A stretch of DNA of 64,000 nt. Origin: a virus. Each line of letters starts with the position of its first letter. The stretch's first letter is position 1. Of this stretch, positions 1-64,000 are shown piece by piece. The translations under genes were made by a program, and so were the position numbers. The stretch is from the IMG/VR virus record IMGVR_UViG_3300045988_154953. One strand, given 5' to 3'. The notes under the pieces were generated by a model. The model was given only the letters and a program-made list of their open reading frames with translations. It made no database searches and was not told where the DNA came from.

Positions 1-337
1 CGTTAATAACAATAATATCTTTTTGAGGAAATAAAAAATGTATTAGCTTTTCTTTCTTCTCTTGACTACAATTGCGAGAATTATTTACCAATGCTAATAC
101 ACCATTTTCTGTGAGAAAATTTTCTCCAGCATTATTTATTTTTCTAAATGACAATTCATTGACATCTGAATTTTTTACTTTTACTACCTGTTTTTCGGAG
201 AAGCCTCGAATACTACTTCTTACATCTGTAATACCAAGAATTTCACCGACATGTTTTGGATTAAACAAAACCTGTCCGTTCAATTCAAAAACTTCAACAT
301 CATTACCTTCGAACATCATTAAATTATTATTTGTCAT
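1..337 (-). CDS. BRO-N/ORF6N-like antirepressor-type DNA-binding protein, N-terminal part (gene runs off window start)
   Basis: Not in ORF track because there is no stop in the window. ATG at 337-335 (minus) is preceded by AGGAAGGA. Own translation MTNNNLMMFEGNDVEVFELNGQVLFNPKHVGEILGITDVRSSIRGF... resembles BRO-N/ORF6N N-terminal domains. Confidence 0.5.
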   Translation of the reverse strand, partial: MTNNNLMMFEGNDVEVFELNGQVLFNPKHVGEILGITDVRSSIRGFSEKQVVKVKNSDVNELSFRKINNAGENFLTENGVLALVNNSRNCSQEKKEKLIHFLFPQKDIIVIN

Positions 338-526
338 ATATATCCTTCCTGTCACACTAAAGTAAGTGAACCACTAAAAATAAATTGATAGTTATTTGCC
401 GATAACTCTACATTGTTATCTTACGTGGAATGGTCACGGCAATAACCATTCCTGAAAGGATATCATATGTATAATGATAATTTAGGATGTGTAATCATCC
501 CACGTAAAATAACAATTTACTTATTT

Positions 527-568
527 TATAAAAGAAGAGAGGATAGTAACTATTTAACAATCCTCTCT
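527..568 (-). terminator. Rho-independent terminator after the phosphoesterase gene
   Basis: 9-bp stem AGAGAGGAU/AUCCUCUCU (536-544 / 560-568), followed on the minus strand by a U-rich tract. Confidence 0.5.
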
Positions 569-576
569 AAATGTTT

Positions 577-1461
577 TTAATTTAAAGTTTTAATATGTGT
601 CTTATTTTCAATTAAATGTCCATCTTTATCAAGACAAATAATCATATATCCTTCTTTTTGAGAATTAATTAATTGTCCTTCGTTGTATCTCATTTTATTT
701 GTTTCACAACAACAACCTTGTTCATATATCATTGTATTTCCGATTTTATATGAGCCTACACGATGTGTATGAGACATTATCAATGATTTAAAATTAAAAC
801 CTTCATTCCTAAACCAATATAAAGCTTTTTCAGCAGTTTTTAATGGGCTGCTAGCAAACGCTTTTGGATGACAGAATAGAATATCTTTATATTGTGAATA
901 CCAAGTTCCGGTATATGTAATGTCTATATCTTCAAACACATCACATAATGAAGCATATTTAATTTTAGCTCTTGTTTTTCTATCGTAATGAGTAAAACCA
1001 TCTGTAAAAATATAATCCAATGCTGTTTCTGGCATTAATTCTTGTAATTCGTTATCAAGATTTTTAGCTAAATATGCACCTAATCGTAATTCATGATTAC
1101 CATGATTTACAAGTACTTCTTTTGGCTTTATCATTTCAATCAAATCAATGATATATTGTCTCGCTTGAATCATTTCTTCGAGTGGTGAAACTCTATATAA
1201 TTTTGAAAATTTTGATAATGACATACAATCTACTAAATCACCATTTAATTGCAGCACATCAATTTTTCCACTATATTTTTCAAATACATCTAATGGTTTA
1301 GCAAATGGAACATGTAAATCAGATATAGATAAGATAGTTGTGGTTACACCATCAAATCCATTGATATAATTATCATATTCTTCATATCCAACAGCCTGTT
1401 TCCTAAGTTGATCTGGCGTAATATTCAATCCTAGCATATCTCGAATTTCTACCCAATCCAT
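577..1461 (-). CDS. calcineurin-like metallophosphoesterase
   Basis: ORF track 577..1500 begins with TTG; the first ATG is M14 (MDWVEIRD) at 1461. Motifs: SDLHVP (DxH), NGDLVD (GD), NHGNHE (GNHE), SHTHRVG. Confidence 0.75.
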   Translation of the reverse strand: MDWVEIRDMLGLNITPDQLRKQAVGYEEYDNYINGFDGVTTTILSISDLHVPFAKPLDVFEKYSGKIDVLQLNGDLVDCMSLSKFSKLYRVSPLEEMIQARQYIIDLIEMIKPKEVLVNHGNHELRLGAYLAKNLDNELQELMPETALDYIFTDGFTHYDRKTRAKIKYASLCDVFEDIDITYTGTWYSQYKDILFCHPKAFASSPLKTAEKALYWFRNEGFNFKSLIMSHTHRVGSYKIGNTMIYEQGCCCETNKMRYNEGQLINSQKEGYMIICLDKDGHLIENKTHIKTLN

Positions 1462-1586
1462 ATCTGTTTCTCTACGTTTCTTCGCAAGGCAGCATCTCAA
1501 TTTCCATTCGAAATCTGTTTCATTTTCTAATCTGTGTAAATCTATAATAATATTTACCTGCTTTCCTTTTATCTCTAATTTCCTAA

Positions 1587-1618
1587 TAAAAAAATAGAAG
1601 AGTAGTTGCCTACTCTTC
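1587..1618 (-). terminator. Rho-independent terminator overlapping the stop of 1610..1810
   Basis: Stem GAAGAGUAG/CUACUCUUC (1597-1605 / 1610-1618), loop of 4 nt, then a run of 7 U on the minus strand. Confidence 0.6.
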
Positions 1619-1810
1619 CTCGTTCACATCAATCTCAATAAGTTCTTCTTCTTTTGTTGTGGTTGAAATATCAAAGTATTTATCACCAAATGCTTTATGT
1701 AAATATTTCTCAAGTTCAACGATTTCACCATCTTCATTTACAAGTGTATCTCCTTCAAAATGAAGTGCCTTTAAGCGACTGTCTAACTTCGTAGTTTTTT
1801 TAATTTCCAT
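1610..1810 (-). CDS. hypothetical protein (small, acidic)
   Basis: ORF track; co-oriented with neighbours; terminator immediately downstream; no motif recognised. Confidence 0.55.
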   Translation of the reverse strand: MEIKKTTKLDSRLKALHFEGDTLVNEDGEIVELEKYLHKAFGDKYFDISTTTKEEELIEIDVNEEE

Positions 1811-1880
1811 AGATTTTATCTCCTTTTAATTCAATTTTATTTTTATCTAATTGTTTATCTTTAGAGAATTTTACACACGA

Positions 1881-2495
1881 TTAAAAAATATCATCAAGTG
1901 TATAATCTTCACCGATGATATGATCAACGCAGCCAAGCTCTTTAGCTTCATCTGCATACATATAAAATTCTCTGTCTAAATGATCATTATAAAATGCTTC
2001 TGTCATAGAAGTATATTTTAATACATGTTGTTTAGTTCTATTATCCATATTCTCGAAGAATCGAGCAATATCTTTAAATTTACCACCAGAAGATGCAGCA
2101 GATTGTTCACCATCATGCATCAAAAAAATAGTATCTTTAAAAGATATACGTTCTTTACAAGCAATATAAATATGAAATGCCATACTTGCGACTAAACCAA
2201 TTCCAACAGCCACAATAGGTGTTTTAGATTGTTCAATGCAATTTACCATTCCACCGAAGCCAATCATCATATCTCCACCTGGACTATTCAAAATTAAAGT
2301 GATCTTACGTCTTTTGGATGGATCAATATCTTTATCTTCACGATTCCATTTCATGATATATAAAATATAATTTTCAATAACACAATCATTTACTTCATCA
2401 TTAAAAATAAGTACACGATTGCTCAAATTCTCTCTAATAACTTCATCATATAAGTCATTATTTCCTGTGCCAACTAATTGCATTAAATCTGGCAT
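1881..2495 (-). CDS. ClpP-family (S14) serine protease
   Basis: LNSPGGDMMIGFG (ClpP INSPGG motif), VASMAFHI (catalytic Ser context), FLMHDG (His context). Confidence 0.75.
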   Translation of the reverse strand: MPDLMQLVGTGNNDLYDEVIRENLSNRVLIFNDEVNDCVIENYILYIMKWNREDKDIDPSKRRKITLILNSPGGDMMIGFGGMVNCIEQSKTPIVAVGIGLVASMAFHIYIACKERISFKDTIFLMHDGEQSAASSGGKFKDIARFFENMDNRTKQHVLKYTSMTEAFYNDHLDREFYMYADEAKELGCVDHIIGEDYTLDDIF

Positions 2496-2539
2496 GTATT
2501 TTCTCCTTTTAATTTCTAAGCGAATAACTCACTTCATAT

Positions 2540-3778
2540 TTAATCTAATAAATCAGCCATAGCAGCTGTTTCACTACGTTCTGTTTTCTGTAATTGAACA
2601 TACCCAAACTTCTCATGTCCAGCTAATTTCTGAACAGTTGACATCAATCCATTATTCATTCTAAAGAGAGCAGAGTCAGTCTGCTTAAAATCTCCGTTAA
2701 TCCATAACGCAGAACCTTCACCAACTCTACCAATTAATAATTGAACATGTTCTTTTGTAAGATTTTCTGCCTCGCTAACATAAATAATTGTATTTTTAAT
2801 ATCTCTACCACGGATATATCCTAAGTGTTCAACTTCAATTGTTCCTGCCATCATTTGCATCTCAAGACCAGTTTCTCCACCAAGATGATCAGCTAACGGC
2901 ATAGCATAAGGCAACAGTTTTTCAAGTTTTGACCCAGGTAAAAATCCTAATTCATTGGCATCTTTTACACCAATAGCATTACGAATATAAAGGAGTTTAT
3001 CAAATTTTCCTTCATCGATTAATTTCAACGCATTGGCAATCATTAAATAGTCTTTACCACTTCCAAATTTTCCTGAAATTACTTTGATTGTCACATCTTT
3101 ATCTTGAAGCATGTTAAACGCTAATACTTGATGTGGATTTCTAGGTTTAATCTTACCCATATAATGACTATTAATAGTTTTGTATGATACAACTACATAC
3201 TCTTCTCCATTCCATTTTCTATAATCAACAACTTCACCATCGAATTTGCGGATAATTAAATACTCATTGAGAATAGAATCATAAATATTTTCTTTAGTAT
3301 GCAAATAAAAATAACTCATTTCTTCATCAGAAAGAGTTACGTCCTTATAGCCTTTATATTCATCTATATTTTTTACTAAGTTAATCTCAGTTACACTTTT
3401 GGTTGGTAAATTAAAAACGTTGCTAGAAATAAAAGAACAATTCAAATCGTCTGTACAAACAATAATAGGAGATGTGTTTTCATTATAATAAGATGCTGCT
3501 GCCAAAATAATATTATCTGGTGTTTCATCTAAATATAAATTTTCAACAATATCCTTAATAGCTTTTGTTGTAGGAACAACTGTATACAATCCAACATGTT
3601 CTTTCAACAATCTAGCAATAGCTCGTGCTTGATATTTTACTTCGCCATCTTTTCTGGCAGAAGTTTTAATATTCTCAATTTCTTCAAGTGTTTTTTGTGA
3701 TATTACAAATGGCTCTTTAAACGCTTCCTTTTGTAAAGTTAATAGAGCATTAGTATCTAGGAATAAGGTATATTCCAA
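2540..3778 (-). CDS. PIN domain + PhoH-like NTPase (YlaK-type)
   Basis: N-terminus LFLDTNALL (PIN). C-terminus GKFGSGKDYL, GFLPGSKLEKLLPY, HLGYIRGRD, VSEAENLT, INGDFKQTD (PhoH motifs). The track start at 3790 is GTG. I prefer TTG at 3778, 8 nt after AAAGGTGG. Confidence 0.75.
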   Translation of the reverse strand: MEYTLFLDTNALLTLQKEAFKEPFVISQKTLEEIENIKTSARKDGEVKYQARAIARLLKEHVGLYTVVPTTKAIKDIVENLYLDETPDNIILAAASYYNENTSPIIVCTDDLNCSFISSNVFNLPTKSVTEINLVKNIDEYKGYKDVTLSDEEMSYFYLHTKENIYDSILNEYLIIRKFDGEVVDYRKWNGEEYVVVSYKTINSHYMGKIKPRNPHQVLAFNMLQDKDVTIKVISGKFGSGKDYLMIANALKLIDEGKFDKLLYIRNAIGVKDANELGFLPGSKLEKLLPYAMPLADHLGGETGLEMQMMAGTIEVEHLGYIRGRDIKNTIIYVSEAENLTKEHVQLLIGRVGEGSALWINGDFKQTDSALFRMNNGLMSTVQKLAGHEKFGYVQLQKTERSETAAMADLLD

Positions 3779-3796
3779 TATGAAAACCACCTTTCA

Positions 3797-4012
3797 TTAT
3801 TTTCTTCTCTTGTTTCTACGTTCAATCACATCTAATGCTTTTCTTGCATCTTCATCAGAAGAAATCTCTAATAGTGATCTCAGATTATACTCTGATTCAC
3901 AAAGATAATAGGTGGCATGTTTAGTGTGAGTCTTACTGATACCATTTTCCTTGTATCTCACACCATATTTTTCATTTAATTTTTTTGCAATTTCTTTTGA
4001 TATCTTGATCAA
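3797..4012 (-). CDS. hypothetical protein (basic C-terminus)
   Basis: ORF track; stop lies 19 nt upstream of the next start; no motif recognised. Confidence 0.5.
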   Translation of the reverse strand: MIKISKEIAKKLNEKYGVRYKENGISKTHTKHATYYLCESEYNLRSLLEISSDEDARKALDVIERRNKRRK

Positions 4013-4063
4013 AAATCTTTCCTCATTTCATTTATAAATTTCTCCAGAATAGGAGATTAGAAA

Positions 4064-4135
4064 CGGCCTCAACGGGAATCGAACCCGTCTTTCCAAAGTG
4101 ACAGTCTGGCGTACTAACCAATATACTATGAAGCC
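4064..4135 (-). tRNA. tRNA-Asp (anticodon GUC)
   Basis: Hand-folded cloverleaf: acceptor GGCUUCA/UGAGGCC, anticodon arm CCAGA-CUGUCAC-UUUGG, T arm ACGGG-UUCGAUU-CCCGU. No encoded CCA. Confidence 0.85.
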
Positions 4136-4203
4136 ATAACTGTACTTTTTATTGGAAAAGTACAAAACCAATTAATCATGCCAAAAAATAAAAACGAAAG
4201 GAT

Positions 4204-4275
4204 AGCACCACATGGGATTCGAACCCATCTCACCTGGTTGGAAGCCAAGTATACTAACCACTATACTAGTGGTGC
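4204..4275 (-). tRNA. tRNA-Gly (anticodon UCC)
   Basis: Acceptor GCACCAC/GUGGUGC, anticodon arm CUUGG-CUUCCAA-CCAGG, T arm AUGGG-UUCGAAU-CCCAU. Confidence 0.85.
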
Positions 4276-4415
4276 AATAACTAGTCGCTGTTTGATTTAA
4301 TAAGGATACACTGAAGATCCTAAACTATATTTGTTCACTTACTGTAGAATTAATATAACGTTTTTATTAATAATTTGATCAATGTTAAATTTGCTGTTAG
4401 CGACTAAAATAGCAA

Positions 4416-5213
4416 CTACTGATGAGCTGCGTTAGAAAGTTTCTTTACATATCTATTTTTTAACATTTCTTCGATTTGTTTATAAGTAAAATCCATACTA
4501 ATAAGACCTGTAACGATAGTTTCCACCTCTTCAACTTTTTTTAATTCAGATTCTGTAAAACTATCTCTTAAAGCGTCATTTGTTTTAACGTTTCTTTCTA
4601 ATCTAAGAGATTTTGCATCACACCCAAAAATAATGTCATAAATCATATTAGTATAATTAGGGTAAGCAAATTTTTTATTCTTACTTTCAGGAATATATCT
4701 TGAAATAGCAGATGTCATTCGTTTTCTTTCAATAATTCCAACTTCTCTTTGAATAGCCCATGATTTTCTATCAATTTCAGTCTTTTCTTCTATATTAAGA
4801 AGATAATTTCTGATTTTGGTTGCCAATAAATTACTTGTCATCAACATACCTATTCTAAGCAAAGATCGTTTAGTTAAAATGGTAAGACTTGATGCATAAG
4901 ATAGGCTAGGTTCATTTGAACCTGACCCCAATTCTTCCTTAAATTTCTTCAATTCTTGCCCTTTAAGTACAACCATACCATCTTCTTCGAATTCATCTCT
5001 ATTTCTCTTAATTAGAGTCTTCACAGTATCCATACTGCATTCATAATAATTAGCAGCTTGTTGTACAGTTACAATCATGTCATCTGTCAAATAAGGTATA
5101 ACCTTTATTTTGTCAAGAAAATCATAGGATATATTATTTAATGTTTCATTTCTTAACGTTTTACTTTCCGTATAAATTAGTTCTTTGTCATTTTGATTTT
5201 TCATATTTTTCAT
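4416..5213 (-). CDS. phage antirepressor-like DNA-binding protein (ORF6N/KilA-type features)
   Basis: AAGGAGG lies 8 nt upstream of the ATG. TILTKRSLLRIGMLMTSNLLATKIRNYLLNIEE resembles ORF6N/BRO-type helices. The family call is tentative. Confidence 0.45.
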   Translation of the reverse strand: MKNMKNQNDKELIYTESKTLRNETLNNISYDFLDKIKVIPYLTDDMIVTVQQAANYYECSMDTVKTLIKRNRDEFEEDGMVVLKGQELKKFKEELGSGSNEPSLSYASSLTILTKRSLLRIGMLMTSNLLATKIRNYLLNIEEKTEIDRKSWAIQREVGIIERKRMTSAISRYIPESKNKKFAYPNYTNMIYDIIFGCDAKSLRLERNVKTNDALRDSFTESELKKVEEVETIVTGLISMDFTYKQIEEMLKNRYVKKLSNAAHQ

Positions 5214-5493
5214 GAAAGAATCCTCCTTTATAAAATATTTATCATTGCTTTATGTGGAGCGACTGCGGTAACAATCGTTCCATAAAAAAGTTTATTTTAT
5301 GAACTATGGGTGATCACCCCACATAAAACAATGATTTATTTTAAAAATTAAAAGAACCATATCATTTAGATACAGTTCTTTACACCATCGTTATAATCTC
5401 TTCGATATTCATCTAACCGAGAGATACCTATCACCGATTCAATTTTATAAATATTACATACCAACTAATCGCCAAATTAATTATAGCTGTAAA

Positions 5494-5567
5494 TGGGTAT
5501 AAGTGGACTTGAACCACCGACTCACGATTTAAAAGACCGTTACTCTATCCAACTGAGTTACATACCC
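5494..5567 (-). tRNA. tRNA-Lys (anticodon UUU)
   Basis: Acceptor GGGUAUG/UAUACCC, D arm ACUC..GAGU, anticodon arm ACGGU-CUUUUAA-AUCGU, T arm GGUGG-UUCAAGU-CCACU. Confidence 0.85.
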
Positions 5568-6409
5568 AAAATAAAAAATCCCATGCATTACACATGAGAC
5601 TTTCATTCCTATTAGGCTGAGATATTTGACCTAACACGTTACCATCTGCTGCCGTTGGAGACAGTTCATCACACAGCCGATTAAACTGTAGGTAACAACG
5701 ACACTGATTTTGTGAAAATCAGCAAAAATCTTACAATGAGGTATTATAGATTTCCTTTTTGCACATCGTTCCTTGCGAGATTCAAAGATTGCAGTCTTTT
5801 ACGGTTGCACATATTCGTACTTCCTTACATGTCGCTTTGCGAGCTTCATGCATGTTCATATTACAGAACAATAAGTCGTTTATTTCCTCAAAGTTGCACA
5901 CACTTTTGCTTGTTAATATAAAATTATTTGAAATTAATGCTTTTAAATCTTTATTTAATTTTTCAATCATAAGAAAGTATGTACGTATTATGGATGATGA
6001 GGTGTACATTCGACCATTCGTGACTTTTGATCACGACCCAATCATCACCATCCTGGTCACTTTGCGAGTTTCCTTTAGACTATTCCAACTATCTTTCGAT
6101 TTGAGTCAGAAATGTCCAATTAATACAGCACTTGCTCTTGCGGAGTTTGCACCATAAAACAATCTTACCGTCCACCCATTTCTGAGTTTATTTATAGTAC
6201 TTTTTACATAATACCCGACCAACCATCATCCTCAGCGGATGCCCCAAGATTTTAGGTTGGAACGTTAGTAAGTATTGGTTTTCCGTCACCCTCTTTCGAG
6301 AGGCACTTTAGCACGAACACTAAGAATGCTTTATACGTGTCACCACGCTTATTTTCAGTCTAATATAGACTCTGGAACCGAAACCGTCCCAGCCTACAAA
6401 GTAGGAGAG
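5568..6409 (-). ncRNA. candidate large structured RNA embedded in the tRNA operon (GOLLD/ROOL-class or unclassified)
   Basis: 842 nt with no credible ORF, flanked on both sides by co-oriented tRNAs. GC-enriched relative to neighbouring genes. Contains many short helices, one capped by GAAA in minus sense, and a G-U pair that is valid only in minus sense. Boundaries are simply the tRNA ends. Confidence 0.45.
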
Positions 6410-6484
6410 TAGCGAGAGTTGGATTTGAACCAACATATGACACAGAGAATGAATCTGCCGAGTTACCAAATACTCTATCTCGCA
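6410..6484 (-). tRNA. tRNA with CAU anticodon (Met, fMet or Ile2-type), atypical
   Basis: U8-A9, D arm GAGU..ACUC, anticodon arm GCAGA-UUCAUUC-UCUGU, T arm GUUGG-UUCAAAU-CCAAC. Positions 1 and 72 are U-U, position 37 is U, and the variable region is 7 nt. Confidence 0.6.
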
Positions 6485-6486
6485 AA

Positions 6487-6580
6487 CGAAGAGAGCAGGA
6501 TTTGAACCTGCGGTACATAAACTTAATTTGTACGTCTGATTAGCAGTCAGATACGATAAACCAAACTCCGTCATCTCTTC
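6487..6580 (-). tRNA. tRNA-Ser (anticodon GCU), class II with long variable arm
   Basis: Acceptor GAAGAGA/UCUCUUC plus discriminator G, anticodon arm UCUGA-CUGCUAA-UCAGA, variable arm GUACA...UGUAC, T arm GCAGG-UUCAAAU-CCUGC. Confidence 0.85.
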
Positions 6581-6765
6581 TTATTTCCATAACAACACAA
6601 TCATTGTCCTGGATTTTATGTCTTCTATACTGCCCGTTTAGAGCTGTGTTTTCTATATCTCATATAGAAATGCTTAATATTACATAGTATGATGAATTAG
6701 TCATGTTGGAGGTTGAGGGATACTATATTTCTATAGTACCCCCATTATTCTTGAAAACGTATTGC

Positions 6766-7551
6766 CTATTTCTTAACTGTTTTAGCCTGCTTTAAACTAG
6801 CTGGGCCAAAACTACCATCAACTGATAATCCTTCTGCCTTTTGAAAAGCTTCAACTGCTGCTTTTGTCTTAGCTCCGAAAGATTTATCAACCTTGTCTTT
6901 GTAAACACCATACCACTGTAAAAATAATTGCAAATATTTAACCCGATCACCAGTATCACCTAACTTTAAACATCCCTTGGAAGGTAAAGTTGGAAATGTA
7001 CCATTATATGATCTCTTCTTAGAAATATTGCTTGTAATTGTCTTATTTTTGCGAATAAACCAAATACAATTAGTATCATAACGTAATGTTTCTGGACTGT
7101 AATAACCTGTACGTCCTCTAGCACCAGAATCTCTTACATATAACTTGCCATCTTTATAATCTGTAATAGCAATGAAATGACCACCTGATGTCCAGAAATT
7201 ATCTTTTCCGCCATTTTTAGTACCAACAACTAAAAAAATAGCCCACCAGTCACCAGTTGCATTTTTAATTTGATCCATAGCTTCATTCCAAATTGAACCA
7301 CCTTTATGTTCCGGTTTATAATATATTGAATTAAATCCATAATGTCGAATAGCATCTGTCATACCCGCTCGTGTTGTACCTGAAGAAGAGAAGTATCCCT
7401 GATCATATAACCAAGTGGCAGTTTTCTTTGGAGTAATGTTTGTATCTCTATTATATACAATAGAAGCTAAAGAACATGGGCCACATCCAGAAATTGGCAT
7501 AGAAACACCACATACTGTTCCCCATTGAGATTGAGTAAATGTCTTGCTCAT
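6766..7551 (-). CDS. endolysin: cysteine-peptidase-like N-terminal domain + PG_binding_1 C-terminal domain
   Basis: N-terminus SGCGPCSLASI with downstream GGHFIAI (Cys/His peptidase pattern). C-terminus LKLGDTGDRVKYLQLFL...FGAKTKAAVEAFQKAEGLSVDGSFGPASL is a typical peptidoglycan-binding repeat. Confidence 0.75.
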   Translation of the reverse strand: MSKTFTQSQWGTVCGVSMPISGCGPCSLASIVYNRDTNITPKKTATWLYDQGYFSSSGTTRAGMTDAIRHYGFNSIYYKPEHKGGSIWNEAMDQIKNATGDWWAIFLVVGTKNGGKDNFWTSGGHFIAITDYKDGKLYVRDSGARGRTGYYSPETLRYDTNCIWFIRKNKTITSNISKKRSYNGTFPTLPSKGCLKLGDTGDRVKYLQLFLQWYGVYKDKVDKSFGAKTKAAVEAFQKAEGLSVDGSFGPASLKQAKTVKK

Positions 7552-7664
7552 AGCTGCCTCCTTATAATAATAATAATAATATAAAATAGAAATGTGGAAT
7601 TAACCTATGACAGTTAATCCCACTAGATGATAAACATAAAAGAATTTATTTAGAATTTTATTGA

Positions 7665-7940
7665 TTAACCTTTAATATATTCCTTAACAATAGTACCGAA
7701 CTTACACTTTGGTGCCATATGAGCTGGTACAACAACAGCTTCACCTGTCTGAGGATTTCTTGCTGTTCTTTCTGCAACTTCCTTACCACTAAGTGTTACT
7801 GAGTCAATAATCTTTACGGACTCACCATTCTTCATTGCTTCATAAACAACTGACTGAACAGCGTCTAAAACTTCTCTTGCATCCTTCTGTGTAATTTTTG
7901 CTTCTGCGGCTACTGCCTTAATAAATTCTGATTTTGTCAT
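7665..7940 (-). CDS. HU/IHF-family DNA-binding protein
   Basis: MTKSEFIKAVAAEAKITQKDAREVLDAV...RTARNPQTGEAVVVPAHMAPKFK-like arm. ATG at 7940 follows AAAGGAG; the track start at 7964 is an upstream extension. Confidence 0.85.
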   Translation of the reverse strand: MTKSEFIKAVAAEAKITQKDAREVLDAVQSVVYEAMKNGESVKIIDSVTLSGKEVAERTARNPQTGEAVVVPAHMAPKCKFGTIVKEYIKG

Positions 7941-8008
7941 TTTAAATTTTCTCCTTTTTCTCAAAATATTTTTATTGTCTCTTCATGACAGAAGAGTACT
8001 TTTACATA

Positions 8009-8037
8009 ATAAAAAAGCCACATATAATGCCTGTGGC
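8009..8037 (-). terminator. Rho-independent terminator after the RNA polymerase gene
   Basis: Stem GCCACA/UGUGGC (8017-8037), followed on the minus strand by UUUUUU (8011-8016). Confidence 0.5.
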
Positions 8038-8263
8038 AAGGGCATAAAACAATATTGCAATTCCGTACTTATTCACGCATTGGAAATAGCGTGGATGGAC
8101 AACTTTTCTTCAAACAACTATTTAATCACATGTGTAATATTTTTTACCTAAAGGATTAACGTAGTGAAAAGTATTTCCCTCATACTACACACGAATTTTA
8201 ATATTAAAAAATTCCTTATTTTATATTGGATTTATTGTGATGAAATAAAATATTTACGGAAAA

Positions 8264-11044
8264 TTATTGAACTTTTTTTGAAAAATTAGACAAAAACAAA
8301 TCTTTATTCATTTTATATAGAAGTTTCAGAACATTTCTTGTATATTTCGTATATTGTTTAAACTCTTTTAAATTTACACCAACACCTGAACTCATACCTA
8401 AAGATGTTTCGATTAATCGATTAATAGTTTTTAGATTTTTTATTTTAATGGCTCTTAATTTTTCAATTATACGATCATTTTCGGCCTCAACTCTTATCAT
8501 TCTATCTTCTGAACTTTTTGTGTTATGTGTAATATCATAGATATTTTCATTATATTCTTCAGCCAATTGACGTATTTTCGTCATTTGTTTATGATTCGCA
8601 GTTCCATTTATTTTAATAAAAAATTTCTCTGTCGGAATAGTATTGGAACTAGAAATATTTTTTATTTTTTTTAAGGAATTTTGTAAATCATTCATTGGGC
8701 AAATCAAATCACTATTAATACGTAATGATAATTGATCTTTTTCTTTTTGAATTTGTTCATACGGAATCTCTTTACCATTTTTCGTATGCTTAATCTTTTT
8801 TGTATACTTCATGAATTCTGGAAAGTCTTCTTTTGTAACAATTTCCTTTTTTATAACCTCGCCATTTTCATCCTCATATTCTATGTATTTTATAACTTTG
8901 TTGTTTTTCATAGATGGAAGCTTTTTTATACGTTTTATTTCTTGAATACCATCAACTTCATATTCTCGTTTACAACCATCTATTATAATTTGAGCAATAA
9001 CTGATAAAATAACAAAATTATCGTATAACTCATTCAGTTCCTCTTCGTCTGGATTATCTTTTTGTTTCTCAGTCCAATAATATGTCATGGCCAATTGAGC
9101 AAGATTACTAGATTCGCCAATACCAATTCTGGATTTAGCAAATTTATTATCCATACGAGCATATTCTTTCAAAGTATTATTATAAGTAATACCACTTTCT
9201 TTTAACTTATTAACAATTGTTGGGAATTCTTCATATGCTTTTTTAGCATTTCGAACCATCACCGGATGATTTGTTACAAAGAAAAAATCACTATCAAAAT
9301 CACATCCGTTAGCACGATCTTGGATATCTGTATGGATACAATTTACAGCTAATATATTAGGGCTAAATTCAAAATATTTTTTCATTAAATCGCTATGATG
9401 ATTATGTAAATAACAAATGTTATTAGGACTATTGTGGGGATTTCTTATACCACATAAGTATTCGTCATCGTTAAAGCGTGTAGTATAGCATTGAATTGTT
9501 CCAGGTTCAACATTCAATGTTGGATCATTCTCCCAATTTTCGTCAACAGTATAGAGTAGTAGTGCATATGGATTTCCACAAATCGTTAAATTATCAGCGT
9601 TAACAGTTATTTTACCGGTTCTCAATTTATCCACATACGTTTTAATAATTTGTCTCTTTTCGTATCTAAACCATGTGCTATTAGCAAAATCATTGTTGTG
9701 GTCATATAAATCAGCAAGCATTTCATAATGATTTATTGTATTCTTATTTTTTCGTAAAAACTTTTCAAAATAATCATTATCAGTTTTTAATTTATTCACA
9801 TATTGAATGCTCGTATTAGCTAATTCATCAATATCTTCTTTGCTACATGGAAGAGTATTAACCATTTGATAACTCATTTGCTGTACATCATCTAATTTAC
9901 TAGGATGATCAGTTTTTACAATACCAAAAAATGACCCATCGGCATTTACTCTTTGACACCAATATTCATATGCATCTCTAGGAGTTTCACCCATCAACGA
10001 CATGAATTTCTTCCATTTAATAGCATTATCAGTTGTAATCATTTTAATATCTTTTACATAATGCCATTTACCAAACATATCTTGAATTTGATAGGTATTA
10101 TAATCATATTGGTTTTTTATACACCAATCTCTAAGAAATTTTTGAATATAAGTTTTGAAAGCACATGCTTTGAAAAAATGATTTCTTAAAAGTGCCATGC
10201 CATTAACAAATTTTGGAAGTGTAGATGCTTCAATTAACGCCATACCATCCCATAAAGTATTTTTGACTTTAATTGTATCATTATTAACAACACATTTTTT
10301 TTGAGTTTTCTCATTAACAGTATATTCTTCTGCTTGAACAATTTTGGCAGCAGTTTGAAAAAAACTATCTTGATCTTTAAGAATAAGTATATCTTCAACA
10401 GGAAGATAAAACTTTTCGACAATTGTACTTGTTGTTAATGGTGCATAAGCTGACATTTCAACAATTTTAGCATCATTTTTAGGAAGTTTCTTACCAAGTC
10501 CCATTGTCAGCCAATCGTATGCTTTTTTATACAATTTGCTATTTATAAACATTGCCTGACCAACTTTAGCTTTTGAAGAATTACGATATAACATTTTATA
10601 ATGAATTGTTTGTTCTGTTATTTTTTCATCTTTCTTTGTGTTATATTTTATAGACACACCATTTTCATAAAAATCTTCACGAATTTCATCTCTTGACTTT
10701 TTAATATAATTATCTCTATTAGACTCTATTTTAGCGTATAAATTACGGATTCTATTTTTAGATTCTTCATCAAGTTTTTCGTCATTTTCATAATCACCAA
10801 ATTGTTTATTTAAGTGTTTGATTTCCTCATCATATGTTCTTGATCCAAAATCAAAATCTAAACAAATAATATCTCTAGTGCTTTTTTTATTCCAATCATT
10901 TAGTCCATTATCTTTTATATAATCATAAAACAAACTTTTACTAAACATTGCATCTGTGTATTCATATCTATCTCTAACACCTTGATTATATCCAAATAAC
11001 GTACCAGCCTTTATATTTTTTATTTTTAATCCATATTTTGACAT
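8264..11044 (-). CDS. YonO/RdRP-like single-subunit double-psi-beta-barrel RNA polymerase (putative)
   Basis: 926 aa. The segment GIRNPHNSPNNICYLHN...ANGCDFDSDFFFVTNHP parallels the RNP...(x)n...DxDGD catalytic region of YonO and eukaryotic-type RdRPs. DFDSD is encoded at 9301-9287. An HU gene lies directly downstream. Confidence 0.55.
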   Translation of the reverse strand: MSKYGLKIKNIKAGTLFGYNQGVRDRYEYTDAMFSKSLFYDYIKDNGLNDWNKKSTRDIICLDFDFGSRTYDEEIKHLNKQFGDYENDEKLDEESKNRIRNLYAKIESNRDNYIKKSRDEIREDFYENGVSIKYNTKKDEKITEQTIHYKMLYRNSSKAKVGQAMFINSKLYKKAYDWLTMGLGKKLPKNDAKIVEMSAYAPLTTSTIVEKFYLPVEDILILKDQDSFFQTAAKIVQAEEYTVNEKTQKKCVVNNDTIKVKNTLWDGMALIEASTLPKFVNGMALLRNHFFKACAFKTYIQKFLRDWCIKNQYDYNTYQIQDMFGKWHYVKDIKMITTDNAIKWKKFMSLMGETPRDAYEYWCQRVNADGSFFGIVKTDHPSKLDDVQQMSYQMVNTLPCSKEDIDELANTSIQYVNKLKTDNDYFEKFLRKNKNTINHYEMLADLYDHNNDFANSTWFRYEKRQIIKTYVDKLRTGKITVNADNLTICGNPYALLLYTVDENWENDPTLNVEPGTIQCYTTRFNDDEYLCGIRNPHNSPNNICYLHNHHSDLMKKYFEFSPNILAVNCIHTDIQDRANGCDFDSDFFFVTNHPVMVRNAKKAYEEFPTIVNKLKESGITYNNTLKEYARMDNKFAKSRIGIGESSNLAQLAMTYYWTEKQKDNPDEEELNELYDNFVILSVIAQIIIDGCKREYEVDGIQEIKRIKKLPSMKNNKVIKYIEYEDENGEVIKKEIVTKEDFPEFMKYTKKIKHTKNGKEIPYEQIQKEKDQLSLRINSDLICPMNDLQNSLKKIKNISSSNTIPTEKFFIKINGTANHKQMTKIRQLAEEYNENIYDITHNTKSSEDRMIRVEAENDRIIEKLRAIKIKNLKTINRLIETSLGMSSGVGVNLKEFKQYTKYTRNVLKLLYKMNKDLFLSNFSKKVQ

Positions 11045-11059
11045 CTACCTTATCACCTT

Positions 11060-12805
11060 CTAACTCATTTGTACTTGATAACCATATATGCTATTCAATT
11101 GTCTTTTCTTCGGCTTCTTCTGTTTTTTCAACTTCTTCAATTTCTTTTGATACTCTGTTAATTCTTTTTCTAATTTTTTCTTCTCTAAATAATTACGACA
11201 GTTTTTAATCTGTATCTTTAATTTTCGAATATACTTTTTTGTATCCTCTTCAGTCGTATCAACTTCATGTTCTGATTCAGTTAATTCTGCAGCTAATCCC
11301 GTATCTACAAGTCGTTGATATTCTTCGTTTACGGTGAATGCTAATTCAGGATTGAAATCAAGATTTCTTCCATTAATATATTCATTTGTTGATTGTACCG
11401 GTATATTTACATAATTATTTAGCATCCGACTAATGTTTTCTTCAAATGAGGTAACATTTTGTTTAAATTCAACCATACTCATTTGATCCTTTTTGATTTT
11501 CGTCAATCGTTCATTATAATATTCTCTTAATTCATCAGAGAATGTTTTCATTAAATCATTCCATTGAATCAACTCTATTTCTTCTATATTAATAGACTTA
11601 ACATAGTCAATAATATCCTGAACGAATTCCAATGTAAGAATAAACGTCTCATACTTCAACGTGCTACGAAAACATCTAAACTCAATTGTTTCTGAGTGTT
11701 GTAAATTTAAAGCAACTCGTTTACCATTATTTTTGTATTTACCATATAAATCAACAATACTTGTTTCATTCTTACCATTCCCAACAAATTGACTATAGAA
11801 ATTATTTCTCCTGGCAATAACACAAATTTCATCATTAAATTTTTCAAGGATATATAAAATCTTAGAGATAGTAAGCTGCTGCATTAACTCTGTTTTACCA
11901 AGATACTTTCTATCAGCGTGTATATGTAAACCGGCACTATTTGCATCATGACCTTTGTATCCTTGTTTATCCAAATATTCAAACATCTGTTTGTAATTTA
12001 AAGTCTTATGATATTCTAAGCTGCATGGCATTGTATCTAATTCGATTTGAACTGTACTGTCACTTGTACTATAAATTAAATTCTCATCATCAGTATCCGA
12101 TCCATTCATGATTTGAATACATTTCTTTACAACACTTTCACGATTATCTTTCTCATTCTCATTCGTGTTTTCAGCAACCTCGATCTCAGCACCGAGTAGA
12201 AGAGGAGTGTCTTCAGTATCTAACTTATGATGAACATATTTCGGTTTATAATTATATGGATGAATATATTTTTTTATGTTAGAATGACCAAAACATTCGT
12301 ATAATAAATCAACATTAAAATAAGAATTATTACTAAATAATGTACCTGCACTACTAAAATAATTCTGTCTGCCAGTTATATTTCCATTATTCATATTTGG
12401 TTCTAATGAAGAACTTGGCACAACACATTCTCCTAATGGTAATCTTCTTTGTCTAATTAAACGTTGATAAACTCTATTCAAACTAGTTGTACTTAAATTG
12501 GAAAGATTATAGATTCTTATGGCACTTAAATAACTATCAAAATTACGAGGATGCTCACTTATACATCCATTTTCATCAAAAAATGTTTCATTTATATGAA
12601 AATTGTAACTTCTCCGTATAAAATTGTTAAAACTTTCTATATTGAACGAGTATACTTTATCAAGTTGATAATCATTAGTTCTAGTTACAATACGTATATT
12701 ATTACCAAGTCTTTCTGTATGTATAATTAACGCACCGTCGATAGTATAAGGATCCTGCATACTAATTATATGTCCATTAAGTTGAATATCTGGTATAAGT
12801 CTCAT
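11060..12805 (-). CDS. amidoligase-like (glutamine-synthetase-fold COOH-NH2 ligase) domain protein with Lys-rich coiled-coil tail
   Basis: LLLGAEIEV, GLHIHADRKY and ALNLQHSETIEFRCFRSTL resemble Amidoligase_2 motifs. ATG at 12805 follows AAGGAG; the track start at 12835 is an extension. Confidence 0.4.
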   Translation of the reverse strand: MRLIPDIQLNGHIISMQDPYTIDGALIIHTERLGNNIRIVTRTNDYQLDKVYSFNIESFNNFIRRSYNFHINETFFDENGCISEHPRNFDSYLSAIRIYNLSNLSTTSLNRVYQRLIRQRRLPLGECVVPSSSLEPNMNNGNITGRQNYFSSAGTLFSNNSYFNVDLLYECFGHSNIKKYIHPYNYKPKYVHHKLDTEDTPLLLGAEIEVAENTNENEKDNRESVVKKCIQIMNGSDTDDENLIYSTSDSTVQIELDTMPCSLEYHKTLNYKQMFEYLDKQGYKGHDANSAGLHIHADRKYLGKTELMQQLTISKILYILEKFNDEICVIARRNNFYSQFVGNGKNETSIVDLYGKYKNNGKRVALNLQHSETIEFRCFRSTLKYETFILTLEFVQDIIDYVKSINIEEIELIQWNDLMKTFSDELREYYNERLTKIKKDQMSMVEFKQNVTSFEENISRMLNNYVNIPVQSTNEYINGRNLDFNPELAFTVNEEYQRLVDTGLAAELTESEHEVDTTEEDTKKYIRKLKIQIKNCRNYLEKKKLEKELTEYQKKLKKLKKQKKPKKRQLNSIYGYQVQMS

Positions 12806-12816
12806 TTGTTTCTCCT

Positions 12817-13311
12817 TTAATCCCATAAATCCCAAAAGAATAAATTAAACAGTTTCATAAAAGCATTTTTATTTTGATTCATCACATTACAAATCCGTTT
12901 ATAATCATCCATAGTTCTGCAATTAAAATCATAGTCATCATCATATATATTCTTACCATATAGAACTTTTTCAACATAATCTTCATCCATCATTTGTAGA
13001 TGATAAATCATAGTATCTAAAACCATATTTGTTTGTTCACTTGTTAGAAATAAGCTATTAAAACTATATATATATTCTTCCGGCACATTAAATAAAGTAA
13101 AACGATCATTTTTGAGTCGCTTAAATATTTCTATTGTTCGTATTCGAAATATTGAATCATAATTCCACAGTTCTCTATAATCGTATCCTAACCAGGCACG
13201 CTGCCATGCATAATAAATATCTCTAAATATATTTTCGATTTTATATTTTAAACTACAATTTTTGTATTGAGTCCTATATTCTTTCAAAGAACCTTTTAAT
13301 CCTGATGACAT
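12817..13311 (-). CDS. hypothetical protein
   Basis: ORF track; abuts neighbouring ORFs in a co-oriented operon. Confidence 0.55.
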   Translation of the reverse strand: MSSGLKGSLKEYRTQYKNCSLKYKIENIFRDIYYAWQRAWLGYDYRELWNYDSIFRIRTIEIFKRLKNDRFTLFNVPEEYIYSFNSLFLTSEQTNMVLDTMIYHLQMMDEDYVEKVLYGKNIYDDDYDFNCRTMDDYKRICNVMNQNKNAFMKLFNLFFWDLWD

Positions 13312-13545
13312 TTACTCATCACCTAACTGAGAGACATCTTCTTTAATAGTCCAATTTCTATTAATACTTATTTCACTAGCATAAGTCATACAACCAGTAG
13401 CAGAATCATTATCTGTAATATCATGTTTACCTGATATAATATAACCATGTCTATCTTTGTCTATATTAATTATGTACTCATGACCAGATACAAATCCACA
13501 CATGGATCTTCCGGTATAAGTAGCTGTATATTTACCAATTAACAC
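13312..13545 (-). CDS. hypothetical protein
   Basis: ORF track; directly adjacent to 12817..13311 and overlaps the upstream ORF by 7 nt. Confidence 0.55.
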   Translation of the reverse strand: MLIGKYTATYTGRSMCGFVSGHEYIINIDKDRHGYIISGKHDITDNDSATGCMTYASEISINRNWTIKEDVSQLGDE

Positions 13546-13913
13546 GAAAATTCGTCCCCTTTAGCTAATTTCTCATAATTTTTACCATACCAAGATTCGT
13601 CCGATGGACTATTCAAAATGCTACAGATATTTAGAATTAATCCTGGATTATCTCGACTTATTGTCACATATCTTTCATGAATACAATGATCGCAACAGCT
13701 CATAAATTCATCACGTTCTTTCCCAATAGAAGATAAGTACTTTTCGCATTCATGTTTTACAATCTTATTTAACTTTTTCCAATTCTTACAATACAAAAAA
13801 TTTAATAACTCAAAATCACATACATGCATATGATCAAGACTATCATGTTCTCTATTACGCCATAATTCAGTAAATATTTTATCTTCTTGTTTAAGTATAT
13901 CTATATCAGTCAT
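13539..13913 (-). CDS. hypothetical protein (Cys/His-rich)
   Basis: ORF track, trimmed to ATG at 13913 (MTDIDILK) after ACGGGAG. Confidence 0.55.
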   Translation of the reverse strand: MTDIDILKQEDKIFTELWRNREHDSLDHMHVCDFELLNFLYCKNWKKLNKIVKHECEKYLSSIGKERDEFMSCCDHCIHERYVTISRDNPGLILNICSILNSPSDESWYGKNYEKLAKGDEFSC

Positions 13914-13926
13914 AAACACTCCCGTT

Positions 13927-14091
13927 TTATTCAATTTTATACAAAATATAATTACCTTTACCACAAAATGGGCATTTAATTATTTTTCTCTCATAATAAA
14001 GAGGCTTATCATGTTTTTCGTGCACCACATCAGTATCAAGATATTGAAATAATCTATTACAACAATCGCAAATAATACTATATTTATACAT
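13927..14091 (-). CDS. hypothetical zinc-ribbon protein
   Basis: CDCCNRLF...CPFCGKG. Trimmed to ATG at 14091 after GTGGAGA. Confidence 0.5.
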   Translation of the reverse strand: MYKYSIICDCCNRLFQYLDTDVVHEKHDKPLYYERKIIKCPFCGKGNYILYKIE

Positions 14092-14359
14092 TGTATGTCT
14101 CCACATCTTCAGCACTGATTATGTTCATCCCATATGGTAATAGTGCAAAACAACACTTTGGAAATTGTTCATTCAGACATTTACAAAATTGAACAGCTGT
14201 TTCTATATCCCATACATCAGAATCAAAACTTATAACATAACTTCCATCTTGAATGTCATTGAGAAGTGGAATATTAGCAGCCAATTCTTCAGCACATCTA
14301 TTTAATTTATCTCTATATTCATTCATTAAGTTTTTTAATGCCTCTTCTTTTAAATCCAT
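14084..14359 (-). CDS. hypothetical protein
   Basis: ORF track; overlapping stop/start with both neighbours. Confidence 0.55.
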   Translation of the reverse strand: MDLKEEALKNLMNEYRDKLNRCAEELAANIPLLNDIQDGSYVISFDSDVWDIETAVQFCKCLNEQFPKCCFALLPYGMNIISAEDVETYNV

Positions 14360-14625
14360 AATTTATCCTTCCTACAAAACTCTTCACATGTTTTATCAAA
14401 TCCATTAGTACTACAGTTATAATAATTCTTCTGACAACTCAAGCCCCAATCACCGCCACCAATCCAATATTTACAGTTAAAACAAATATCCATATCTTTT
14501 ATTAATTTATCATTTTCTAATCTACATGAGACTGTATGACCAATATTGGTTATACTACACACATTAAATTCGATTCCTTTAAGATCAACATATGTTTGTC
14601 TATACTTGCAGTCTTTACACATCAT
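14350..14625 (-). CDS. hypothetical Cys-rich protein
   Basis: 12 Cys including CKDCKY and CFNCKY. ATG at 14625 lies 6 nt after AGAGGTG. Confidence 0.55.
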   Translation of the reverse strand: MMCKDCKYRQTYVDLKGIEFNVCSITNIGHTVSCRLENDKLIKDMDICFNCKYWIGGGDWGLSCQKNYYNCSTNGFDKTCEEFCRKDKLWI

Positions 14626-14636
14626 ACCAATCACCT

Positions 14637-15002
14637 CTAAATAGAAGAGTACTCTTCATCATCATAAGTCCATTCATCATTATCTTCGCCTAATTCTTTT
14701 GACATCATTTCACAAAATTGTAAAATAAATTTATTTAATCCATCTGTCCAATATTCAAATAATCGTGTCCCTACACTTTCAAACTTAAATCTTTGTCCTC
14801 GTTCGTTCCATTCAAGAAAACCTATAGAAAAACAATACCTAGTAATTATCTTTTTCTTTCCTGTAAAGCCGTCTATTACTTCATAAGGATCACGATCTTT
14901 CCACTTAACTAGGTCAAATTTATATGGTTCAAAATGACCATCTAAATATGTAGGTGCTCTAAATTGAAATCCATCCCATTCATCTGTATATACTTTTACC
15001 AT
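14637..15002 (-). CDS. hypothetical protein
   Basis: ORF track; co-oriented operon member. Confidence 0.55.
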   Translation of the reverse strand: MVKVYTDEWDGFQFRAPTYLDGHFEPYKFDLVKWKDRDPYEVIDGFTGKKKIITRYCFSIGFLEWNERGQRFKFESVGTRLFEYWTDGLNKFILQFCEMMSKELGEDNDEWTYDDEEYSSI

Positions 15003-15032
15003 TTTTGCATCCTTATTTCTTTAATCATTAAA

Positions 15033-15353
15033 TTATGAATATAGTTTTAATAACTCATTTCCGGTATAATTAACAAACTGTTCCCAATTATTCATAAGTT
15101 GAGTATATATGTCTATTTTAACAGCAGCTTTCTCATCCCCGATCCATGGAGATACAATCACTTCATATTCTGCTTTACTCCAGAAATAATACATTGTAGT
15201 AGATCGTAACTTTTTTGAGAATTCGTTTCTACTAATAGTAGGAGAGAAGAGTTTGATTACTTCCTCTCTAAATCTGCCATGATCAAATACATTGGAAGTT
15301 GTAATCTTCCTGGCATTAAAGTCATAATATAATACATTCCATTTTAATTTCAT
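15033..15353 (-). CDS. hypothetical protein
   Basis: ORF track; co-oriented operon member. Confidence 0.55.
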   Translation of the reverse strand: MKLKWNVLYYDFNARKITTSNVFDHGRFREEVIKLFSPTISRNEFSKKLRSTTMYYFWSKAEYEVIVSPWIGDEKAAVKIDIYTQLMNNWEQFVNYTGNELLKLYS

Positions 15354-15375
15354 TATTTTGATTCCTCTTTCTTAA

Positions 15376-15771
15376 CTAAAATATTTCACAATGACAATAA
15401 TTTATAAGATATGGATAAGTATCTTTATTGTAATCAATCATCCAGTTATCATATTTTTCTTTATCAGAAAACTTATCCAATATAAGTACATCAGCTTGTA
15501 CATAATAATGCCCATCTGATGCGATTCGTTTCTCTGCAGTCCCTGGCAATACAGACCCTACAACATTACTACATACATAATCACATGTAATATCATCATT
15601 CGTATAATTAGTGAACTTGCCATTTTTATTATATACAATAGGTGTATAGTCGAATAACCCTTCTACAATGGCTTCCTCAATCATATCTTCCGTAATAGTA
15701 AATTCGTTCTGTGTTTTACCAGCATCTATTAGTATGAAATCATATATTTTTACAAATTTTATATTCTTCAT
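15376..15771 (-). CDS. hypothetical protein
   Basis: ORF track, trimmed to ATG at 15771 (MKNIKF) after AGGTGG. Confidence 0.55.
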   Translation of the reverse strand: MKNIKFVKIYDFILIDAGKTQNEFTITEDMIEEAIVEGLFDYTPIVYNKNGKFTNYTNDDITCDYVCSNVVGSVLPGTAEKRIASDGHYYVQADVLILDKFSDKEKYDNWMIDYNKDTYPYLINYCHCEIF

Positions 15772-15794
15772 CCCAAATCCACCTAAAATGTATA

Positions 15795-15995
15795 TTATAA
15801 TTTTCTGCCACAAATAGGACAGTAGTTTATATTCATGACAACATCAGAATAGTACCAATCTTCACACGGTACATATAACCCAATTTCATCATCGTTATCT
15901 TTTACAATAGCTATATTCTCATCCCATTTATTCTGGAACTGTTTAATGTATTCTTTTTTCGTATTCCATATCTTTTTACATAATTCACAAGTCAT
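15795..15995 (-). CDS. hypothetical zinc-ribbon protein (C-terminal INYCPICGRKL)
   Basis: CELC...CPICGRKL. The C-terminal motif is shared with 56459..56674. Confidence 0.55.
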   Translation of the reverse strand: MTCELCKKIWNTKKEYIKQFQNKWDENIAIVKDNDDEIGLYVPCEDWYYSDVVMNINYCPICGRKL

Positions 15996-16034
15996 ACATT
16001 TAAATCCTTTATATATCTTTCATTTATGTTGACG

Positions 16035-16121
16035 ATATGGTATAATACCGGATATTCTGCATAAGAGTCATCGTATCTCTTATATTTTACACGCTAGAAC
16101 TTCCGGTATTACATACCATAT
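16035..16121. repeat. interrupted 18-bp inverted repeat enclosing a second hairpin
   Basis: ATATGGTATAATACCGGA (16035-16052) pairs with TCCGGTATTACATACCATAT (16102-16121, 2-nt bulge). Inner stem is ATAAGAG/CTCTTAT. Confidence 0.6.
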
Positions 16122-16300
16122 GAAGCATCAATATTTTTACTCTTTGATGCAGAAGAGTGATAAAAATTAATAAATAAGTAGGAATATCTTGGATATTTTC
16201 CTTACGATTTTGAAAACCTTTGGTAGCATTAGATTATGTTATCTTGTCTATCTGGGAGTGAATTACTCCTGAAGTCACGATAATGCGTGAATCCCTTACT

Positions 16301-16501
16301 TCAAATACCATTATGGTTTTCTTCAATACCTCCAGATTCTTTAAATAATGGTAGAATAGGACACCATTCTGGTTTGGTTGGATATGTATCTTTCATTATT
16401 TTATTTTTATGATTACATTCACACATTAAAAATGTAGCATTATAAAAATCACATTCTTTACAATTGTTCGGCATATCTACAATCAACATTCCTTTTGACA
16501 C
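16301..16501 (-). CDS. hypothetical Cys-rich protein
   Basis: GTG start 6 nt after AAGGA. CKECDF...CECNH...WCP. Confidence 0.5.
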   Translation of the reverse strand: MSKGMLIVDMPNNCKECDFYNATFLMCECNHKNKIMKDTYPTKPEWCPILPLFKESGGIEENHNGI

Positions 16502-16535
16502 AATCTTTCCTTCTTTCTATTTGTATTAATATAAA

Positions 16536-16553
16536 AATTATATTGATTAGTTT
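16536..16553 (-). promoter_or_regulatory. recurrent 18-nt motif AAACTAATCAATATAATT (copy 1)
   Basis: Exact consensus on the minus strand. Overlaps the TAA stop of 16552..16893 and lies about 35 nt upstream of the GTG at 16501. Confidence 0.5.
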
Positions 16554-16893
16554 AAACACTTTTATTTTTAGAATCATATTCTTTCTTACATTCTTCTAGT
16601 TCTTCATTTGAATATATTACTGTGATTACATCTTTTATATTAAGTCTAATTTCATCGTATTTAGTAATTTCATTATTTATTAAATATCTCGCAATAATAT
16701 CTATTTCTTCAAGCATGTCATCAGATATATATTTGTCTGGTTTAGTAATAGGAGTGATCTTAACTGTTTTTGGCATTACTTTATCTATAATTCCAACGAA
16801 TTTACATGTCTTTGGTTTATCCTCAATTTTAACACTCTTTATATATGCAACAATATCTCCGACATGGAGATCTTGATTAACGAAATCTGTCAT
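16552..16893 (-). CDS. hypothetical protein
   Basis: ORF track. The antisense ORF 16622..16876 is low-complexity and was rejected. Confidence 0.55.
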   Translation of the reverse strand: MTDFVNQDLHVGDIVAYIKSVKIEDKPKTCKFVGIIDKVMPKTVKITPITKPDKYISDDMLEEIDIIARYLINNEITKYDEIRLNIKDVITVIYSNEELEECKKEYDSKNKSV

Positions 16894-16932
16894 AAATTTT
16901 CCACATTATCCTTCTCTTTATTATTCTGGCCA

Positions 16933-16942
16933 CATTGATTAG
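16933..16942 (-). promoter_or_regulatory. partial copy (core ACTAATCAAT) of the recurrent motif
   Basis: Core 10-mer on the minus strand, 40 nt upstream of the ATG at 16893. Lacks the A/T-TAATT tail. Confidence 0.3.
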
Positions 16943-17017
16943 TAGTGTTCGTTTCTTCCGGTACGAATATTATGCATTCGTGATGCTTGAATAGTTTGCC
17001 GGCTTTTTTGCATAATT

Positions 17018-17113
17018 TTAGGTATTCATTTGATACTTTTTTTTATTGAATTCTTTCGGATTAACCATTGGTGGCAATCTGTTTGATTTTAATTGTTTCA
17101 TGAATTTATCCAT
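17018..17113 (-). CDS. hypothetical 31-aa peptide
   Basis: Own translation MDKFMKQLKSNRLPPMVNPKEFNKKKYQMNT. AAAAGGA upstream. Follows the stop of 17126..18391. Confidence 0.3.
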   Translation of the reverse strand: MDKFMKQLKSNRLPPMVNPKEFNKKKYQMNT

Positions 17114-17125
17114 AAGCAGTTCCTT

Positions 17126-18391
17126 TTAATCTCCATAATTTTGAGCAGCAATCCAATTTTCTAAAAGTTCTCTCATACGACTACTAGGTATGTATACTGT
17201 AATATGTTTACCATTTCTTATAGCGCTTCTCCATAAAAATTGAAGCATCTCTGATACCGCATAACCATCTTCATCAACAATCACACCATGAGATGTAAAG
17301 AATTTTTTAATGAATGGATTAAAATATTTATTAACCAAATAAGCAATGGCAGTGCGATCAGCATATTCATTTGTAGCTCTCATATTAGATGGAATGAACC
17401 CTTTTGCGTAACCATTTCCAGAAACAAGCGTTTTATAGTCTTTAAATGTTGTCCACATGTTATTATTAGATTTAGATTTCTCATAGTTTTGAGTTTCTTC
17501 ATTAAAAGCAATTAGTTTGTTATTATAAAAATTAAATGTATTATTCTTTAACTGCTTTACAAGTATATTATCTTTATTTCGTTCATACCATGTTTTAGAT
17601 AAAGCATTTGGAGAATCGCCAATCATATTTAACTTTTTATCATCAATAATATTTATAAGATTTTTGTAATTATATTTTGCTTTATATGTATGTTCTTCCT
17701 CTGTAAAACAATAATTATCTTTATTATCTCCAACTGTATATAAATACTTATATATAATACCATAATAATCATAATAATATTTTTGCATTTGAGCATTGAA
17801 CATATAAGTTAATATGTAACTTTCTCTAAAAGCATTAAATATTTTTACTGGAAACATCCAAAGCATTACCGATCCGCCATACATAGCCAGACATCCCATT
17901 TCACATAATCGTTTTTCTTCTCGAAAACGTCCCTTATAGTCATCAGCTCCATCACGCCATTCTAATAGACCCGTATTTCTATTAATATCAACAAATTTAT
18001 CTAATAAAATATCTAAATCCACTTTTTCAATTTGATATTGCTCTATAACGTCTGTGACCTCATCCATAAATAATACATAATTTTGAGAATAACATAAATC
18101 AATTACTTCGTCATCAAAATGATGGAAGAGTGCATGTGTCGTTACTATATTCTTTCCTTTATTTAATAGTTCTTTCAAATGAACAATTTTAGGAGTTTGA
18201 TTAGTATATTTAATCGGTTCTATGAATTTTTTATTTGCACATGCTTGTTTAATTCTTTCTACCTCAGTAATATATGGTGTTACATATATAATCTTTAAAT
18301 CATCAGGAGATTCTTTAATATAATTAATTGCTGCACTTGTTTTACCAGATCCCATAATACTATCTACTACATTGACAGTTATTTCATTCAT
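17126..18391 (-). CDS. P-loop NTPase (helicase-like Walker A/B protein)
   Basis: Walker A SIMGSGKTSAA, Walker B VLFMDEVTD, then VTTHALF. AAAGGTGG upstream of the ATG. First gene of the leftward cluster. Confidence 0.55.
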   Translation of the reverse strand: MNEITVNVVDSIMGSGKTSAAINYIKESPDDLKIIYVTPYITEVERIKQACANKKFIEPIKYTNQTPKIVHLKELLNKGKNIVTTHALFHHFDDEVIDLCYSQNYVLFMDEVTDVIEQYQIEKVDLDILLDKFVDINRNTGLLEWRDGADDYKGRFREEKRLCEMGCLAMYGGSVMLWMFPVKIFNAFRESYILTYMFNAQMQKYYYDYYGIIYKYLYTVGDNKDNYCFTEEEHTYKAKYNYKNLINIIDDKKLNMIGDSPNALSKTWYERNKDNILVKQLKNNTFNFYNNKLIAFNEETQNYEKSKSNNNMWTTFKDYKTLVSGNGYAKGFIPSNMRATNEYADRTAIAYLVNKYFNPFIKKFFTSHGVIVDEDGYAVSEMLQFLWRSAIRNGKHITVYIPSSRMRELLENWIAAQNYGD

Positions 18392-18874
18392 ATATTATTA
18401 CCACCTTTATTTTAAGAGATTTTTTGAATCATCTCGACATTAATGTATTTCATCTAACAAAAATCAACTTAATAGGTTTTTAATCTCAATTCCTCTTAAA
18501 TTAAAAATTTACTCCTTTATTTTCAACGTTTTTTTGATATACCCATTAAAGAGTATTAAGTATAACTCTCTTAAAATTAGAAAATCAACTTAGAAGCATC
18601 AGAAATTTCAGAAATTGAATTTTCGTTGGGCACATAATTAAGATTATCTTTTGATTATAAGTATTTTTTGAATTTTTCTCTTTGATTTTGTCATTTTTTA
18701 GATCAATTTCCTCCTTTATTTACATAGTATTTATTGTATTCTGTTTGAATAAAGTAATTTAATAAAATTCCCGGATAAAAACATTTGGAACGAAGTGACA
18801 AATTTTTTAGCCAAACAAGTATTATTTCTGAGCGTAGCGAAGAATAATGCTTGTCTTATCAAATGTCTTTCTAA

Positions 18875-18892
18875 AATTATATTGATTAGTTT
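18875..18892 (-). promoter_or_regulatory. recurrent 18-nt motif AAACTAATCAATATAATT (copy 2)
   Basis: Exact consensus on the minus strand in the divergent control region. Confidence 0.5.
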
Positions 18893-18946
18893 GAAAATTG
18901 TAAATCTATTTATATAATACTACTATTTACCTTATTTGTCAATCAA

Positions 18947-18964
18947 AATTAAATTGATTAGTTT
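18947..18964 (-). promoter_or_regulatory. recurrent 18-nt motif AAACTAATCAATTTAATT (copy 3)
   Basis: T-variant on the minus strand, 55 nt from copy 2. Confidence 0.5.
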
Positions 18965-19027
18965 AGACGGATAAGTTGGTTTGATAAGATGTAATACATT
19001 AAAAATCCATATAAATCTCATGCAAAA

Positions 19028-19285
19028 TTAGATATTTAAATCAATGATTGCATTAATGAAATGATAAAGATATTAAAAAATATGAGTATTCTTATGAAAT
19101 TTACTCTAATCAAAAAAATTTTTAGTATGAATATTTTTAACTGATCAAAATGAGTCGTTTAAAATTTAGATAATTATAGTAATTGGGTGGAATGATAAAG
19201 AAAATTATTTCAATTTTAGATATTTAATTTGCAAGCTGGAAGAATGAGATATTGTATAGATAATATGTAATTTTTCGATATTTAA
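19028..19285. repeat. dispersed TTAGATATTTAA-type repeats in an AT-rich control region (possible iterons or operator sites)
   Basis: TTAGATATTTAA at 19028 and 19216, TTAGATAATTAT at 19166, TTCGATATTTAA at 19274. Confidence 0.4.
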
Positions 19286-19785
19286 TCCGATAAATTGGTT
19301 TTTAATAGGAATTATTAAAATGTTATAGGAATTATATGAAGAATTTTGAGTCAGTGTGTAAATTGACCAGCTACAGCATTTGGATCAAAAGCAAACACAC
19401 GTTCTGGTTTTTACTACCCCCTATCCATAAAAGAACATATGTTCTATTAAAACTGGTAAAAATTATAGTTTTTCCCAATTCTAATTCAATTCAATACAAT
19501 TTGCTATATATTGTTTAATATGTTTTTGTTTTGAATACAATAGATATTAAAATTTTTAAATTACTTTTCAAATTGACTATATAAATGAAATTTTTTAGTC
19601 AATTCCTTTTTAAAATGATATATTATTTTAATTTTTCACACAATATCGTACAATTATGCATCTGGTCATATTAATTTGTTCAATTTAATCAACATTAATA
19701 ATACCAGAACACCAGATACAACATTAATCAACATGATATCTATTTATAGATAAAATGTCTATTAAAAATATTTTTAAATTTATTG

Positions 19786-19814
19786 TTGACAATCACGGAA
19801 AACCGTGATAATAT
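19786..19814 (+). promoter_or_regulatory. sigma-A-type promoter P1 with palindromic operator in the spacer
   Basis: TTGACA (19786-19791), 17-nt spacer ATCACGGAAAACCGTGA, TAATAT (19809-19814). The spacer plus first -10 base form the palindrome ATCACGGAAAACCGTGAT. Confidence 0.7.
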
Positions 19815-19903
19815 ATAGACATCCCAAACTGGATAACAATTTTATATTGCTTTTGATTGCAGTCAACAATAAATAGTAGCTAAAGAAAAATTACAAAAAG
19901 TTG

Positions 19904-19932
19904 TTGACAATCACGGAAAACCGTGATACAAT
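19904..19932 (+). promoter_or_regulatory. sigma-A-type promoter P2, tandem duplicate of P1
   Basis: TTGACA (19904-19909), identical 17-nt spacer, TACAAT (19927-19932). A 29-nt block is identical to P1. Confidence 0.7.
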
Positions 19933-20656
19933 CAAAACAAGTTAAGAACTGGTCAATAGTTCTTACGTCATTATATCACATCTGACCAGTACTTGACAAC
20001 CATTGGATAAAATCCTATCCGATGGTAGGCGGTAAGCCTCTGCCATGAAACACTGGTATACTTTCTGCTTGGTAGGTCGTAAAACATCTACCGCAATAAA
20101 GGTGTTGTTCTTTGACAACTTAATAGCCGTTTCATCTTTTTTAAGATGATAATACTTGTCTCGGTATGACAAAAGACAAGGAATTCCATGAGTAGGGATA
20201 AACGAAAATGGTACGGGAATGTTATGCTTACGGGTGTAGTATGTCTCGGACACTAGAAATAGTGGGCGTGGTGTAGCCGACAAGCTGGCCAATGCAATTC
20301 GCTGGTAATAGGTGATAGCAATTAGGGCAATGTTATACACAAAAAGTCTGCAAAATTCACGGTGGTAAATGGGCGGTTGTAGTCTTGTAATATTGCAAGC
20401 CCCGCAAAAAGTGATAAAAATAATCCGTGAAAAGTAGTAGAAACTTTTGTAAATAATAACATTGACTATCGGTGATAGGTCAATACATCTTTCTAATAGC
20501 TCTTTTTTTGAGAAGCTATGGGCGCTTAAAAACGAATAACATTAAATGTAATGTTACCGTTGACGGTTCAAAGTCCGTATGAGAAAAACAGATGACATTT
20601 TAATTTTATTTTCTGCCGATGTCCCCGGCTAGAATAGGGATAGAAAGGGGCATATT

Positions 20657-21463
20657 ATGCTGTGTAACTATATTAAGAACGTGGAGAACCAGGAAGTAAG
20701 AGCAACTTTAACAGATGCTATCACATGGGAAAAATGCGACATGCTGTTAACTCTTAATGCTGAGTCATTAGCAAAACAGGAGAAAATCCTGTCAAGCAAA
20801 GAATCCAGCGAAGAGGATAAAAAAGCCGCTCAGGCCAAAGTTGACAAGTTGACCGCTGAGAAAGATAAACTTGTCAAAGAGCAGTCGGAAGTAGCAGACG
20901 TTTATAAATCTGTTTTGGCTGCTATTGCTGGGGCTAAAAATGAATATATCTCTAACGATGAGACGGCAGCCCGCAACATTCTTAGGCTGTCAAGTTGTGA
21001 TGATAACAAGAATTTTTTCAAGCTTGCTATCATCACTTCAGAAACTTTTGAAAGTTTCTATGACGGCATGGTTCAATTGCATGATACATGCTCTGAATCC
21101 ATCGCTGACAATGGGCTTAGGACTTATTCAGATGCTGATAATAAAGTGGCATCTGAATTGATGCTTAATGTCCAGAAAACACTTAGGGGCATGTTGTCTA
21201 TCCCTGTTGAAAATGACTATACAAAAAAATGTGTAGTCAAAATCAACAAACAGGACATGAACATTATCCATGAGTGTTTTGTTAGCGGTGTTTCCGTTGA
21301 CATCACTAAGGATAAAGAGGGTAAAACTAAGTCTGTTGACGGTTTATCATTCAGATATGCCATCAACAAAAAGACAAAAAGAGACGGTACTGTTGAATAT
21401 AATGGTATCCGTTTCAAAGAAACATTAGCAAAAATTGTTTTTGCTAAACTGTTTTCAAAATAA
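20657..21463 (+). CDS. hypothetical protein (coiled-coil N-terminal half)
   Basis: AAAGGGG lies 7 nt upstream of the ATG. GC-richer than the phage backbone. Internal and antisense ORFs 20925..21161 and 21217..21417 were rejected. Confidence 0.65.
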   Translation: MLCNYIKNVENQEVRATLTDAITWEKCDMLLTLNAESLAKQEKILSSKESSEEDKKAAQAKVDKLTAEKDKLVKEQSEVADVYKSVLAAIAGAKNEYISNDETAARNILRLSSCDDNKNFFKLAIITSETFESFYDGMVQLHDTCSESIADNGLRTYSDADNKVASELMLNVQKTLRGMLSIPVENDYTKKCVVKINKQDMNIIHECFVSGVSVDITKDKEGKTKSVDGLSFRYAINKKTKRDGTVEYNGIRFKETLAKIVFAKLFSK

Positions 21464-21495
21464 TTGCAGACTTAATTGTTAATTAAGTTTGCAAA

Positions 21496-21544
21496 GGGAT
21501 GGCTCTGGTGAGCTTTTATCATGGTTCGATTCCATGACGTCCCA
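21496..21544 (+). ncRNA. tRNA-like element A lacking an anticodon arm
   Basis: GGGAUG-GCUC UGGU GAGC-UUUUAU-CAUGG UUCGAUU CCAUG-A-CGUCCC-A. It has an acceptor-like stem, a D-like hairpin and a canonical T arm. Confidence 0.5.
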
Positions 21545-21580
21545 TTTCTATAAATCCGCACCTATGAAAGGGGTATTTTT

Positions 21581-21790
21581 ATGACTAGATATTACGGTAG
21601 TTATGCAGATATTATTCTTCTTGAGGCTGAACTTACAGAGGTCAATAATCAAATTGACGCTATGTATGACTTTTGGAACGAAAACAGCGTTCCTGAGTCT
21701 CTGGTGGCTCGTGCTGAGTCTCTTGAGAAAGAACTGGAAACTTTAAAACGCACACGTACTCGTGGTGGACTTGTGTGCCGGTGCTATTAA
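21581..21790 (+). CDS. hypothetical protein
   Basis: GAAAGGGG upstream; ORF track. Confidence 0.55.
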   Translation: MTRYYGSYADIILLEAELTEVNNQIDAMYDFWNENSVPESLVARAESLEKELETLKRTRTRGGLVCRCY

Positions 21791-21822
21791 GCGGAAAGTC
21801 TGTAGAAAGAGAGGGAAACGAG

Positions 21823-22059
21823 ATGAATTACGTCCAGATTCAAAAAATGCTTCAGGACATCAAAACCGATTATATTGTAAAGGGTCGGCCTTGGAAAGAT
21901 GATGAATATGTCATCATTGACATATTAATGCATGTATATCTCAAACACGCTGACATTGACCATGAAGAGATTAAATGGCTTTTTGTCAACTATCTGGAAA
22001 CGGGTGAACTGAATTTTCCGGCAGCTATAAAAATGGCACGACAACGGAAGTATGCATAA
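21823..22059 (+). CDS. hypothetical protein
   Basis: Trimmed to ATG at 21823 (MNYVQIQK) after GAGGGAA. Confidence 0.55.
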   Translation: MNYVQIQKMLQDIKTDYIVKGRPWKDDEYVIIDILMHVYLKHADIDHEEIKWLFVNYLETGELNFPAAIKMARQRKYA

Positions 22060-22064
22060 TGTAA

Positions 22065-22107
22065 GGACGGCTGGTGCTGTAATATGAGTTCGATTCTCAT
22101 ACGTCTG
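22065..22107 (+). ncRNA. tRNA-like element B lacking an anticodon arm
   Basis: GGACG-GC UGGU GC-UGUAAU-AUGAG UUCGAUU CUCAU-A-CGUCU. Same architecture as element A, with compensatory T-stem changes. Confidence 0.45.
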
Positions 22108-22175
22108 TTTTGGAACTGTAAATGCAAACTAAAAATATTACGCACCTATGCGTAAAATAGGGGATTGGAGTAAAT

Positions 22176-22355
22176 ATGAAAACAAAATTTTCTGAACTTA
22201 CAAGAGAATTGGGAAAATTGTACCCAATAGAATATGATTATTGTAGTACGGAATCATTGTATTCCCGTGCTTTAAATGACGGAAAAATTACGAGAGGTAT
22301 ATTTAATGCCGCAAAAAAATATTATGATATCATGTGGGATTATGTAGGTGATTAA
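22176..22355 (+). CDS. hypothetical protein (59 aa)
   Basis: Own translation MKTKFSELTRELGKLYPIEYDYC...WDYVGD. GGGGATTGGAG upstream. Confidence 0.5.
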   Translation: MKTKFSELTRELGKLYPIEYDYCSTESLYSRALNDGKITRGIFNAAKKYYDIMWDYVGD

Positions 22356-22403
22356 TTCACCTACATAGGCAAACTGCAAATATAAAAGGAAAGAGAGGAA
22401 AAT

Positions 22404-22580
22404 ATGAAAATATTAGTAACTATAATTAAAACAGTCTTATTAATTTTCGCCCTGCTCATTGGTTGGGTATTCATGACGTGTGATGTCATGGCCGGTGGTC
22501 TTTGGATCATCTTATGTATAACATCATACGGCGCTGTATACGGTATAGTTGAAGAATACAGAGAAAATAAAGCAAAATAG
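22404..22580 (+). CDS. hypothetical membrane protein (58 aa, 2 TM)
   Basis: Own translation MKILVTIIKTVLLIFALLIGWVF...GLWIILCITSYGAVYGIV. AGAGAGGAA upstream. Confidence 0.5.
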   Translation: MKILVTIIKTVLLIFALLIGWVFMTCDVMAGGLWIILCITSYGAVYGIVEEYRENKAK

Positions 22581-22595
22581 AGAGGGGATATATTT

Positions 22596-22802
22596 ATGAA
22601 AAAATATTACATTAGATTGTTTTATAGTAACACCTGTTCACCAAAAACAAGGAAAGTCTCTAAATTCTTTTTTAAAAGAGAATTTAGAGATAGATTAAAA
22701 ACTGTCAGAAGCTATTATGATAGCGGATGGCAGCGAATGGATATCTCAGCTTTGAAAAAAGCGGAAAATGTGTCTGCTTTATTTATCTATAAAGCAGACT
22801 AA
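22596..22802 (+). CDS. hypothetical protein (basic)
   Basis: AGAGGGG upstream; ORF track. Confidence 0.5.
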   Translation: MKKYYIRLFYSNTCSPKTRKVSKFFFKREFRDRLKTVRSYYDSGWQRMDISALKKAENVSALFIYKAD

Positions 22803-22815
22803 CGGGGGTATTATT

Positions 22816-23232
22816 ATGACAAAAAATAGATTATTTACAGCAGTTAATACGGAAATTATTCATGGTAGAATTTTCTTAATGAATTCTACAATTTTAGAAT
22901 TAGATAACCATGTTGTATTTGTATGTACAAATGGATTTAAAGTAAATAAACAGGGAGAATATAAGCTCCTTGCATGGTTGCCAGGTAATAGAAAATGGGT
23001 GTCTGTTTATGCCAATAATAAATTTACAGATGCCATGTATAGATGTTATAGACAAACACGGAAAAGCGGGAAAAGCAAAATGTCTGCTTCAAATGTTCAA
23101 AACATGATGAAGCATGACAGAGTGCATAAACACGGTTCCGGCGGTTCCCGAATTTTCAACGGAAGTATAACCGACTATGAGACACGGAAACGGCCTTTGC
23201 ATGACTTCAATAGAGGCTATAATTTTACTTGA
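22816..23232 (+). CDS. hypothetical protein
   Basis: Trimmed to ATG at 22816 (MTKNRLF) after ACGGGGG. Confidence 0.55.
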   Translation: MTKNRLFTAVNTEIIHGRIFLMNSTILELDNHVVFVCTNGFKVNKQGEYKLLAWLPGNRKWVSVYANNKFTDAMYRCYRQTRKSGKSKMSASNVQNMMKHDRVHKHGSGGSRIFNGSITDYETRKRPLHDFNRGYNFT

Positions 23233-23239
23233 AAAATCA

Positions 23240-23268
23240 TTGCAAATCACATGTATGTGTGATAGAAT
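23240..23268 (+). promoter_or_regulatory. promoter of the HTH gene with ATCAC-N8-GTGAT operator in the spacer
   Basis: TTGCAA (23240-23245), 17-nt spacer ATCACATGTATGTGTGA, TAGAAT (23263-23268). Palindrome ATCACATGTATGTGTGAT. Confidence 0.6.
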
Positions 23269-23298
23269 TGAGGTGAGAAATGGAGGAATAATATTAAT

Positions 23299-23571
23299 AT
23301 GATTGTATATTATAAATTAGCAAGTCTCTTAAAAGAGAGAAATATGAATTGGAAAGATTTATCAGCTGCCGGTATTGGAATAAATGCTCCACAAAGTTTT
23401 TCACAAAATAAATCCATGAATACAACAAATATAGACAAAGTATGTATGTATCTTGGTGTGCAGCCTGGCGATATTATGGAATGCGTTGATGAAAAAGATA
23501 TAGAAAAAGCAAAACTTGAAGCTCAAATGGCAGAACTTCAAAAAAAATTAGACGCACTCAAAAACAATTAA
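23299..23571 (+). CDS. Cro/C1-type HTH transcriptional regulator (YozG/HTH_26-like)
   Basis: LASLLKERNMNWKDLSAAGIGINAPQSFSQNKSMNTTNIDKVCMYLGVQPGDIMEC fits the short Cro/C1 HTH pattern ending in C..L.cqPgDi.e. Confidence 0.6.
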   Translation: MIVYYKLASLLKERNMNWKDLSAAGIGINAPQSFSQNKSMNTTNIDKVCMYLGVQPGDIMECVDEKDIEKAKLEAQMAELQKKLDALKNN

Positions 23572-23689
23572 ACACACTAAACCATTTTCGTGATGTCGGG
23601 AAAATGGTAATTAAGCACCCAAACGCGTTTTACAACGTAAACGCAAAGTAAAGCGAATGGGTGCTATTTTTATTGAAGAGGACATGAGA

Positions 23690-23866
23690 ATGAAATTTGA
23701 TAATTATTTAAAAGAACAGTTACAAGATCCTGAATTTAAGAAAGAATGGGACGGTACACAGGAAGAGTATGCAGCCATTAACGATAAAATAAAGGCAAAC
23801 GCATTAAATTATAATAATCCATCTGTATCAGAAAGATATATCCGAGACAACAAAAATCATTCTTGA
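23690..23866 (+). CDS. HigA-like antitoxin N-terminal-region paralog without HTH
   Basis: MKFDNYLKEQLQDPEFKKEWDGTQEEY parallels NDPDFRKAWDESRAEY of 24274..24570. No HTH follows. ATG at 23690 lies 7 nt after GAGGA. Confidence 0.45.
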   Translation: MKFDNYLKEQLQDPEFKKEWDGTQEEYAAINDKIKANALNYNNPSVSERYIRDNKNHS

Positions 23867-23892
23867 CAAAAACAACATATATGATGTATTAT
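23863..23892 (+). promoter_or_regulatory. sigma-A-type promoter of the toxin-antitoxin pair
   Basis: TTGACA (23863-23868), 18-nt spacer, TATTAT (23887-23892). Confidence 0.5.
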
Positions 23893-23923
23893 GTAAGTAC
23901 AAAAGAGAAAGAGAGGAAATTAC

Positions 23924-24262
23924 ATGATACTACACCCTTATAAATCAAATTCTGGACGGGATTTAATTTTTGAATATTTAGATTCTCTGCCAAACAACGA
24001 ACGTATTGATGGCTTGTCAGTTATAGAACATATGGAAAACGGAGAATTTGATAAAATCAATTTCAAACGATGGCAAAAGAAAGTATATGAAGTATATTTT
24101 CAAAAGCATAACCGTATATTTTATGTAACAGTAGATAAAGCTAATATATATTTGCTTCACGCTTGCCGAAAACAGAAAAATAAAACAGAAAAGCAAGATG
24201 CAGATATTGTCAAAAAGCGAGCAAAAGAACTAGGCAAAGAATTAAATAAAACATTTATTTAG
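23924..24262 (+). CDS. RelE/ParE-superfamily toxin (HigB / phage Gp49-like)
   Basis: ...VYEVYFQKHNRIFYVTVDKANIYLLHACRKQKNKTEKQDADIVKKRAKEL fits the Gp49/HigB C-terminal pattern. Precedes an XRE antitoxin by 11 nt. Confidence 0.7.
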   Translation: MILHPYKSNSGRDLIFEYLDSLPNNERIDGLSVIEHMENGEFDKINFKRWQKKVYEVYFQKHNRIFYVTVDKANIYLLHACRKQKNKTEKQDADIVKKRAKELGKELNKTFI

Positions 24263-24273
24263 GAGGTGTTTGT

Positions 24274-24570
24274 ATGCCATTTGGAACAGTAAATGTTAAG
24301 GAAGAAATTGAAAAGAGAAGGCAAAATGATCCTGATTTCAGAAAGGCATGGGATGAATCCCGTGCCGAGTATGAATTAATTGGAGAAATGATAAGTCTTC
24401 GAAAAAAAGAAAATATAACCCAAAAACAATTAGCTGCAATTACTGGAAATAAACAGCAGACTATTTCCAGAATTGAGCGAAAAGAGAGTGTCCCTACAAT
24501 TCGGATGTTTACGAAAATACTTGACGCATTAGGTTATGAATTGAGGATTGTAAAAAAGGGAAGTATGTAG
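24274..24570 (+). CDS. XRE-family HTH antitoxin (HigA-like)
   Basis: ITQKQLAAITGNKQQTISRIERKESVPTIRMFTKILDALGYELRIV. Confidence 0.7.
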   Translation: MPFGTVNVKEEIEKRRQNDPDFRKAWDESRAEYELIGEMISLRKKENITQKQLAAITGNKQQTISRIERKESVPTIRMFTKILDALGYELRIVKKGSM

Positions 24571-24599
24571 AAATTTAAAAGTGTAGTATCTTTAAATAG

Positions 24600-24633
24600 C
24601 ACCTATTATTTTTTTTAATAGGTGTTATTTTTG
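24600..24633 (+). terminator. Rho-independent terminator closing the GC-richer island
   Basis: Stem CACCUAUUA/UAAUAGGUG (24600-24608 / 24616-24624), U7 loop, then UUAUUUUU. Confidence 0.6.
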
Positions 24634-24731
24634 TGGAAAAAATTAGAGTAATCAGAATAGCTAGAATAAAAAAGCAAACACAATACATCATGCAAATGAA
24701 ACACACGTTTCAAACAGAAAGTGAGGATATT

Positions 24732-25022
24732 ATGAAAAATTTATTATTTGCAGTAATTTCAACATTCATCATAGGATTTGTTTCCGGTTGTGCATACGGA
24801 AATCAGACTAGTGCAGACAATCTTTATCCGATCAGCACAAAAGTTGTCAGTATTGACTATACAACAGATAAAGTGACCGTTGAACAGGCCAACGGAACCA
24901 TGTGGAGTTTCTATGGTTGCGATGACTGGGAACTTGATGACATTTGTAATATGATAATGGATACTTGCGGAACACCAGAAGTCTATGATGACGTAATAGT
25001 TGATTGTAGATATTCAATGTGA
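24732..25022 (+). CDS. putative lipoprotein
   Basis: MKNLLFAVISTFIIGFVSGC is a signal peptide with lipobox FVSGC. ATG at 24732 follows AGTGAGGA; the track start at 24633 is an extension. Confidence 0.6.
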   Translation: MKNLLFAVISTFIIGFVSGCAYGNQTSADNLYPISTKVVSIDYTTDKVTVEQANGTMWSFYGCDDWELDDICNMIMDTCGTPEVYDDVIVDCRYSM

Positions 25023-25029
25023 TAGAATT

Positions 25030-25047
25030 AAACTAATCAATTTAATT
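25030..25047 (+). promoter_or_regulatory. recurrent 18-nt motif AAACTAATCAATTTAATT (copy 4)
   Basis: Plus strand, 34 nt before the ATG at 25081. Confidence 0.5.
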
Positions 25048-25080
25048 TTGCCACACCATAAAAGAAAAGGAGATAGAAAA

Positions 25081-25347
25081 ATGAAAGAAGAAGTTTACGA
25101 AGAGATTGAAGAAATTTCAGATAGGGAAATTTCAGATAGTGATATGTTTTTATTTATTGCTAAAATTGCGTTGTTACTCAGTGCAGTTATTATTGGTGCG
25201 ATTGCATATGGAATCACATATTGTGATTTTACACCAATTGTAATCATGGGATTCTTTGTTTTCCCAGTATTTCTTGGTGGTGTGAAATTAGTTTGGGAGT
25301 ATATAAAAGTAAATCTTTTTGAAGACGGGAAGGAACAACCAAACTAA
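25081..25347 (+). CDS. hypothetical membrane protein
   Basis: AAAGGAG upstream of the ATG at 25081. Acidic N-terminus, then two hydrophobic spans. Confidence 0.6.
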   Translation: MKEEVYEEIEEISDREISDSDMFLFIAKIALLLSAVIIGAIAYGITYCDFTPIVIMGFFVFPVFLGGVKLVWEYIKVNLFEDGKEQPN

Positions 25348-25358
25348 TCAATATAATT
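25341..25358 (+). promoter_or_regulatory. recurrent 18-nt motif AAACTAATCAATATAATT (copy 5)
   Basis: Plus strand. Contains the TAA stop of 25081..25347 and lies 83 nt before the ATG at 25441. Confidence 0.5.
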
Positions 25359-25440
25359 TAAAGAAAGTACATAGGGCATAAACAAAAGTTTGTGCCTCTT
25401 GTAGTGTCTTTAAATTGCACAAAAGAAAGGAGATTTTAAC

Positions 25441-25872
25441 ATGAAATATGAAATTTTGTTCGAGAAAGGTAAATATGCCTTAATTCTCAGAGGTGAAAGC
25501 ATGTCAGAGTATGCAGTTGTGAAAGATTTGGACAATGCAAACAGAGAATGGAATCACACGGTAGGTTACTGTGGATTTGGTTCTAAATGGGGTCATTCAC
25601 AGGTAGATGCGTTATGTACCTGTCTGGAAATATTCAGATATTTTACAGAGCCAGATTATATTTCTCGTAATCGAATTATTGAGTTGGCAACACGATTCAA
25701 AGACAGTTTAGTCACTGCTGATCCAGAGGCAGCGGTTGAATGCTTCGATGAAGATTGTGATTTAACCGAAGAAGAGAAAGAATTTTTCGGTATTGATTAT
25801 GATGAAATTCTTAACGCAAACGAAGATGACGAAGATGAGTTGTATATTGATGAAGATGAGTGGGAGGAATAA
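25441..25872 (+). CDS. hypothetical protein (strongly acidic C-terminus)
   Basis: AAAGGAG upstream. C-terminus NEDDEDELYIDEDEWEE. Confidence 0.6.
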   Translation: MKYEILFEKGKYALILRGESMSEYAVVKDLDNANREWNHTVGYCGFGSKWGHSQVDALCTCLEIFRYFTEPDYISRNRIIELATRFKDSLVTADPEAAVECFDEDCDLTEEEKEFFGIDYDEILNANEDDEDELYIDEDEWEE

Positions 25873-25877
25873 AGCAA

Positions 25878-26153
25878 ATGAAAGAAATTGAATGTTCAGA
25901 CAGAACATTCGCAAATGAATGTCAGGCAGGTAGTACGATTTATAATATCAACGAATTGTTTTCTGCATTGGATGATTTAAAGGAAAAATTCACATATGAA
26001 AAAGCTGCAAGAGTATATGAATTGGCTGAAAATGCAAAGAGCAATTGGAATTTTGTAAAAAGTGAAATTGCAGAAATTAATGATAATTCACGAGTATACA
26101 AAGCATTAGATGACTTCAAAAATAGAGTGAAAAGTGGGGAAGATAGTATTTAG
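25878..26153 (+). CDS. hypothetical protein
   Basis: Trimmed to ATG at 25878 after GGGAGGA. Confidence 0.55.
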   Translation: MKEIECSDRTFANECQAGSTIYNINELFSALDDLKEKFTYEKAARVYELAENAKSNWNFVKSEIAEINDNSRVYKALDDFKNRVKSGEDSI

Positions 26154-26189
26154 AAATACGTGTTTCATTTGAAGATTGGAGGAATCGAC

Positions 26190-26393
26190 ATGAAAAAATA
26201 TTATAGTATTGAAGACGCAATAAACAATGTATCAAGAAAATTGCATCTCAATTTAAAAGATGCAAATAAGATGGATGAGAAAGAACTAGAAGAAGCCGAG
26301 GTCGTGTTAAAGGATTATGTTGAATTTGTAGAACATTCTGAATATGCTCAATTAGTTCCTAAAATAAAAGGGACAAACAAACTTATACTTTGA
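26190..26393 (+). CDS. hypothetical protein
   Basis: Trimmed to ATG at 26190 after TTGGAGGA. Confidence 0.55.
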   Translation: MKKYYSIEDAINNVSRKLHLNLKDANKMDEKELEEAEVVLKDYVEFVEHSEYAQLVPKIKGTNKLIL

Positions 26394-26460
26394 AACTAAG
26401 GTTTCCTAAGAGAAAAGTGGTTTGTATATTGGGAATAAAGTATATTAAGGAGAAATGATT

Positions 26461-26610
26461 ATGTGGACGCCTTGTGATGACCAGATTGCAGAGTATAACG
26501 AAGAAACAGGAAAAATGGAATTACATTACCACTGTCCATATGCAGATGCATATACAGGCTATGAGTGCGAAATGTGCAGAGTATGTTGTGGTCTTGGTGT
26601 AGACGAATGA
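26461..26610 (+). CDS. hypothetical Cys-rich protein (49 aa)
   Basis: Own translation MWTPCDDQIAEYNEETGKMELHYHCPYADAYTGYECEMCRVCCGLGVDE. TAAGGAG upstream. Confidence 0.5.
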   Translation: MWTPCDDQIAEYNEETGKMELHYHCPYADAYTGYECEMCRVCCGLGVDE

Positions 26611-26726
26611 TTTACTCAGATTTTTGCAGAATATCTGTTAAACAAAATTGAACGCAAATCAAAGGCAGCTGGAGAATAAAAACCTAACTATCTGTTTTAT
26701 TACAAGAAAGTAAGGAGGGAAATACC

Positions 26727-26933
26727 ATGAATGACTGGATTAAGAAAATGAATGAGATGTTTGAGGAGAACGCATATACAAACGCAGGACGCGTTACGGT
26801 ATACTACTGCGAGAACGCAAAATGTATTCTTGTCAGTGTATGCAACAATACGTCTATTATCAAAGATATTGATAGATTAAATGATTTTGGCTTGATGATG
26901 GAATGTATTGTAGCAGTGAAAAATCTTTATTAG
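26727..26933 (+). CDS. hypothetical protein
   Basis: TAAGGAGGG upstream; ORF track. Confidence 0.6.
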   Translation: MNDWIKKMNEMFEENAYTNAGRVTVYYCENAKCILVSVCNNTSIIKDIDRLNDFGLMMECIVAVKNLY

Positions 26934-27000
26934 CCCTATTATAAGGCAGTTGGGAGAATAAATACCTAGCTGCCTATTTTATTACAAGGAGAAATACAAA

Positions 27001-27276
27001 ATGTTGAAGGTAAATGACAAAGTAAAAGTGCATATGTATGACACATGTAGCAGAGAAATTAAGACACGGAACTATGGAACTATATTCATAGTTCGTGAGG
27101 AAAACGGAAAGATTGGTATTGATTGGAATACAGATAAATCTCCAACAACTTGTAATGGTGAAGTATTTACACCATTTGAAACATTTTCGTATAGTGTCAT
27201 TTTCGAGAATGTAGAGAATGGAAAGAAATATTATTGGAGCAACGCAAACAACAAAATTGTAGAAATGGAGGACTGA
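27001..27276 (+). CDS. hypothetical protein
   Basis: CAAGGAG upstream; ORF track. Confidence 0.6.
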   Translation: MLKVNDKVKVHMYDTCSREIKTRNYGTIFIVREENGKIGIDWNTDKSPTTCNGEVFTPFETFSYSVIFENVENGKKYYWSNANNKIVEMED

Positions 27277-27278
27277 CT

Positions 27279-27548
27279 ATGAGTGCATGGTTATATGATC
27301 CTGAAAAGGATTCACGGAATGGAAAAGAGTTTACATATAATTTGCCTATACATGAGAATGATATGTTATTCAATGGATTTACTTATAGAGAAATAATGGA
27401 TTTAGTGATTGCAAATTGTGGTCACGATGTAACGGAAGCACAATTTGACAAAGAGTTAAGTGATTTTCTTGATATGCGAATTGAAGAGATGAAAGAGAAT
27501 TTAATGCTGTGTAAGGCAAATATGCTGAAAGAAATTAGAAAGGTGTGA
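27279..27548 (+). CDS. hypothetical protein
   Basis: Trimmed to ATG at 27279 (MSAWLYD) after ATGGAGGA. Confidence 0.55.
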   Translation: MSAWLYDPEKDSRNGKEFTYNLPIHENDMLFNGFTYREIMDLVIANCGHDVTEAQFDKELSDFLDMRIEEMKENLMLCKANMLKEIRKV

Positions 27549-27553
27549 TGAAT

Positions 27554-29272
27554 ATGAGCAGCTTGAAAAAATTTGTAGGTGATTATGCCTATTCTTATAT
27601 TAAAAATATTGCAGTTGACCAGGATAAATTAAGACATGCATTAGTAACTCCACAGAACGCAAGGAATGTGTTTTCTGAATTGGACGAGTTTCAGATAAAG
27701 TCCATCTGTGCTGAAATAAGTACAAATGATACCTTTGGAACAATAAGGGAAACTACGCAGGAAGAAATCATTGAAGATTTTAAGAAAGCTGGATATGACA
27801 CTGTAATTTTTGATGACGAAGAGAAAATAGCAGAATGCAAAAAGTATTATGCAGCAGGAGAAGTAATTTGCACTTATAATAATCTTTCTGGTCGTATGAG
27901 TCAGTATCATATGTTGGTTGCAATTAAGAAAGATATTGATAAAATACAGAGAAGTAAAACACCAAAAAGGGAAGATGAATATGGTACATCTATTCTTAAT
28001 ATTCAGATAGCAAAAAACGGAAGCCATATGTCTATTAAAAATCGCTATAATCACACCGTAAGCGAATGCGATAGTACACTTAATAATAATCTGGATTTGT
28101 TAGTTCCTGGATTACAGGCAAAGGTGCTTGGATATTATAACATAGCTTCTCTTAATAAGAATAAAACCTATTATAGAAACATTGCTAAAATAAACGGAGT
28201 TTATCTAAAATATGTCACAGAAGTTGAAAATGTGTATTTTGGCAACTTTGTTCTTGATAGTAAAAACGGAGTAAGATTTGCAGACAACGGAAGATATTAT
28301 GTGAATACTGATCGTGATAATCTTTGTGTTCTTGATTTTCATGCTAAAAAAGTAATCAAACTTTTTAATGATAGAAATCAAATTAGTAAGGGAACTTTAC
28401 TGACAAGGGCAATGAAAGAGAATTTGCTGCATAGTGGCAATAAAGAGCATATAAATGAACTTAATATTGTTTTTGATAATGCTTTGAAAGAACTATTGCA
28501 GTGCAGAAGAAAGGCATTACAATTCCTTGCTTGTTGTTATGGTTACGATTTTCAAAAGCCATTCAAGGTAACTGGATTACTTGGAAAGTTTACAGCTAAG
28601 AGCATTGAAAAAATAACAGGAAACAATAGTGGAATATTATTAGTCTGCAAAGGAACGGAAGTTCTTTGTGTTGAATTAAACACAGGGAAGTTTAATGTAG
28701 ATGTAGAACAAGCATATTCATATTCGATTGATTATTATTATGCAAAATATGATTTTGAAGCGGACAGAAAAAGTGGAAAACTTGGAGTATTCATTATTCA
28801 ACAGAGTAATGAATATAAAAGAAAAGTGAAAAGAACTTCTACTTATTCTTATTCTTACCTTTATAGTTGTAGCAGTAATGAAATATTTGATAAAAGTGGA
28901 TGCAACTTAACAGAAACAAGAGAAGAATTACGCTGTCGTCTTCGCAAATACAAAGCAGATAAGCGGAAAAGAGAAGTTGATTCGATTAGTTATGCAGCAG
29001 ATCTGAAAGAAATTAAGGAAATGTTTCAGACATTAAAAGAAAAGCTTGTTGTTAAGTTAAGCGAGGCAAAAACTAGCGAAGATTATAAAAATATTGAGAA
29101 CATATTTGATTATCGTTTTACATGGATGGTGAGGAATATAGAGAATTTTGAAACAAAGGTTACGCAAAATAATTTCCGTAACATAGAAGAAGCAACTTAT
29201 AGTATTAAAAGTTTAAAGGAACAAATTGAAGTGAAAATAAGAAAGATAAACGGGAAAGAGGAGGAATATTGA
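27554..29272 (+). CDS. hypothetical protein (572 aa)
   Basis: Long ORF; GTG 27545, ATG 27548 and ATG 27554 are possible starts, and 27554 has the best spacing to AAAGGTG. No motif recognised. Antisense ORF 27641..28054 rejected. Confidence 0.65.
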   Translation: MSSLKKFVGDYAYSYIKNIAVDQDKLRHALVTPQNARNVFSELDEFQIKSICAEISTNDTFGTIRETTQEEIIEDFKKAGYDTVIFDDEEKIAECKKYYAAGEVICTYNNLSGRMSQYHMLVAIKKDIDKIQRSKTPKREDEYGTSILNIQIAKNGSHMSIKNRYNHTVSECDSTLNNNLDLLVPGLQAKVLGYYNIASLNKNKTYYRNIAKINGVYLKYVTEVENVYFGNFVLDSKNGVRFADNGRYYVNTDRDNLCVLDFHAKKVIKLFNDRNQISKGTLLTRAMKENLLHSGNKEHINELNIVFDNALKELLQCRRKALQFLACCYGYDFQKPFKVTGLLGKFTAKSIEKITGNNSGILLVCKGTEVLCVELNTGKFNVDVEQAYSYSIDYYYAKYDFEADRKSGKLGVFIIQQSNEYKRKVKRTSTYSYSYLYSCSSNEIFDKSGCNLTETREELRCRLRKYKADKRKREVDSISYAADLKEIKEMFQTLKEKLVVKLSEAKTSEDYKNIENIFDYRFTWMVRNIENFETKVTQNNFRNIEEATYSIKSLKEQIEVKIRKINGKEEEY

Positions 29273-29273
29273 T

Positions 29274-29471
29274 ATGCTGAAAATTGAAATTAAAACAGAT
29301 GGTGCAGCATTTTGTGATCCTTGTGATGGAAATGAAAGCGAATATTGGGAGGCTGTCGAGTTAAAACGTATACTTGAAGACATTTGCGTTAAGTTGGAAG
29401 ACGGAGTAACAAGTGGTAGTTGCATTGACATCAATGGAAATAAAACAGGTGAATGGAGCCTGGAAATGTGA
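29274..29471 (+). CDS. hypothetical protein
   Basis: GAGGAGGAA upstream; ORF track. Confidence 0.55.
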   Translation: MLKIEIKTDGAAFCDPCDGNESEYWEAVELKRILEDICVKLEDGVTSGSCIDINGNKTGEWSLEM

Positions 29472-29544
29472 GGTGATAGATTGTATGATTAACAGTTGTA
29501 AATCATAATTATCTAAGGTAAAATAAATACAGGAGGTATGAATT

Positions 29545-29790
29545 ATGACAGATATTGAAGTATTGATGAAAGATGGTTGTACAAAGGCAGAAGCCGAAAA
29601 TCATCTGAAAAAAGGTACTCAGGTTATTGATGATCTTGAAGAACATTTTGAAGACTATATGACAGAATGGTGTATTGATGAGGATGAGAAAGATAAGTAC
29701 AGACAGATGATTGAGACAAAGGAACCGATTGTAAATTGGGGTATTGTCCAGACGGAAAATAATACATATTATATTGCATATGTATTATAA
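29545..29790 (+). CDS. hypothetical protein
   Basis: CAGGAGG upstream; ORF track. Confidence 0.6.
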   Translation: MTDIEVLMKDGCTKAEAENHLKKGTQVIDDLEEHFEDYMTEWCIDEDEKDKYRQMIETKEPIVNWGIVQTENNTYYIAYVL

Positions 29791-29814
29791 TCATAATTTA
29801 ATATACCAGACATA

Positions 29815-29848
29815 AGCAGATATCAATTGTGATATCTGCTTTTTTTAT
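29815..29848 (+). terminator. Rho-independent terminator
   Basis: Perfect 10-bp stem AGCAGAUAUC/GAUAUCUGCU (29815-29824 / 29831-29840), followed by U7. Confidence 0.7.
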
Positions 29849-29864
29849 TGAAAGGAGGATGTGT

Positions 29865-29942
29865 ATGGTGATTTACGCAACAGATGGAATTGTAACACAA
29901 AAAAGCGAAATTAAAACCGAATATACAGCGGCGAGAGGCTGA
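29865..29942 (+). CDS. hypothetical 25-aa peptide
   Basis: Own translation MVIYATDGIVTQKSEIKTEYTAARG. Strong AAAGGAGG upstream. Confidence 0.35.
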   Translation: MVIYATDGIVTQKSEIKTEYTAARG

Positions 29943-29949
29943 GGGAATC

Positions 29950-30039
29950 ATGATAGAAATGTTCGCAGATGATTACCTTGGCCTTAGTTATTATCTGGAA
30001 GATGATGATGGAAACGAAATATTAGCACTTGAACAGTAA
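29950..30039 (+). CDS. hypothetical 29-aa acidic peptide
   Basis: Own translation MIEMFADDYLGLSYYLEDDDGNEILALEQ. GAGGG upstream. Confidence 0.35.
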   Translation: MIEMFADDYLGLSYYLEDDDGNEILALEQ

Positions 30040-30069
30040 ATAAAAAGAGATATAAAGGAGATATTTATT

Positions 30070-31008
30070 ATGAAGAACATCGTGAAAATGAACAATACAA
30101 CAGCAGCTACAAACAACAACGCAAAAATGTATGATTTAGTTATGAACTCAACTAAACAGGTTGGATCAAAAGTATACGCATATATTCCAACGGAATTATT
30201 ATTTGTAGATCCAGAATTTCAGAGAGATTCTAATTCTGCTAAATTCCAGAGGAAAGTAAAAATTCTTAAAGAAAAATGGGATATTAACAAAATGGATGCA
30301 TTAAGAGTCGTACCTCATCCAGAAGAATATAAATTTTCTATTATTGACGGAAGTCATCGCGATGAAGTAGCTATCGAACTTGGAATACCTGGTCTTGAAT
30401 GTGAGATTGTTTTTGGATTACCAGATGACCCAGAAAAAAGGCGTGTTGAAGAAGCAAAATTATTCTCAACACAGGATAATGAGAAAGACGTATTAACTCC
30501 TGTTGAGAAACATAAGGCATATGTATTGTGTGGAGTAAGAGAAAATTGTATTTTAGATAAATTAGTTAGAAAATACAATATTCCAATTAAAAAGAATCCT
30601 TCCCATGGTCGTGTACCAGTCGGAGCACTCGCTGGGTTTACAAAATCATTGTATATTATTAAGAAAGATGGAGAATCCATGATGGATGATATTTTTTATA
30701 TTCTCTGTGAAAGTAGATGGAATATTGCATCCAAAGGATTAGGTGCATTAACTATTACATCTGTTTATCATGTACTTTCATATCATCCTGATTATAGAAA
30801 TGAAATTAAAACAGTAATGATTGATTACTTTAAAGAGATTGAACCAGAAAACTTTTTTGCAGAAGCTTCAGTTAAGTATTCAAAGCGAACATTAACACAG
30901 AGCGAAAGACTTACGGTATATCTTGAAGATGTTGTTTGTGAGCATTTAGATATTGAAAGAAGCACAAGTACAAAGAAAATTCTTAGTAAGTCAAAAATTT
31001 CAGCATAA
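30070..31008 (+). CDS. ParB/Srx-fold (ParB N-terminal nuclease-like) domain protein
   Basis: LLFVDPEFQRD...FSIIDGSHRDEVAIELG (DGxHR motif). AAAGGAG upstream. Confidence 0.65.
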   Translation: MKNIVKMNNTTAATNNNAKMYDLVMNSTKQVGSKVYAYIPTELLFVDPEFQRDSNSAKFQRKVKILKEKWDINKMDALRVVPHPEEYKFSIIDGSHRDEVAIELGIPGLECEIVFGLPDDPEKRRVEEAKLFSTQDNEKDVLTPVEKHKAYVLCGVRENCILDKLVRKYNIPIKKNPSHGRVPVGALAGFTKSLYIIKKDGESMMDDIFYILCESRWNIASKGLGALTITSVYHVLSYHPDYRNEIKTVMIDYFKEIEPENFFAEASVKYSKRTLTQSERLTVYLEDVVCEHLDIERSTSTKKILSKSKISA

Positions 31009-31163
31009 ACCGAAACTTAAAATAGCATTGTAAAAATGCCACTGAGAGAAATCTTAGTGGCATAACTAAGCATCAAATACATGGGAACTATAGGTTCCCC
31101 TCCTTTCTTAAAATTGGTGTTTAGTTATGTCATTAAGACATAAAGTGAAAGGAGAAATTTAAA

Positions 31164-31340
31164 ATGACACTTGGAGAATTATTAGAGATGTTAAGCGAAA
31201 ACAAAAATGTAAATGTATGGCTGAATGGTCAGTTGGTAGCCAGATATGATGGCAGAGATTCTATCTCGGAACATTTCAATCATCATTTTGTTGATCGTAT
31301 TGATTGTTACGTTAATGAATTTCACATTTACATCATCTAA
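31164..31340 (+). CDS. hypothetical protein (58 aa)
   Basis: Own translation MTLGELLEMLSENKNVNVWLNGQLVARYDG... AAAGGAG upstream. Antisense track ORF 31191..31427 rejected. Confidence 0.5.
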   Translation: MTLGELLEMLSENKNVNVWLNGQLVARYDGRDSISEHFNHHFVDRIDCYVNEFHIYII

Positions 31341-31358
31341 GCGAAAGGAGAATTTATC

Positions 31359-32216
31359 ATGAAAAAGATTACAAGAGAAATGGTTGTCAACGAACTTAAC
31401 AACAGAGGCTACAACACAAAAGAACAAAAAGTAAATAAAAATAGCGTTGAATTTAACGCAATTACGATTGAAATGGATGGAAACATTTCACCTTTGATCT
31501 ATCCAGACGAACGAATTGAGGCTGCAAACAATAACGAAATCACATTTGATGATGTTGTAAATGGAATTATTGAATTGTATGAAAATGTAAAATCTAAAAA
31601 TATAGGTTTTAAGAAATTTTCTAATAAAGATTTTATTCTTGAAAATATTTACATTGGTTTACAGAAAAAGAGTAATAAAGACATTGTAAAAATCCCTAAT
31701 GAGTTTGATATTGAAGCATATCTATTTATTCGGATAACTGATACGGATGATAATTTATGTACAGTAATGGTAAAGCCTGGATTACTTCGTGAAGCATCTA
31801 TTGATAAAAATGAAGCATGGGATAGAGCAAGAAAGAATACTTTTGCTGAAACAGAAATTATTCCTATGGTAAAGTATATGTGCGAATTAACTGGTATGAA
31901 ATATACTAATGAGACAGAAGAGATGTTTGCAATGAATCCACCTGTTTATATTCTTACTAACAAAAGTAAATATAGAGGTGCATCAGCATTTCTCAATAAG
32001 AAAGCATTAAAAGAAATCTGTGACAAAAACAATACAACAAAACTTGTAGCAATTCCAAGTTCAATTCATGAGTTTTTGATTCAGCCATATGATGAATCTT
32101 TAGGGATAAGCATTGATGAGTTTTCTAAAATGGTAATGGAAGTCAATGCATCAACTGTTGATCCGGTTGATCAGCTTGCATCAAGAGCATTTATTATCAA
32201 TAAAGAGGATTTGTAA
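31359..32216 (+). CDS. hypothetical protein
   Basis: GAAAGGAG upstream; 285 aa; no motif recognised. Confidence 0.65.
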   Translation: MKKITREMVVNELNNRGYNTKEQKVNKNSVEFNAITIEMDGNISPLIYPDERIEAANNNEITFDDVVNGIIELYENVKSKNIGFKKFSNKDFILENIYIGLQKKSNKDIVKIPNEFDIEAYLFIRITDTDDNLCTVMVKPGLLREASIDKNEAWDRARKNTFAETEIIPMVKYMCELTGMKYTNETEEMFAMNPPVYILTNKSKYRGASAFLNKKALKEICDKNNTTKLVAIPSSIHEFLIQPYDESLGISIDEFSKMVMEVNASTVDPVDQLASRAFIINKEDL

Positions 32217-32294
32217 TTAATATACACAATTAATGTATAAGCATACATAATGTGGTATTATTCCCACACTGAACTAAAAAGAAGGAGAGCTAGA

Positions 32295-32975
32295 ATGGGC
32301 TTAGTTTATAGTTTTAGCGAAACAAAAGAAGAGAAGTTATATGAATCTTACGGTATGGTAGTATACGGAAACGTAAACAAATATACCTGGACAATCTATC
32401 CAGATAGACCAGATGAAGAAGTATATACATCCATTAGAATCGAAAAAGATGGAGAAGATATTGTAAATGAAAAGCTTGGCAATAGATGTATCTTTAAAGA
32501 AGTTTTTGAAAGAACGATTGATAACTTTTTATGGTGGCTTGATCAAGACAAACCTGATCCATACGATGTAGAGAGGATGATTTTTAAGAGTTTATGTGAA
32601 AATAGCTCATTATTCAACTATCGGATAGAAAACCGAAAGCAGAAAATGCTTGAAAAATATAGAGAAAATGAACGTGCCGAAAAGCGAAAAATCCAGATGA
32701 AAGAACTGTTTCATCAGTTGCAGTCTATATGTGACAAAAAGAAATGGTTACTCTATCAGCATGGTGATTATCCATATTGTGACTGTTATATTTTTAAAGC
32801 CAAACGTGCAAAAGAATATATCTTAGATGCAATTGCGGCAGATAAATCTAATAGAATTAAAAGTTTTGCTGATTTTGCAAAGGAACATCCAGACAATACG
32901 GATGTTGAATTAATTGCATCTGGATATATTGAAAATGTTGTAAATATGCTGAAAGAGAGAGGAATAAAATTATGA
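32295..32975 (+). CDS. hypothetical protein
   Basis: Trimmed to ATG at 32295 (MGLVYSF) after GAAGGAG. Confidence 0.6.
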   Translation: MGLVYSFSETKEEKLYESYGMVVYGNVNKYTWTIYPDRPDEEVYTSIRIEKDGEDIVNEKLGNRCIFKEVFERTIDNFLWWLDQDKPDPYDVERMIFKSLCENSSLFNYRIENRKQKMLEKYRENERAEKRKIQMKELFHQLQSICDKKKWLLYQHGDYPYCDCYIFKAKRAKEYILDAIAADKSNRIKSFADFAKEHPDNTDVELIASGYIENVVNMLKERGIKL

Positions 32976-33592
32976 TTGAAATTAGAATTAATAATACTGG
33001 TGATGGCTGCTATTGGTTATATGGAGAAGATAAATTGTGGAAAAATTATATTCATGAAGATTTTGATGAACATGTGGTTTTATATGGTAACAGAAGTTAC
33101 AATGGATGTAAAGAAGCTTCATGGTATGAAAGAACTATGGAAATTCTGAATGATATTGATGATTGGGATGAGTACCCAGAAGATTTACCAGACGAAACAA
33201 ACGCAAAGTTAAAAGAGCTGTACGATGGCTGTCGGAATATTAATAACATTGTGGTAGACGTTATTAAACTTTTATATCCAAATGATAAGTTTAAAAGTGG
33301 TACACTTACAGGATATTCCCAGGGAGATTGGGAGTATTACATTGTAAAGGGAGATGTTGATACAGAACTACTTGAGGCATTATATTTTAATAAAATTTCA
33401 GATGTAACTGTATTCGATGGTAATGATAATATTAGTGGATTCATTACCGATGATGATTTATGGGAAGCAGAAAGAAATGGAACTTTAGGTAAATTGTTAA
33501 GAGAAAGATTTGACATCTCGGATGATGAAGATGTCAAAATCTATAAGGCAGATGGATACAAGGAGATTATTGATTGGCAGGAAGTTTGCTAG
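32972..33592 (+). CDS. hypothetical protein (acidic)
   Basis: ATGA stop/start overlap with the upstream ORF; ORF track. Confidence 0.6.
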   Translation: MIEIRINNTGDGCYWLYGEDKLWKNYIHEDFDEHVVLYGNRSYNGCKEASWYERTMEILNDIDDWDEYPEDLPDETNAKLKELYDGCRNINNIVVDVIKLLYPNDKFKSGTLTGYSQGDWEYYIVKGDVDTELLEALYFNKISDVTVFDGNDNISGFITDDDLWEAERNGTLGKLLRERFDISDDEDVKIYKADGYKEIIDWQEVC

Positions 33593-33610
33593 AAAAAAAG
33601 AGAGGAAATT

Positions 33611-33964
33611 ATGAAAGCATATAAGTTATTAAGAGTTTTATCAGATGGAAATCTTTACCCATTGTTTATTCATAAAACATATACCACACCATTGAATGAA
33701 TGGTTGCAGGCAGAATGTTATCCGACAAAGGGATTTGCAATTCGTAAAGGATATCATTGTACATTCACACCATATGCCCCACACCTTTCTATGAGACTTT
33801 CGAATGGAGAGCAGCGGATCTGGTGTGAATGTGAGATTGAAGACTGGAATACATACGACCGGCCAGAATCACAAGGCGGTAAATGGATTCTTGCTCAGAG
33901 AATGAAAATTCTCAGAACACTTACGGAAGAAGAAGTTAAAAATATCTTAAAAGCAGCTGCATAA
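33611..33964 (+). CDS. hypothetical protein
   Basis: AGAGAGGAA upstream; ORF track. Confidence 0.6.
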   Translation: MKAYKLLRVLSDGNLYPLFIHKTYTTPLNEWLQAECYPTKGFAIRKGYHCTFTPYAPHLSMRLSNGEQRIWCECEIEDWNTYDRPESQGGKWILAQRMKILRTLTEEEVKNILKAAA

Positions 33965-33976
33965 GGAAGTGAAATT

Positions 33977-34282
33977 ATGATTAGTACAGTAGATACGACA
34001 TTAAGTGTGATCAATGGATATGCTTGTATAGTTCCTGTTCAATATCCAAATTGGTATGATATTCCTGAAATTGGATTTATCAATCATGGTGAATGGTCAG
34101 ATCCTTACATTGAGTACAAAGGTAAACAGATTAATTCACATATTATTGAAGATGCAATGTATGAAGAATATTGTGAAGAATGTGAGCCTGGTAAAGACAA
34201 CTTGGATGATTTTGCAATTTATATGAAAAACCATACCGAATATGTATACAATTTAATTGATGAAATAAACGTATGCATATAA
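33977..34282 (+). CDS. hypothetical protein
   Basis: TAAGGAAG upstream; ORF track. Confidence 0.6.
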   Translation: MISTVDTTLSVINGYACIVPVQYPNWYDIPEIGFINHGEWSDPYIEYKGKQINSHIIEDAMYEEYCEECEPGKDNLDDFAIYMKNHTEYVYNLIDEINVCI

Positions 34283-34298
34283 ACTAATCAATATAATT
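34281..34298 (+). promoter_or_regulatory. recurrent 18-nt motif AAACTAATCAATATAATT (copy 6)
   Basis: Plus strand. Begins inside the TAA stop of 33977..34282. Confidence 0.5.
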
Positions 34299-34340
34299 AT
34301 TTATATTGAATGAATATGATACATATGCTATTATAAGAGT

Positions 34341-34358
34341 AGACTAATCAATATAATT
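34341..34358 (+). promoter_or_regulatory. recurrent 18-nt motif AGACTAATCAATATAATT (copy 7)
   Basis: Plus strand, 60 nt after copy 6 and 119 nt before the ATG at 34477. Confidence 0.5.
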
Positions 34359-34476
34359 ACGATAGGTAAAACAAATGAAATATTATGCGATTAGAGTTAC
34401 AAAAACTAAAGATATGTTTACAATATTTTTGAGTATATACAAAACCTATTAAAACAAATGCGAAAGGAAATACAAA

Positions 34477-34773
34477 ATGTTCAAAACAAGACGAATGCCT
34501 ATTTACAATTATCTGGATTTATCAACAGCTCATATTAAAGAGAAAACGTATAAATGGCTGGAAGAACAGATTGATAAGAAAACTCCATCAGCAATTGTAT
34601 ACAGAAAAGATGCTGGATTGTTTGTATGTGTTCCACCAGATATGACAGAGGAATGGAAAGTACCTGATGATCTTAGATACTGTTTATGGTGTGCATATAA
34701 ATATAACTGTAATTGGATTATCTTCGATGCAGATGCACCGGTGATTGATGACTTAGTTCAGTATGAATGGTAG
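34477..34773 (+). CDS. hypothetical protein
   Basis: GAAAGGAAA upstream; ORF track. Confidence 0.6.
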   Translation: MFKTRRMPIYNYLDLSTAHIKEKTYKWLEEQIDKKTPSAIVYRKDAGLFVCVPPDMTEEWKVPDDLRYCLWCAYKYNCNWIIFDADAPVIDDLVQYEW

Positions 34774-34782
34774 GTGATATAA

Positions 34783-34980
34783 ATGTATACAGATACTACA
34801 AGGATTATTGAAAATGTTACAAATCAGTTTCCAGAAGCGAAAAATAAAAATTTGGAAGTAATGTATGATACTGATTCATTTGAATATCAAGTATCTAATC
34901 AAGAGTATTGTTATGCATTCTATGATGATGATCATGGTAATGGTAGAAGGCAAGTTGAACAGTTCATTAGAGAATATTGA
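34783..34980 (+). CDS. hypothetical protein
   Basis: AGGTGAT upstream; ORF track. Confidence 0.55.
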   Translation: MYTDTTRIIENVTNQFPEAKNKNLEVMYDTDSFEYQVSNQEYCYAFYDDDHGNGRRQVEQFIREY

Positions 34981-34994
34981 AAGGAATGATAATC

Positions 34995-35240
34995 ATGAAA
35001 AGAATATTTGTAAACAATGGTGATAGCATCGTATTAAACGCTGATCCAAATGAAAAAGGGTTAGAAGTTGTTAGTTTAGATTCAAACATTGGAATTAATT
35101 ATAGCTATATAATCCCAGAAGGCGAAATAGTTATGTTACTTAATTATTATAGGAATTGTAAGAGTGGATTAGAGAAATCTGATTATATCTCTAAAGGCAG
35201 AATTATTAATACTAATAGTTTAAAGCTTGAATATTTATAG
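34995..35240 (+). CDS. hypothetical protein
   Basis: Track start 34977 is TTG; ATG at 34995 has better spacing to AAAGGA. Confidence 0.5.
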   Translation: MKRIFVNNGDSIVLNADPNEKGLEVVSLDSNIGINYSYIIPEGEIVMLLNYYRNCKSGLEKSDYISKGRIINTNSLKLEYL

Positions 35241-35283
35241 AAATTAATTTTTAACAGTAGTAAAAATGATTATGGAGGCGAAA

Positions 35284-35472
35284 ATGAAAGATTTATTTTA
35301 TTTAATCATCGGTTTATTTTATTTAATCAGCTGTTTATTTTATTTGTATGTAAGACGTAGATATATAAATAAAGATGTATATACTTTCGCTTATTATGTT
35401 TTTGTCATTGCATCTTTTTTAATGATGTTAACGTCTATTTTTTTTAATATCATCAGGAATGTAACTAGATAA
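35284..35472 (+). CDS. hypothetical membrane protein
   Basis: ATG at 35284 after TGGAGG. Hydrophobic sequence LFYLIIGLFYLISCLFYL... Confidence 0.55.
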   Translation: MKDLFYLIIGLFYLISCLFYLYVRRRYINKDVYTFAYYVFVIASFLMMLTSIFFNIIRNVTR

Positions 35473-35488
35473 AAGTAAATGGTGAGTT

Positions 35489-35689
35489 ATGATTAAAATT
35501 TTAAAACAATATGCAAATGAATATGTAGCATGTTTGCCGGTGTCTTGCGAGACTGAAATCATGGATGAAGTGATAAATACAATTCACGAATTACATTTAT
35601 CCGAAGAAAAGAAAGCTGCAGCGATTGAAGATGCAAACAATGAAAAAGTGTGTAATCTAACAGATACAATAGAAATTGAATTTATTTAG
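35489..35689 (+). CDS. hypothetical protein
   Basis: ORF track; GGTGAG upstream. Confidence 0.5.
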   Translation: MIKILKQYANEYVACLPVSCETEIMDEVINTIHELHLSEEKKAAAIEDANNEKVCNLTDTIEIEFI

Positions 35690-35705
35690 AGAGGATGTAT
35701 GAATT

Positions 35706-36887
35706 ATGATGAAATTTACAATATATGCAAAAGTTTTAAAGGAAATGATTGAAAAAGCCGCTACTACAATTGATAAGAAATCTGTATTAGAGAGTTTAAA
35801 GAGATTATATATGCAAATTGATGAAAATGAAACTTTGAGAATTTGGAGTTCTGATCTCAATCACTATGTAGAAATTAGGAATAATTCTGTATATTTAACA
35901 AGTCCAGGAATTGTAGGGATTGATATTGATGATATTAAAATCATCACGAAAATGACTGGTGAAGTTACAATTGAAGATGTATCAACAGAAAACGAAAGGA
36001 AAATTAATATAATCTGTGGAAAGAAAACAGTTTCAATTCCAGGATATGGAAATACAGATATCTTTTTACCAGATATGGATGATACCGAAATGAAGATTTT
36101 AGGTGTAAAAGAAAATTGGTTACTTGATACAATCACGAAGTTATCTACATTTACTTCTGATGATGGTCGTAATAAGATGCTAATGGTATTCAATTTTAAT
36201 ATAAAAGATAAACGAGTAGAGGCTTTGGATGGTCGAATGATTGGTATGAGATCTCTTGAAAGCCAAACAGTCTATACTGTATCTGATAATCGTTTTGATA
36301 CAGTAAAGCTTCATAGAATGTGTGTTCCGGTATTTAAGAAGTTATTAGGTAAAAAATCTGAAAGAGAAGTTATTATATCTCAGGATAAAAAATATGTGAA
36401 AGTGGAGGGAGATGATTTTACGTATATCATCAGAAGAATTGATGGGGAATATTTCAATGTTGAAAGTGTTTTGAATATTTCAGAACGATTCAGATATATA
36501 GCCAATAGAGAAAACTTTTTGGAAGTAATGAAGTATAATGATGACTTGATTAAAACTTCTAAATGTGACAGAGATTATGTAATTATGCATACAGAAAATA
36601 ATATTATGTATTCATATATAAATACAGGTAAATATGAAGCATTAGATGAATTGGAAGTTAAAGAAAATACTATGAATGATGAATTGTATATAGCATATAA
36701 TCCAAAGTTCTTAGTAGATGTATTTAATATCATTGATTCAGATGAGCCAGTATGTATAGGGAAAGATCGTGTTTCTCCATTGATTATTACAGGCAATGAA
36801 TATAGTTTTTTAATATTACCTGTAAGTATTGGAAATAAAAATTACATTACAAACTTTACAAAGAGAATTAGAGGCGAGGTGGCATAA
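35706..36887 (+). CDS. DNA polymerase III beta sliding-clamp-like protein
   Basis: 393 aa. MKFTI...L..MIEKAATTIDKKSVLESLKRLYMQIDENETLRIWSSDLNHYVEI and ALDGRMIGMRSLE parallel DnaN (P-L-L..I.l, atDle, ATDGHRLA). Confidence 0.55.
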   Translation: MMKFTIYAKVLKEMIEKAATTIDKKSVLESLKRLYMQIDENETLRIWSSDLNHYVEIRNNSVYLTSPGIVGIDIDDIKIITKMTGEVTIEDVSTENERKINIICGKKTVSIPGYGNTDIFLPDMDDTEMKILGVKENWLLDTITKLSTFTSDDGRNKMLMVFNFNIKDKRVEALDGRMIGMRSLESQTVYTVSDNRFDTVKLHRMCVPVFKKLLGKKSEREVIISQDKKYVKVEGDDFTYIIRRIDGEYFNVESVLNISERFRYIANRENFLEVMKYNDDLIKTSKCDRDYVIMHTENNIMYSYINTGKYEALDELEVKENTMNDELYIAYNPKFLVDVFNIIDSDEPVCIGKDRVSPLIITGNEYSFLILPVSIGNKNYITNFTKRIRGEVA

Positions 36888-36967
36888 TCCACATTGCTTT
36901 TGGAAGTGGGAAATGAAATTAAGTTATTCGCTGTTGTTGATAATGATTGTTTAAAGGAGTGATTAAT

Positions 36968-37141
36968 ATGATGACAAAAGAGAGCTTTGAAAAGACAAAT
37001 TATAAAATGAGTTATGAAGAGTACCTGAAATGCTACTGTGGTGAATGTAATAAAACAGATTGTATCCATAGAAATGCATATAGAAGAATACCTAAAATTG
37101 ATGGTGGACTTGGTTTATGTCCTAACCTGAAGGGAGAGTGA
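36968..37141 (+). CDS. hypothetical Cys-rich protein
   Basis: ATG at 36968 after AAAGGAG. CYCGECNKTDCIH...LCP. Confidence 0.5.
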   Translation: MMTKESFEKTNYKMSYEEYLKCYCGECNKTDCIHRNAYRRIPKIDGGLGLCPNLKGE

Positions 37142-37146
37142 TTTAA

Positions 37147-37332
37147 ATGTACAGAGTATATAAATTAACGGATGAAGAGAAAGATAAAATTGTGCGATGT
37201 CATTGGGATGGAGATACACATTACTATGATGTATTTGAATCACAAGAAGAGTGCGATGAAGAACAGAAAAGACTAGATAAAATTGAAGCAGAATATAAAA
37301 AACAAAAAGATGATTATTTAAAAAAAGTGTAA
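37147..37332 (+). CDS. hypothetical protein
   Basis: GGGAGAG upstream; ORF track. Confidence 0.55.
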   Translation: MYRVYKLTDEEKDKIVRCHWDGDTHYYDVFESQEECDEEQKRLDKIEAEYKKQKDDYLKKV

Positions 37333-37345
37333 AGGAGTGATTAAG

Positions 37346-37553
37346 ATGTTTAAATATATTATCAGTTATGACGGTGGATTTTTAAGAGACAGCTCCGATT
37401 TTGAATGGGGGATTATTTAATTCCTATGATGAAGCAGAAGAAGAAGCTAATAATGCAAAGGAAGAATATATGAGAGATTGGGATATTGAAGGCAGTGAAT
37501 ATGATTCTGATGATTTCTGTATTGAGATTGAGGAGGTGTTATTGATATGGTAG
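37346..37553 (+). pseudogene. small gene split by a frameshift at a G5 tract
   Basis: ATG at 37346 after AAAGGAG gives MFKYIISYDGGFLRDSSDFEWG, then TAA at 37418. Removing one G of GGGGG (37407-37411) continues LFNSYDEAEEEANNAKEEYMRDWDIEGSEYDSDDFCIEIEEVLLIW up to TAG at 37551. Confidence 0.5.
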
Positions 37554-37828
37554 ACCAGTGGACGGGCGAATGGACGGAAAAATTAGATGAAGTAACAAAT
37601 AAATACTTTCAGAATGTCATTAAAAATTCATGGACATGGCAGCGTTTGACAGAAGAAGAGAAACAAAGATTTGTCAATCTTGATGTTTTTAATGAAATCA
37701 AAGGAAATAAAGATGCAAGAGAACAGTGGTTATTTACTATCTATGCCGGATTTTTAACTGGAGTGGGTTTTAACGGATCTATTAGATGGAGGGCGACAGA
37801 AGATAAGAAAGAAAAACCATTTTTCTAA
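37547..37828 (+). CDS. hypothetical protein
   Basis: GAGGAGG upstream; ORF track. Confidence 0.6.
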   Translation: MVDQWTGEWTEKLDEVTNKYFQNVIKNSWTWQRLTEEEKQRFVNLDVFNEIKGNKDAREQWLFTIYAGFLTGVGFNGSIRWRATEDKKEKPFF

Positions 37829-37862
37829 AACAAAGAAATAGCAATTTCATGGGAGGAAAATT

Positions 37863-38057
37863 ATGTGGTTTTTTGAAGCAGAATACGTAAATATGGATTG
37901 TGATAGTTCTATTGATTCAGTAAGACGGAGAATAGAATTTGACGGAGATAATTTCTTTGATACTGAAAAAGAATGTTATTTATATGCTATGGAACAGGCA
38001 TTGAAAATGCAAAAGAAAAACGAATGTTTGAGTAAATTGGAATTTATAGCGTGTTAG
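37863..38057 (+). CDS. hypothetical protein
   Basis: GGGAGGAAA upstream; ORF track. Confidence 0.55.
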   Translation: MWFFEAEYVNMDCDSSIDSVRRRIEFDGDNFFDTEKECYLYAMEQALKMQKKNECLSKLEFIAC

Positions 38058-38074
38058 AGATGGAGTGATGAATT

Positions 38075-38308
38075 ATGACAAAAGTAGAATATGCAAAGTG
38101 TGAAAAACTCATGGAAGAAGCTATTAGAAAAGCAAAAGACGCACAGAAAGATTTTATATATGCATGGAAAGAAGATGATCGATTACAACAGAAAATCTTA
38201 CGTGAAAGAGGTCAGAATCATTTAGGATATGCAAAAGGAATTAATCAAACACTTGTATGTATTGGTTTTAAGCATGAACGGATGGAAGAATTAGGGAATT
38301 TGTTATAG
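38075..38308 (+). CDS. hypothetical protein
   Basis: TGGAGTG upstream; ORF track. Confidence 0.55.
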   Translation: MTKVEYAKCEKLMEEAIRKAKDAQKDFIYAWKEDDRLQQKILRERGQNHLGYAKGINQTLVCIGFKHERMEELGNLL

Positions 38309-38320
38309 AAAGGATAGTTG

Positions 38321-38566
38321 ATGGAAATGAAAAATATAGATTATGCTAAGTTAGCTATGGCAATTATCAATGAGTATGAATCAGATCGTGCAGAATCTGG
38401 CAGGAAAGAAATTAGAAAAGGAATGAAACATGTGTTAGATAAATATAAATCTGAGCACGATAAAGAGATTATTGATGAAATGCTTATAACCTTTACTGGA
38501 TGGAATTTGGAAACACTTATTCAGAAGTCAGAAAAGATAAGTGATAATGAAATAGAAGAGGAATAA
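38321..38566 (+). CDS. hypothetical protein
   Basis: ATG at 38321 lies 6 nt after GAAAGGA; the track start at 38318 is TTG. Confidence 0.55.
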   Translation: MEMKNIDYAKLAMAIINEYESDRAESGRKEIRKGMKHVLDKYKSEHDKEIIDEMLITFTGWNLETLIQKSEKISDNEIEEE

Positions 38567-38569
38567 TTT

Positions 38570-38854
38570 ATGACAGAAGAACAACGGAAATTTAAAGAGA
38601 AAATAAAGTATGATTTAGGTTATGATGTTGATTTTAACACATATTGCATCACAAGAGGACGTGGATGGTCTAAGTCAGATGGATCATGCGGAGCTTGTAT
38701 TAATGCAACTTTTACAGGTGATAACGGAATTACTGGAACTATAACGTTACTACTTTGTCATCCATTAAGAGTATATAACAGAAAGAAATATAAATTGATA
38801 GAAATAGATAATGTACGTACACATGATACATTTATTGAGATTGAGAAGAAATAA
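38570..38854 (+). CDS. hypothetical protein
   Basis: GAGGAA upstream; ORF track. Confidence 0.55.
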   Translation: MTEEQRKFKEKIKYDLGYDVDFNTYCITRGRGWSKSDGSCGACINATFTGDNGITGTITLLLCHPLRVYNRKKYKLIEIDNVRTHDTFIEIEKK

Positions 38855-38874
38855 AAAATTGGAGATGGTAATTA

Positions 38875-39144
38875 ATGAATGCAACAATACAAAATGGTCA
38901 AGTAACGTATGTCGGTTTTAATCCGAATGATAACAACAAATGTCTTATTGAGACAAGAGGTAGTTATACATACGTGAACTATCAGGAAGATGAATTCACA
39001 CAAGTAATTTTGGGATATGTGATAAAACAGTCCAATGGAAAATATAAAGCGTTTCATGGATTAGATGAAAAGAATGCAAAGTATTTTGATACTGTTGATG
39101 ATGGAATTAAATATGTTAAATCATTCAAAACAGAAATGGAGTGA
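38875..39144 (+). CDS. hypothetical protein
   Basis: TTGGAGATGG upstream. Antisense ORF 38872..39057 rejected. Confidence 0.55.
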   Translation: MNATIQNGQVTYVGFNPNDNNKCLIETRGSYTYVNYQEDEFTQVILGYVIKQSNGKYKAFHGLDEKNAKYFDTVDDGIKYVKSFKTEME

Positions 39145-39150
39145 TAAATT

Positions 39151-39369
39151 ATGACAGTAAGAGAATTAAATAGAGATCAGTTACACGAACTGAAACAAGC
39201 ATATTATTCAGAACTTGTAAATGATGGCACTTTTGCAGAAGTGATGGGAGTTAATATTAATGAGCCGTCATATAAAATGATTACAAGTATTGATGAATAT
39301 GTTAGTGACGAATTTATTTATGAACACTATGATGGATATAGTTTTACAGAAGATGATTTTTTCCTGTAG
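39151..39369 (+). CDS. hypothetical protein
   Basis: TGGAGTG upstream; ORF track. Confidence 0.55.
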   Translation: MTVRELNRDQLHELKQAYYSELVNDGTFAEVMGVNINEPSYKMITSIDEYVSDEFIYEHYDGYSFTEDDFFL

Positions 39370-39390
39370 TGCGGAAAGGAGTGATGATAT

Positions 39391-39693
39391 ATGAAAGGTA
39401 CGATGAAAGTAAATAAATTAAATAAGTCAGGTCTGTATATTTCTGAAGTTGATTGGGATAAGTGTTATAAAAGTGAAAGTAATCCTGATGGAAATTTCGT
39501 AATGATAATTGAGCCATTGGAGGGATGTGATAAAGGAATTGTTTATTATGAAAAAGTAGACGGTGGATATCTTATTAAAGGTGAAGCTTATATTATAGAG
39601 GACAGAATTGATAGAATCGAAGCAGATATACGGAAATGGAAAACAGCATACAAAAAGAAACCATTTGATTATATAAAGGAGAAATTAAGTTAG
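39391..39693 (+). CDS. hypothetical protein
   Basis: GAAAGGAG upstream; ORF track. Confidence 0.6.
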   Translation: MKGTMKVNKLNKSGLYISEVDWDKCYKSESNPDGNFVMIIEPLEGCDKGIVYYEKVDGGYLIKGEAYIIEDRIDRIEADIRKWKTAYKKKPFDYIKEKLS

Positions 39694-39726
39694 CATGAAA
39701 CAAGATTTTCAACGGGAGGTATAAAA

Positions 39727-39957
39727 ATGTCAAAATTAAATTGGAATATAGTTCATGAATGTGATGATGAAGATGGAAATCCAACTCAGTGGTCTTCAGA
39801 AATTAATCATCCAAAATACGGAAAATATTGTTGGATTAATGATATGGGTGATTATTTTGGAGTAGAAGTTGATTATGGAGGTTTTACAGAACTAGTTGAA
39901 TGTAAGTCACTTATAAGTGCAAAAAGATGGGTGGCTACACAGTTAATGAAACGATAA
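39727..39957 (+). CDS. hypothetical protein
   Basis: GGGAGG upstream; ORF track. Confidence 0.55.
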   Translation: MSKLNWNIVHECDDEDGNPTQWSSEINHPKYGKYCWINDMGDYFGVEVDYGGFTELVECKSLISAKRWVATQLMKR

Positions 39958-39981
39958 TTTACTGTAAAGATTGGAGGAAAT

Positions 39982-40182
39982 ATGATGAAACGTGATTTAG
40001 TAGATGAATTATATAAAACGGCATATAAACGATATAGAGAAAAATATCCAAACAAAGATTTTGCATCTATTCCAAATTTTTTAAATTCACTTTGGTTTAG
40101 TATTGAAGGTGAACTTAATAGAAATGGATATGATGCTGCAAGAAAATATGCAGAAGAAGCAGAGTTAATTGTATTAAGGTGA
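39982..40182 (+). CDS. hypothetical protein
   Basis: Preceded by the recurrent junction AATTTACTGTAAAGATTGGAGGAAAT. Confidence 0.55.
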   Translation: MMKRDLVDELYKTAYKRYREKYPNKDFASIPNFLNSLWFSIEGELNRNGYDAARKYAEEAELIVLR

Positions 40183-40204
40183 ATGGTAAGATTGGAGGAA
40201 TAAA

Positions 40205-40537
40205 ATGGAATTATTAAAGGAATATTCAGAAAAATATGGATTAAAAGAAGTTGTAAATGACTATAACGATTATAGACAAACAAAAGAAAATAGTATTGTA
40301 TTCTCTAATGGGTGGGTTGCTTCCATTGTAAAAAATGATGGCATTGATGTTTATCATCCAAACGGAAAACATATCAAAGAATATAAATCCGACAAAAAGT
40401 ATTCAGTTGCGATGTGTGATTATAATGGATATTTTGACTGGGTTTTATTGAATCAATATGGAGCAATTGAAGGTTGTATTTATTGCGACACAGAATTAGA
40501 GATTTTGATTGCTTGCGAAACAATTAGGAGACTTTAA
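40205..40537 (+). CDS. hypothetical protein
   Basis: ATTGGAGGAA upstream; ORF track. Confidence 0.6.
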   Translation: MELLKEYSEKYGLKEVVNDYNDYRQTKENSIVFSNGWVASIVKNDGIDVYHPNGKHIKEYKSDKKYSVAMCDYNGYFDWVLLNQYGAIEGCIYCDTELEILIACETIRRL

Positions 40538-40587
40538 AGAAACCACAATGAAATGAGGATTTACTAGAAAGAATGGAGGTAATAAGG

Positions 40588-40845
40588 ATGCAGAATATTA
40601 CAGAAATTATCAATATTATAGAAAAATCATGGGGAGTGAATTCTATTGGTTGTCCTTTTGGTTCATGTACAGAGGACTTTGCGAATGAAAAGATGATAGA
40701 AATTGCCAATAGACATAATTTCCCTGACGATATAATTGATTTGATTAAAGATAATCCGATTAAGTTTCCTAAATATCAGAAATTTGATAATGGGCGTGGT
40801 ATAGGTAGATACTATGCAAATTTGATAAGACAAAAGAAACGATGA
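40588..40845 (+). CDS. hypothetical protein
   Basis: Trimmed to ATG at 40588 after ATGGAGG. Confidence 0.55.
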   Translation: MQNITEIINIIEKSWGVNSIGCPFGSCTEDFANEKMIEIANRHNFPDDIIDLIKDNPIKFPKYQKFDNGRGIGRYYANLIRQKKR

Positions 40846-40872
40846 TTTACTGTGAAGATTGGAGGAAATATT

Positions 40873-41079
40873 ATGGATGACATGCAGTTTTCGAGATACA
40901 GTTGCGACATAAGAGAAATATTAGAAAAGACAGATCAAGAGGGTCTTGAAAATCTTGTGCGTAATGCAGTTGCTTATTCACAGAGTAACAATAATAGCAA
41001 AGTAAATTGGATCGCACAGGAGTTATTTGTAGATGTGATTCCAGATGAAATGATTGCAGAGATTTTTAATAAGGAATAA
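40873..41079 (+). CDS. hypothetical protein
   Basis: ATG at 40873 after the junction GATTTACTGTGAAGATTGGAGGAAAT. Confidence 0.55.
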   Translation: MDDMQFSRYSCDIREILEKTDQEGLENLVRNAVAYSQSNNNSKVNWIAQELFVDVIPDEMIAEIFNKE

Positions 41080-41113
41080 ATGGATATTTCACAAGGAAAA
41101 TGGAGGAGCAGAT

Positions 41114-41581
41114 ATGGAATTTAAAGAGATGATTTTTAAAGGCTTATGTGATGGAATAGTAAAGATTATCAGTAATCCAAATGATGATTGTATTGTTTGC
41201 CAGATTGGAGAATTTTGGCTTTACTTTATTGGAAGCAAAGATGAAGATTTAACACCTGATGAAGTGTATGAGTCATGTACCAAGGAACAACTTGCAGAAA
41301 TGATTTATTCAACATTGCAGGATATGAAAAAGAATGAATTTGATGAAGTTGAATATTGTAAAGCATTTTTGGAAGAAAAATATATATGTAATACAGAAAA
41401 ATCCGATAATACGAATATGATTTTATGGAACGAACTAAAGAAACACAGAGGACATAAGGTGAGTATTGTGTCATATGGAGATTGGGATAATCCAGAAGAT
41501 GTATGCTTAGAGTGTGAGGATTGTGGAGAAGTTGTACTTGATGCAGAAATTTATACATTATGTGCAAGAGAAGATATTTAA
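41114..41581 (+). CDS. hypothetical protein
   Basis: Trimmed to ATG at 41114 (MEFKEM) after ATGGAGGAG. Antisense ORF 41226..41567 rejected. Confidence 0.6.
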   Translation: MEFKEMIFKGLCDGIVKIISNPNDDCIVCQIGEFWLYFIGSKDEDLTPDEVYESCTKEQLAEMIYSTLQDMKKNEFDEVEYCKAFLEEKYICNTEKSDNTNMILWNELKKHRGHKVSIVSYGDWDNPEDVCLECEDCGEVVLDAEIYTLCAREDI

Positions 41582-41600
41582 TTGAATGGAGGAAAACAAT

Positions 41601-41801
41601 ATGATGTGGACAAAATTATTTAATGTAGTCAGTATTGATAATTTAGAAGGATTGGTTTTTGCAAGATGTACCACTTATGAAAAAGCTGTTAAGGCAAAAG
41701 AGTGTTTAGAAAATAATGAATTTGAAAATATGATCGATATAGTTCAAGATGAAATTCCAGTAGATGTGATTGAAATTAATTCTCAGTTATTAGAACTGTA
41801 A
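41601..41801 (+). CDS. hypothetical protein
   Basis: Trimmed to ATG at 41601 after ATGGAGGAAA. Confidence 0.55.
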   Translation: MMWTKLFNVVSIDNLEGLVFARCTTYEKAVKAKECLENNEFENMIDIVQDEIPVDVIEINSQLLEL

Positions 41802-41876
41802 CAAGATGAATTGATTGCAGAAATTTTTAATAAGGAGTAAATGCGTGTTTCATTGGATTAGAAAGGTAGGTAAAAT

Positions 41877-42242
41877 ATGGGAAAAGGAATGAGTTTGGAA
41901 GAGTTTAGAACGGCTTTGTCAAGCGATGCGACTATTGAAAATGAAAAATTAAAAGCCGAATTAAAAACACTAAAAGAAAAATCGGAAACTGAAATAGCAG
42001 AACTGAAAGAAAAAAGTGAACAGTATGAACAATGGTGCAAACAATTAGGAAGAAGATGTTTTGTTCAGACTTGCGGAACAATGTGTGTAAGTTGTGGCGT
42101 CGAATGTTGTGATTATGCATTAACATGGGAAGATTGGGAAGCAATTACAAAGTATATGCAGAAAAACAAATTGCCACGAACAACGGAAACATATGAAAAG
42201 GTAATAAAATTCATATGTGATAGAAGAAAAAACAAACATTAA
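41877..42242 (+). CDS. hypothetical protein (coiled coil + Cys cluster)
   Basis: AAAGGTAGG upstream. CFVQTCGTMCVSCGVECC. Confidence 0.55.
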   Translation: MGKGMSLEEFRTALSSDATIENEKLKAELKTLKEKSETEIAELKEKSEQYEQWCKQLGRRCFVQTCGTMCVSCGVECCDYALTWEDWEAITKYMQKNKLPRTTETYEKVIKFICDRRKNKH

Positions 42243-42277
42243 AATTCGCATTTCAAAAGTAGATTGGAGGAAATTTT

Positions 42278-42595
42278 ATGGTACAAACAATAAAAATATC
42301 AAGCGAGGAAATGAATTTAATTAATGATTTACTCAATCTTACAGGAAATGAAATTTATCAGAAATATGGATATAAGAGAGATGAAACAATTACGCACACC
42401 GCAAAATTTCCAAACGGAATTGAAGCAGATATTAAGTTAGTACTTTGTGAAGAAGAAGCTCCATATACAGAAGGTGTATTATTCCATAATGGATTTGAAC
42501 TGACATGCACAGAACCAGATTGTATATATGACGGTGAATGGAACTTTGAACATAATGGAATTGAATACACTGTTCTCGTGGAAGTAGAAAATTGA
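42278..42595 (+). CDS. hypothetical protein
   Basis: ATTGGAGGAAA upstream; ORF track. Confidence 0.6.
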   Translation: MVQTIKISSEEMNLINDLLNLTGNEIYQKYGYKRDETITHTAKFPNGIEADIKLVLCEEEAPYTEGVLFHNGFELTCTEPDCIYDGEWNFEHNGIEYTVLVEVEN

Positions 42596-42666
42596 AGAAA
42601 CTAAGATTTCTTTGGAAGGAGTGAAGAGAAATAAATATATTTGGAATCAAAGAAGCAAACGAATAT

Positions 42667-42915
42667 ATGACAAAAATGAGAAGTGCGGTTGGTAGACATC
42701 TTAATGATCCAGATAGTATTTACTATGGAAAGGATGGTCATTTACGGCTTGCAAGGGAATGCGGATATGCCTTGAATGACTTCTGTGAAACAGGACAGAG
42801 AGAAATCTTATCCGGTAGTTATGGAATGATTTATGTAATAGGATGTAATCTCAAACCTATCCTTGATGCAAAAGAATGGATTAATGAAATGGAAAAAGGG
42901 AAAGTGAGGAAATAA
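42667..42915 (+). CDS. hypothetical protein
   Basis: ORF track; weak RBS. Confidence 0.45.
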   Translation: MTKMRSAVGRHLNDPDSIYYGKDGHLRLARECGYALNDFCETGQREILSGSYGMIYVIGCNLKPILDAKEWINEMEKGKVRK

Positions 42916-42916
42916 T

Positions 42917-43228
42917 ATGAAAAATAATTATAAAATTATAACACTATGTGGTAGTACAAAATTCAAAGATGAATTTTTAAAAGTACAAAAAGAACTTACA
43001 TTAGCCGGAAATATTGTAATTAGCGTAGGATTGTTTGGACATTCCGGGGATACAGAAGTTTGGGCAGAAGGTACAAAAGAAATGCTCGATGATATGCATA
43101 AGAAAAAAATTGATATGGCAGATGAAATTTTCGTAATCAATGTCGATGGTTATATTGGAAATTCAACAAAATCTGAAATTAAGTATGCTGAAGCACATAA
43201 TAAAAAAGTGAATTATCTTGTACATTAA
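42917..43228 (+). CDS. possible nucleoside 2-deoxyribosyltransferase-fold protein
   Basis: IITLCGSTKFKDEF...ADEIFVINVDGYIGNSTKSEIKYA resembles small Rossmann-like NDT-superfamily phage proteins. Tentative. Confidence 0.3.
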   Translation: MKNNYKIITLCGSTKFKDEFLKVQKELTLAGNIVISVGLFGHSGDTEVWAEGTKEMLDDMHKKKIDMADEIFVINVDGYIGNSTKSEIKYAEAHNKKVNYLVH

Positions 43229-43278
43229 GATTAAGAAACGAAAATTTCTAATGGCGATTCAAATAGGAGTGATTTTAT

Positions 43279-43644
43279 ATGAGAAATAGTTATGAAAGAT
43301 TGAAGAGTATACAGACATCCTTGGCTGAATTATCAAATAGTCTTGAGGAACAGTATTGTAAGATGTATCAAGAATGTAGAGATGAAATTATTAATGATAG
43401 AAGAGAATATGAGACAAAGAAAAATGAAATGTATTCGCTTTATGAGAAAATTTCAGATAGTGATTCAATGAGGATGACATGGATTAAGAATAAATTGCCA
43501 TGGTATATTATAAAATTTTGTAAAATTACAAGTACAGAAATATCTTTAAGAGACACAAGTATTTTTATTGGTGTAAACTTCGGTAAATCGTGTATACCAC
43601 ATTGTTATATTGAAATTACACCGAAAGATATTGGGTGGAGATAA
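43279..43644 (+). CDS. hypothetical protein
   Basis: TAGGAGTG upstream; ORF track. Confidence 0.55.
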   Translation: MRNSYERLKSIQTSLAELSNSLEEQYCKMYQECRDEIINDRREYETKKNEMYSLYEKISDSDSMRMTWIKNKLPWYIIKFCKITSTEISLRDTSIFIGVNFGKSCIPHCYIEITPKDIGWR

Positions 43645-43676
43645 CCGTGAAACGGAAAGTACCAGGAGAAAATAAT

Positions 43677-43898
43677 ATGCTGGAAAAGTTAATAGAACAT
43701 ACATATGGAACTCATATTTACTTGAAAATGAGATTAGACAATAAAAGAATAGAAGAAATAGATGTGTACTTACGAAACGATGGAGAGCATTATGTTACAA
43801 GTGCAGATCACGGAATAGAATTGTACAGTGGTGAAAATCTTAAACAGAGACAAAAGCTGCGACAGGAAATCATTGATGCTTTTAATGAATTGTATTAG
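43677..43898 (+). CDS. hypothetical protein
   Basis: Trimmed to ATG at 43677 after CAGGAG. Its last 27 nt recur at 46236-46262. Confidence 0.55.
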   Translation: MLEKLIEHTYGTHIYLKMRLDNKRIEEIDVYLRNDGEHYVTSADHGIELYSGENLKQRQKLRQEIIDAFNELY

Positions 43899-43917
43899 AT
43901 AGGATGGAGGGAACAAT

Positions 43918-44100
43918 ATGAAAATAAGAGATTTATTAGAAGTATTAAATACTGACAGCGTTGTTCTTGCAAGAGAAAATGCTATTCTTGTTGATTGTGA
44001 AACACCATATGTAAATCATGTACTTAGAGAATATATGGATGAAGAAATCGAGAGAATAACACCATTAAACAATGCAATAGAAATTATATTGAAAGAATAA
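43918..44100 (+). CDS. hypothetical protein
   Basis: ATGGAGGGAA upstream; ORF track. Confidence 0.55.
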   Translation: MKIRDLLEVLNTDSVVLARENAILVDCETPYVNHVLREYMDEEIERITPLNNAIEIILKE

Positions 44101-44166
44101 AATGGCGGTTTAGAAGGGAGGTGTAGTTAGATTACAGTTGGAGAATTTTGTTTAAAAAGAACTCAA

Positions 44167-44358
44167 GTGCTTGAATTATGCATTATTAGAAAAAATGGTT
44201 GGATTACTGGGGCAGTGTGGATTGATCATGAAGACTTATTCGCAATACATCCAGATTTAAGAGAAGCCGAAGTAAGATCAGATGAATGGGGCACAATTCC
44301 CATTGTTATGAAACACGGAGATACAATTGAAGTACCGTGTCATTATATTGATTGTTAG
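44167..44358 (+). CDS. hypothetical protein (start uncertain; may begin at ATT 44131)
   Basis: The track start is GTG with no RBS. The frame is open from 44131, where ATT lies 7 nt after GAAGGGAGGTG. Confidence 0.5.
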   Translation: MLELCIIRKNGWITGAVWIDHEDLFAIHPDLREAEVRSDEWGTIPIVMKHGDTIEVPCHYIDC

Positions 44359-44371
44359 AAAGGAGATTGTA

Positions 44372-44563
44372 ATGAAAAGAACAATAGCGGAAATTAAAAA
44401 ATCAACGGAAGAATGGTTAGATGAACGATGGATGATTGCCAATATGGAAGATACAAGACCGCAGGATATGAGTTATTACCGGGGCGCTTTAAAGGCAGTT
44501 GAATTTTTAGGTTATGATTGGCAGCGTGATGAAGATGGAAAACATACATTATACAAGAGGTAA
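44372..44563 (+). CDS. hypothetical protein
   Basis: Trimmed to ATG at 44372 after GAAAGGAG. Confidence 0.55.
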   Translation: MKRTIAEIKKSTEEWLDERWMIANMEDTRPQDMSYYRGALKAVEFLGYDWQRDEDGKHTLYKR

Positions 44564-44567
44564 CAAC

Positions 44568-44738
44568 ATGAAAAAGGAAACAATTATTGCAAGTTTTATT
44601 GAAGGAATTGCTTTGAATAGTGTAATGAAATCATTTGGGATTGAATTCTTTTCAAAGAATTGGATTATTATTTTCTTAGTAGTTGGAAGTATTTTAGCAA
44701 TAATCAACGTTACTGTTTTCGGAGAAGGAGATGAGTAA
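44568..44738 (+). CDS. hypothetical membrane protein
   Basis: ATG at 44568 after AAGAGG. Hydrophobic sequence NWIIIFLVVGSILAIINVTVF. Confidence 0.5.
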   Translation: MKKETIIASFIEGIALNSVMKSFGIEFFSKNWIIIFLVVGSILAIINVTVFGEGDE

Positions 44739-44740
44739 AT

Positions 44741-45040
44741 ATGAGATATATAAGTTATTATAAAGAATATCCAATATATGAACCGGCAGAAGGTGGTTAT
44801 TATTATCCAGGTAATTGTCTAGTTTATTCCAAAAGGAAAAGTAAACGTCAATGTCGGAAAGATTTTGAAACCATCTGGAAAGAATGCTTGAAAGAAAACG
44901 AAAGTAATCCAGAACATCCATGGATCAGAGTATACGATAATTATATTTACAAAGATAGTGAATATGTTGGCAGAGGTAAGAGCTATGTAATTGAACGGAA
45001 GCAAGGGAGTATGAGATCTGGATGGGAACCATATTGTTAA
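44741..45040 (+). CDS. hypothetical protein
   Basis: GGAGAAGGAG upstream; ORF track. Confidence 0.6.
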   Translation: MRYISYYKEYPIYEPAEGGYYYPGNCLVYSKRKSKRQCRKDFETIWKECLKENESNPEHPWIRVYDNYIYKDSEYVGRGKSYVIERKQGSMRSGWEPYC

Positions 45041-45078
45041 ATATAATGGAATTTCATTAGAATTGGAGGCAAGGAAAA

Positions 45079-45228
45079 ATGAATAGAATTGATGAAATTA
45101 TTTATAAAGAGACACAGAAGGCAGATTATGAAGAACACTGCGAACAGGAATTTGTTCATCAGGAACAGCCAAACGAAGATTATTTTGAAGGCTTAAATGA
45201 TTATTTTGATGGAACAATGAATATTTGA
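45079..45228 (+). CDS. hypothetical acidic protein (49 aa)
   Basis: Own translation MNRIDEIIYKETQKADYEEHCEQEFVHQEQPNEDYFEGLNDYFDGTMNI. TTGGAGGCAAGGA upstream. Confidence 0.5.
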   Translation: MNRIDEIIYKETQKADYEEHCEQEFVHQEQPNEDYFEGLNDYFDGTMNI

Positions 45229-45252
45229 AATTAGTATTTACTTTGGAGATGG

Positions 45253-45762
45253 ATGAATATTATGAAATTTGCTGCAATAAAAGCTCAGATGGGTATATGG
45301 AAATATTATGTAACTGCACTAACATATGAGGACATTTCTAATTGTGTATCACCTATTACAAAAGAAATTAGCAACAGTGATAGTTATGCAAATTTACTTC
45401 AAAGATCGATAACAGATAATGTTGAAAATATTAAGGAATATATTTTGAAACAGCCAGAAAGATTTTTTAATTCAATTGTACTGGCAATATATAATGGAAG
45501 TCCGAAATGGTACGAATTAGATATAAACGTTGAAGAATACTCTACATATAGTGTAGGTGTACTTGAAATAACACCTGGGAAGGAGATCATCTTTCCAGTA
45601 GATGGACAGCTTCGAGTAGAAGGAATAAAGAAAGCAATTATTGAAAATCATGATTTGGCAAACGAAAAAATACCTGTAATATTAGTTGGACATCAGAATA
45701 CTTCAGAAGGAAAACAAAGAACTAGACGATTATTTTCAACATTGCATAGAAGATCCTTTTGA
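45253..45762 (+). CDS. truncated DGQHR-domain (DndB/DpdB-like, ParB/Srx-fold) protein with DGQLR variant motif
   Basis: FPVDGQLRVEGIKKAI and RRLFSTLHRRSF* resemble the DGQHR core and the LFstLNryakpv segment, which is cut short by TGA at 45760. 169 aa; as I recall, full-length family members are roughly twice this size. Confidence 0.5.
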   Translation: MNIMKFAAIKAQMGIWKYYVTALTYEDISNCVSPITKEISNSDSYANLLQRSITDNVENIKEYILKQPERFFNSIVLAIYNGSPKWYELDINVEEYSTYSVGVLEITPGKEIIFPVDGQLRVEGIKKAIIENHDLANEKIPVILVGHQNTSEGKQRTRRLFSTLHRRSF

Positions 45763-45834
45763 CGAAGATGATGCTCTTGATTTTGAATAGCAATAAAACA
45801 ATAAAATGGTGATTAGAAAGGAGAGTAAATAATA

Positions 45835-45999
45835 ATGAGATTTTTAAATGGATTTGCGTGTTTGGCTGGTGGAATGCTTTTGAGAAAAGTGTTAAATGGA
45901 TTTGGAATTGATATTTGTTCTGTAAAAGGATTCTTGATCTGTTTAGTTGCAGCAATAGTATATATTGGGATTATTAATCTTATATTTAAAGAAAGATAA
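45835..45999 (+). CDS. hypothetical membrane protein (54 aa)
   Basis: Own translation MRFLNGFACLAGGMLLRKVLNGFGIDICSVKGFLICLVAAIVYIGIINLIFKER. AAAGGAGAG upstream. Confidence 0.5.
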   Translation: MRFLNGFACLAGGMLLRKVLNGFGIDICSVKGFLICLVAAIVYIGIINLIFKER

Positions 46000-46029
46000 T
46001 TAAACGGAAAGCATCAGGAGGAAAATGAT

Positions 46030-46224
46030 ATGAAAGTATTTTATTTAGTACAAGAGAATTTCGGATGCGTTATCTATGCAGATAATGAAAACGATGCATT
46101 TGAAAAAATGAAATGTCAAAGGAAAGAATTAATAGAAACTTTAGGATTACCATTAGATATTACACAATGGGGAATTGAGGAATTTACACCGGACTTATAT
46201 GATGGTGTCTTATGTTTTTATTAG
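46030..46224 (+). CDS. hypothetical protein
   Basis: CAGGAGGAAA upstream; ORF track. Confidence 0.55.
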   Translation: MKVFYLVQENFGCVIYADNENDAFEKMKCQRKELIETLGLPLDITQWGIEEFTPDLYDGVLCFY

Positions 46225-46302
46225 AATGAAATTATAGATGCTTTTAATGAATTGTATTAGATAAGATAAAAATGGTGTTTTAGAAAGAAAGGTATAGAAA
46301 TT

Positions 46303-46602
46303 ATGAAAATACATTGGATTGTAACAAAATCGAATAGTGATAACGCAGAGGTTGAATTCTATAGATTTTATGGCTCATCAGACGAAGTAAAAGAGAAATT
46401 GTTGTTAATGGCACAGAATAGTAACATGGTAAAATTCTCTGAAATTGACGATGATAATTATCCAGTATCAACAGACAGTGTGCAGTATGACATTGATACA
46501 AAAACTTATCTTATTGTAGTAACTGATTATTATGGTGAGACAGACGAAGTATATAGTGCGAAGGCAATAAATGATATTGACGAATTACCAGAAGAATTTT
46601 AA
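46303..46602 (+). CDS. hypothetical protein
   Basis: AGAAAGG upstream. Antisense ORF 46301..46501 rejected. Confidence 0.55.
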   Translation: MKIHWIVTKSNSDNAEVEFYRFYGSSDEVKEKLLLMAQNSNMVKFSEIDDDNYPVSTDSVQYDIDTKTYLIVVTDYYGETDEVYSAKAINDIDELPEEF

Positions 46603-46646
46603 GACAATGAAACGGAAATTTCAAAATGGTAAAAGGAGTAAAAAAA

Positions 46647-46889
46647 ATGACATTTCAAGAAGCACATAAAAATGGTAAAGGTGGATTAGTAGCAAGAAGA
46701 GAGTTATCAGAAGAAATGCTAAAAATTCGATTATCCAATTACTTTTCAGACGAAGAGATAAAAGATATTATTTTAGCGTCATCATGTTGTGATTGTTGGA
46801 CAGATGGATGTATCGCAATTGTGCAAATTGATAGCGGAAAATTTATTGCAATTGCTGATGGAAATTATATGAAACTAATCGAACCTTAA
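46647..46889 (+). CDS. hypothetical protein
   Basis: Trimmed to ATG at 46647 after AAAAGGAG. Confidence 0.55.
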   Translation: MTFQEAHKNGKGGLVARRELSEEMLKIRLSNYFSDEEIKDIILASSCCDCWTDGCIAIVQIDSGKFIAIADGNYMKLIEP

Positions 46890-46935
46890 AACACAATGAA
46901 AAGTAAAAACTCAAGTCTGAAAGGAGATTGATGAT

Positions 46936-47028
46936 ATGGCAATAATTAAGGCAAAATATGGAGGATATGGACACAAAACAGTTAATCGAAAAATTAATCA
47001 GTCCTACAGTCAACAATTCGGCCATTGA
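46936..47028 (+). CDS. hypothetical 30-aa peptide
   Basis: Own translation MAIIKAKYGGYGHKTVNRKINQSYSQQFGH. GAAAGGAG upstream. Confidence 0.35.
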   Translation: MAIIKAKYGGYGHKTVNRKINQSYSQQFGH

Positions 47029-47064
47029 ATGACCAAAAGTTGCACGGATTAGAAAGGATGAATC

Positions 47065-47430
47065 ATGTTGTTGACTACATTACTTCAAATAGAGCCAATA
47101 CTAGCGAAACAATTGAATAAAGAAACTACTGAAGTTGTTTTAAATTTTTTGAAGAATTATAAGTGTGGTATGTATATTTATCCCGGTGTATTTAAGCGGA
47201 AATTCAATATTTCTATTGAAGAAATATACTCATTACTTAATGAGATGGAAAAAATAGGTGTATTACAAAGTTACTATGAACTTGTATGTAGTAAATGTCA
47301 GAAAGTAATGGAAACCGTACGTCTATTTAATGAGCTTCCAGATTCATTTGTATGTGAATTATGCGGAGAAGAACTTCCAACCTTATCAAATTCAGTTTTA
47401 ATATACAAAGTGATAGCAAAAGATCAATGA
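47065..47430 (+). CDS. hypothetical protein with C-terminal zinc ribbon
   Basis: CSKCQKVM...CELCGEEL. AGAAAGGA upstream. Confidence 0.55.
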   Translation: MLLTTLLQIEPILAKQLNKETTEVVLNFLKNYKCGMYIYPGVFKRKFNISIEEIYSLLNEMEKIGVLQSYYELVCSKCQKVMETVRLFNELPDSFVCELCGEELPTLSNSVLIYKVIAKDQ

Positions 47431-47487
47431 TGTACTATTAACGTCTTAGAATGCACATGGCAAAAATCGGAACAGAAAGGAAACGAT

Positions 47488-47919
47488 ATGGAATACGAAC
47501 TTATTAATCCAAGTGATCCATATACATTCATTGCAGAGGACTTTGAGACAGCTGCCCTTGTAGTATTGGCATTAAGCCCGGCGTACGGAGCAGTATCAAA
47601 GGATGGCAATCAGAAGGTACCTGTGTTTATCTTCTGCCCTTCAAATATGGTGGATGAATGGTACACTGAACAGTTTGGACGAACCGCAACTGAAGGGTTA
47701 GAAGCCAAAAAGCTTCCTCTTGCAGCTAGCCTAGAGTCTATGATGCTGGGCGGATTTGAAGACAGAAAGAGATATTCTGCTGCCCTTGAAGCTATTACGG
47801 ATGAGAAAAAAAAGCAGCGATTCATTGAACAGTGGCAGGACGGGCGCAGTAGTCTCAATGACATAGGCACCCGTGCACATAAAATTGCAGAATGGATAAG
47901 AACAAAGAAAGAAGCGTAA
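47488..47919 (+). CDS. hypothetical protein (locally GC-rich gene)
   Basis: AGAAAGGAAA upstream. Composition is clearly GC-richer than neighbours. Antisense ORFs 47424..47609 and 47610..47870 rejected. Confidence 0.6.
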   Translation: MEYELINPSDPYTFIAEDFETAALVVLALSPAYGAVSKDGNQKVPVFIFCPSNMVDEWYTEQFGRTATEGLEAKKLPLAASLESMMLGGFEDRKRYSAALEAITDEKKKQRFIEQWQDGRSSLNDIGTRAHKIAEWIRTKKEA

Positions 47920-48145
47920 AGCAGATTAACGTAAATCTTGAAATTGGATTGAAAGGAAACACTGGAATGATTGATATATTGGAAGCAGCGCGCTATTTGG
48001 TGCAGCCATTGGTTGTACTCAATTATATATGTATGATATCAAAAAGGATTATAAAGAGTGTTTAAAGGATGATATTGTATTGCAACTTGTAAAACATAAA
48101 TAAAATGATCAAATGAAAAGCATATCTTAAAAGGATGGTGAGTAA

Positions 48146-48286
48146 ATGAAAATTTGTTATATATGTGGAAGAAAATCTGTTATACAAGAATTTGTATGGA
48201 AAAATGATAAATGTATATTAGTAGAGAGATGTTGCAATCCATATTGTAAAACATATAATCCATATCTTATGTGGAGATGGAAATAA
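48146..48286 (+). CDS. hypothetical Cys-rich protein (46 aa)
   Basis: Own translation MKICYICGRKSVIQEFVWKNDKCILVERCCNPYCKTYNPYLMWRWK. GGTGAG upstream. Confidence 0.45.
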   Translation: MKICYICGRKSVIQEFVWKNDKCILVERCCNPYCKTYNPYLMWRWK

Positions 48287-48323
48287 AAGTGCGATGAAAA
48301 CCGCATTTGATTGGAGGAAAAAT

Positions 48324-48467
48324 ATGAAAAAGTGGTTAAACAAACAAGTAAGCGCATTTGTACTTGGTTTTCTTGACAACTTAAAGGAGCATAGATCAAC
48401 ACCAGACAATGTGCTTGATGCATTAAATATAGTAACTGAATTTATTGTAAATAAATATTGGAGATAA
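48324..48467 (+). CDS. hypothetical protein (47 aa)
   Basis: Own translation MKKWLNKQVSAFVLGFLDNLKEHRSTPDNVLDALNIVTEFIVNKYWR. TTGGAGGAAA upstream. Confidence 0.45.
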   Translation: MKKWLNKQVSAFVLGFLDNLKEHRSTPDNVLDALNIVTEFIVNKYWR

Positions 48468-48545
48468 AGTAAATGAAGATGGACAAGAATATGCAACAGT
48501 CGATTTATGTTGTGAAATTCCTATTCAGTGTCTTGAGGTGATTTA

Positions 48546-48776
48546 ATGAGTAGAAGAGAAATTTATGTATGTGATTGCTGCGGAAAAGAAATTCCAGTTG
48601 TTAAGAGAAAAGACATTTTTGGAGTAGAAAGAGAATATTTACAGAGTGGACATTTAGAAGCGTTATATTCTGTTGGAAAGAATTTATCAATGCTTGGAGT
48701 TGATTTTTGTAAGGATTGTGCTCACAAAATTGATATAGAAATTATGGAATGGAAAATGAGTGTACTTAGTAAATGA
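48546..48776 (+). CDS. hypothetical zinc-ribbon protein
   Basis: CDCCGKE...CKDCAHK. TGAGGTG upstream. Confidence 0.55.
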   Translation: MSRREIYVCDCCGKEIPVVKRKDIFGVEREYLQSGHLEALYSVGKNLSMLGVDFCKDCAHKIDIEIMEWKMSVLSK

Positions 48777-48800
48777 GTATATTTCAATGAGGTAGGAATC

Positions 48801-49193
48801 ATGTTAGAAATGAAGAATGGATTTATAGTAACAGATAATGATTGTATGCAGTGTCGGAAAGATTTAGGAGAAAGAAAGTTTCTATTTATTCAAGCAATTC
48901 TTATGGACGGAGATAATAAATATTGTGTAGTAGCCAATGCGGAAGATTTAAAAGAAATGTCATTGAATGATATTGAAATGGCAATTTATGGTTATTACGA
49001 TAGTATAAAAGCAATGGAAGAATCTTACAAGTTGCCACTTGGTCAGTTAGATGATCTTGTTGCAGAATGTTCCTTTGAAAATCATCCATATTATGATTGT
49101 GAGTATAAAAGCGAAATTGTAACATTGGAAAGAGCAGAAGAAATTATTCAGAAGTTTATTGATACAAACGGAGAAGTATTCGAAGAAAAGTAA
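48801..49193 (+). CDS. hypothetical protein
   Basis: GAGGTAGGAA upstream. Antisense ORFs 48901..49125 and 49047..49274 rejected. Confidence 0.6.
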   Translation: MLEMKNGFIVTDNDCMQCRKDLGERKFLFIQAILMDGDNKYCVVANAEDLKEMSLNDIEMAIYGYYDSIKAMEESYKLPLGQLDDLVAECSFENHPYYDCEYKSEIVTLERAEEIIQKFIDTNGEVFEEK

Positions 49194-49207
49194 TGAGAGT
49201 GTAAAGC

Positions 49208-49396
49208 ATGGATAAAATTCAAGAACAGAAAAATGCAGAATGGAGAAGAAAAGCAAGTAAGCAATTAACACCAAATAGAGTTATAAGAAGATGGAAAAAT
49301 GAGTATGCTTGTTGTCCGGTGTGTAGAAGAGGAGTTGTAAGAGAAGATAATTTTTGTTGTAATTGTGGTCAAGCACTGGACTGGTCGTTTGATTAA
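49208..49396 (+). CDS. hypothetical zinc-ribbon protein
   Basis: CCPVCRRG...CCNCGQ; ORF track. Confidence 0.55.
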   Translation: MDKIQEQKNAEWRRKASKQLTPNRVIRRWKNEYACCPVCRRGVVREDNFCCNCGQALDWSFD

Positions 49397-49433
49397 AACA
49401 GATAAAAAACGCATTTAATAAGGAGATTATAAA

Positions 49434-49601
49434 ATGAGAAGAAAAAGTATTCTTATAGATATCCCAGTCATAGCATATCAAACCTGGTGCATTTCATGGA
49501 TATATCCAGATGAAGATGAATTTGCTGACAATATGGATTCAGCTTTTGATGATATTAAGAAAAGATATCCATATGATGAAACAAATAAACATATTAAATA
49601 A
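49434..49601 (+). CDS. hypothetical protein (55 aa)
   Basis: Own translation MRRKSILIDIPVIAYQTWCISWIYPDEDEFADNMDSAFDDIKKRYPYDETNKHIK. TAAGGAG upstream. Confidence 0.45.
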   Translation: MRRKSILIDIPVIAYQTWCISWIYPDEDEFADNMDSAFDDIKKRYPYDETNKHIK

Positions 49602-49668
49602 ATACAATGGAAGAAATTTAAAAAATATCCAGATGAAAGCCTCGTTTCAAAGGAGGGATAATACTTAG

Positions 49669-49887
49669 ATGAATGTAGCAACGTATGAGACAACACCAGA
49701 GGTACATAAGAAAGGTACATTCTTCTTTACAGATTGTGGCCATGAGATGTATTCAATCAGAGGTGATATGGCTTATCATGGTTGTTTATGTCCTGGCTGC
49801 TTCTCAAAAGGAAAAGAGACAGTATTATATATTCGTGGGTCAAAAGAAGCTAACGAATATTGGAATAAAAATAAATATAATCATTAA
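49669..49887 (+). CDS. hypothetical zinc-binding protein
   Basis: AAAGGAGGG upstream. CGHE...HGCLCPGC. The overlapping frame 49685..49900 was rejected. Confidence 0.55.
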   Translation: MNVATYETTPEVHKKGTFFFTDCGHEMYSIRGDMAYHGCLCPGCFSKGKETVLYIRGSKEANEYWNKNKYNH

Positions 49888-50047
49888 AGGAGTTATATAA
49901 AAATGTGTAGTACATTAAAGTAAGTTATGCAATATTAATTTATTACTTGATTATTTTAGATAATATAATACGGAGATGAAAACCTTAATTTAGAAACATG
50001 AGGAAAACTATAAGAATATAAAGACAATAGAAATGAGGTGAAAAATT

Positions 50048-50263
50048 ATGAAGAATAGAAAGAAACAAAAAATTAGGATTTACAATACTAGAGAGGCCAG
50101 GACTGTAGCGGAGAGAAATGGTTGGTATTTAGCTCGTACAGCCGGTGATCATTACATCTACAAACATCCAAATAACAGCAAAATTCTTACCATTTCTCAT
50201 GGATTAAATCGGATTGTATGGCAACGTGTAGTAAGAGAATATAATTTAGATTTGAGTAAGTAA
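50048..50263 (+). CDS. hicA: HicA-like mRNA-interferase toxin (YcfA family), no adjacent HicB
   Basis: TREARTVAERNGWYLARTAGDHYIYKHPNNSKILTISHGLNRIVWQRVVREYNL fits the HicA pattern (Gw..r..GsH..y.h......t.p.H...l....l..i). Confidence 0.5.
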   Translation: MKNRKKQKIRIYNTREARTVAERNGWYLARTAGDHYIYKHPNNSKILTISHGLNRIVWQRVVREYNLDLSK

Positions 50264-50376
50264 ATACATATTAATTTGTACATTGAAAACTAAACATGGG
50301 CATTTTATAGGACAGCTAAAGTGATATAATATAACCATAAACAAAGAAAACGTGAAGAAACACAGGAGGTAGAATT

Positions 50377-51000
50377 ATGTTAGCAGCATTACTTTTTGGA
50401 GCAGCGATTGTAGTTAGTGGAGTTTGTGCATTTAAAGATGATGTAAGTACAAAAGCCAGTTCGAGGAGAATTGATGAAAAAGGGAATGTTCATTATTATG
50501 ATCGAAAAGGTCAAGATTACATTAACGGCGAAAAGGTTATTGATACATGGTTTTATGACAAAGATCATAACTTTCATCCTGTAAAAAAAGGCGCTAACAC
50601 AGGTAAGATTTATCAGGACAAGTATCAGGATAATATGGACAGACTTGCTAGGGAGAGCTTAGAGAATAAAAAGAGAGCTATAAAAGGGGGATATTTGGGA
50701 TATGTAAAATATATTCCACAAACAAAATGTTGGGGATTTGCAGAAGTGTCTACAGATAAGATCATTGCATGTTTATTCGGAGTTGGCAAGGTATATAGAA
50801 AGTTTTATTGGAGTGGAATAGGTACATGTGAGGCTGATATTGTCCATTTTGCTAAAGGTGACTATGGTGTTCCGATAAGCAAAGAAGAGTATGAAAATTT
50901 GAAGAAAAATTTCGGAGATACGTATACAGCTTCTTGGCCATTTTCTGATGATGAAGTTTCAGACTATTATATGTGTTATGATCATGAAGCAGATAAGTAA
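50377..51000 (+). CDS. hypothetical membrane-anchored protein
   Basis: N-terminal TM MLAALLFGAAIVVSGVCAF. CAGGAGG upstream. Confidence 0.6.
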   Translation: MLAALLFGAAIVVSGVCAFKDDVSTKASSRRIDEKGNVHYYDRKGQDYINGEKVIDTWFYDKDHNFHPVKKGANTGKIYQDKYQDNMDRLARESLENKKRAIKGGYLGYVKYIPQTKCWGFAEVSTDKIIACLFGVGKVYRKFYWSGIGTCEADIVHFAKGDYGVPISKEEYENLKKNFGDTYTASWPFSDDEVSDYYMCYDHEADK

Positions 51001-51110
51001 ATAACTATGACGTTGGAAATGGAAACTGGTTTAAGCGAAAGAATGTAAATAGTTTTGAATATGCATTAAAAGAATTAGAGTGAAAATAATTAGATAAATG
51101 AGGCGATAAT

Positions 51111-51410
51111 ATGACATATACAATAGAATTTAATTCAACTCAACTTACGATGGATATCTGCAAGAAAGCAGATGATATTATATCGTCTGGTATGATTGAA
51201 GAAGTATTACCGGGCCTTGTCTCGTTTCATGATTTAGATGAAGGGGATGTAGAAGAGGCAATGCGCTTTATTCTGAAGCGTTTCAAAAATCCGGTATGTG
51301 ATATTGCAAGAGAACAGTATAAGGGGTGCTTTTGTTCTCTTGAATATATTCAATTTGGAATTAAAAATATCGAGCAATTAAGTAAGATATTTAAACCAGA
51401 GATTTTATAG
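51111..51410 (+). CDS. hypothetical protein
   Basis: ATGAGG upstream; ORF track. Confidence 0.55.
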   Translation: MTYTIEFNSTQLTMDICKKADDIISSGMIEEVLPGLVSFHDLDEGDVEEAMRFILKRFKNPVCDIAREQYKGCFCSLEYIQFGIKNIEQLSKIFKPEIL

Positions 51411-51456
51411 GGCGTAACGATAAATCAAAAGTTTCATAGAAAATGGGATGAAATAA

Positions 51457-51732
51457 ATGCTTAATGCGACTAATTGGAAAGAATTAAAGAAACAATTGAA
51501 ACAGATACAGGGTAAGGCTATATTTAAGTTGGAACGTGTTAATAGTATGAATGACGGAACGTTCTATAGAGTATTACACCAGGTAAAACCACATGAATTA
51601 GTTTTCTTTGATGGAAAGCAACAAGTATATTTACAAGTAAATACAGAAACAGAAAATAAAATTGTATACTTTGAAAATGGTTTTAGAATTGGAAACTGCA
51701 CTTATATATTAGATAGAATTATGGAGGTATAA
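51457..51732 (+). CDS. hypothetical protein
   Basis: ORF track; weak RBS ATGGGATG. Confidence 0.5.
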   Translation: MLNATNWKELKKQLKQIQGKAIFKLERVNSMNDGTFYRVLHQVKPHELVFFDGKQQVYLQVNTETENKIVYFENGFRIGNCTYILDRIMEV

Positions 51733-51734
51733 TC

Positions 51735-51959
51735 ATGAATGCTGTCCAAGAAGAATGGGAGAAAATGAGAATTGCATATCAAAATAGGTACGCAAAAATG
51801 TGTAAAAAGATAAAGGAAAATGAATTTAATACCGATAATCACGGAGCTTTACTTGAAATGAGCTATGTTTTGATTACTGTGTTTGGATTGACGAATAAAC
51901 AGGTACAAGAAATTGAAAGAAATGACGGATTTACAAATGCAGATGTGAAAAATACGTAG
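51735..51959 (+). CDS. hypothetical protein
   Basis: ATGGAGG upstream; ORF track. Confidence 0.55.
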   Translation: MNAVQEEWEKMRIAYQNRYAKMCKKIKENEFNTDNHGALLEMSYVLITVFGLTNKQVQEIERNDGFTNADVKNT

Positions 51960-52008
51960 AGCTGCCAATTGGTAGCTCTTTTATTTTAGTTAAGGATAGA
52001 GGTGTGCT

Positions 52009-52569
52009 ATGAAACAAAAACAATTCAAATGGACAGAAAGCGAAATTAGATACCTTGAAAGGAATTATATTAAGCAACCAGTAACAATTACAGCTAAACA
52101 TCTTGGAAGAACCAAAAATTCCGTGAAGCATAAAGCTAGTAAATTAGGTATCTGTAATTATAGATATGAATATATAAACGCAACAGAAGCAGCCAAATGT
52201 TTTGGTATTTCTACTTGTCATTTTATAAAACTTGTTGATAAGGGATTGCCATATGAATTTTCTGTTATGTATGAACATCAAAATATGTTATTGTTTTCAG
52301 CGGAAAATATATGGAAATGGATGGAAGAAAATAAGCACATTATTAATTGGGCTAAATATAAGAAAGGGAGTCTTCTTCCAGAACCGCAATGGTTAAATGA
52401 TGCTATTTCTGAATACACAACTCCGAATAAACATAAAAGAATTTCTGAATCAGAGATAAACAATATAAAAATAATGCAAAAGCGTGGAATGACAAATAGA
52501 GAAATTGCTACAATACTTGGAAGAACTTATTATTCAGTTAAAACTATTTCTAAAACTTTATGGAAATAA
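52009..52569 (+). CDS. putative DNA-binding protein with N- and C-terminal HTH-like segments
   Basis: WTESEIRYLERNY...ITAKHLGRTKNSVKHKASKLGI (Myb/SANT-like) and GMTNREIATILGRTYYSVKTISK (sigma-r4/LuxR-like). Tentative. Confidence 0.4.
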   Translation: MKQKQFKWTESEIRYLERNYIKQPVTITAKHLGRTKNSVKHKASKLGICNYRYEYINATEAAKCFGISTCHFIKLVDKGLPYEFSVMYEHQNMLLFSAENIWKWMEENKHIINWAKYKKGSLLPEPQWLNDAISEYTTPNKHKRISESEINNIKIMQKRGMTNREIATILGRTYYSVKTISKTLWK

Positions 52570-52627
52570 AACAAATGTTCTGATATAATAGTATATAGAA
52601 TAATTTATTTAATATTGGAGGATTAAT

Positions 52628-53023
52628 ATGAATACAATGAAAATAACCGATGTTTATGGTAAAGAAAGTATTGTCGATGTAAGCCAAAAAAAACTTTATT
52701 TATATTCCAACAAAAACAATAGATCTGAATGGCAAGCTCCCATTGTAAAAGATGGAATTCATGTAACGAATGTGTGGGTAAATTATATTGTACCAGAGCG
52801 AATTGATGATATTGAAAGAAGATGTGAATCAAGTGAAAGTGTTGTACAAATTGGTTATCATATTGAATTAAATAATTGTAGAGATAGTGATAGCGATAAA
52901 AGGATTTGGAATAAGCTGATTGACTACGTTACAATACACCAGGAAGATTTCTTCGATGAATATGGTGATTGGCTGCCAGGGCTAGAAGTTACAGACGATA
53001 TGATACGGAAATGGATCAAATGA
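52628..53023 (+). CDS. hypothetical protein
   Basis: TTGGAGGA upstream. Antisense ORF 52623..52832 rejected. Confidence 0.6.
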   Translation: MNTMKITDVYGKESIVDVSQKKLYLYSNKNNRSEWQAPIVKDGIHVTNVWVNYIVPERIDDIERRCESSESVVQIGYHIELNNCRDSDSDKRIWNKLIDYVTIHQEDFFDEYGDWLPGLEVTDDMIRKWIK

Positions 53024-53035
53024 TTGATTTGACAT

Positions 53036-53068
53036 GGAGGTATAGTTAATTCTATATCTCCTTTTTTA
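53036..53068 (+). terminator. Rho-independent terminator
   Basis: 10-bp stem GGAGGUAUAG/CUAUAUCUCC (53036-53045 / 53052-53061; one G-U pair valid only in plus sense), followed by U6. Confidence 0.7.
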
Positions 53069-53074
53069 ATAATA

Positions 53075-53103
53075 TTGACAGCTGTACGCTATTAGCGTAT
53101 AAT
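53075..53103 (+). promoter_or_regulatory. consensus sigma-A-type promoter with palindromic spacer
   Basis: TTGACA (53075-53080), 17-nt spacer GCTGTACGCTATTAGCG containing TACGCTA-T-TAGCGTA, TATAAT (53098-53103). Confidence 0.7.
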
Positions 53104-53133
53104 AGATGTATAAATTGAAGGGAGATTTTGATA

Positions 53134-53628
53134 ATGAGTAGAGATTTTTTAATTGTTGATACAGCGTATAATACTAATGAATATCCAGGAAATGTCATTG
53201 TAAAAGTCAATGATGAATATTATTTAATTCCAACATTAAACAGAAATTCTAATGATTTGACTTCATTTAAGAAAATTGAACATGAAGTTATTAAGAATAA
53301 AAACTTAACTGAAATTCCTCGTTACAGATATACAACGCTAGAACTGGAAAAGCGTGAAGGTCATAATATTCCAATAGGGAGAGCAATCACAGAAAAGGAA
53401 CTTGATGAATTAAAAGAAGAGTTACATTTAACGGATGATGATATTTCTGAATCGTTTGAAGAAACAATCGGTGCTATTTACGGAGAAAAATCTGAGAAGA
53501 AATTTAGATGTATTCAGATTAGTGTAGAAGAAGTATACGCTGTTCAGATCGAGGAAAAACTTAAAAAGAAGGGAATTCAGGCAGCGAATGTAACTGCTGG
53601 TAAAATTAATATTAGAATTCCAGTATGA
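53134..53628 (+). CDS. hypothetical protein (in frame with a downstream HTH segment across TGA)
   Basis: ATG at 53134 after GAAGGGAG. Ends at TGA 53626-53628. Confidence 0.55.
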   Translation: MSRDFLIVDTAYNTNEYPGNVIVKVNDEYYLIPTLNRNSNDLTSFKKIEHEVIKNKNLTEIPRYRYTTLELEKREGHNIPIGRAITEKELDELKEELHLTDDDISESFEETIGAIYGEKSEKKFRCIQISVEEVYAVQIEEKLKKKGIQAANVTAGKINIRIPV

Positions 53629-53796
53629 ACTTTAAGAGAATTTCGAAAACATACAAGAATGTCTCAATCTGTTTTTGCTTTTTACTTTGGATTATCTGTT
53701 AGAAATGTACAAGAGTGGGAACAGGGAAATAAAGCAATGCCTCCATATTTGCTTAATTTATTAGAACGCATATGGGAATTAGAAGGACATGATTAA
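53629..53796 (+). CDS. XRE-family HTH domain segment lacking its own canonical start
   Basis: Own translation TLREFRKHTRMSQSVFAFYFGLSVRNVQEWEQGNKAMPPYLLNLLERIWELEGHD. A complete HTH begins at the codon after the TGA. The only internal ATG (53659) would delete helix 1. Confidence 0.4.
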   Translation, partial: TLREFRKHTRMSQSVFAFYFGLSVRNVQEWEQGNKAMPPYLLNLLERIWELEGHD

Positions 53797-53808
53797 GGGA
53801 ACGAAGAC

Positions 53809-54015
53809 ATGAACGAAGTATTGGAACGGCGTTTAGCTGCAAAGAAACAAGATTTAAAAAATGAACAAGAATATTTTAAAATCGACATGCAGCATATTGA
53901 GCAGGCTAGTTATGAAGATAATGCAATTAACGCGTTACTCAGCATGAAGAAATTAAAAACAGAAATTTCAGAGTTGGAACTTGTATTACAAATGTTAAAA
54001 ACAGAGAAAAAATAG
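53809..54015 (+). CDS. hypothetical protein (coiled coil)
   Basis: TAAGGGAA upstream; ORF track. Confidence 0.55.
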   Translation: MNEVLERRLAAKKQDLKNEQEYFKIDMQHIEQASYEDNAINALLSMKKLKTEISELELVLQMLKTEKK

Positions 54016-54037
54016 AGTTTGCATTGGAGAGTATGTT

Positions 54038-54385
54038 ATGAAAAACAAGTTGGAAAACTTAAATAATATTAAATCTGTAAGCTTCTGTGATTATACAAGC
54101 TATGATTCGGATAAGTGCCACGATGGTGGTAGCTACGCATTCTATAAGGACTATAAACGGGATGATAATGGAAAGTGGTATGCTGTATATAGAACAACTG
54201 CTGATTTTGATTATTGCCCTTGCTGCGGAAGTTTCAATAATCATTATGAAGATTATGAATCAGGTTATAGCTGTGGTGAATTTGAGACAGTAACGGATGA
54301 GGAGCTGTTAGATATTATCAACAGCTTCGAAGAAACAGAAGATGAGTATATTGAGTTTAGATATAAAGAGGGGAGTGTGAAGTAA
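54038..54385 (+). CDS. hypothetical protein
   Basis: TTGGAGAG upstream. The overlapping ORFs 54059..54244 and 54087..54293 were rejected. Confidence 0.6.
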   Translation: MKNKLENLNNIKSVSFCDYTSYDSDKCHDGGSYAFYKDYKRDDNGKWYAVYRTTADFDYCPCCGSFNNHYEDYESGYSCGEFETVTDEELLDIINSFEETEDEYIEFRYKEGSVK

Positions 54386-54387
54386 TT

Positions 54388-55089
54388 ATGCAATATAAAG
54401 GTGTATACGCCTGCGGTCATGAAGGAACAGTCAGAATTAGCGGAGGTAAAGCTGCTGATAGAGAATGGAAAGCTAGTAAAGCTTTTGAACATGATTGCCC
54501 AGATTGCCAGAAAAAAGCAAGAGAAGAGGAAATAAGAGTAATAAATGAAGAATCCGCCTCTGATTCCAAAAAATTGAGGTTTCCAGAGCTTGAAGGCTCG
54601 CCTAAGCAAATTGCTTGGGCAAATACAATTAGGCTTAAATTCTATGATTTCTGTGTAGAACGTGGGATTTCTCCTGATGAAGTTATCGATAACGAAACAT
54701 CTGCAAGTTGGTGGATTGATACTCATACTTGTGATGAACAGTTTGTTGCAGAATACGGAAAAGAACCGGAGCAAGAGCCATGTCGAGAGATAACTTATGA
54801 TGCAGATGATGACATTTTTACTTTAAAACTCTTAGACGGTGATAAACAGAATGAGAAATTTATGAAATCACTTGAAAAGATTGAAAATGTAAATTGGGTA
54901 TCTGATACAGGAATCACTATACAGACAAAAAAAGTATTGAAAGTTAAACGTTTAGTATATAGATATTGCTTTGAGATTGATAAGAATACTGCTGATAGAT
55001 TAGAGATTGATAAATCAGAGTATGATGAAGGACTTAAACGAGCAATTGAAGACCAAAAAATATTAAAACGCATTGAGGGAGGAAATTAA
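54388..55089 (+). CDS. hypothetical protein (N-terminal Cys4 cluster)
   Basis: ACGHEG...CPDCQKK and GSPKQIAWANTIR. Antisense ORFs 54265..54774 and 54795..55073 rejected. Confidence 0.6.
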   Translation: MQYKGVYACGHEGTVRISGGKAADREWKASKAFEHDCPDCQKKAREEEIRVINEESASDSKKLRFPELEGSPKQIAWANTIRLKFYDFCVERGISPDEVIDNETSASWWIDTHTCDEQFVAEYGKEPEQEPCREITYDADDDIFTLKLLDGDKQNEKFMKSLEKIENVNWVSDTGITIQTKKVLKVKRLVYRYCFEIDKNTADRLEIDKSEYDEGLKRAIEDQKILKRIEGGN

Positions 55090-55092
55090 AAA

Positions 55093-55431
55093 ATGGCACG
55101 AATACCAGATAATATTGAATTGAATGGAACATCTTTTAAGTTAGATATATTTAGAGAAAAAACATATACAGACATTCTTGAGAGATATAACATTCCTTAT
55201 ACTATATTAAAAGAATCAGAACAGGTAGCATACGGATTTGGAATTGGAGTATATTGTGAAGTTTACAAATATGTCAGTCCAAAGACAGATCGTGATTGTT
55301 ACGTATATGAATACGTGGAAAATCATGGGCCAGATGGATTTGGTAGCTATGTGGCAGTTACCTATTCTGATGAAGAAATTAATATTGTTGAGCTGTACGA
55401 TGTTATTATGGCTTCTTTGAGACCGGAATGA
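55093..55431 (+). CDS. hypothetical protein
   Basis: GAGGGAGGAA upstream; ORF track. Confidence 0.6.
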   Translation: MARIPDNIELNGTSFKLDIFREKTYTDILERYNIPYTILKESEQVAYGFGIGVYCEVYKYVSPKTDRDCYVYEYVENHGPDGFGSYVAVTYSDEEINIVELYDVIMASLRPE

Positions 55432-55466
55432 TATAAATGAAATATAAATAATATGGAGGAGAAAGA

Positions 55467-55874
55467 ATGCATGTGAATATATTCGAAACAAAATCAGATG
55501 ATGAATTATCTGTACTGTATGAGCAATTCCTTGAAGCAGAAAAGATAGGTAGTTTTTCAGACGATAATGAATTAGGAAAAATTAAAAAAGAATATCAAGA
55601 GGATTTTGGAGCGAATACGATGTTAATGCTCCAGATCGAATTAACACATACCATAGCAGATAGATGGTATAAAAACAAGAAGAATCCAGTTAGAAAATAT
55701 AAATATAAAGTTGACTTATCAGCCGATGATGCAACAGTTGGATATATTCAACTCACTTCAGAAGAAGCAAAGATTGTAGAATATGCAACGAATGAAGAAA
55801 ATTGGGATATTGTTAAGCAAGGTGAATATAGTGGTTTGTTTGAAATTGATGTGAATAATCCAATTGAAATCTAG
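55467..55874 (+). CDS. hypothetical protein
   Basis: ATGGAGGAG upstream; ORF track. Confidence 0.6.
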   Translation: MHVNIFETKSDDELSVLYEQFLEAEKIGSFSDDNELGKIKKEYQEDFGANTMLMLQIELTHTIADRWYKNKKNPVRKYKYKVDLSADDATVGYIQLTSEEAKIVEYATNEENWDIVKQGEYSGLFEIDVNNPIEI

Positions 55875-55897
55875 GTTCATAATGGAGGTATATAGAT

Positions 55898-56137
55898 ATG
55901 AAAGACATGAATATTACAGGAAATGCAATTGAAAATTTGTTAATATCATATGCGGATCATAAAGCACAGGAAAAATTATTTATAGAAGAAACAAATTTTG
56001 ATATAGATAAATTAGAAGCAAATTCAGAATTTATGTATCATAAAGGGTTTTGTGAATGTGCAGAAAGATGGATTAGATGTATCGGTATAAGTCCAAATAG
56101 TCCTATAATTGAGCAGATGATTAAGGATAATATGTAA
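55898..56137 (+). CDS. hypothetical protein
   Basis: ATGGAGG upstream; ORF track. Confidence 0.55.
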   Translation: MKDMNITGNAIENLLISYADHKAQEKLFIEETNFDIDKLEANSEFMYHKGFCECAERWIRCIGISPNSPIIEQMIKDNM

Positions 56138-56176
56138 ATTTAGGAATCCAAGTTTTAAATGAAAATGAGGAATGAT

Positions 56177-56440
56177 ATGATAAAAGAAATTTATGATTTT
56201 TGTGATTGTTTAAATTTGTACGCAATTGAATATAGTGGAAGAGGTATGTTTGGTGAGAAATGTATTGGCATTATTTGCAATGATCCTTTGAATATATTAA
56301 TGGAATTGATTGTGTATATCATGGATAATTATGATTATACAGGTGAGCAAATTAAAGAAAATCTTGGTAAACCTGAATGGGATGATATGGGGTTAGAAAA
56401 AATCTTATATTTCCCATTTATAAAATTAGACAAAATCTAA
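56177..56440 (+). CDS. hypothetical protein
   Basis: Trimmed to ATG at 56177 after ATGAGGAA. Confidence 0.55.
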   Translation: MIKEIYDFCDCLNLYAIEYSGRGMFGEKCIGIICNDPLNILMELIVYIMDNYDYTGEQIKENLGKPEWDDMGLEKILYFPFIKLDKI

Positions 56441-56458
56441 GTTTCAGGAGGTGATTTT

Positions 56459-56674
56459 ATGAATAAATGTGACTGGTGTAATACAGATCTATATAAAGCA
56501 ACTTACTATGGAGATGCTGATTTTGATATGGAACATACTATAGAAGGTGATAATTTGGTGTGCTTGTCTATACTGTGGAATTCAAAGTCAAAAAAGTTTG
56601 GATTATATGCCGGTGGTGAAAGTGAGGCTTTCGTAAATATTAATTATTGTCCTAAATGTGGAAGAAAATTATAA
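56459..56674 (+). CDS. hypothetical zinc-ribbon protein (C-terminal INYCPKCGRKL)
   Basis: CDWC...CPKCGRKL. Paralog-like to 15795..15995. CAGGAGG upstream. Confidence 0.6.
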   Translation: MNKCDWCNTDLYKATYYGDADFDMEHTIEGDNLVCLSILWNSKSKKFGLYAGGESEAFVNINYCPKCGRKL

Positions 56675-56725
56675 TTAAAAAACCAATGAATAAATGATTT
56701 CATAAAATGGAGATGAATTTATACT

Positions 56726-57202
56726 ATGGAATTTGCAAAATATTATAATGTGTCAAAAATTGTAGAAAAAATGCAGAAAACAGGAGAGATTGACTGCTAT
56801 CCTACAGATGATGATAAGTTTGAAGGTGTATACGTTTGTATGGATACTAATGATTTTTGGATAAGCAGAATCAACAAAGGATATAACGGAAAATACGAAA
56901 GAGAAGATGGGAAATATCTTGTAGAACGTAACAAGATCAGTATCTATGATGTTATGGATAAATTGCATGAATGGTATGGAAAGAAGTTACCGGAATTCAA
57001 TGAAAAAGATTTGGGTTATGAACAGAAAAATAAAGTTCATGATTATCTGAAGAAATTTAAATCAAAAGATATTTGCAGAGCAGTTATTTTCTTGGATGAT
57101 TTTGACGGATTATCAAATTGGGATAATTATGAGGCGAATTCTTTAGAAGAGGCTATAGATATTATTGATGGTGGATACGGAATTCTTTCATTAGTAGAAT
57201 AA
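56726..57202 (+). CDS. hypothetical protein
   Basis: ATGGAGATG upstream. Antisense ORF 56753..56968 rejected. Confidence 0.6.
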   Translation: MEFAKYYNVSKIVEKMQKTGEIDCYPTDDDKFEGVYVCMDTNDFWISRINKGYNGKYEREDGKYLVERNKISIYDVMDKLHEWYGKKLPEFNEKDLGYEQKNKVHDYLKKFKSKDICRAVIFLDDFDGLSNWDNYEANSLEEAIDIIDGGYGILSLVE

Positions 57203-57228
57203 AAACTATTACGAAAGGAATGGATGTC

Positions 57229-57465
57229 ATGTTTAAATGGAAAGATTATGAAGAAATCACAGCATTGTTTATTGATGGAATAAACGAAAACATAGCAATT
57301 TTAAGATATAAAGATTTTCAGTTGATAGATGTAGCTACAGGATTAAAAGTGAAAATGAAATCGTCTAATATTGATGAAGCTAAAATTGATGCAGAAAATT
57401 ATTTGAAAGAATTGTGGTACAGAGTAGAACGTAATTACAAGAGAAATCTTGATGCATTGAAATAA
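57229..57465 (+). CDS. hypothetical protein
   Basis: ATG at 57229 lies 9 nt after GAAAGGA; the track start at 57220 abuts the RBS. Confidence 0.5.
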   Translation: MFKWKDYEEITALFIDGINENIAILRYKDFQLIDVATGLKVKMKSSNIDEAKIDAENYLKELWYRVERNYKRNLDALK

Positions 57466-57477
57466 GAGGTATATTTT

Positions 57478-57576
57478 ATGAAAAAAAGGAAATGGATTTA
57501 CGACTATGTAACAGTGGGGAATAAAACATATCAGTTTAAAAATGGAAAATTAAAATGGACTATTAGATGGGAATAG
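57478..57576 (+). CDS. hypothetical 32-aa peptide
   Basis: Own translation MKKRKWIYDYVTVGNKTYQFKNGKLKWTIRWE. TAAGAGG upstream. Confidence 0.4.
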   Translation: MKKRKWIYDYVTVGNKTYQFKNGKLKWTIRWE

Positions 57577-57612
57577 ATCCAAGTTTTCATGAAATGAAAT
57601 GGAGGATAAATT

Positions 57613-57834
57613 ATGAAAAACGAAAGGTATGCAGTTGCTTATAATGATAAAATCGGAAATGGATTTACGGAAACGGAACCTTGGATTCTTGATGACTTTG
57701 ATGATATAAGACAAAGTAGAATAAAGGCAAATGGATTGATCAGATCGGGGTATAAGAATGTAACAATGTTTAAAATCTGTGGTCAACCGCCAGAATGTAT
57801 TACATGGTCATATGTAAAGAAACATGAAATTTAA
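57613..57834 (+). CDS. hypothetical protein
   Basis: ATGGAGGA upstream. Antisense ORF 57550..57786 rejected. Confidence 0.55.
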   Translation: MKNERYAVAYNDKIGNGFTETEPWILDDFDDIRQSRIKANGLIRSGYKNVTMFKICGQPPECITWSYVKKHEI

Positions 57835-57866
57835 CTTTCATTAAAAAAGAAAGAAGGAATAATAAT

Positions 57867-58025
57867 ATGGAAAAGAAAATATTTACTTTAGAATTAACAG
57901 AAGAACAGGCTAAATGGGTTAGAATTGCACTTGATACAAATGGAGATAAACAAGATGAGGCAGGTCATAAAAATAGGGCTGAATTTCTGTATGGACTTGC
58001 AGAAAAATTAAGAATGAAAGAATGA
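57867..58025 (+). CDS. hypothetical protein (52 aa)
   Basis: Own translation MEKKIFTLELTEEQAKWVRIALDTNGDKQDEAGHKNRAEFLYGLAEKLRMKE. AGAAGGAA upstream. Confidence 0.5.
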   Translation: MEKKIFTLELTEEQAKWVRIALDTNGDKQDEAGHKNRAEFLYGLAEKLRMKE

Positions 58026-58057
58026 TTTACTCTGAAGATTGGAGGAGATGATATAAA

Positions 58058-58237
58058 ATGTATGAATGGTCAAAAGAGATTATGGAAAAGATTGCTGCTG
58101 CAAAATGTCTTACAGAATCAGAATTGCGTGAGACGGAAATAGCGTTGAGAATGCATGACATCAATACAGACATATTAGATGAAGCTATAGGTTTGTCAAA
58201 TGACGGAAAATATGAATTAAAATATAAAATATTATAA
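58058..58237 (+). CDS. hypothetical protein (59 aa)
   Basis: Own translation MYEWSKEIMEKIAAAKCLTESELRETEIALRMHDINTDILDEAIGLSNDGKYELKYKIL. Preceded by the junction GATTTACTCTGAAGATTGGAGGAGAT. Confidence 0.5.
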   Translation: MYEWSKEIMEKIAAAKCLTESELRETEIALRMHDINTDILDEAIGLSNDGKYELKYKIL

Positions 58238-58283
58238 GTGCTGAAATGACGATTCCATGATTATGGAAAGCAGGTGATATAAA

Positions 58284-58823
58284 GTGAAAATAACAAGATT
58301 TAAAGATATTCCTCAATTGACAAGAGCTGGAACGTACAATATTAATGTTCCATTAACTCATATTTTAAAAACGCTTTCAGAATGGGAAGAAGATGAATAT
58401 TATCGTTTACAATTAAATCCTAATTTTCAACGTGGGCATGTATGGACAGAAAATCAACAAATTGCATATGTTGAATTTCTACTACGTGGAGGAAAATCAG
58501 CAAAGGTAATTTATTTTAATAAACCAAGTTGGCAGACGGTTGAACCTATTAATGGATATGATGATTTTGTATGTGTTGATGGTTTGCAAAGAATTACAGC
58601 GGTAACTAAATTTTTAAAAAATGAAATTAAAGTTTTTGGTAGTTACTATAAAGATTTTGAGGACAAAATACCTCTCAGTGTAGACCTAATCTTTAATGTA
58701 AACGATCTTAAAAATGAAAAAGAAGTTCTTCAATGGTATGTTGATATGAACGCTGGTGGAACGCCACATAAAAACGAAGAGATTGAACGAGTAAAACAGA
58801 TGATTGAAGAGTTAGAGAAGTAA
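58284..58823 (+). CDS. DUF262-like (GmrSD N-terminal, ParB/Srx-fold) domain protein
   Basis: LNPNFQRGHVWTENQQIAYVEFLLRGG and FVCVDGLQRITAV (DGQQR-type motif). GTG start after AGGTGAT. Confidence 0.6.
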   Translation: MKITRFKDIPQLTRAGTYNINVPLTHILKTLSEWEEDEYYRLQLNPNFQRGHVWTENQQIAYVEFLLRGGKSAKVIYFNKPSWQTVEPINGYDDFVCVDGLQRITAVTKFLKNEIKVFGSYYKDFEDKIPLSVDLIFNVNDLKNEKEVLQWYVDMNAGGTPHKNEEIERVKQMIEELEK

Positions 58824-58997
58824 ATGGATAGATGGAGATATGCAGTTCATTATTGTGAACACCATGAATGTAAAGACTGTTATATTTACAAAAACAATTT
58901 AGATACTCGAACAAAAGATGAATATTTTGATACTCCATGTTGTGAGAACATTCACGATTACTTAAAAAGAAAAGATCTGAATGAATTGCCATGGTGA
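58824..58997 (+). CDS. hypothetical Cys/His-rich protein (57 aa)
   Basis: Own translation MDRWRYAVHYCEHHECKDCYIYKNNLDTRTKDEYFDTPCCENIHDYLKRKDLNELPW. TAAATG stop/start junction. Antisense ORF 58708..59043 rejected. Confidence 0.45.
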   Translation: MDRWRYAVHYCEHHECKDCYIYKNNLDTRTKDEYFDTPCCENIHDYLKRKDLNELPW

Positions 58998-59007
58998 TGT
59001 GATATAA

Positions 59008-59214
59008 ATGGAATGGTCGTGTCCTGTTTGTGGTGCAAAACATGATAGAGACATTAACGCTGCAAAAAATATACTGGCGGAGGGATTACGACAAATAGCA
59101 TAAGAAGAATAACTATATAGGGCAGGGACTGCCCAAATTTACGCCTGTGGAGATAGTAGGTCACGAGGTCTGTGAAGCAGGAAGCCCATTGGCTTTAGAC
59201 AATGGGTAGTTCAC
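59008..59214 (+). mobile_element. tnpB: IS200/IS605-family remnant: TnpB C-terminal 31 codons plus right-end/omega-RNA-like scaffold
   Basis: [31 protein letters not shown] (59008-59103) is the CxxC + DRDxNAAxNI end of TnpB. The downstream GGGCAG-GGA-CUGCCC and CCCAUUG...CAAUGGG hairpins end in GUAGUUCAC (59214), as in IS1341-type right ends. Confidence 0.6.
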
Positions 59215-59295
59215 TTTGAGGCGAAAAGATATGTATGGATTCTCAAGCATTGCTTCAATAAGAAATGATTTGACTTTTAAATATGGGGTAATATA

Positions 59296-59736
59296 ATGGC
59301 GTATTTTATATTAGATCAATGTGCAGAAGATGCAGCTGAAGTGATTTGGGGTAGAAAGAAAATTGTAGGGAATAGAATCGTTGACTGTGATCCAGAGATT
59401 GATGAACAGAAACAAGAAAATACAGATTATGGATGGCTTGCTCCAAATGGGAAATTTCATCTTGTTAAGTTTGGAAATCATCAGGTATGGGCTTCACAAT
59501 ATCTTTTAGATGAATATCGAAAAGGAAATATTGAATCAAAATACAATGAAGATCCGTCTGACAAATTATGTGAAATGGGATTTATATTGATTCATAATCC
59601 ACATGGGTACAATTTCTCTGTTACAAGAAATTGTAATAAAAGGATAACAACTAGACAAGAAAATTTTCTTATTGAATATTTTGAGCAACGCAATATGAAG
59701 GAATGGTTATATAAAATATACAGAGGTGAAATTTAA
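59296..59736 (+). CDS. hypothetical protein
   Basis: ATGGGG upstream; ORF track. Confidence 0.6.
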   Translation: MAYFILDQCAEDAAEVIWGRKKIVGNRIVDCDPEIDEQKQENTDYGWLAPNGKFHLVKFGNHQVWASQYLLDEYRKGNIESKYNEDPSDKLCEMGFILIHNPHGYNFSVTRNCNKRITTRQENFLIEYFEQRNMKEWLYKIYRGEI

Positions 59737-59755
59737 TTTAAACGGAGGTAATGTA

Positions 59756-59914
59756 ATGGAAAAATTAGTTCAGAAAGTAAAATGGGCTTTACCTGGTTCA
59801 CCAGTACAAGAAATGTTTATGTATTGTGATGCTAGTGTTGAGGCAAATCAAGAGATGCAGGAAGTGTTAGAGAAATTATATCAATACGAGAATAATAAAC
59901 TGGAGGATGATTAG
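59756..59914 (+). CDS. hypothetical protein
   Basis: Trimmed to ATG at 59756 after ACGGAGG. Confidence 0.5.
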   Translation: MEKLVQKVKWALPGSPVQEMFMYCDASVEANQEMQEVLEKLYQYENNKLEDD

Positions 59915-59915
59915 C

Positions 59916-60107
59916 ATGAGCTATATACGTTGCCCGAATTGTTGGAAAAGTGATGGAAACGATGATATTATTTTGAGTAAGAAAATCATATGCATGGATA
60001 CTTCCGATTGTCAGATATCAGTTAAGAAACAGTGTGATATATGTGGAAAGATATACGAAGTGATAGCAGAGTATAAATTTTCACACGAAATGTTAGGAGA
60101 ATATTAA
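59916..60107 (+). CDS. hypothetical zinc-ribbon protein
   Basis: CPNCW...CDICGK. ATG at 59916 after TGGAGGA. Confidence 0.55.
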   Translation: MSYIRCPNCWKSDGNDDIILSKKIICMDTSDCQISVKKQCDICGKIYEVIAEYKFSHEMLGEY

Positions 60108-60277
60108 TGACAGAGCAAGATATTAAATGCTGCCAGTGTGGAAAGTTTATTTTAACAGAGCAGCTCACAGATGATAATAAGATCAGATGTATAAAGGGAA
60201 GTTATGATGATGGATATTATACAAACGATGATAAGTTCTATTGCCTGGAATGCGCTGAAAAGTTGGGATTGGAGTGA
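60107..60277 (+). CDS. hypothetical zinc-ribbon protein (56 aa)
   Basis: Own translation MTEQDIKCCQCGKFILTEQLTDDNKIRCIKGSYDDGYYTNDDKFYCLECAEKLGLE. TAATG overlap with the upstream ORF. Confidence 0.5.
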   Translation: MTEQDIKCCQCGKFILTEQLTDDNKIRCIKGSYDDGYYTNDDKFYCLECAEKLGLE

Positions 60278-60282
60278 TATGA

Positions 60283-60741
60283 ATGGATACAGAGAAATAT
60301 AACGGAGATATCATTAGAATTGATCGATTGATTGAGTTTTTGCCAACTGAACATTGGTCATGGGATAAAACAGGAGAAATAAACTTAGACGATATTTCAG
60401 TTGCGATGCATGATACCATTCCAGAAATTTCTGAACCGTATGGTGACAGTTGGAAACATCCGATTTTGGAACAGAAATCAAGGGAATGGCATATAGGGAG
60501 AATTATTTATTTTATCAATCACCCAACGGAAATAAGAGATATTGAGATTGATAATGAATGCAGTGGTAATTTTATTCTTCCACAACCAATTATTGTAGAT
60601 GGTTGGCATAGATATGCAGCCGCTAGATGGTTATATGATCAAGGCAAATTATCTAAAATCCATTGCAGATATGGTGGAAGAATGGATGTTTTAGAATATC
60701 TGCAAGGGAAACTGGATGATTTATCGCTGGAAGCCGTATAG
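60283..60741 (+). CDS. ParB/Srx-fold (ParB N-terminal-like) domain protein
   Basis: PQPIIVDGWHRYAAARWL (DGxHR motif). Antisense ORFs 60183..60419 and 60653..60847 rejected. Confidence 0.55.
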   Translation: MDTEKYNGDIIRIDRLIEFLPTEHWSWDKTGEINLDDISVAMHDTIPEISEPYGDSWKHPILEQKSREWHIGRIIYFINHPTEIRDIEIDNECSGNFILPQPIIVDGWHRYAAARWLYDQGKLSKIHCRYGGRMDVLEYLQGKLDDLSLEAV

Positions 60742-60776
60742 CAAATAAACGATGATTTCTTATAAAGGAGAAAAAT

Positions 60777-61001
60777 ATGTATAGAAAATCAATCAAATCA
60801 TTTAACAATTTGGAACATGGAGATTTAATTATAAGTCCCATTGACAATGAAATTACACAATTTTATATTGATAAAGATGGTAATAAATATCTTGCTGGTA
60901 AAAAATCGTTATTTGATTTATTCCAATTTGATGAAAAAGATTTTTATTTTTATGATGGGAATAAACAAATAGGAGAAGTTGATAAAGATTATTTCAAATG
61001 A
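60777..61001 (+). CDS. hypothetical protein
   Basis: AAAGGAG upstream; ORF track. Confidence 0.55.
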   Translation: MYRKSIKSFNNLEHGDLIISPIDNEITQFYIDKDGNKYLAGKKSLFDLFQFDEKDFYFYDGNKQIGEVDKDYFK

Positions 61002-61035
61002 AAAATTGCTTTCAATGGTAGATGGAGATGATTAT

Positions 61036-61299
61036 ATGAAAAGAATTAAAATGAAAAATAATACAACAAAATTTGTGTGGGACGGAGATAACTGTGTTGG
61101 TAAATACACAGAACTTATAGAACAGTACCATTATGATTTAGAAGAAGAAAAGATGGAACACAAAATAGAAATGGAATTAAATGGATGGAATGATTCTGGG
61201 CAGGTCAAGGAAATGGTAAGTGGTTCTTTAATGCCGGGAGCGAAAAATCCTCCCGTACATGTTTGGTTTGGAAGTTATTATAAAACAATTAGAGAGTAG
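61036..61299 (+). CDS. hypothetical protein
   Basis: Trimmed to ATG at 61036 after GATGGAG. Confidence 0.5.
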   Translation: MKRIKMKNNTTKFVWDGDNCVGKYTELIEQYHYDLEEEKMEHKIEMELNGWNDSGQVKEMVSGSLMPGAKNPPVHVWFGSYYKTIRE

Positions 61300-61387
61300 A
61301 TGAAAGATTGTTTTCATGTATTTTTTATACTTGTAATTCTATAGAACGTTATCACCATAAAATTTATGAAAAGGAGATTGATATAAT

Positions 61388-62596
61388 ATAAAGGTACAGA
61401 GAACGGAGCAACAGAATATAAGAAAAGGACATCCGATATTTGAAATTGTTGATAGATATTGCTTTTATTCTAAAAATGTATATAATGAAGCGAATTATCT
61501 CATGCGACAGGAATTTATAAACAATGGAAATAAGCTTAATGCTAATGACATTCAGAAACATATGCAGGATATGGATTGCTATAAAGAATGTGGATCACAG
61601 GCAGCACAGAAAACAATTCAAATGTTGGATAAAATGTGGAAGTCATTTCTTGTGTCAATAAAGGACTATTACAAAAATCCTGCTAAATATTTGGGCAAAC
61701 CAAAAATTCCAAAGTATTTGAAAAAAGATGGGAGACAAGTGTTTTCGTTGAAGAATATTCAATGTTCATTAAAAAATGGGTTGTTTAGAATCTCTTTTAA
61801 ACCGTTCAAAGGATATACAGTGAGAACACATGCGGATGGGAAACTAATACAATGTAGATTTATACCGAAAGGTTTATATTATGTAATGGAAATCGTCTAT
61901 GAAATTGAAGTACCAAATATTTCAGAAACTTCTAACAGAGTGGCTGCTATTGATATTGGAGTTGATAATTTCATAACTATGGTAAACAACATTGGTGAGA
62001 ATCCAATAGCTGTTAAAGGTGGAATTATTAAGTCGATCAATCGGTTTTTTAATAAACAGAAAGCAAATATTCAATCAGAGTTGAAAAAAGTTAATGGGAA
62101 AGATTGGTCAAAGAAGTTACAAAAACTTACAGACAAGCGATACGAAATGATTAAATACCAAATGCATTGTATAAGTAAGTATGCAGTTGATTGGTGCGTC
62201 TTGTATGGAATTGATACATTAATTGTAGGACATAACGATGAATGGAAACAAAAGAAACAAGGTATGCAGAACTTTACTTACATTCCTTATGAACTGTTTA
62301 TTCAGATGCTTGCATATAAATGTGAAAATAACGGAATCAGGTTCGTAGAGAATGAAGAGACATATACTTCTGGAACATCATTTTTTGACAATGAAGATCC
62401 TGTAAAAGAGAATTATAATAAGGAACGCAGAGTTTATAGAGGATTATTTATTGCAGATTGTGGAAAGAAGATAAATGCAGATGTAAATGGGGCATATCAG
62501 ATATTAAAGAAGGTAATTCCTGATGCGTTTAGCAATGGAATAGAGGGTGCAGGTTCACATCCAACAATTATTAACTTGGCTATGCTGATATCGTAA
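61388..62596 (+). CDS. tnpB: TnpB-like RNA-guided-nuclease family protein (IS200/IS605 accessory type), zinc-finger-less, no canonical start
   Basis: RuvC-like AIDIGVDNF, ENEETYTS and INADVNGAYQI. The frame is open from 61382 (after TGA 61379-61381) and reads (I)KVQRTEQQNIRKGHPIFEIVDRYCFYSKNVYNEANYLMRQ, a typical TnpB N-terminus. It has no ATG/GTG/TTG before M at 61502. ATA at 61388 lies 11 nt after AAGGAG. Confidence 0.65.
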   Translation: MKVQRTEQQNIRKGHPIFEIVDRYCFYSKNVYNEANYLMRQEFINNGNKLNANDIQKHMQDMDCYKECGSQAAQKTIQMLDKMWKSFLVSIKDYYKNPAKYLGKPKIPKYLKKDGRQVFSLKNIQCSLKNGLFRISFKPFKGYTVRTHADGKLIQCRFIPKGLYYVMEIVYEIEVPNISETSNRVAAIDIGVDNFITMVNNIGENPIAVKGGIIKSINRFFNKQKANIQSELKKVNGKDWSKKLQKLTDKRYEMIKYQMHCISKYAVDWCVLYGIDTLIVGHNDEWKQKKQGMQNFTYIPYELFIQMLAYKCENNGIRFVENEETYTSGTSFFDNEDPVKENYNKERRVYRGLFIADCGKKINADVNGAYQILKKVIPDAFSNGIEGAGSHPTIINLAMLIS

Positions 62597-62656
62597 TGTA
62601 AATGGGTTGATAAATCCCGATGAATCAGACATTTCAACAGACAATGAGGTGATGTT

Positions 62657-62881
62657 ATGACAGTACAGGATTTTATCTATAAAGGAAATGTGAGAATTAT
62701 TTCTATTCCAAAAAGAGAACTATTACCGGCGAGTATATATCCTGAGCTTATAGGTAGGATAGGGAGAGTGATTAGGATATCTGGTAATAATGTTGGTATT
62801 ATGATAGATAATAAACATAACAATTGGAGTCAATATGGCTGCTTCTGGTTTGATCCAGAATGTTTAGAATTTGTGAGGTAA
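62657..62881 (+). CDS. hypothetical protein
   Basis: ATGAGGTG upstream; ORF track. Confidence 0.55.
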   Translation: MTVQDFIYKGNVRIISIPKRELLPASIYPELIGRIGRVIRISGNNVGIMIDNKHNNWSQYGCFWFDPECLEFVR

Positions 62882-62886
62882 ATATA

Positions 62887-63045
62887 ATGGATAATTTCAT
62901 GAATGAACCGGAAGAAAAAGAATGGACAGCTACGGACATTGTAAGAGAATATGAACAGTACCAGGACAAGAAGGTTGTAGCTAAGATATTTTGTATTACG
63001 ATTGGAGAAGTGAATAAGATACTAAAAGATACACAAAGGGTATGA
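62887..63045 (+). CDS. hypothetical protein
   Basis: Trimmed to ATG at 62887 after TGAGGT. Antisense ORF 62799..63197 rejected. Confidence 0.5.
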   Translation: MDNFMNEPEEKEWTATDIVREYEQYQDKKVVAKIFCITIGEVNKILKDTQRV

Positions 63046-63100
63046 AAAGGTGTTAAAAGGTATATAAAGGTGTGCAAAGGTATCAAAAGTGATAAGGTGA
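63031..63100. repeat. seven tandem 10-bp phased repeats (nnnnAAAGGn)
   Basis: acacaaaggg/tatgaaaagg/tgttaaaagg/tatataaagg/tgtgcaaagg/tatcaaaagt/gataaggtga. The period is exactly 10 bp. Confidence 0.6.
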
Positions 63101-63105
63101 TAACA

Positions 63106-63285
63106 ATGAACAGAGTTGTGGAGATTTTGGTGCGTAGAGATGGAATTACAGAAGCCGAGGCAAAATCAATACTCAATGATGTAAGGCAAATGTTCAAAGA
63201 ATGTAATTATGATTCAGACGAATGTGAAGATATTATGGCTTGTGAACTTGGTTTAGAATTAGATTATCTTTTGGATGTTTTATAG
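63106..63285 (+). CDS. hypothetical protein
   Basis: ATG at 63106 after AAGGTGAT; the track start at 63070 is GTG inside the repeat array. Confidence 0.5.
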   Translation: MNRVVEILVRRDGITEAEAKSILNDVRQMFKECNYDSDECEDIMACELGLELDYLLDVL

Positions 63286-63304
63286 AATTAATATTCCACA
63301 AATT

Positions 63305-63322
63305 AAACTAATCAATTTAATT
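63305..63322 (+). promoter_or_regulatory. recurrent 18-nt motif AAACTAATCAATTTAATT (copy 8)
   Basis: Plus strand, 80 nt before the RepA_N ATG and 18 nt upstream of its -35. Confidence 0.5.
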
Positions 63323-63339
63323 ATAAATGATTAAATGTA

Positions 63340-63367
63340 TTGAAATTTCCATAATTTATTGTATAAT
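63340..63367 (+). promoter_or_regulatory. sigma-A-type promoter of the RepA_N gene with flanking inverted repeat
   Basis: TTGAAA (63340-63345), 16-nt spacer, TATAAT (63362-63367). Inverted repeat AATTTCCAT (63344-63352) / ATGGAAATT (63366-63374) brackets the -10. Confidence 0.6.
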
Positions 63368-63401
63368 GGAAATTACTAAAATAAGAACGGGGGAAGATTG
63401 A

Positions 63402-64000
63402 ATGAATGGGTTTGATTATTATTATGGAATGGAAGCCGAACAGTTCTCATTCTATCGTGTTCCACGCCTGCTGATAAAGGATGAAAGATTTAAGAAATTG
63501 TCCAGTGACGCAAAATTATTGTATGGACTTATGCTTGATCGTATGTCACTGTCTATAAAAAATGAATGGTTTGACGATGAAAATCGTGCATATATCATTT
63601 ACACCATAGATAGCATAATGGAGGATTTGGGATGCGCTAAAGAAAAGGCTATAAAGGTATTGGCAGAGCTTGATTCTGTAAAAGGAATTGGTCTGGTAGA
63701 AAAGGTTCGCAGAGGACTTGGAAAACCGGATATAATTTATGTGAAAAATTTTGCTTCTATTACTGAGCAGATGGACGAAAAAGAGCCAGCAAATGCTGAT
63801 AAAATCACAGAAGTCAGAAAATCGAACTTCAAGAAGTCAGAAAATCGAACTTCAAGAAGTCAGAAAATCGAACTTCTGGAAGTTCGGAAATCAAACCTCA
63901 AGAAGTCGGAGAATCGAACTTCTGGAAGTTCGGAAATCAAACCTCAAGAAGTCGGAGAATCGAACCCTAATTATACTAACTATAATCAGACTTATATGAA
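63402..64000 (+). CDS. RepA_N-family replication initiator (3' end beyond window)
   Basis: Own translation MNGFDYYYGMEAEQFSFYRVPRLLIKDERFKKLSSDAKLLYGLMLDRMSLSIKNEWFDDENRAYIIYTIDSIMEDLGC...GLVEKVRRGLGKPDIIYVKNF, then a repeat-encoded tail ending ...SNPNYTNYNQTYM. GGGGGAAG upstream. Track ORF 63751..63999 is the other open frame of the repeats. Confidence 0.7.
   Translation, partial: MNGFDYYYGMEAEQFSFYRVPRLLIKDERFKKLSSDAKLLYGLMLDRMSLSIKNEWFDDENRAYIIYTIDSIMEDLGCAKEKAIKVLAELDSVKGIGLVEKVRRGLGKPDIIYVKNFASITEQMDEKEPANADKITEVRKSNFKKSENRTSRSQKIELLEVRKSNLKKSENRTSGSSEIKPQEVGESNPNYTNYNQTYM
63809..63969 (+). repeat. seven tandem 23-bp repeats inside the RepA_N gene (candidate origin iterons)
   Basis: Units start at 63809, 63832, 63855, 63878, 63901, 63924 and 63947. 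Two alternating subtypes: AGAAGTC(A/G)GA(A/G)AATCGAAC(T/C)(T/C)(C/T)(A/T) and GGAAGTTCGGAAATCAAACCTCA. Confidence 0.8.

Follow-up and report, generated by a model that had tools for sequence, protein, structure and literature searches.

The window analysed here is a stretch of 64,000 nt of viral DNA (IMG/VR record IMGVR_UViG_3300045988_154953). Its minus strand carries a cluster of tRNA genes in which tRNA-Ser(GCU), tRNA-Met(CAU) and tRNA-Lys(UUU), detected with ARAGORN and Rfam, lie within 1 nt of the positions given by an earlier interpretation made from the letters alone (hereafter the sequence-only reading). Two further tRNAs, tRNA-Gly and tRNA-Asp, are found downstream of tRNA-Lys. When read by eye, the top of the acceptor stem of the tRNA(CAU) contains a U1-U72 mismatch; an elongator Met, an initiator-like tRNA and Ile2 are the candidate identities of this molecule. 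The phage genes around this region encode PhoH-like, endolysin, ClpP and processivity factor proteins. A 926-aa protein (8264-11044, minus strand), previously termed RNAP, did not match any Pfam family. It shares 24% identity with an Enterocloster phage product labelled 'RNA-dependent RNA polymerase' and is closer to uncultured human-faecal phage contigs. Beside it, a 591-aa protein (11060-12835, minus strand) matches Amidoligase_2 weakly, with 23.7 bits for a cut-off of 22.

The segment enclosed between tRNA-Met and tRNA-Lys is the subject of this work, and its features are collected in Table 1. As the sequence-only reading had stated, it is poor in open reading frames, all of which are short: the longest reaches 132 aa on the plus strand and 75 aa on the minus strand. 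Its GC content of 37.8%, compared with a window mean of 31.1%, corresponds to the 97th percentile of 842-nt sliding windows, and the enrichment reported previously is therefore real but modest. The G+C counts on which that claim was built (29/60 at 5641-5700 and 27/60 at 6241-6300, against 12/60 at 8281-8340) are exact, and the AT-rich core described within the segment exists as well. Folded in minus sense, the whole RNA has a z-score of -6.0 relative to 20 dinucleotide shuffles.

Table 1. Features of the tRNA-to-tRNA segment and of its flanking genes, in 5' to 3' order on the minus strand; contacts are predicted equivalents of the env-38 inter-subunit bridges.
Feature	Position	Strand	Predicted contact	Evidence and remarks
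tRNA-Ser(GCU)	6487-6580	-		ARAGORN; Rfam tRNA, 55.6 bits; first gene of the local tRNA/GOLLD cluster
tRNA-Met(CAU)	6409-6484	-		ARAGORN and Rfam; adjoins the 5' end of the GOLLD RNA; no CCA encoded
Whole tRNA-to-tRNA segment	5569-6408	-		GOLLD RNA core 5614-6408 plus 3'-terminal hairpin
GOLLD 5' domain	6054-6408	-		355 nt; 13 covarying helices (RNAalifold and pair counts)
5'-terminal hairpin CCUAC-UUU-GUAGG	6393-6405	-		3 nt after the tRNA
GNRA hairpin CGUG-GUGA-CACG	6336-6347	-		between conserved strands AAAAUAAG and UAUAAAG; equivalent to env-38 P3/L3
GNRA loop of the P3-equivalent hairpin	6340-6343	-	B1	GNRA in 69/70; covarying stem
GOLLD 3' domain	5614-6053	-		full-length RF02032 match; 89 projected pairs
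P13/P14 hairpin	5992-6053	-		helices 1-2 of the projected structure
L14 CAAAA, A-minor donor	6025-6029	-	B6	kept in 69/70
A/U-rich variable linker ('AT-rich core')	5912-5991	-		80 nt at 15% GC
J13/15 strand AAGCAAAAGU, L20 partner	5902-5911	-	B7	kept in 69/70 homologues
L20-equivalent hairpin with CGCAA loop	5826-5852	-		helix 5 of the projected structure
L20 CGCAA	5837-5841	-	B7	kept in 70/70
Two adjacent hairpins, P21a/P21b equivalents	5765-5798	-		helices 8-9; loops CUGCAA (5789-5794) and CGCAA (5773-5777)
GC cores of L21a and L21b	5789-5794, 5773-5777	-	B8, B9	kept in 70/70
3'-terminal GOLLD motif AUAUCUCAGCCU	5614-5625	-		end of the Rfam model; conserved in the clade
3'-terminal hairpin, intrinsic-terminator-like	5574-5604	-		terminator scan; U-rich tail to 5569, directly before tRNA-Lys
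tRNA-Lys(UUU)	5493-5568	-		ARAGORN and Rfam; adjoins the 3' end of the segment

GOLLD RNAs are among the largest non-coding RNAs of bacteria and phages, and their cage structure was solved only in 2025. The 3' domain of the segment matches the entire Rfam GOLLD model RF02032, from position 1 to position 416 of 416, with 89.8 bits and an E-value of 2.5e-23 in a 3-kb search (5.3e-22 in the whole 64-kb window). The strand of this match agrees with the minus sense argued earlier from a G-U pair. The score nevertheless falls under the curated gathering score of RF02032, 150 bits, which is an operational annotation cut-off and not a structural feature; for this reason default annotation shows no GOLLD here, and only the tRNAs are reported when Rfam gathering thresholds are applied to the window. 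The homologues described below behave in the same manner, since all 15 members tested score between 77.5 and 113 bits, which places the entire clade under the cut-off; canonical GOLLDs retrieved in this analysis reach 270-326 bits. The models of ROOL, tmRNA, RNase P, group I/II introns and HEARO gave no match in 4000-7000 at E <= 10, which rules out these identities for the locus, and none in the whole window at E <= 0.01. The sequence-only reading, which had placed a large structured RNA in the tRNA operon, is thus borne out by a full-length match and by the covariation of 29 homologues presented below. Among the identities that it had left open, a GOLLD or ROOL relative or a new class, GOLLD is retained on the strength of this match, of the covariation and of the 5' domain; ROOL and a new class are not.

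Homologues were gathered by exact-pattern scans of IMG/VR using conserved stretches of the RNA. A total of 121 homologous loci was obtained in this way, mostly in phage contigs of 80-217 kb, and two further loci were found in MAGs labelled Lachnospira and Kineothrix. The loci flanked by a tRNA on both sides yielded 68 distinct full-length sequences, and none of these IMG/VR copies exceeds 67% identity to the window RNA. The contig to which the window belongs is a 215-kb ENA assembly, and a relative that is 91.7% identical is present in a Logan assembly. GenBank phage genomes searched by blastn, with either the window RNA or a clade member as query, gave only tRNA matches or nothing, and the phage genomes deposited there would accordingly contain no copy of the clade detectable by this program. 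An IMG/VR search for relatives of the neighbouring endolysin found nothing. One pattern match from a genome scan, a Gracilibacteria locus (L125), was rejected: it lies among tRNA genes and contains no GOLLD.

The carriers of this clade are large uncultured human-gut phages. The two MAG bins mentioned above, together with the distant Enterocloster phage homology, hint weakly at Lachnospiraceae as hosts. The gene order around the RNA is conserved: in 52 loci the gene of the 926-aa protein precedes it on the same strand, and the ClpP and PhoH-like genes are located downstream; this synteny argues for a vertical inheritance of the GOLLD clade within one phage lineage. Length variation within the clade is observed at two sites of the 5' domain. 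Seven loci (L006, L040, L044, L049, L075, L107 and L108) contain an insertion of 44-58 nt in the internal loop of helix H6 (columns ~222-278 of the alignment A2 described below), and in another subset, to which the window belongs (6372-6356), H1 and H2 are separated by an additional, optional hairpin. Both additions have the look of peripheral expansion segments.

The structure of the 3' domain was assessed on an alignment (A2) of 29 representatives less than 93% identical to each other. The Rfam consensus structure, which was not derived from these sequences, was projected onto A2 via the window sequence. The 89 projected pairs are 92.6% paired, and compensatory changes are found in 42 of them, compared with 3-8 in controls in which the partners were slid by 1-3 columns; none of 500 shuffles reached the observed values. 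Covariation among homologous phages, which the sequence-only reading had proposed to look for, is present. At the level of individual helices, pairing in the clade reaches at least 83% in 12 of the 14 Rfam helices, and 13 of the 14 display compensatory changes. The two weak ones are helix 6 (59% paired) and helix 9, the equivalent of P21b (76% paired), whose sequences are better accommodated, as judged by eye, by a shifted register of 3 bp that leaves a CGCAA loop. RNA position 795 marks the end of the domain. The linker differs in both length and sequence among the aligned homologues, and the general architecture is that of a two-domain GOLLD, with a 355-nt 5' domain, P13/P14, an 80-nt linker and a conserved 3' domain.

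These alignments also clarify the short motifs singled out previously. The three hairpins that had been named all sit at hairpins supported by covariation (6302-6289, 5852-5826 and 6069-6059), but the last two are closed by a CGCAA loop and not by the AAA loop originally drawn. The four CUCGCAA-like motifs were recovered at 6142-6138, 6066-6062, 5841-5837 and 5777-5773, and each of them is a conserved hairpin loop: the third is L20, the fourth is L21b and the other two belong to the 5' domain. A home-made covariation scan for pseudoknots and kissing pairs was discarded, being swamped by phylogenetic signal.

RF02032 covers the 3' domain; the 5' domain was folded from the clade itself. Its 78 pairs are 98.3% paired, a proportion inflated by the fact that the structure was taken from the same alignment; the number of pairs with double changes is still large, with 59 compensatory pairs against 13-21 in the slid controls. 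A sub-alignment restricted to the first 130 nt misplaces helix H1. The relation of this domain to canonical GOLLDs was approached with the tetradecameric GOLLD env-38, known from a marine metagenome and solved by cryo-EM (PDB 9MEE; Kretsch et al. 2025, PMC12286853). The order of elements at the 5' end, compared by eye, is the same in env-38 and in the clade: a hairpin, AAAUAA, a GNRA hairpin, (G/U)AUAAAG, a closing helix with an inner hairpin, and a hairpin. The exact env-38 pattern had no match in IMG/VR, but a degenerate motif, GUCGUNAAAUAAA-N9-13-GGAUAAAG, built to fit env-38 and some clade members, matched more than 120 IMG/VR stretches from many environments. Fourteen of these loci were picked solely because they offered sufficient downstream sequence, and in 14/14 a canonical GOLLD 3' domain scoring 270-326 bits was found on the same strand, 373-408 nt downstream of the motif. 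This association identifies the proximal 5' domain of the clade (P2-P5), as far as sequence can tell, as homologous to the 5' domain of canonical GOLLDs. A direct comparison is far less sensitive: a sequence-only profile of the clade gave with nhmmer a marginal, collinear match to env-38, tested as a single sequence (E = 0.034). The canonical GOLLDs retrieved with the motif sit in very large phage tRNA arrays, and 8 of the 14 loci have a phage-encoded tmRNA within a few kb (L138, L140, L141, L146, L148, L152, L155 and L158).

The distal part of the 5' domain is more divergent. It has landmarks in common with canonical GOLLDs, namely CUUAA..CGAAAG..AAG throughout the clade and UGUAAAAAGU in the window itself. 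It is ~50-70 nt shorter than its canonical or env-38 counterpart, and it terminates in a GCAA-loop hairpin instead of the L12 AGGGAUA loop. In env-38, the latter loop kisses the UAUCC loop of the neighbouring subunit (PMC12286853), and this AGGGAUA/UAUCC pair (bridge B4) is absent from the window RNA. Taken together, the RF02032 match, the covariation in both halves and the 5' motif that retrieves canonical GOLLDs indicate that the tRNA-to-tRNA segment is a GOLLD RNA with both domains, homology of the 5' domain being established for its proximal part P2-P5. It represents a divergent branch of an established family, not a new kind of RNA.

GOLLD RNAs consist of a variable 5' domain (residues 1-420 in env-38) and a universally conserved 3' domain; they form RNA-only cages of 12 or 14 subunits with a disordered linker inside, and they are located near phage tRNA clusters (PMC12286853; PMC12990946). 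In env-38, adenines of the L3 loop make the inter-subunit contact B1 (PMC12286853), and the L21a and L21b loops form the self-kissing bridges B8 and B9 (PMC12286853; PMC12990946). The contact elements of the window RNA were mapped from the env-38 contact table by sequence correspondence and checked in 70 sequences. Since the env-38 sequence used contained errors (its length was 815 rather than 833 nt and its 3' end was garbled), residues were mapped by local sequence context and not by number. In this way the GC of the J13/15 strand AAGCAAAAGU corresponds to env-38 G546/A547, the L20 partner in bridge B7. The L14 signature UCAAAAG, the J13/15 strand, the L20, L21a and L21b loops and the 3' end UCUCAGCC are found in the window and in 69-70 of the 70 clade sequences; some of them belonged to the search patterns, but they are equally invariant in 22 loci found by an unrelated pattern. 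We infer that the loops of the window RNA are equivalent to the inter-subunit contact elements of env-38.

The resemblance to env-38 extends to the general organization of the RNA. Both molecules measure ~800 nt and consist of a 5' domain, P13/P14, an A/U-rich linker that is disordered in env-38, and a conserved 3' domain. They have in common the 3' helices, the loops UCAAAAG, AAG(C/A)AAAAGU and CGCAA-type, the 3' end UCUCAGCCU and the presence of both P21a and P21b, and each sits directly downstream of a tRNA-Met. On the other hand, sequence similarity between the window RNA and env-38-like GOLLDs is very low, as reflected by their RF02032 scores; the equivalent of Rfam helix 6 is only partly paired in the clade, and the window RNA possesses an extra, terminator-like hairpin at its 3' end.

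Other members of the family can be compared in the same way. The GOLLD of Streptococcus agalactiae (Sag) is a 700-nt dodecamer (PDB 9L0R) whose 3' domain alone already oligomerises (review PMC12990946). This Firmicutes-associated RNA has a reduced 5' domain, which shows that the family tolerates the loss of peripheral helices, and it is devoid of P21b; the window RNA, by contrast, possesses hairpins resembling P21a as well as P21b. The GOLLDs of Mycobacterium tRNA arrays and of Caulobacter phages are embedded, as here, in the tRNA clusters of phages or prophage-like regions (Morgado 2020, as cited in the GOLLD literature). These copies can have a tRNA within the J13/15 linker, as is the case of tRNA-Gly in Caulobacter phage Ccr34 (KY555147); in the window clade, by contrast, the linker is free of tRNAs, which are found on either side of the RNA. 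Compared by eye, the Caulobacter phage GOLLDs have 5' domains without similarity to that of the clade. ROOL is likewise a large, ornate, cage-forming RNA of phages and prophages found near tRNAs, but its sequence and fold are unrelated to those of the window RNA.

The two ends of the RNA are closely flanked by tRNAs in most of the clade. An upstream tRNA lies within a few nucleotides of the first base in 96 of 112 loci, Asn(GUU) being present in 52 loci and Met(CAU) in 43, and a downstream tRNA (Pro, Lys, Thr, Asn and others) follows directly in 105 of 112. A hairpin occurs within the first 24 nt of the RNA in 68/70 homologues, with C-G/U-A exchanges. At the other end, the hairpin that comes after the conserved UCUCAGCC has a dG <= -5 kcal/mol in 70/70 homologues, with compensatory changes, and is followed by a run of at least four U in 57/70. 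In nearly every homologue the tRNAs are directly adjacent to the RNA and share its strand, which makes a co-transcription of GOLLD with its flanking tRNAs plausible. A scan upstream of tRNA-Ser on the minus strand found no sigma-70-like promoter. In that region, just past the endolysin stop codon, a ~10-bp hairpin without a U run (GGGGUACUAUAG-AAA-UAUAGUAUCCC, ~6712-6742, minus strand) could act as a terminator, act as a stability element or belong to a phage promoter region. Some 110 nt downstream of tRNA-Lys, and before an ORF6N-like gene, a second terminator-like hairpin is followed by a U run (5351-5381, minus strand); the tRNA/GOLLD transcription unit may end there.

This organization suggests how the RNA might be released. 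In the precursors of tRNAs lacking CCA, RNase Z cleaves just 3' of the discriminator base; RNase P generates the 5' end of tRNAs. Given these specificities, a transcript comprising GOLLD and the flanking tRNAs would be cut by RNase Z, or by a 3' processing enzyme of equivalent function, just past the upstream tRNA, which lacks CCA, so that the 5' end of the RNA is generated, and by RNase P at the 5' end of the downstream tRNA; both cuts together would release the GOLLD RNA. The terminal hairpins would protect both ends, and a fraction of the transcripts may also stop at the 3' hairpin and its U tract. Copies of the released RNA would then associate, like the solved GOLLDs, to form a hollow multimeric cage enclosing the linker. 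Processing by tRNA enzymes and cage assembly would be the most likely mechanism.

One sibling genome carries an interrupted copy of the RNA. In L131 (Logan SRR25571972_40948, 483-1798), an insert of ~1.3 kb containing a gene for a 369-aa IS605-family TnpB replaces the central 345 nt of GOLLD (window ~6125-5781); the flanks are 98.5-99% identical. What is missing runs from the last part of the 5' domain through P13/P14 and the linker into the beginning of the 3' domain. L131 is a natural GOLLD-disrupted variant, and a loss of the RNA is therefore possible, at least transiently. The window has a TnpB gene of its own at 61502-62596 on the plus strand (Pfam OrfB_IS605 and Cas12f1-like TNB), the product of which is only 25% identical to the TnpB of L131. 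The window also contains, at 59012-59184, a region with 69% similarity to the right-hand end of the insertion in L131; it may represent another IS end or an omega-RNA-like region.

The explanation that best accounts for these observations jointly is that a GOLLD RNA of ~795 nt, followed by a 3' hairpin, is encoded by the segment; this RNA belongs to a divergent gut-phage clade, would be released by tRNA enzymes and would form a cage. Weighing against it are the score under the gathering cut-off, the weak helices 6 and 9, the reduced distal 5' domain, the negative promoter scan and the TnpB-disrupted sibling. A probability of roughly 0.88 is assigned to this reading as a whole. Its main competitor accepts the GOLLD homology and disputes the assembly: with an altered 5' domain, the RNA would not form the canonical 12- or 14-mer and would exist as a monomer, as another oligomer, or as a structured spacer setting the processing and the ratio of the flanking tRNAs. 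The reduced distal 5' domain without the L12 kissing loop points in this direction, and the number of subunits is known to vary with such helices, as illustrated by the Sag dodecamer and the env-38 tetradecamer (PMC12990946); the tight apposition of a tRNA on both sides and the terminator-like hairpin preceding the downstream tRNA would also suit a spacer. All the inter-subunit elements of the 3' domain (L14, J13/15-L20, L21a and L21b) are nevertheless kept, the 3' domain of Sag GOLLD is sufficient for oligomerisation (PMC12990946), and the conservation of ~170 base pairs exceeds the need of a processing spacer. This competitor is consequently considered unlikely.

Still less probable is a new class of large RNA that would resemble the GOLLD 3' domain merely by convergence or chimerism. 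The score under the Rfam gathering score and the profile that barely detects env-38 might be invoked in its favor, but they are outweighed by a full-length, collinear match with so low an E-value, by the pairing and the compensatory changes of the Rfam helices, by the P2-P5 motif tying the clade to canonical GOLLDs, and by a linker position and a genomic context that are the same as in GOLLD. Finally, a decayed protein gene or non-functional intergenic DNA, to which the 132-aa plus-strand ORF could be ascribed, is effectively refuted: the longest ORF, with a median length of 74 aa over the 70 distinct homologues, switches strand and frame from one to another, so that no ORF is conserved among these 70, ~100 base pairs show compensatory changes, the loops are invariant while the stems vary, and the folding z-score is strongly negative.

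The retained GOLLD reading leaves the concept of what a GOLLD is unchanged. It reveals a whole clade, ~120 loci in large human-gut phages, that routine Rfam annotation has missed. As a deep branch of the family, this clade sharpens the definition of the helices and contact loops that are indispensable: the 3'-domain contacts are kept, but the 5' cap is retained only in part. The very regular tRNA-GOLLD-tRNA arrangement suggests how the ends of the RNA are made. As for the GOLLD cage, the function most often cited for it concerns tRNA or translation in the course of the lytic cycle. More tentatively, the clade could be a structurally distinct GOLLD subtype, with a shortened 5' cap, CGCAA-type loops replacing the L10-L12 kissing contact, possibly another cage number or geometry, and a fixed tRNA-GOLLD-tRNA processing cassette with protective terminal hairpins. 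This is a possibility to be entertained with some doubt; if it were true, the TnpB-disrupted sibling genome would be a ready-made knockout for the study of GOLLD function.

Follow-up and report, generated by a model that had tools for sequence, protein, structure and literature searches.

An 18-nt intergenic motif as the probable operator of an MrpR/SroF-family repressor in a large human-gut phage

Asymmetric operators of integrase-fold repressors

Integrase-fold master repressors that act through dispersed, asymmetric operators have so far been studied in the Bacillus arbitrium phages. In SPbeta, the ChAP-seq peaks of MrpR fall on a nonpalindromic 15-bp element, SPBRE, at about 10 promoters, and both PaimR and PyosX are repressed (PMC10516654). 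In phi3T, the box recognized by SroF, Phi3TRE, is asymmetric, AT-rich, and 26 bp long; it is occupied by a SroF monomer and is present at multiple dispersed sites (bioRxiv 10.1101/2025.11.27.690993). In both phages the boxes recur about ten times, at early promoters. Within the SPbeta sequence, each SPBRE points in the same direction as its gene. At yonX, TTGATT-17-TATAAT lies between two of them spaced 64 nt apart; at aimR, a single element is directly next to the -35 hexamer, and those at yopM, yopV, and yonO adjoin ribosome-binding sites. One SPBRE also stands ahead of the yopM-to-yopR operon, which contains mrpR.

The same logic is suggested in a group of large human-gut phages (~160-220 kb) that probably infect Clostridia. 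We consider it probable that an 18-nt motif dispersed through one such genome is the operator of the phage's own MrpR/SroF/YopR-family master repressor, a counterpart of SPBRE and Phi3TRE. The operator type is already known from SPbeta and phi3T, and the gut-phage 18-mer is most likely a further case.

The 18-nt motif and its neighboring promoters

The window (the whole 64,000-nt stretch of DNA that was analyzed) is identical to part of ENA contig k119_156924, corresponding to bases 103728-167727 of this 215-kb human-gut metagenomic contig. The source of the contig is an SPbeta-like phage, and the window encodes YonV, HU, and a distant YonO-like protein that matches phrog_8308 (E 2.8e-90) and is 21% identical to YonO over 471 aa. 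No relative emerged when 10 kb were compared with GenBank phages by megablast. The exact 18-mer has 32 matches in IMG/VR, all single copies, indicating that they arose by chance and that this database holds no close relative. The genes discussed below are as follows, with positions beyond 64,000 given in window-equivalent coordinates.

4416-5213: ORF6N regulator
8264..11044, minus strand: distant YonO-like protein, 926 aa, in an operon headed by a motif pair
17126..18391, minus strand: YonV-like gene (43% identity with YonV of SPbeta), the nearest large gene on the downstream side of the 18947/18875 pair
30070-31008: ParB-like protein (phrog_1033 match, E 8e-9)
63402..64000, plus strand: RepA_N gene (5' portion), which opens an operon running beyond the window
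64508-65506: integrase, in the operon after RepA_N
65605-66876: DndB/YopQ-like gene, same operon
66878-67821: MrpR/SroF-family gene, same operon

The motif, AAACTAATCAATWTAATT, is the top repeat in an unbiased count of intergenic 9-mers. It occurs eight times in the window, as opposed to the 0.19 +/- 0.39 copies expected, and none of 100 dinucleotide shuffles reached eight. All eight copies lie at the coordinates and on the strands that an earlier note on this DNA had given; seven are exact, and the remaining one (34341-34358) is an AGAC variant. Three further copies occur to the right of the window on the same contig (window-equivalent 64459, 67847, and 68381). Over the 82 kb of the 215-kb contig that was scanned, 11 of 11 copies are intergenic or at gene ends and co-oriented with transcription, extending what had been noted for the window, and the switch in orientation that accompanies the change in gene direction is found at ~19 kb.

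The core of the motif, the 9-mer CTAATCAAT, has nine occurrences in the window versus 2.13 expected. The ninth, which the earlier note had counted as a core-only copy, is indeed present at 16934-16942 on the minus strand, but of the 18 motif positions it matches just 12; it is either a decayed copy or a coincidence, a single surplus 9-mer being within chance. The motif is asymmetric and oriented, with no palindrome, and in 18 nonredundant copies its information content is limited to 18-19 bp, the footprint expected of a protein-binding site.

The copies and the promoters beside them are listed below, with the distances to start codons and the overlaps with stop codons, both of which agree with the earlier description.

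16536..16553, minus strand: lone copy within the leftward operon; overlaps the TAA of ORF 16552-16893, 34 nt before the GTG at 16501
16933..16942, minus strand: core-only CTAATCAAT(G), 12/18 motif positions
18875..18892, minus strand: downstream copy of the first pair, AAACTAATCAATATAATT, 72 nt start-to-start from the upstream copy, at ~+15 to +32 of the promoter at 18914
18914..18942, minus strand: sigma-A-type promoter TTGACA-17-TATTAT (11/12) between the two copies, heading the leftward operon that extends from the YonV-like gene as far as the YonO-like and HU genes
18947..18964, minus strand: upstream copy of the first pair, AAACTAATCAATTTAATT, starting 22 nt before the -35 hexamer of this leftward promoter
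25030..25047, plus strand: copy starting 1 nt after a promoter-like TTGATT-17-TAGAAT with TG (9/12), thus overlapping the predicted transcription start; 33 nt before the next ATG
25341..25358, plus strand: lone copy overlapping the TAA that ends the preceding gene, with the next ATG 82 nt downstream
34281..34298, plus strand: upstream copy of the second pair, starting 25 nt before TTGAAT; overlaps the TAA of the upstream gene
34306..34334, plus strand: weaker promoter-like TTGAAT-17-TATTAT (9/12, below the 10/12 cutoff) between the two copies
34341..34358, plus strand: downstream copy of the second pair, AGAC variant, 60 nt start-to-start, beginning 6 nt after the -10 hexamer; 118 nt before the next start codon
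63305..63322, plus strand: copy whose start precedes the -35 hexamer of the repressor-operon promoter by 35 nt; 79 nt before the next start codon
63340..63367, plus strand: sigma-A-type promoter TTGAAA-16-TATAAT (11/12)

Of the 11 copies, 4 adjoin a promoter scoring at least 10/12, where the background is 0.106 (p = 0.02); this link is modest, and the two pairs are not independent. The lone copies at 16536, 25341, and 64459 have no recognizable promoter nearby.

That the motif is itself a plain sigma-A promoter, with its -10 element inside the 18-mer, was doubted from the outset and can be rejected: its sole degenerate base, T in 7 of 18 copies, sits at the would-be second-position A of the -10 element, and no conserved -35 hexamer accompanies it. 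A related possibility is that middle promoters are switched on by an activator or sigma-modifying factor of the phage that recognizes the motif, with the TATAAT-like tail acting as the -10 element of the lone copies. The upstream copies, at ~-58 to -41, do occupy a class I activator position, and lone copies end in TATAAT or TTTAAT without a -35 hexamer. The flanked promoters, however, are near consensus (TTGACA-17-TATTAT) and should therefore need no activation, the one variable base falls on the critical A, and the partner copies are placed as a repressor site would be, either 3' of the -10 hexamer or across the start site. We identified no candidate activator, and this explanation is unlikely.

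The earlier note had proposed that the 18-mer is the promoter of the YonO-like RNA polymerase, in which case the 12-nt 5' part would be recognized and the AT-rich tail melted, by analogy with T7-type enzymes. In favor of this are the presence of a distant YonO homolog in the phage, the strict agreement between motif orientation and transcription, and the location of some copies, 33-34 nt from the following start codon without another promoter between the two. Moreover, the motif resembles T7-type promoters in being short, strongly conserved, and oriented, with an AT-rich 3' part. The YonO promoter has no published consensus, and SPbeta YonO initiates at one promoter before the late operon and transcribes only that operon (PMC5467207); the literature on YonO after 2017 yielded nothing on its promoter. 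In the gut phage, by contrast, no copy with up to 3 mismatches occurs in the 26 kb from window position -9424 to +16500, a stretch that takes in the 1.1-kb gap and, following it, the first part of the late structural cluster with its YonG_N, terminase-like, portal-like, and YonD_N genes. Whereas T7-type promoters precede polymerase-dependent genes and are conserved across the start site, the gut-phage copies avoid the late cluster and flank host-type sigma-A promoters on both sides, and their conservation drops abruptly to background after position 18, leaving no evident conserved start region. One pair heads the operon of the polymerase itself and another copy precedes the lysogeny operon, the flanking arrangement is kept in relatives and in SPbeta, where a repressor binds the element, and from one relative to another the AT-rich tail lies at a different distance from the AAACT core. 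The proposal is thus highly improbable, and the prediction for the YonO-like protein, whose gene lies in an operon headed by a motif pair, is that it does not read the motif but is itself a target of the repressor.

Signals acting in RNA (processing, antitermination, or translation), or a mere gene-junction sequence that supplies stop codons, would account for the strict strand specificity and for the several copies that overlap stop codons directly before ribosome-binding sites, and one homology breakpoint between related genomes falls just past a copy (see below). Against this, consensus folding of the 11 copies with their flanks predicted 0 pairs, the upstream partners of the pairs lie outside the transcripts of the promoters that they flank, and only ~11 of more than 150 gene junctions have the motif, making an explanation of this kind extremely unlikely.

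A repressor gene of the MrpR/SroF family

The earlier note's alternative, that the motif binds a phage regulator, is supported, because an MrpR/SroF-family gene is present and the anatomy of the sites matches that of the experimentally defined operators of this family. As had been predicted, the copy at 63305 is followed by a RepA_N gene (Pfam E 5.7e-28), and the operon continues to an MrpR-like gene ~2.9 kb beyond the right end of the window. The gene was detected through Pfam annotation of the flanking contig: the protein at window-equivalent 66878 matches MrpR_N_CB with 51 bits against a cutoff of 27 (E 2.3e-13). Our Pfam scan recovered the N-terminal MrpR domain only, and the precomputed annotation gives both domains. 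Searches of the window and the early loci with SPbeta YopR (tblastn and phmmer) gave no match, because the window does not include the gene and its divergence is too great for pairwise comparison; the repressor of the contig is ~20% identical to MrpR. The order integrase, DndB-like, MrpR-like corresponds to yopP-yopQ-yopR of SPbeta, whose YopQ also matches DndB, and it recurs in relatives L172 to L176.

On contig k119_156924, the MrpR-like gene is frameshifted by a 1-nt deletion in an A4 run, and the split gene may reflect either a defective repressor or an assembly error. Its intact 314-aa ortholog, P0001, is 94% identical and matches MrpR (8A0A), YopR, and SroF (9rd5) in sequence. The AlphaFold model of P0001 (mean pLDDT 90.8) finds its best structural matches in YopR and MrpR (E ~1e-13) and superposes on DNA-bound phi3T SroF (9rd5) with a TM score of 0.80 and an rmsd of 3.3 A. 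A protein search returned 88 repressor clusters from the gut-phage group of ~160-220 kb; a related-locus search of IMG/VR with the MrpR-like protein found none.

Like the gut-phage motif, SPBRE is a nonpalindromic AT-rich box, with ~10-13 dispersed, co-oriented intergenic copies. It forms a pair ~64 nt apart around a sigma-A promoter, has other copies by -35 hexamers or ribosome-binding sites, and precedes the operon of the repressor, within which integrase, YopQ, and MrpR are syntenic, as well as yonO. Phi3TRE is likewise asymmetric, AT-rich, and dispersed through the genome, and its ligand SroF is a monomeric integrase-fold clamp on which the gut-phage model superposes. The differences are that many SPBRE copies lie within a full TAGACA-17-TATAAT promoter, whereas the gut-phage box is usually beside the promoter; that the SroF box spans 26 bp, of which 24 bp are contacted, as opposed to the 18-19 bp conserved here; and that the gut phage, with its probable host in a gut Clostridia lineage and a genome of ~215 kb, carries RepA_N, has no arbitrium genes in the 82 kb examined, and yielded no Sar-like antirepressor.

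In sequence, the motif is unrelated to SPBRE (CAAAWAATATGTATA versus AAACTAATCAATWTAATT) and has no likeness to Phi3TRE; no SPBRE-like repeat occurs in the 82 kb, and no copy of the gut-phage motif occurs in SPbeta. The link between operator and repressor accordingly rests on protein homology and architecture. Divergence of operators is expected between phages with different repressors, and it is also seen between SPBRE and the phi3T box.

The operator might instead belong to another phage protein, either the ParB-like protein, at the center of a KorB-like global regulon, or the ORF6N regulator. The ParB-like protein is encoded in the window, and a ParB/KorB-like gene lies directly 3' of a motif copy in relative L040. 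The OB sites of RK2 KorB also offer a parallel, with a dozen dispersed sites, some by -35 hexamers, that place many operons under one global repressor. OB sites, like parS, are nevertheless palindromes, bound in the case of OB by a ParB-family dimer, and the present motif lacks such symmetry and has a direction. BLASTP shows no similarity between the ParB-like protein of the window and that of L040, although the two phages have the motif core in common, and there is no precedent in this phage group. A ParB/KorB operator was rejected on the grounds of asymmetry and unrelated proteins, and we regard the wider possibility as quite unlikely.

The motif and its placement, the gene and fold of the MrpR/SroF-family protein, and the parallel layout in relatives and SPbeta together suggest that this repressor binds the 18-mer and represses the adjoining operons. 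A repressor monomer of the integrase fold would clamp each asymmetric AT-rich box in one orientation, with boxes at ~-58 to -41 and ~+1 to +30 of host sigma-A promoters and others alone just before ribosome-binding sites within operons. During lysogeny, the bound repressor would silence early lytic operons, including the one carrying the YonO-like RNA polymerase gene, and it would autoregulate the RepA_N-integrase-YopQ-like-repressor operon. The outcome is a concrete predicted operator for the repressor of a gut phage, with a predicted regulon of two operons, one extending from YonV as far as the YonO-like and HU genes and one from RepA_N to the repressor, together with several blocks of small early genes; at the same time, an attractive but weakly supported candidate for the YonO promoter falls away.

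Layout of the motif in related phages

In the related phages, for which the earlier note had suggested checking motif conservation, the layout is kept, with sequence variants of their own that have AAACT or AAACTAAT as the core. In the close relative L175, additional pairs 55 and 88 nt apart surround TTGACA-17 promoters. Pairs 64 and 65 nt apart do so upstream of the yonV genes of L040 and L039, whose variants are AAACTAATCATAATTAAAAT and AAACTCTAATTWAAAA; among the matches listed in IMG/VR, those to the L039 variant are mostly single chance copies. In ten cases from the window and its relatives, the distance from the start of the upstream copy to the -35 hexamer is 22-26 nt, or 35 nt in two of the ten.

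In L173 and L172, whose MrpR is ~50% identical, AAACTAATTAA... is used likewise. The AAACTAAT core is thus common to phages with MrpR only ~50% identical, which falls short of strict covariation of repressor and operator. In L174 (MrpR 37% identical), no comparable repeat occurs within 15 kb. The close variant L034 has 0 SNPs in two copies versus 6 in ~110 flanking nucleotides, a difference not significant alone (p ~0.18, an estimate).

The 18-mer could also combine two functions, as the repressor box and as the core of a YonO-like polymerase promoter for middle genes. An integrase-fold repressor would then directly occlude the promoter of a noncanonical polymerase, and the motif would provide the first promoter consensus for a YonO-type enzyme; we consider this very unlikely. 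In a weaker variant, the boxes would also serve as exchange points for gene cassettes, as prompted by two observations: one homology breakpoint between related genomes lies 3 nt after a motif copy, and different cargo modules in L175 and L176 are headed by motif copies.

Distribution and conservation of the 18-base motif

A search of the window for AAACTAATCAATWTAATT, allowing up to two mismatches, returns eight sites and no others, reproducing the coordinates and strands reported in the earlier note. The window (G+C content, 31%) exactly matches bases 103728-167727 of a 215,456-bp ENA metagenome contig, k119_156924, whose flanks carry three further copies (given in window-equivalent positions, i.e., window numbering extended onto the flanks).

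Motif copies and promoters associated with them
16536-16553, minus strand: motif copy
18947-18964 and 18875-18892, minus strand: pair of copies 72 nt apart, with promoter TTGACA-17-TATTAT between them
25030-25047, plus strand: copy overlapping the predicted start of a 9/12 promoter
25341-25358, plus strand: motif copy
34281-34298 and 34341-34358, plus strand: pair of copies 60 nt apart, with a weaker, promoter-like TTGAAT-17-TATTAT between them
63305-63322, plus strand: copy followed by promoter TTGAAA-16-TATAAT, which drives the operon carrying the repressor gene
64459, 67847, and 68381 (window-equivalent): three copies outside the window

The 18-mer is a real repeated element; 0.19 sites are expected by chance, and none of 100 shuffles reaches eight. 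Its 9-mer core occurs nine times, against an expectation of 2.13. The ninth occurrence is the core-only site noted previously, at 16934-16942; only 12 of its 18 motif positions match, and it may be a chance occurrence. Each of the 11 copies is intergenic and points in the direction of transcription, and no copy occurs in the 9.4 kb to the left of the window or at window positions 1-16500. In unbiased counts of intergenic 9-mers, this motif holds the top rank in the window contig, as do the variants described below for two relatives' loci, L173 and L040, in those loci. The placement described in the earlier note was also recovered: for five copies the next start codon lies 33 to 118 nt away, three copies overlap the TAA stop of the gene before them, copy orientation and gene direction flip together near 19 kb, and the ORF downstream of copy 63305 is RepA_N.

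Among 18 non-redundant copies drawn from three close genomes, only positions 1 to 18 and a T-biased position -1 carry information content. These copies share neither a -35 hexamer, as had been remarked for the window, nor a conserved start region. W13, the sole degenerate position, falls where a TATAAT -10 element would have its second base and is T in 7 of the 18 copies, which argues against the tail serving as a sigma-A -10 element.

Candidate operators and competing explanations

Promoters scoring at least 10/12 occur near 4 of the 11 copies, the background frequency at randomly chosen intergenic positions being 0.106 (P = 0.02). The excess is modest, and the paired copies are not independent. 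The motif set is best explained as candidate operators of a master repressor of the MrpR/SroF family, which would bind these boxes and repress transcription. Operators of this kind are known from SPbeta, where ChAP-seq, EMSA, and reporter fusions show that the repeated element SPBRE, first noted in 1999, is the binding site of MrpR (YopR), a tyrosine-recombinase-fold master repressor (PMC10516654). The phi3T ortholog, SroF, encircles DNA as a monomer at an asymmetric 26-bp AT-rich box, and its sites are dispersed over the phi3T genome (bioRxiv 10.1101/2025.11.27.690993). We located the SPBRE copies directly in the SPbeta sequence, where they likewise point the same way as their genes. At yonX, TTGATT-17-TATAAT lies between two copies spaced 64 nt apart; one copy abuts the -35 hexamer of aimR, and others abut the ribosome-binding sites of yopM, yopV, and yonO. 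One copy lies ahead of the operon that runs from yopM to yopR and includes mrpR. The 18-mer would extend this known kind of operator to an uncultivated gut phage lineage.

The earlier note had proposed a candidate promoter for the phage's own RNA polymerase, with the binding site of a phage regulator among its alternatives. The 926-aa YonO-like protein (8264-11044, minus strand) matches phrog_8308, is collinear with SPbeta YonO over an alignment of 471 residues (21% identity), and adjoins an HU/YonN homolog. YonO serves the late operon only, from one start site upstream of yonK (PMC5467207). To the left of the window, an endolysin gene and a 1.1-kb gap are followed by YonG_N, terminase-like, portal-like, and YonD_N genes, a block that is the late structural cluster. 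Several features make a YonO promoter unlikely. No copy occurs in the 9.4 kb scanned to the left, which covers the gap and the start of this cluster; copies are found on either side of host promoters and ahead of both the operon encoding the polymerase itself and the lysogeny operon, and no start site is conserved among them. An activator site is also unlikely, because the promoters between copies hardly deviate from consensus, and the partner copies either cover the start site or follow it. Operators of the ParB/KorB type are improbable given that the motif is asymmetric and that the window and L040 encode unrelated ParB-like proteins. Nothing supports an element acting at the RNA level: the copies have no predicted consensus structure, and the upstream partners fall outside the transcripts of the promoters that they flank.

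The proposed repressor and the motif in relatives

BLAST and phmmer searches with YopR found no match in the window, but the contig flank reveals an operon of RepA_N, a 332-aa Phage_integrase protein, a 423-aa DndB-like protein, and a protein with an MrpR_N_CB domain (score, 51 bits; cut-off, 27). DndB is also matched by SPbeta YopQ, and the order of integrase, DndB-like, and MrpR-like genes is syntenic with yopP-yopQ-yopR. The MrpR-like gene lies outside the window (L046 15377-16320, equal to window-equivalent 66878-67821) and, relative to the intact genes of L175 and L176, is broken by a 1-nt deletion in an A4 run into ORFs of 252 and 62 codons. Either the repressor is defective here, as in a clear-plaque-like variant, or the assembly is in error.

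In close relatives, the ortholog P0001 is intact at 314 aa (94% identity) and matches MrpR (8A0A), YopR, and 9rd5 by sequence. Our Pfam scans detect the N-terminal MrpR domain only; the precomputed annotation gives both domains. The AlphaFold model of P0001 (mean pLDDT, 90.8) has YopR and MrpR as its top structural matches (E about 1e-13) and aligns with DNA-bound SroF at a TM score of 0.80 and an rmsd of 3.3 A. At the level of the predicted structure, this full-length match settles the MrpR-type fold.

Close variants retain the 18-mer, and L175 has two additional pairs, with spacings of 55 and 88 nt, that bracket TTGACA-17 promoters with different cargo genes downstream. More distant relatives lack the 18-mer and have variants of their own in the same layout.

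Motif variants in more distant relatives
L040 (YonV 67% identical): AAACTAATCATAATTAAAAT in six co-oriented copies, two of which lie 64 nt apart on either side of TTGACA-17-TAATAT upstream of yonV
L039 (YonV 52% identical): AAACTCTAATTWAAAA, with TTGACA-17-TATACT between two copies 65 nt apart
L173 and L172 (MrpR about 50% identical): AAACTAATTAA..., copies adjoin TTGACA-17 promoters or directly precede ribosome-binding sites

Measured on the sequences in ten cases, the upstream copy begins 22 to 26 nt before the -35 hexamer, except for two at 35 nt. No such repeat was found within 15 kb in L174 (MrpR 37% identical).

Homology between L176 (10971-10991) and the contig (window-equivalent 67847-67867) ends 3 nt past a motif copy, beyond which the cargo differs, and copies head differing accessory modules (a cation ATPase and TerD in L175, NAD-salvage genes in L176), suggesting that the boxes may mark junctions between mosaic modules.

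Other elements of the phage genome

The window contains two near-identical, strong promoter-like units 118 nt apart (19786-19814 and 19904-19932, plus strand). The spacer of each holds a perfect palindrome, ATCACGG-AAAA-CCGTGAT (TTGACA-ATCACGGAAAACCGTGAT-...), present in two copies against 0.04 expected. These units look like another operator system, of the classical dimer type, controlling rightward transcription and distinct from the 18-mer. Downstream of them, an apparently untranslated stretch of about 700 nt with higher G+C (approximately 19940-20650, plus strand) precedes a 268-aa ORF at 20657 and may be a structured RNA; it has no Rfam match at the gathering score, and a twister-P1 ribozyme match at 20545-20599 is subthreshold (31 bits, with 67 required; E = 4e-4).

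In phi3T and SPbeta, the repressor is inactivated by a LexA-controlled small antirepressor (Sar). A LexA-box-like site, GAACATATGTTC, occurs in the divergent control region (19433-19444), just downstream of a minus-strand promoter-like TTGAAT-16-TATAAT (19489-19462); no convincing small ORF was found downstream of this site.

Among several SPbeta-like genes of the window is a YonV homolog, 43% identical to SPbeta YonV. An untranslated leader of about 480 nt (18392-18874, minus strand) separates its start codon from the downstream motif copy, and comparable leaders of 230 to 640 nt occur in L039 (9420-9980) and L040 (1010-1240); no match to an Rfam family was obtained.

A TnpB gene (IS605 OrfB/Cas12f-like; 61502-62596, plus strand) is found directly ahead of the control region of RepA_N. 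Another IS605-type unit, to the right of the window (window-equivalent, about 68.9-70.1 kb), is absent from the close relative L175, indicating an insertion polymorphism. The small early genes include a likely toxin-antitoxin pair of Gp49/HigB-like and HTH_3 proteins (23924-24570, plus strand) and a HicA-like toxin gene (50048-50263, plus strand). Five tRNA genes (4064-6580, minus strand) sit in the leftward cluster between PhoH/PIN and lysin genes. Immediately upstream of the YonO-like gene is a 591-aa protein (11060-12835, minus strand) with a weak Amidoligase_2 match (phrog_16683), a pairing kept in loci L033 to L035; L039 and L040 also have large unannotated ORFs ahead of their YonO-like genes. 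Related contigs cluster around 160 to 220 kb in size, and one relative is a Clostridia MAG from the human gut.

Follow-up and report, generated by a model that had tools for sequence, protein, structure and literature searches.

Anticodon-arm-less tRNA-like elements in gene gaps of a gut phage are candidate viral t-elements

Two short tRNA-like elements without an anticodon arm, A and B, lie between small genes of an apparent rightward operon in the gut phage DNA that we analysed (IMG/VR record IMGVR_UViG_3300045988_154953; its full 64,000 nt are called the window here). The closest known kind of A and B is the t-element. We put at roughly 0.6 the probability that the two are viral t-elements, that is, processing signals for the host RNase P, RNase Z and CCA-adding enzyme that would punctuate the phage mRNA. 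Among the roles suggested by an earlier, sequence-only reading of this DNA, which did not name the t-element, comparative evidence favours such punctuation or processing. It is suggested by the anatomy of the elements, which is that of the top half of a tRNA, by covariation, by the gene-gap context with its flanking hairpins, by validated substrates of similar build, by copies in rRNA spacers, and by the parallels with mascRNA and YrlA. The family of viral copies to which A and B belong is widespread in viruses and apparently new to description, as our search of the literature returned no description of such elements in phages.

When the letters were compared again with the sequence-only reading, its coordinates, stems, UGGU hairpin, UUCGAUU loop and missing anticodon arm were confirmed base for base (Table 1). 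The re-read sequence also places the start of A 32 nt past the stop codon of ORF 20657-21463 and the start of B 5 nt past that of ORF 21823-22059, as had been stated. The T arm reads GGTTCGATTCC in A and AGTTCGATTCT in B. Four of the five T-stem pairs listed at the outset differ between the two elements, all pairs are Watson–Crick, and a sixth pair, U-A, is constant. The T stem thus counts 6 bp, and the coaxial acceptor/T stack comes to 12 bp in A and 11 bp in B, whose acceptor has only 5 bp with a terminal G.U pair. The distance from the acceptor 5' strand to the T stem is 17 nt in A and 13 nt in B. The elements are 43-48 nt in size, and folding gave no further helix from their ends.

Table 1. 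Features of the two tRNA-like elements and their surroundings (positions in the window).
Feature	Position	Strand	Description
Upstream ORF	20657-21463	+	268 aa; first gene of apparent rightward operon; anchor for finding relatives
AT-rich hairpin	21464-21494	+	14 bp; ends 1 nt before A; fold of 21464-21580
Element A	21496-21544	+	tRNA-like, without anticodon arm; from letters, fold, descriptor scan, R1 and R2
A acceptor 5' strand	21496-21501	+	GGGATG
A D-like hairpin	21502-21513	+	GCTC TGGT GAGC; loop TGGT 21506-21509
A linker	21514-21518	+	TTTTA
A T stem	21519-21524 / 21532-21537	+	TCATGG / CCATGA
A T loop	21525-21531	+	TTCGATT
A acceptor 3' strand	21538-21543	+	CGTCCC; then discriminator A 21544
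Decamer	21557-21566	+	CGCACCTATG; 5' UTR of ORF 21581-21790
Small co-oriented ORF between A and B	21581-21790	+	69 aa
Small co-oriented ORF between A and B	21823-22059	+	78 aa
Element B	22065-22107	+	tRNA-like, without anticodon arm; from letters, descriptor scan, R1 and R2
B acceptor 5' strand	22065-22069	+	GGACG
B D-like hairpin	22070-22077	+	GC TGGT GC; loop TGGT 22072-22075
B linker	22078-22082	+	TGTAA
B T stem	22083-22088 / 22096-22101	+	TATGAG / CTCATA
B T loop	22089-22095	+	TTCGATT
B acceptor 3' strand	22102-22106	+	CGTCT; then discriminator G 22107, followed by UUUU
Hairpin	22138-22155	+	7 bp, TTACGCA-CCTA-TGCGTAA; holds second decamer; just 5' of RBS of ORF 22176-22355
Decamer, second copy	22141-22150	+	CGCACCTATG; inside hairpin 22138-22155
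Small co-oriented ORF 3' of B	22176-22355	+	59 aa

Folded alone, A adopted the proposed structure (-20.6 kcal/mol, z = -3.55); B folded weakly (-10.9, z = -1.0), with a minimum free energy structure made up of the T arm and an alternative 5' hairpin. A structural descriptor scan of the 64 kb found A and B as the sole fitting sites. Two models were also run on the window: R1, built from viral copies, scored B at 52.6 bits and A at 44.8 bits, and R2, a covariance model built from other viral contigs without any window sequence, scored B at 44.0 bits (E = 1e-7) and A at 39.1 bits (E = 1.4e-6). The next-best R2 match in the window was a genuine tRNA-Asp at 18 bits.

Searches with tRNA, tmRNA and Y_RNA/YrlA models (Rfam 15, ARAGORN) gave no family call on A or B. 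ARAGORN detected five tRNA genes in the window, at 4063-6580; neither element drew a tRNA match from ARAGORN, from Rfam at the gathering threshold or, on 21400-22250, at E up to 10, so a canonical tRNA was rejected. ARAGORN found no tmRNA either, and Rfam aligned only the 17-nt T-arm fragment 22084-22100 to positions 347-363 of its tmRNA model, with 10.1 bits against a threshold of 47. There was no Rfam match to Y_RNA or YrlA at E up to 10 and no Ro-binding helix from the element ends. The comparison with tmRNA and YrlA drawn in the sequence-only reading holds as a structural analogy and fails as membership in either class. No Ro/TROVE domain was found when 30 window ORFs, including all 13 of at least 250 aa, were compared with Pfam, and the scanned ORFs of the window showed neither an RNase Z nor a CCA-adding enzyme. 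For the related viral copies, the best sub-threshold Rfam resemblance was to mascRNA (RF01684; 26.1 bits on contig L013, gathering threshold 42.5 bits).

Dozens of IMG/VR contigs, often with two or three copies at one locus, and several viruses in culture share this architecture, with stems that covary freely. Model alignments and the parse of 53 distinct copies gave a stack split 6+6 rather than 7+5. Stack length peaked at 12 bp (19 copies), with 13 bp in 15 and 11 bp in nine, and the T stem was 6 bp long in 42 of the 53. The T loop was TTCGAKT in every parsed copy, the discriminator was most often A (25/53), and the base after it was U in 30/53. Acceptor sequences were unconstrained, and the sequence-conserved part of the element amounted to just ~9-11 nt. 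A stack of at least 11 bp was present in 28 of 96 distinct pattern hits compared with 0.26% of shuffles. Across the family, in an alignment that was selected or fitted for pairing, 93.6% of cells were paired and 120 cells had changed on both sides, which none of 500 shuffles reached; slid controls were 39-59% paired. Within the genome of Gordonia phage VanLee, again in an alignment selected or fitted for pairing, 96.6% of cells were paired with 64 double changes (0/500 shuffles). Such sequence-independent conservation of pairs is as expected for enzymes that read shape. A first strict pattern (TGGTG...GTTCGATTC....ACGTC) retrieved a single true relative; its other hits were an ordinary tRNA and two chance matches in GC-rich DNA. 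Bacillus phage Grass and the SBSphiJ group are not members, their match being a T arm beside a real tRNA-Gln.

Relatives of this phage were found through a protein database, with the 268-aa upstream protein as anchor; INPHARED yielded no hit when 20600-23000 was searched at the nucleotide level in both near and distant mode, and a search of viral_contigs with the 268-aa protein gave no relatives. The orthologues of A in the close relatives L174 and L175 carry two substitutions, both of which preserve the pair (U-A to U.G and U.G to U-A). B is unchanged in L174 and L175 although the upstream ORF differs there, and in L192 a C-to-U change in B turns the C-G pair of the D hairpin into U.G. Relatives at 50-57% protein identity have no element after the orthologous gene, which indicates that this site can do without the element or accept a substitute. 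With the fold recurring on other stem sequences in many unrelated viruses and with pair-preserving changes in relatives, the proposal that A and B are selected RNA structures, not sequence duplicates or att scars, is strongly supported.

These data bear on the idea that A and B are decaying, functionless tRNA pseudogenes that lost their anticodon arm. Their likeness to tRNA halves and the five real tRNA genes elsewhere in the phage speak for it, but the chance that it is correct is close to negligible: a precise architecture recurs with compensatory changes in dozens of unrelated sequences, the copies lie outside tRNA arrays and are placed regularly in gene gaps, and substitutions in close relatives keep the pairing.

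The history of B, 100% identical in three phages despite a differing upstream gene, and the sporadic presence and absence of elements among relatives would suit a role at the level of DNA, be it a module boundary or recombination site, a small mobile element, an attP-like tRNA fragment or a hairpin promoter for a phage RNA polymerase. For the last of these, a large protein of the phage is related to a protein of Enterocloster phage PMBT24 annotated as "RNA-dependent RNA polymerase". We nevertheless consider a DNA-level role very unlikely. G.U pairs, which make up 58 of 578 stem pairs, would be lost as pairs on the opposite strand and in a cruciform; element orientation tracks the coding strand; ~9-11 conserved nt are too few for homologous exchange; and there are no target-site duplications or terminal repeats. 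An attP or host tRNA fragment was rejected specifically, as both acceptor strands are present, unlike in att scars, no integrase is adjacent, this phage has two copies and other genomes as many as 15, and relatives show compensatory changes. The exact 3' half of A had no match in a metagenome collection, and that of B had a single one, to a relative phage rather than a tRNA gene; the host genomes in this collection are not exhaustively covered, and among its tRNA genes neither half was found.

Copies are intergenic and mostly co-oriented with their neighbours, the ORF mass being larger on the same strand for 33 elements and on the opposite strand for 13. The next start codon usually lies 12-70 nt 3' of the element. 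Hairpins of at least 6 bp abut the 5' side in 12 of 46 members, compared with 9.8% of random positions, and begin 1-5 nt past the acceptor end in 19 of 47, compared with 13% of controls; the hairpin after B is outside those 19 because it is located 30 nt downstream. In this phage, the fold of 21464-21580 reached -37.4 kcal/mol (z = -4.16), and the 14-bp hairpin 5' of A is kept in L174 and L175, where changes preserve its pairs. The four ORFs flanking A and B had no PHROGs or Pfam match. In one apparent operon of Gordonia phage VanLee the placement is regular: of 17 gaps between genes that measure 78 nt or more, 15 contain an element, always on the coding strand.

Roughly half of the copies begin between positions -6 and +13 relative to the upstream stop codon and some contain that stop, as might be expected if the elements acted in cis on translation at gene junctions, by way of termination, ribosome recycling, re-initiation or occlusion of the next RBS. 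Such a role is nonetheless highly improbable in our estimate. The distance from element to stop varies, up to 88 nt in VanLee, the RBS lies 12-130 nt from the element past a separate hairpin, and the tRNA-specific loops and the 12-bp stack would be left unexplained. Moreover, the same architecture is present without translation in the 16S-23S spacer of Prolixibacteraceae rRNA operons.

A processing role has known counterparts. In mitochondrial tRNA punctuation, tRNAs between cistrons are excised by RNase P and RNase Z to free the mRNAs, an arrangement that the VanLee operon resembles. The mitochondrial units are functional tRNAs, whereas the viral elements cannot decode because they have no anticodon arm. 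In the 3'-end module of MALAT1, RNase P cuts upstream of mascRNA, so that the upstream RNA ends in a protective structure, and mascRNA is released by RNase Z and CCA-tailed. The hairpin abutting A would be the counterpart of that structure. There is no homology: mascRNA belongs to eukaryotes, retains a short anticodon-like arm and scored below threshold here. The tRNA-like domain of tmRNA likewise has an acceptor, a T arm and a D loop without an anticodon arm, and the elements lack the tag reading frame, the pseudoknots and the G3:U70 pair of tmRNA.

The likeness is closest to t-elements, described from haloarchaea (Holzle et al. 2008 and 2012, cited after PMC4326828 and PMC3296008) and from plant mitochondria: non-canonical tRNA-like folds with a canonical T arm, placed inside longer transcripts, whose ends are mature RNA ends. 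A and B possess the tRNA-like fold with the acceptor stacked on a canonical T arm (GGTTCRANYCC-type), and model-level similarity to an element at a validated t-element position comes from an R1 match upstream of a haloarchaeal 5S rRNA. This match (41.4 bits) is a Halodesulfurarchaeum element at 375-417 of contig L113, a haloarchaeal MAG, in which the 23S rRNA ends at 312 and the 5S rRNA starts at 421; the element ends 3 nt before the latter. At the same 5S-upstream position, the Haloferax t-element is cut by tRNase Z (PMC4326828); the two are likened by position, the Haloferax case being known from the literature. t-elements are substrates of both RNase P and tRNase Z (PMC3296008). Plant mitochondrial t-elements set mRNA 5' and 3' ends (Forner et al. 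2007, PMC1920247), and in plant nad6 and ccmC the stop codons lie inside, or are removed by, the t-element (PMC1920247). The viral copies differ from t-elements in their context, the protein-coding operons of bacteriophages and of an archaeal virus, in often being present as many repeats per genome of the unit stop-element-hairpin-RBS, and in their uniformly minimal form, with no anticodon arm and a 6+6 stack.

Bacterial and phage precedents exist as well. In Mycobacterium smegmatis, RNase P cuts the tRNA-like domain of YrlA, which also receives a CCA tail (PMC4201824). YrlA, which some phages have, shares the mimicry of acceptor, D and T arms without decoding, and unlike the elements is longer, has a Ro-binding helix and adjoins rsr (PMC4201824). 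Phage substrates of RNase P other than tRNAs are the phi80 M3 RNA, the P1/P7 C4 RNA precursor and T4 gene 32 mRNA (PMC11143913). They are a precedent for the cutting of phage transcripts by host RNase P, though as individual cases without the conserved elbow architecture or the repeated intergenic arrangement.

The proposed processing would run as follows. A and B would be transcribed within the rightward polycistronic mRNA. They appear to keep only those features that are read by structure-specific tRNA end enzymes: the acceptor/T stack, a canonical T loop with G53-C61 as its closing pair, and a D-like loop that contains GG and could form the elbow. Host RNase P would cut at the 5' end of the acceptor stem, and the message upstream of A would then end in the 14-bp hairpin. 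RNase Z or an equivalent would cut past the discriminator and free the downstream message, which would often open with a hairpin of its own, while the excised ~45-nt RNA may gain CCA. The net effect would be operon segments with defined, hairpin-protected ends and differing stabilities. We infer both the cleavages and their effect on expression. In several members, including HRPV-1, the 5' strand of the acceptor contains the stop codon of the upstream gene, and an RNase P cut there would give stop-less upstream mRNAs, for which plant nad6 and ccmC are a precedent (PMC1920247). Such stops count against punctuation, as do the short acceptor, 11-bp stack and weak fold of B, the absence of elements from some relatives, the lack of an RNase Z or CCA-adding enzyme among the scanned ORFs, and the selection or fitting for pairing of the alignments used to count covariation.

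The excised ~45-nt mini-tRNAs, possibly CCA-tailed, might also act in trans, as decoys or sponges that engage host readers of the acceptor, T arm or elbow (toxins modifying the acceptor end, enzymes binding the T arm, or RNase P itself) or as partners of a phage protein such as Ro. We hold this to be unlikely. The elbow features (GG loop and canonical T loop) are under tighter conservation than a bare RNase P/Z minihelix would demand, multi-copy arrays would raise dosage, the VanLee genes include a Ro-like protein and a nucleotidyltransferase, and YrlA is an example of a tRNA-like module with an RNP function. However, the acceptor is unconstrained, leaving no shared identity set, the copies stand strictly between cistrons with flanking UTR hairpins, those in rRNA spacers are explained most simply by processing, and the window ORFs scanned include no Ro/TROVE protein. 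Since release needs the very steps of the punctuation model, a trans-acting product would extend that model rather than replace it. A stronger version, in which phages mass-produce CCA-tailed ~45-nt half-tRNAs as trans decoys or sponges against host defences or toxins directed at the acceptor end, T arm or elbow of tRNA, or to titrate RNase P, the CCA-adding enzyme or EF-Tu, and punctuation is mere release, seems quite unlikely.

If punctuation by viral t-elements is correct, many phages and at least one archaeal virus would share a mitochondria-type strategy in which universal, sequence-blind host tRNA-end enzymes cut operon transcripts, a widespread extra post-transcriptional layer in phage gene expression. 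It would explain the conserved ~100-nt gaps in some phage operons such as that of VanLee, and raise the question of what roles the released mini-tRNAs have. The 45-nt cassette, missed by standard tRNA and ncRNA annotation, would also offer a small, naturally evolved module with which to program RNA processing in bacteria, much as t-elements of Haloferax have already served in making crRNA. Cultured systems open to direct test are VanLee/Gordonia, S-TIP37/Synechococcus and HRPV-1/Halorubrum.

Scans for sigma-70 promoters and terminators gave nothing attributable to A or B. An intrinsic terminator, i.e., a GC-rich hairpin followed directly by a U tract, was rejected: the scan flagged only a 5-bp D-like hairpin in A, at the minimum stem length, and left the whole elements unflagged, and the tails of the family copies are not U tracts, reading "ACG" plus a hairpin in VanLee. 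The sequence-only reading had also noted a shared decamer after each element. The two exact copies of CGCACCTATG stand, at 21557 and 22141, and a search of the window for the decamer as a possible promoter or repeat returned no others; the decamer lies outside the tRNA-like element and belongs to a separate 5'-UTR motif, GCACCTATGCGTAAAATAGGGG, which recurs before other genes in relatives. Judged by these comparisons, the decamer at 21557 is a truncated copy of this clade-specific motif, which in the form GCACCTATGCGTAAAATAGG(G/A)G precedes genes in L175 and L181.

The sequences of A and B, the two tRNA-like elements without an anticodon arm, match the window exactly as they had been described in the sequence-only reading. 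A begins 32 nt past the stop codon of ORF 20657-21463 and B 5 nt past that of ORF 21823-22059, and both are followed by an RBS and then by the next small co-oriented ORF. As that reading had stated, their T stems differ at four of the five pairs it compared, with every pair being Watson-Crick; in both elements, the T stem extends to 6 bp through an invariant outer U-A pair. From the T loop to the end of the acceptor, the helix of A measures 12 bp (6+6) and that of B 11 bp (5+6); the acceptor/T stack of a tRNA has 7+5 = 12 bp. The loop TTCGATT with its closing G-C pair fits the tRNA T54-Psi55-C56-R57-A58 loop and G53-C61 pair. At the tRNA elbow, two G residues pair with the T loop, and the TGGT loop of A and B offers such a G pair. 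Folded alone, A adopts the proposed shape (-20.6 kcal/mol, z = -3.55), and a 14-bp hairpin (21464-21494) stands directly 5' of it. B alone folds marginally (z = -1.0): the T arm is predicted, and a rival 5' hairpin competes with the acceptor stem.

Coordinates of the elements and associated features (positions in the window unless a retrieved viral or cellular locus, L, is named)
Feature	Location	Strand	Sequence or remark
Element A	21496-21544	+	GGGATG / GCTC-TGGT-GAGC / TTTTA / TCATGG-TTCGATT-CCATGA / CGTCCC / A
Element B	22065-22107	+	GGACG / GC-TGGT-GC / TGTAA / TATGAG-TTCGATT-CTCATA / CGTCT / G
5'-UTR motif (T)GCACCTATGCGTAAAATAGGGG	window 22138-22165, 21555-21573; L175 ~3948-3972; L181 ~2967-2990; L192 1637-1660		
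Sigma-70-like promoter TTGACA-17-TACAAT with TG	19904-19932	+	promoter match
Sigma-70-like promoter TTGTCA-18-TATAAT	19999-19970	-	promoter match
HRPV-1 copy	L190 1482-1525 (record 4079-4122)		7-kb archaeal pleolipovirus
Prolixibacteraceae element	L122 3220-3263; L126 3213-3255		anticodon-arm-less
Other Prolixibacteraceae loci (~15)	L114, L116, L118, L125, L129, L134, L142, L143, L151, L158, L159, L162, L167, L169		

ARAGORN left A and B uncalled and reported only five ordinary tRNA genes in the window (4063-6580, other strand), which were also the only matches to Rfam 15 at gathering thresholds. With E up to 10, Rfam yielded no tRNA or Y-RNA match in 21400-22250; a 17-nt T-arm fragment of B aligned to tmRNA at 10 bits. 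None of the tRNA, tmRNA and Y-RNA models suggested earlier as a check captures A or B, and no Rfam 15 model captures the element family. The best sub-threshold likeness of related copies was to mascRNA (26 bits vs. a threshold of 42.5), itself a tRNA mimic excised by RNase P/Z, as is proposed below for A and B.

An exact-pattern scan of IMG/VR (GGCTGGTG-N8-16-GTTCGATTC) yielded 108 loci. In 28 of 96 distinct matches, the flanks could pair into a split acceptor/T stack 11 bp or longer, compared with 0.26% of flank-shuffled controls, and stem sequences were unrelated between copies. In a 28-sequence alignment, 93.6% of cells were paired, a percentage inflated because members were picked for pairing, so that the shuffled-flank comparison is the fairer test. 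In the same alignment, 120 cells were changed on both sides, a number reached by none of 500 shuffles, and pairing was only 39-59% when partners were slid by 1-3 columns. R1, a covariance model of the family, produced 68 matches (E < 0.01) on the pattern loci, including pattern-negative copies with D-like loops such as GATGGTCG, GCTGGAGC, ACTGGTGT and ACTGGG or with the T loop TTCGAGT. As in the window, many loci had more than one copy (two or three), with spacings of 150-1000 nt. R2, a model made only from other viral contigs and thus holding no window sequence, placed B (44.0 bits, E 1e-7) and A (39.1 bits, E 1.4e-6) at the top of its matches in the 64-kb window, with a true tRNA-Asp next at 18 bits. 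Cross-reaction of the family model was seen at L032 (11086-11129), a weak family match inside a 13-gene phage tRNA/tmRNA array, and at L084 (4195-4237), where the match is simply the tRNA-like 3' domain of a phage-encoded tmRNA.

Among 53 copies, the stack was 12 bp long in 19, 13 bp in 15 and 11 bp in nine; the T stem had 6 bp in 42, and the D-like segment plus linker most often spanned 12-13 nt. The D 'stem' is short and variable, with UGG as the conserved part. An encoded CCA was found in none of these copies; the base after the acceptor was most often A (25/53), and the next base was U in 30/53. G.U pairs made up 58 of 578 stem pairs, and their frequency favours an RNA structure on this strand over a DNA-level structure. 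The copies are intergenic, mostly lie outside tRNA arrays and tend to share the strand of the neighbouring ORFs (33 vs. 13 by a crude ORF-mass measure). About half begin -6 to +13 nt from the upstream stop codon, and the next start codon is usually 12-70 nt downstream. Hairpins with 6 bp or more were found ending 0-3 nt ahead of the element in 12/46 copies (vs. 9.8% of random positions) and beginning 1-5 nt past the acceptor end in 19/47 (vs. 13%); these enrichments are indicative only, as related loci are non-independent.

Nucleotide searches of INPHARED with window 20600-23000 returned no relatives; 12 loci were obtained through homologues of the 268-aa protein (ORF 20657-21463). The closest, L174 (95% identity) and L175 (81%), keep A 32-33 nt after the gene. 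Both substitutions in the L174 copy preserve pairing (T-stem U-A to U.G, acceptor U.G to U-A), and the hairpin abutting A also carries pair-preserving substitutions in relatives. B is identical in L174 and L175 despite a different upstream ORF; in the relative L192, a C-to-U change turns its D-hairpin C-G pair into U.G. Further, different element copies lie upstream of the 268-aa gene in L175 and L181. Relatives at 50-57% identity had no element after the gene (filters off, E up to 1) and carried hairpin clusters with CUAUAAGUC-type loops instead. Taken together, the pair-keeping changes and the absence from other relatives point to an element that is under structural selection where present, yet gained and lost as a module. 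The earlier inference of selected RNA structures is borne out by stems that covary across the family and by these pair-keeping substitutions, and a reading of the elements as non-functional tRNA relics is essentially excluded. Sporadic occurrence among relatives and a B that stays the same when the upstream gene differs would suit a DNA-level role as a recombination module, mobile element, att scar or hairpin promoter. Such a role is nevertheless improbable given the frequent G.U pairs, the orientation following the coding strand, and the presence of both acceptor strands. Moreover, the comparison of the 3' part with tRNA genes, proposed in the sequence-only reading as a way to recognize a host tRNA fragment, found no exact 3'-half matches of A or B in tRNA genes of the metagenome collection.

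The hairpin clusters (2-3 each) lie ~10-130 nt after the 268-aa homologue in L176, L177 and L180-L185, with loops such as CUAUAAGUC, CUACAAGUC and CACAAGUCC (example hairpins GGCAGGCTATAAGTCTGCC and ACGGTCACAAGTCCGT). They fill the same intergenic position in relatives without the tRNA-like element, where they may serve as another kind of signal, for processing or for protein binding; similar clusters occur at ~3899-3913 in L174 and ~2881-2895 in L175. The decamer CGCACCTATG has exactly two copies in the window and is shared after A and B, as noted earlier, but it belongs to a distinct 5'-UTR motif, GCACCTATGCGTAAAATAGGGG. This clade-specific motif can adopt either of two hairpins, is found immediately 5' of the RBS in front of several different small genes and could be a translational operator or phage promoter.

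Using blastn with the model consensus and then R1, we detected unannotated copies in four cultured viruses: Halorubrum pleomorphic virus 1 (HRPV-1), S-TIP37, MonChoix and VanLee. The HRPV-1 copy (41.4 bits) covers the final 16 nt of ORF5 and stops 4 nt short of ORF6; processing of tRNA-like signals (t-elements) by tRNase Z/RNase P has been demonstrated in the lineage of its host. In the T7-like Synechococcus phage S-TIP37, the copy has the capsid gene on one side and, on the other, a small ORF downstream of psbA, and Microbacterium phage MonChoix carries a minihelix form without the D loop. The leftward operon of Gordonia phage VanLee (genes 133-161) holds 13 matches with E < 0.01 and weaker ones, all on the coding strand, and 15 of its 17 intergenic gaps of at least 78 nt contain a copy. 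The order of the unit is stop, 2-31 nt (occasionally ~85), element GCCCYG...CRGGGC, ACG, hairpin, CACGGCACCCAAC, RBS and ATG. In an alignment fitted to the model, the VanLee copies covaried strongly, being 96.6% paired with 64 double changes (reached by 0/500 shuffles), compared with 38-50% paired when slid. The VanLee genome (NC_073474, L191) also has a Ro-like RNA-binding protein gene adjoining a tRNA-Arg (record 65454-67719) and flanked by 225-350-nt non-coding gaps that could harbour a YrlA-like Y RNA. Together with it, genes for a nucleotidyltransferase (gene 110) and a polynucleotide kinase (gene 114) make up an RNA-repair/quality-control gene set that shares the genome with ~15 t-element copies.

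Scanning one genome per species gave 62 loci, 36 of them with an R1 match. In Prolixibacteraceae (Draconibacterium, Mariniphaga, Maribellus and Tangfeifania), an element GATAAGGCTGGTGCC...GGTTCGATTCC...TTATC is located in the 16S-23S spacer of the rRNA operon, after two spacer tRNAs and ~170 nt before the 23S rRNA. Its T stem covaries between genera, and it looks like a bacterial rRNA-operon t-element. In a Halodesulfurarchaeum MAG (L113), the element (375-417) lies between the 23S rRNA (ends 312) and the 5S rRNA (starts 421). According to two papers that both cite Holzle et al. 2008, the element at the 23S-5S position of Haloferax volcanii is a tRNA-like t-element where tRNase Z cleavage makes the 5S rRNA 5' end; t-elements generally serve as RNase P and tRNase Z substrates, and a crRNA has been excised in vivo by means of t-elements on its flanks (PMC4326828; PMC3296008). 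At the level of the covariance model, the family matches the Halodesulfurarchaeum element, which lies at the position validated for the Haloferax t-element. Plant mitochondrial t-elements, found via the motif GGTTCRANYCC, set mRNA 5' and 3' ends and receive non-templated C/A, with the nad6 and ccmC cuts falling inside the reading frame (PMC1920247). In M. smegmatis, RNase P cuts the YrlA tRNA-like domain, which also receives a CCA tail (PMC4201824), and host RNase P cuts phage M3 RNA, the P1/P7 C4 precursor, T4 gene 32 mRNA and polycistronic mRNAs (PMC11143913). A cis translational role at stop codons is improbable, since rRNA spacers carry the element too and since it lies at varying distances from the stop.

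The elbow loops, 12-bp stack, free stem sequence, lack of CCA, A-rich discriminator and U-rich trailer are the needs of shape-reading tRNA end-processing enzymes, not those of aminoacylation or decoding. Based on these features and the operon-punctuation context, we propose that A and B are punctuation marks excised from the rightward transcript by host RNase P and RNase Z (probability roughly 0.58). Transcription would run through the elements, host RNase P would cut them at the 5' side from the rightward early transcript, and RNase Z or an equivalent enzyme would cut at the 3' side, with CCA addition possibly following. At A, the RNase P cut would leave the mRNA of the 268-aa gene ending one base after the 14-bp hairpin, an end expected to withstand 3' exonucleases and presumably to influence mRNA stability; downstream fragments would begin close to their own UTR hairpins. 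A scan of 30 window ORFs revealed neither an RNase Z nor a CCA-adding enzyme or a Ro protein. The data would also fit an action of the excised mini-tRNAs in trans (decoys, sponges or RNP partners); this would build on the same processing steps, and we consider it unlikely.

Whereas tRNA-like processing signals are known from plant mitochondria and haloarchaea, full-text literature searches turned up no account of elements of this sort from bacteriophages; reports beyond the searched literature are possible. New aspects are a host range that takes in phages of Firmicutes, Actinobacteria and Cyanobacteria as well as a haloarchaeal virus, the uniform minimal 6+6 form and the use as a repeated cassette between protein genes. 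The analysis shows the structure, selection, distribution and context of the family, which is real, widespread, unannotated and mechanistically suggestive. It builds on a concept already known, and the processing role inferred for it is open to immediate testing in cultured phages.

Elsewhere in the window, a 364-aa ORF (61502-62596, +) has OrfB_IS605 and Cas12f1-like TNB domains and is on that account a TnpB-like transposon nuclease within the phage. It is followed 3' by a tandem repeat (63035-63089) and an array (63809-63965) of 23/46-bp units (3.4 copies of 46 bp, 91% match; minus strand reading GAAGTTCGATTTTCTGACTTCTT...). The array contains GTTCGATT(T/C), and accounts for extra T-loop-like pattern matches at the window edge; a tRNA-like fold is lacking, with scores of at most 17 bits for R1 and R2. 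The 926-aa protein (8264-11044, -; phrog_8308) is distantly similar to proteins of human-gut phage contigs and Enterocloster phages, and may be a phage-encoded RNA polymerase because of its distant likeness to a protein annotated 'RNA-dependent RNA polymerase' in Enterocloster phage PMBT24. After its gene comes that of a 591-aa protein with an amidoligase-like domain (11060-12835, -). A and B are near the start of a rightward small-ORF operon, parted from the leftward genes by a ~2.2-kb non-coding stretch with strong sigma-70-like promoter matches. This stretch between the two gene blocks (18400-20650) lacks ORFs of 140 aa or more, shows several near-consensus promoters of sigma-70-like type on each strand and is probably the divergent early control region.
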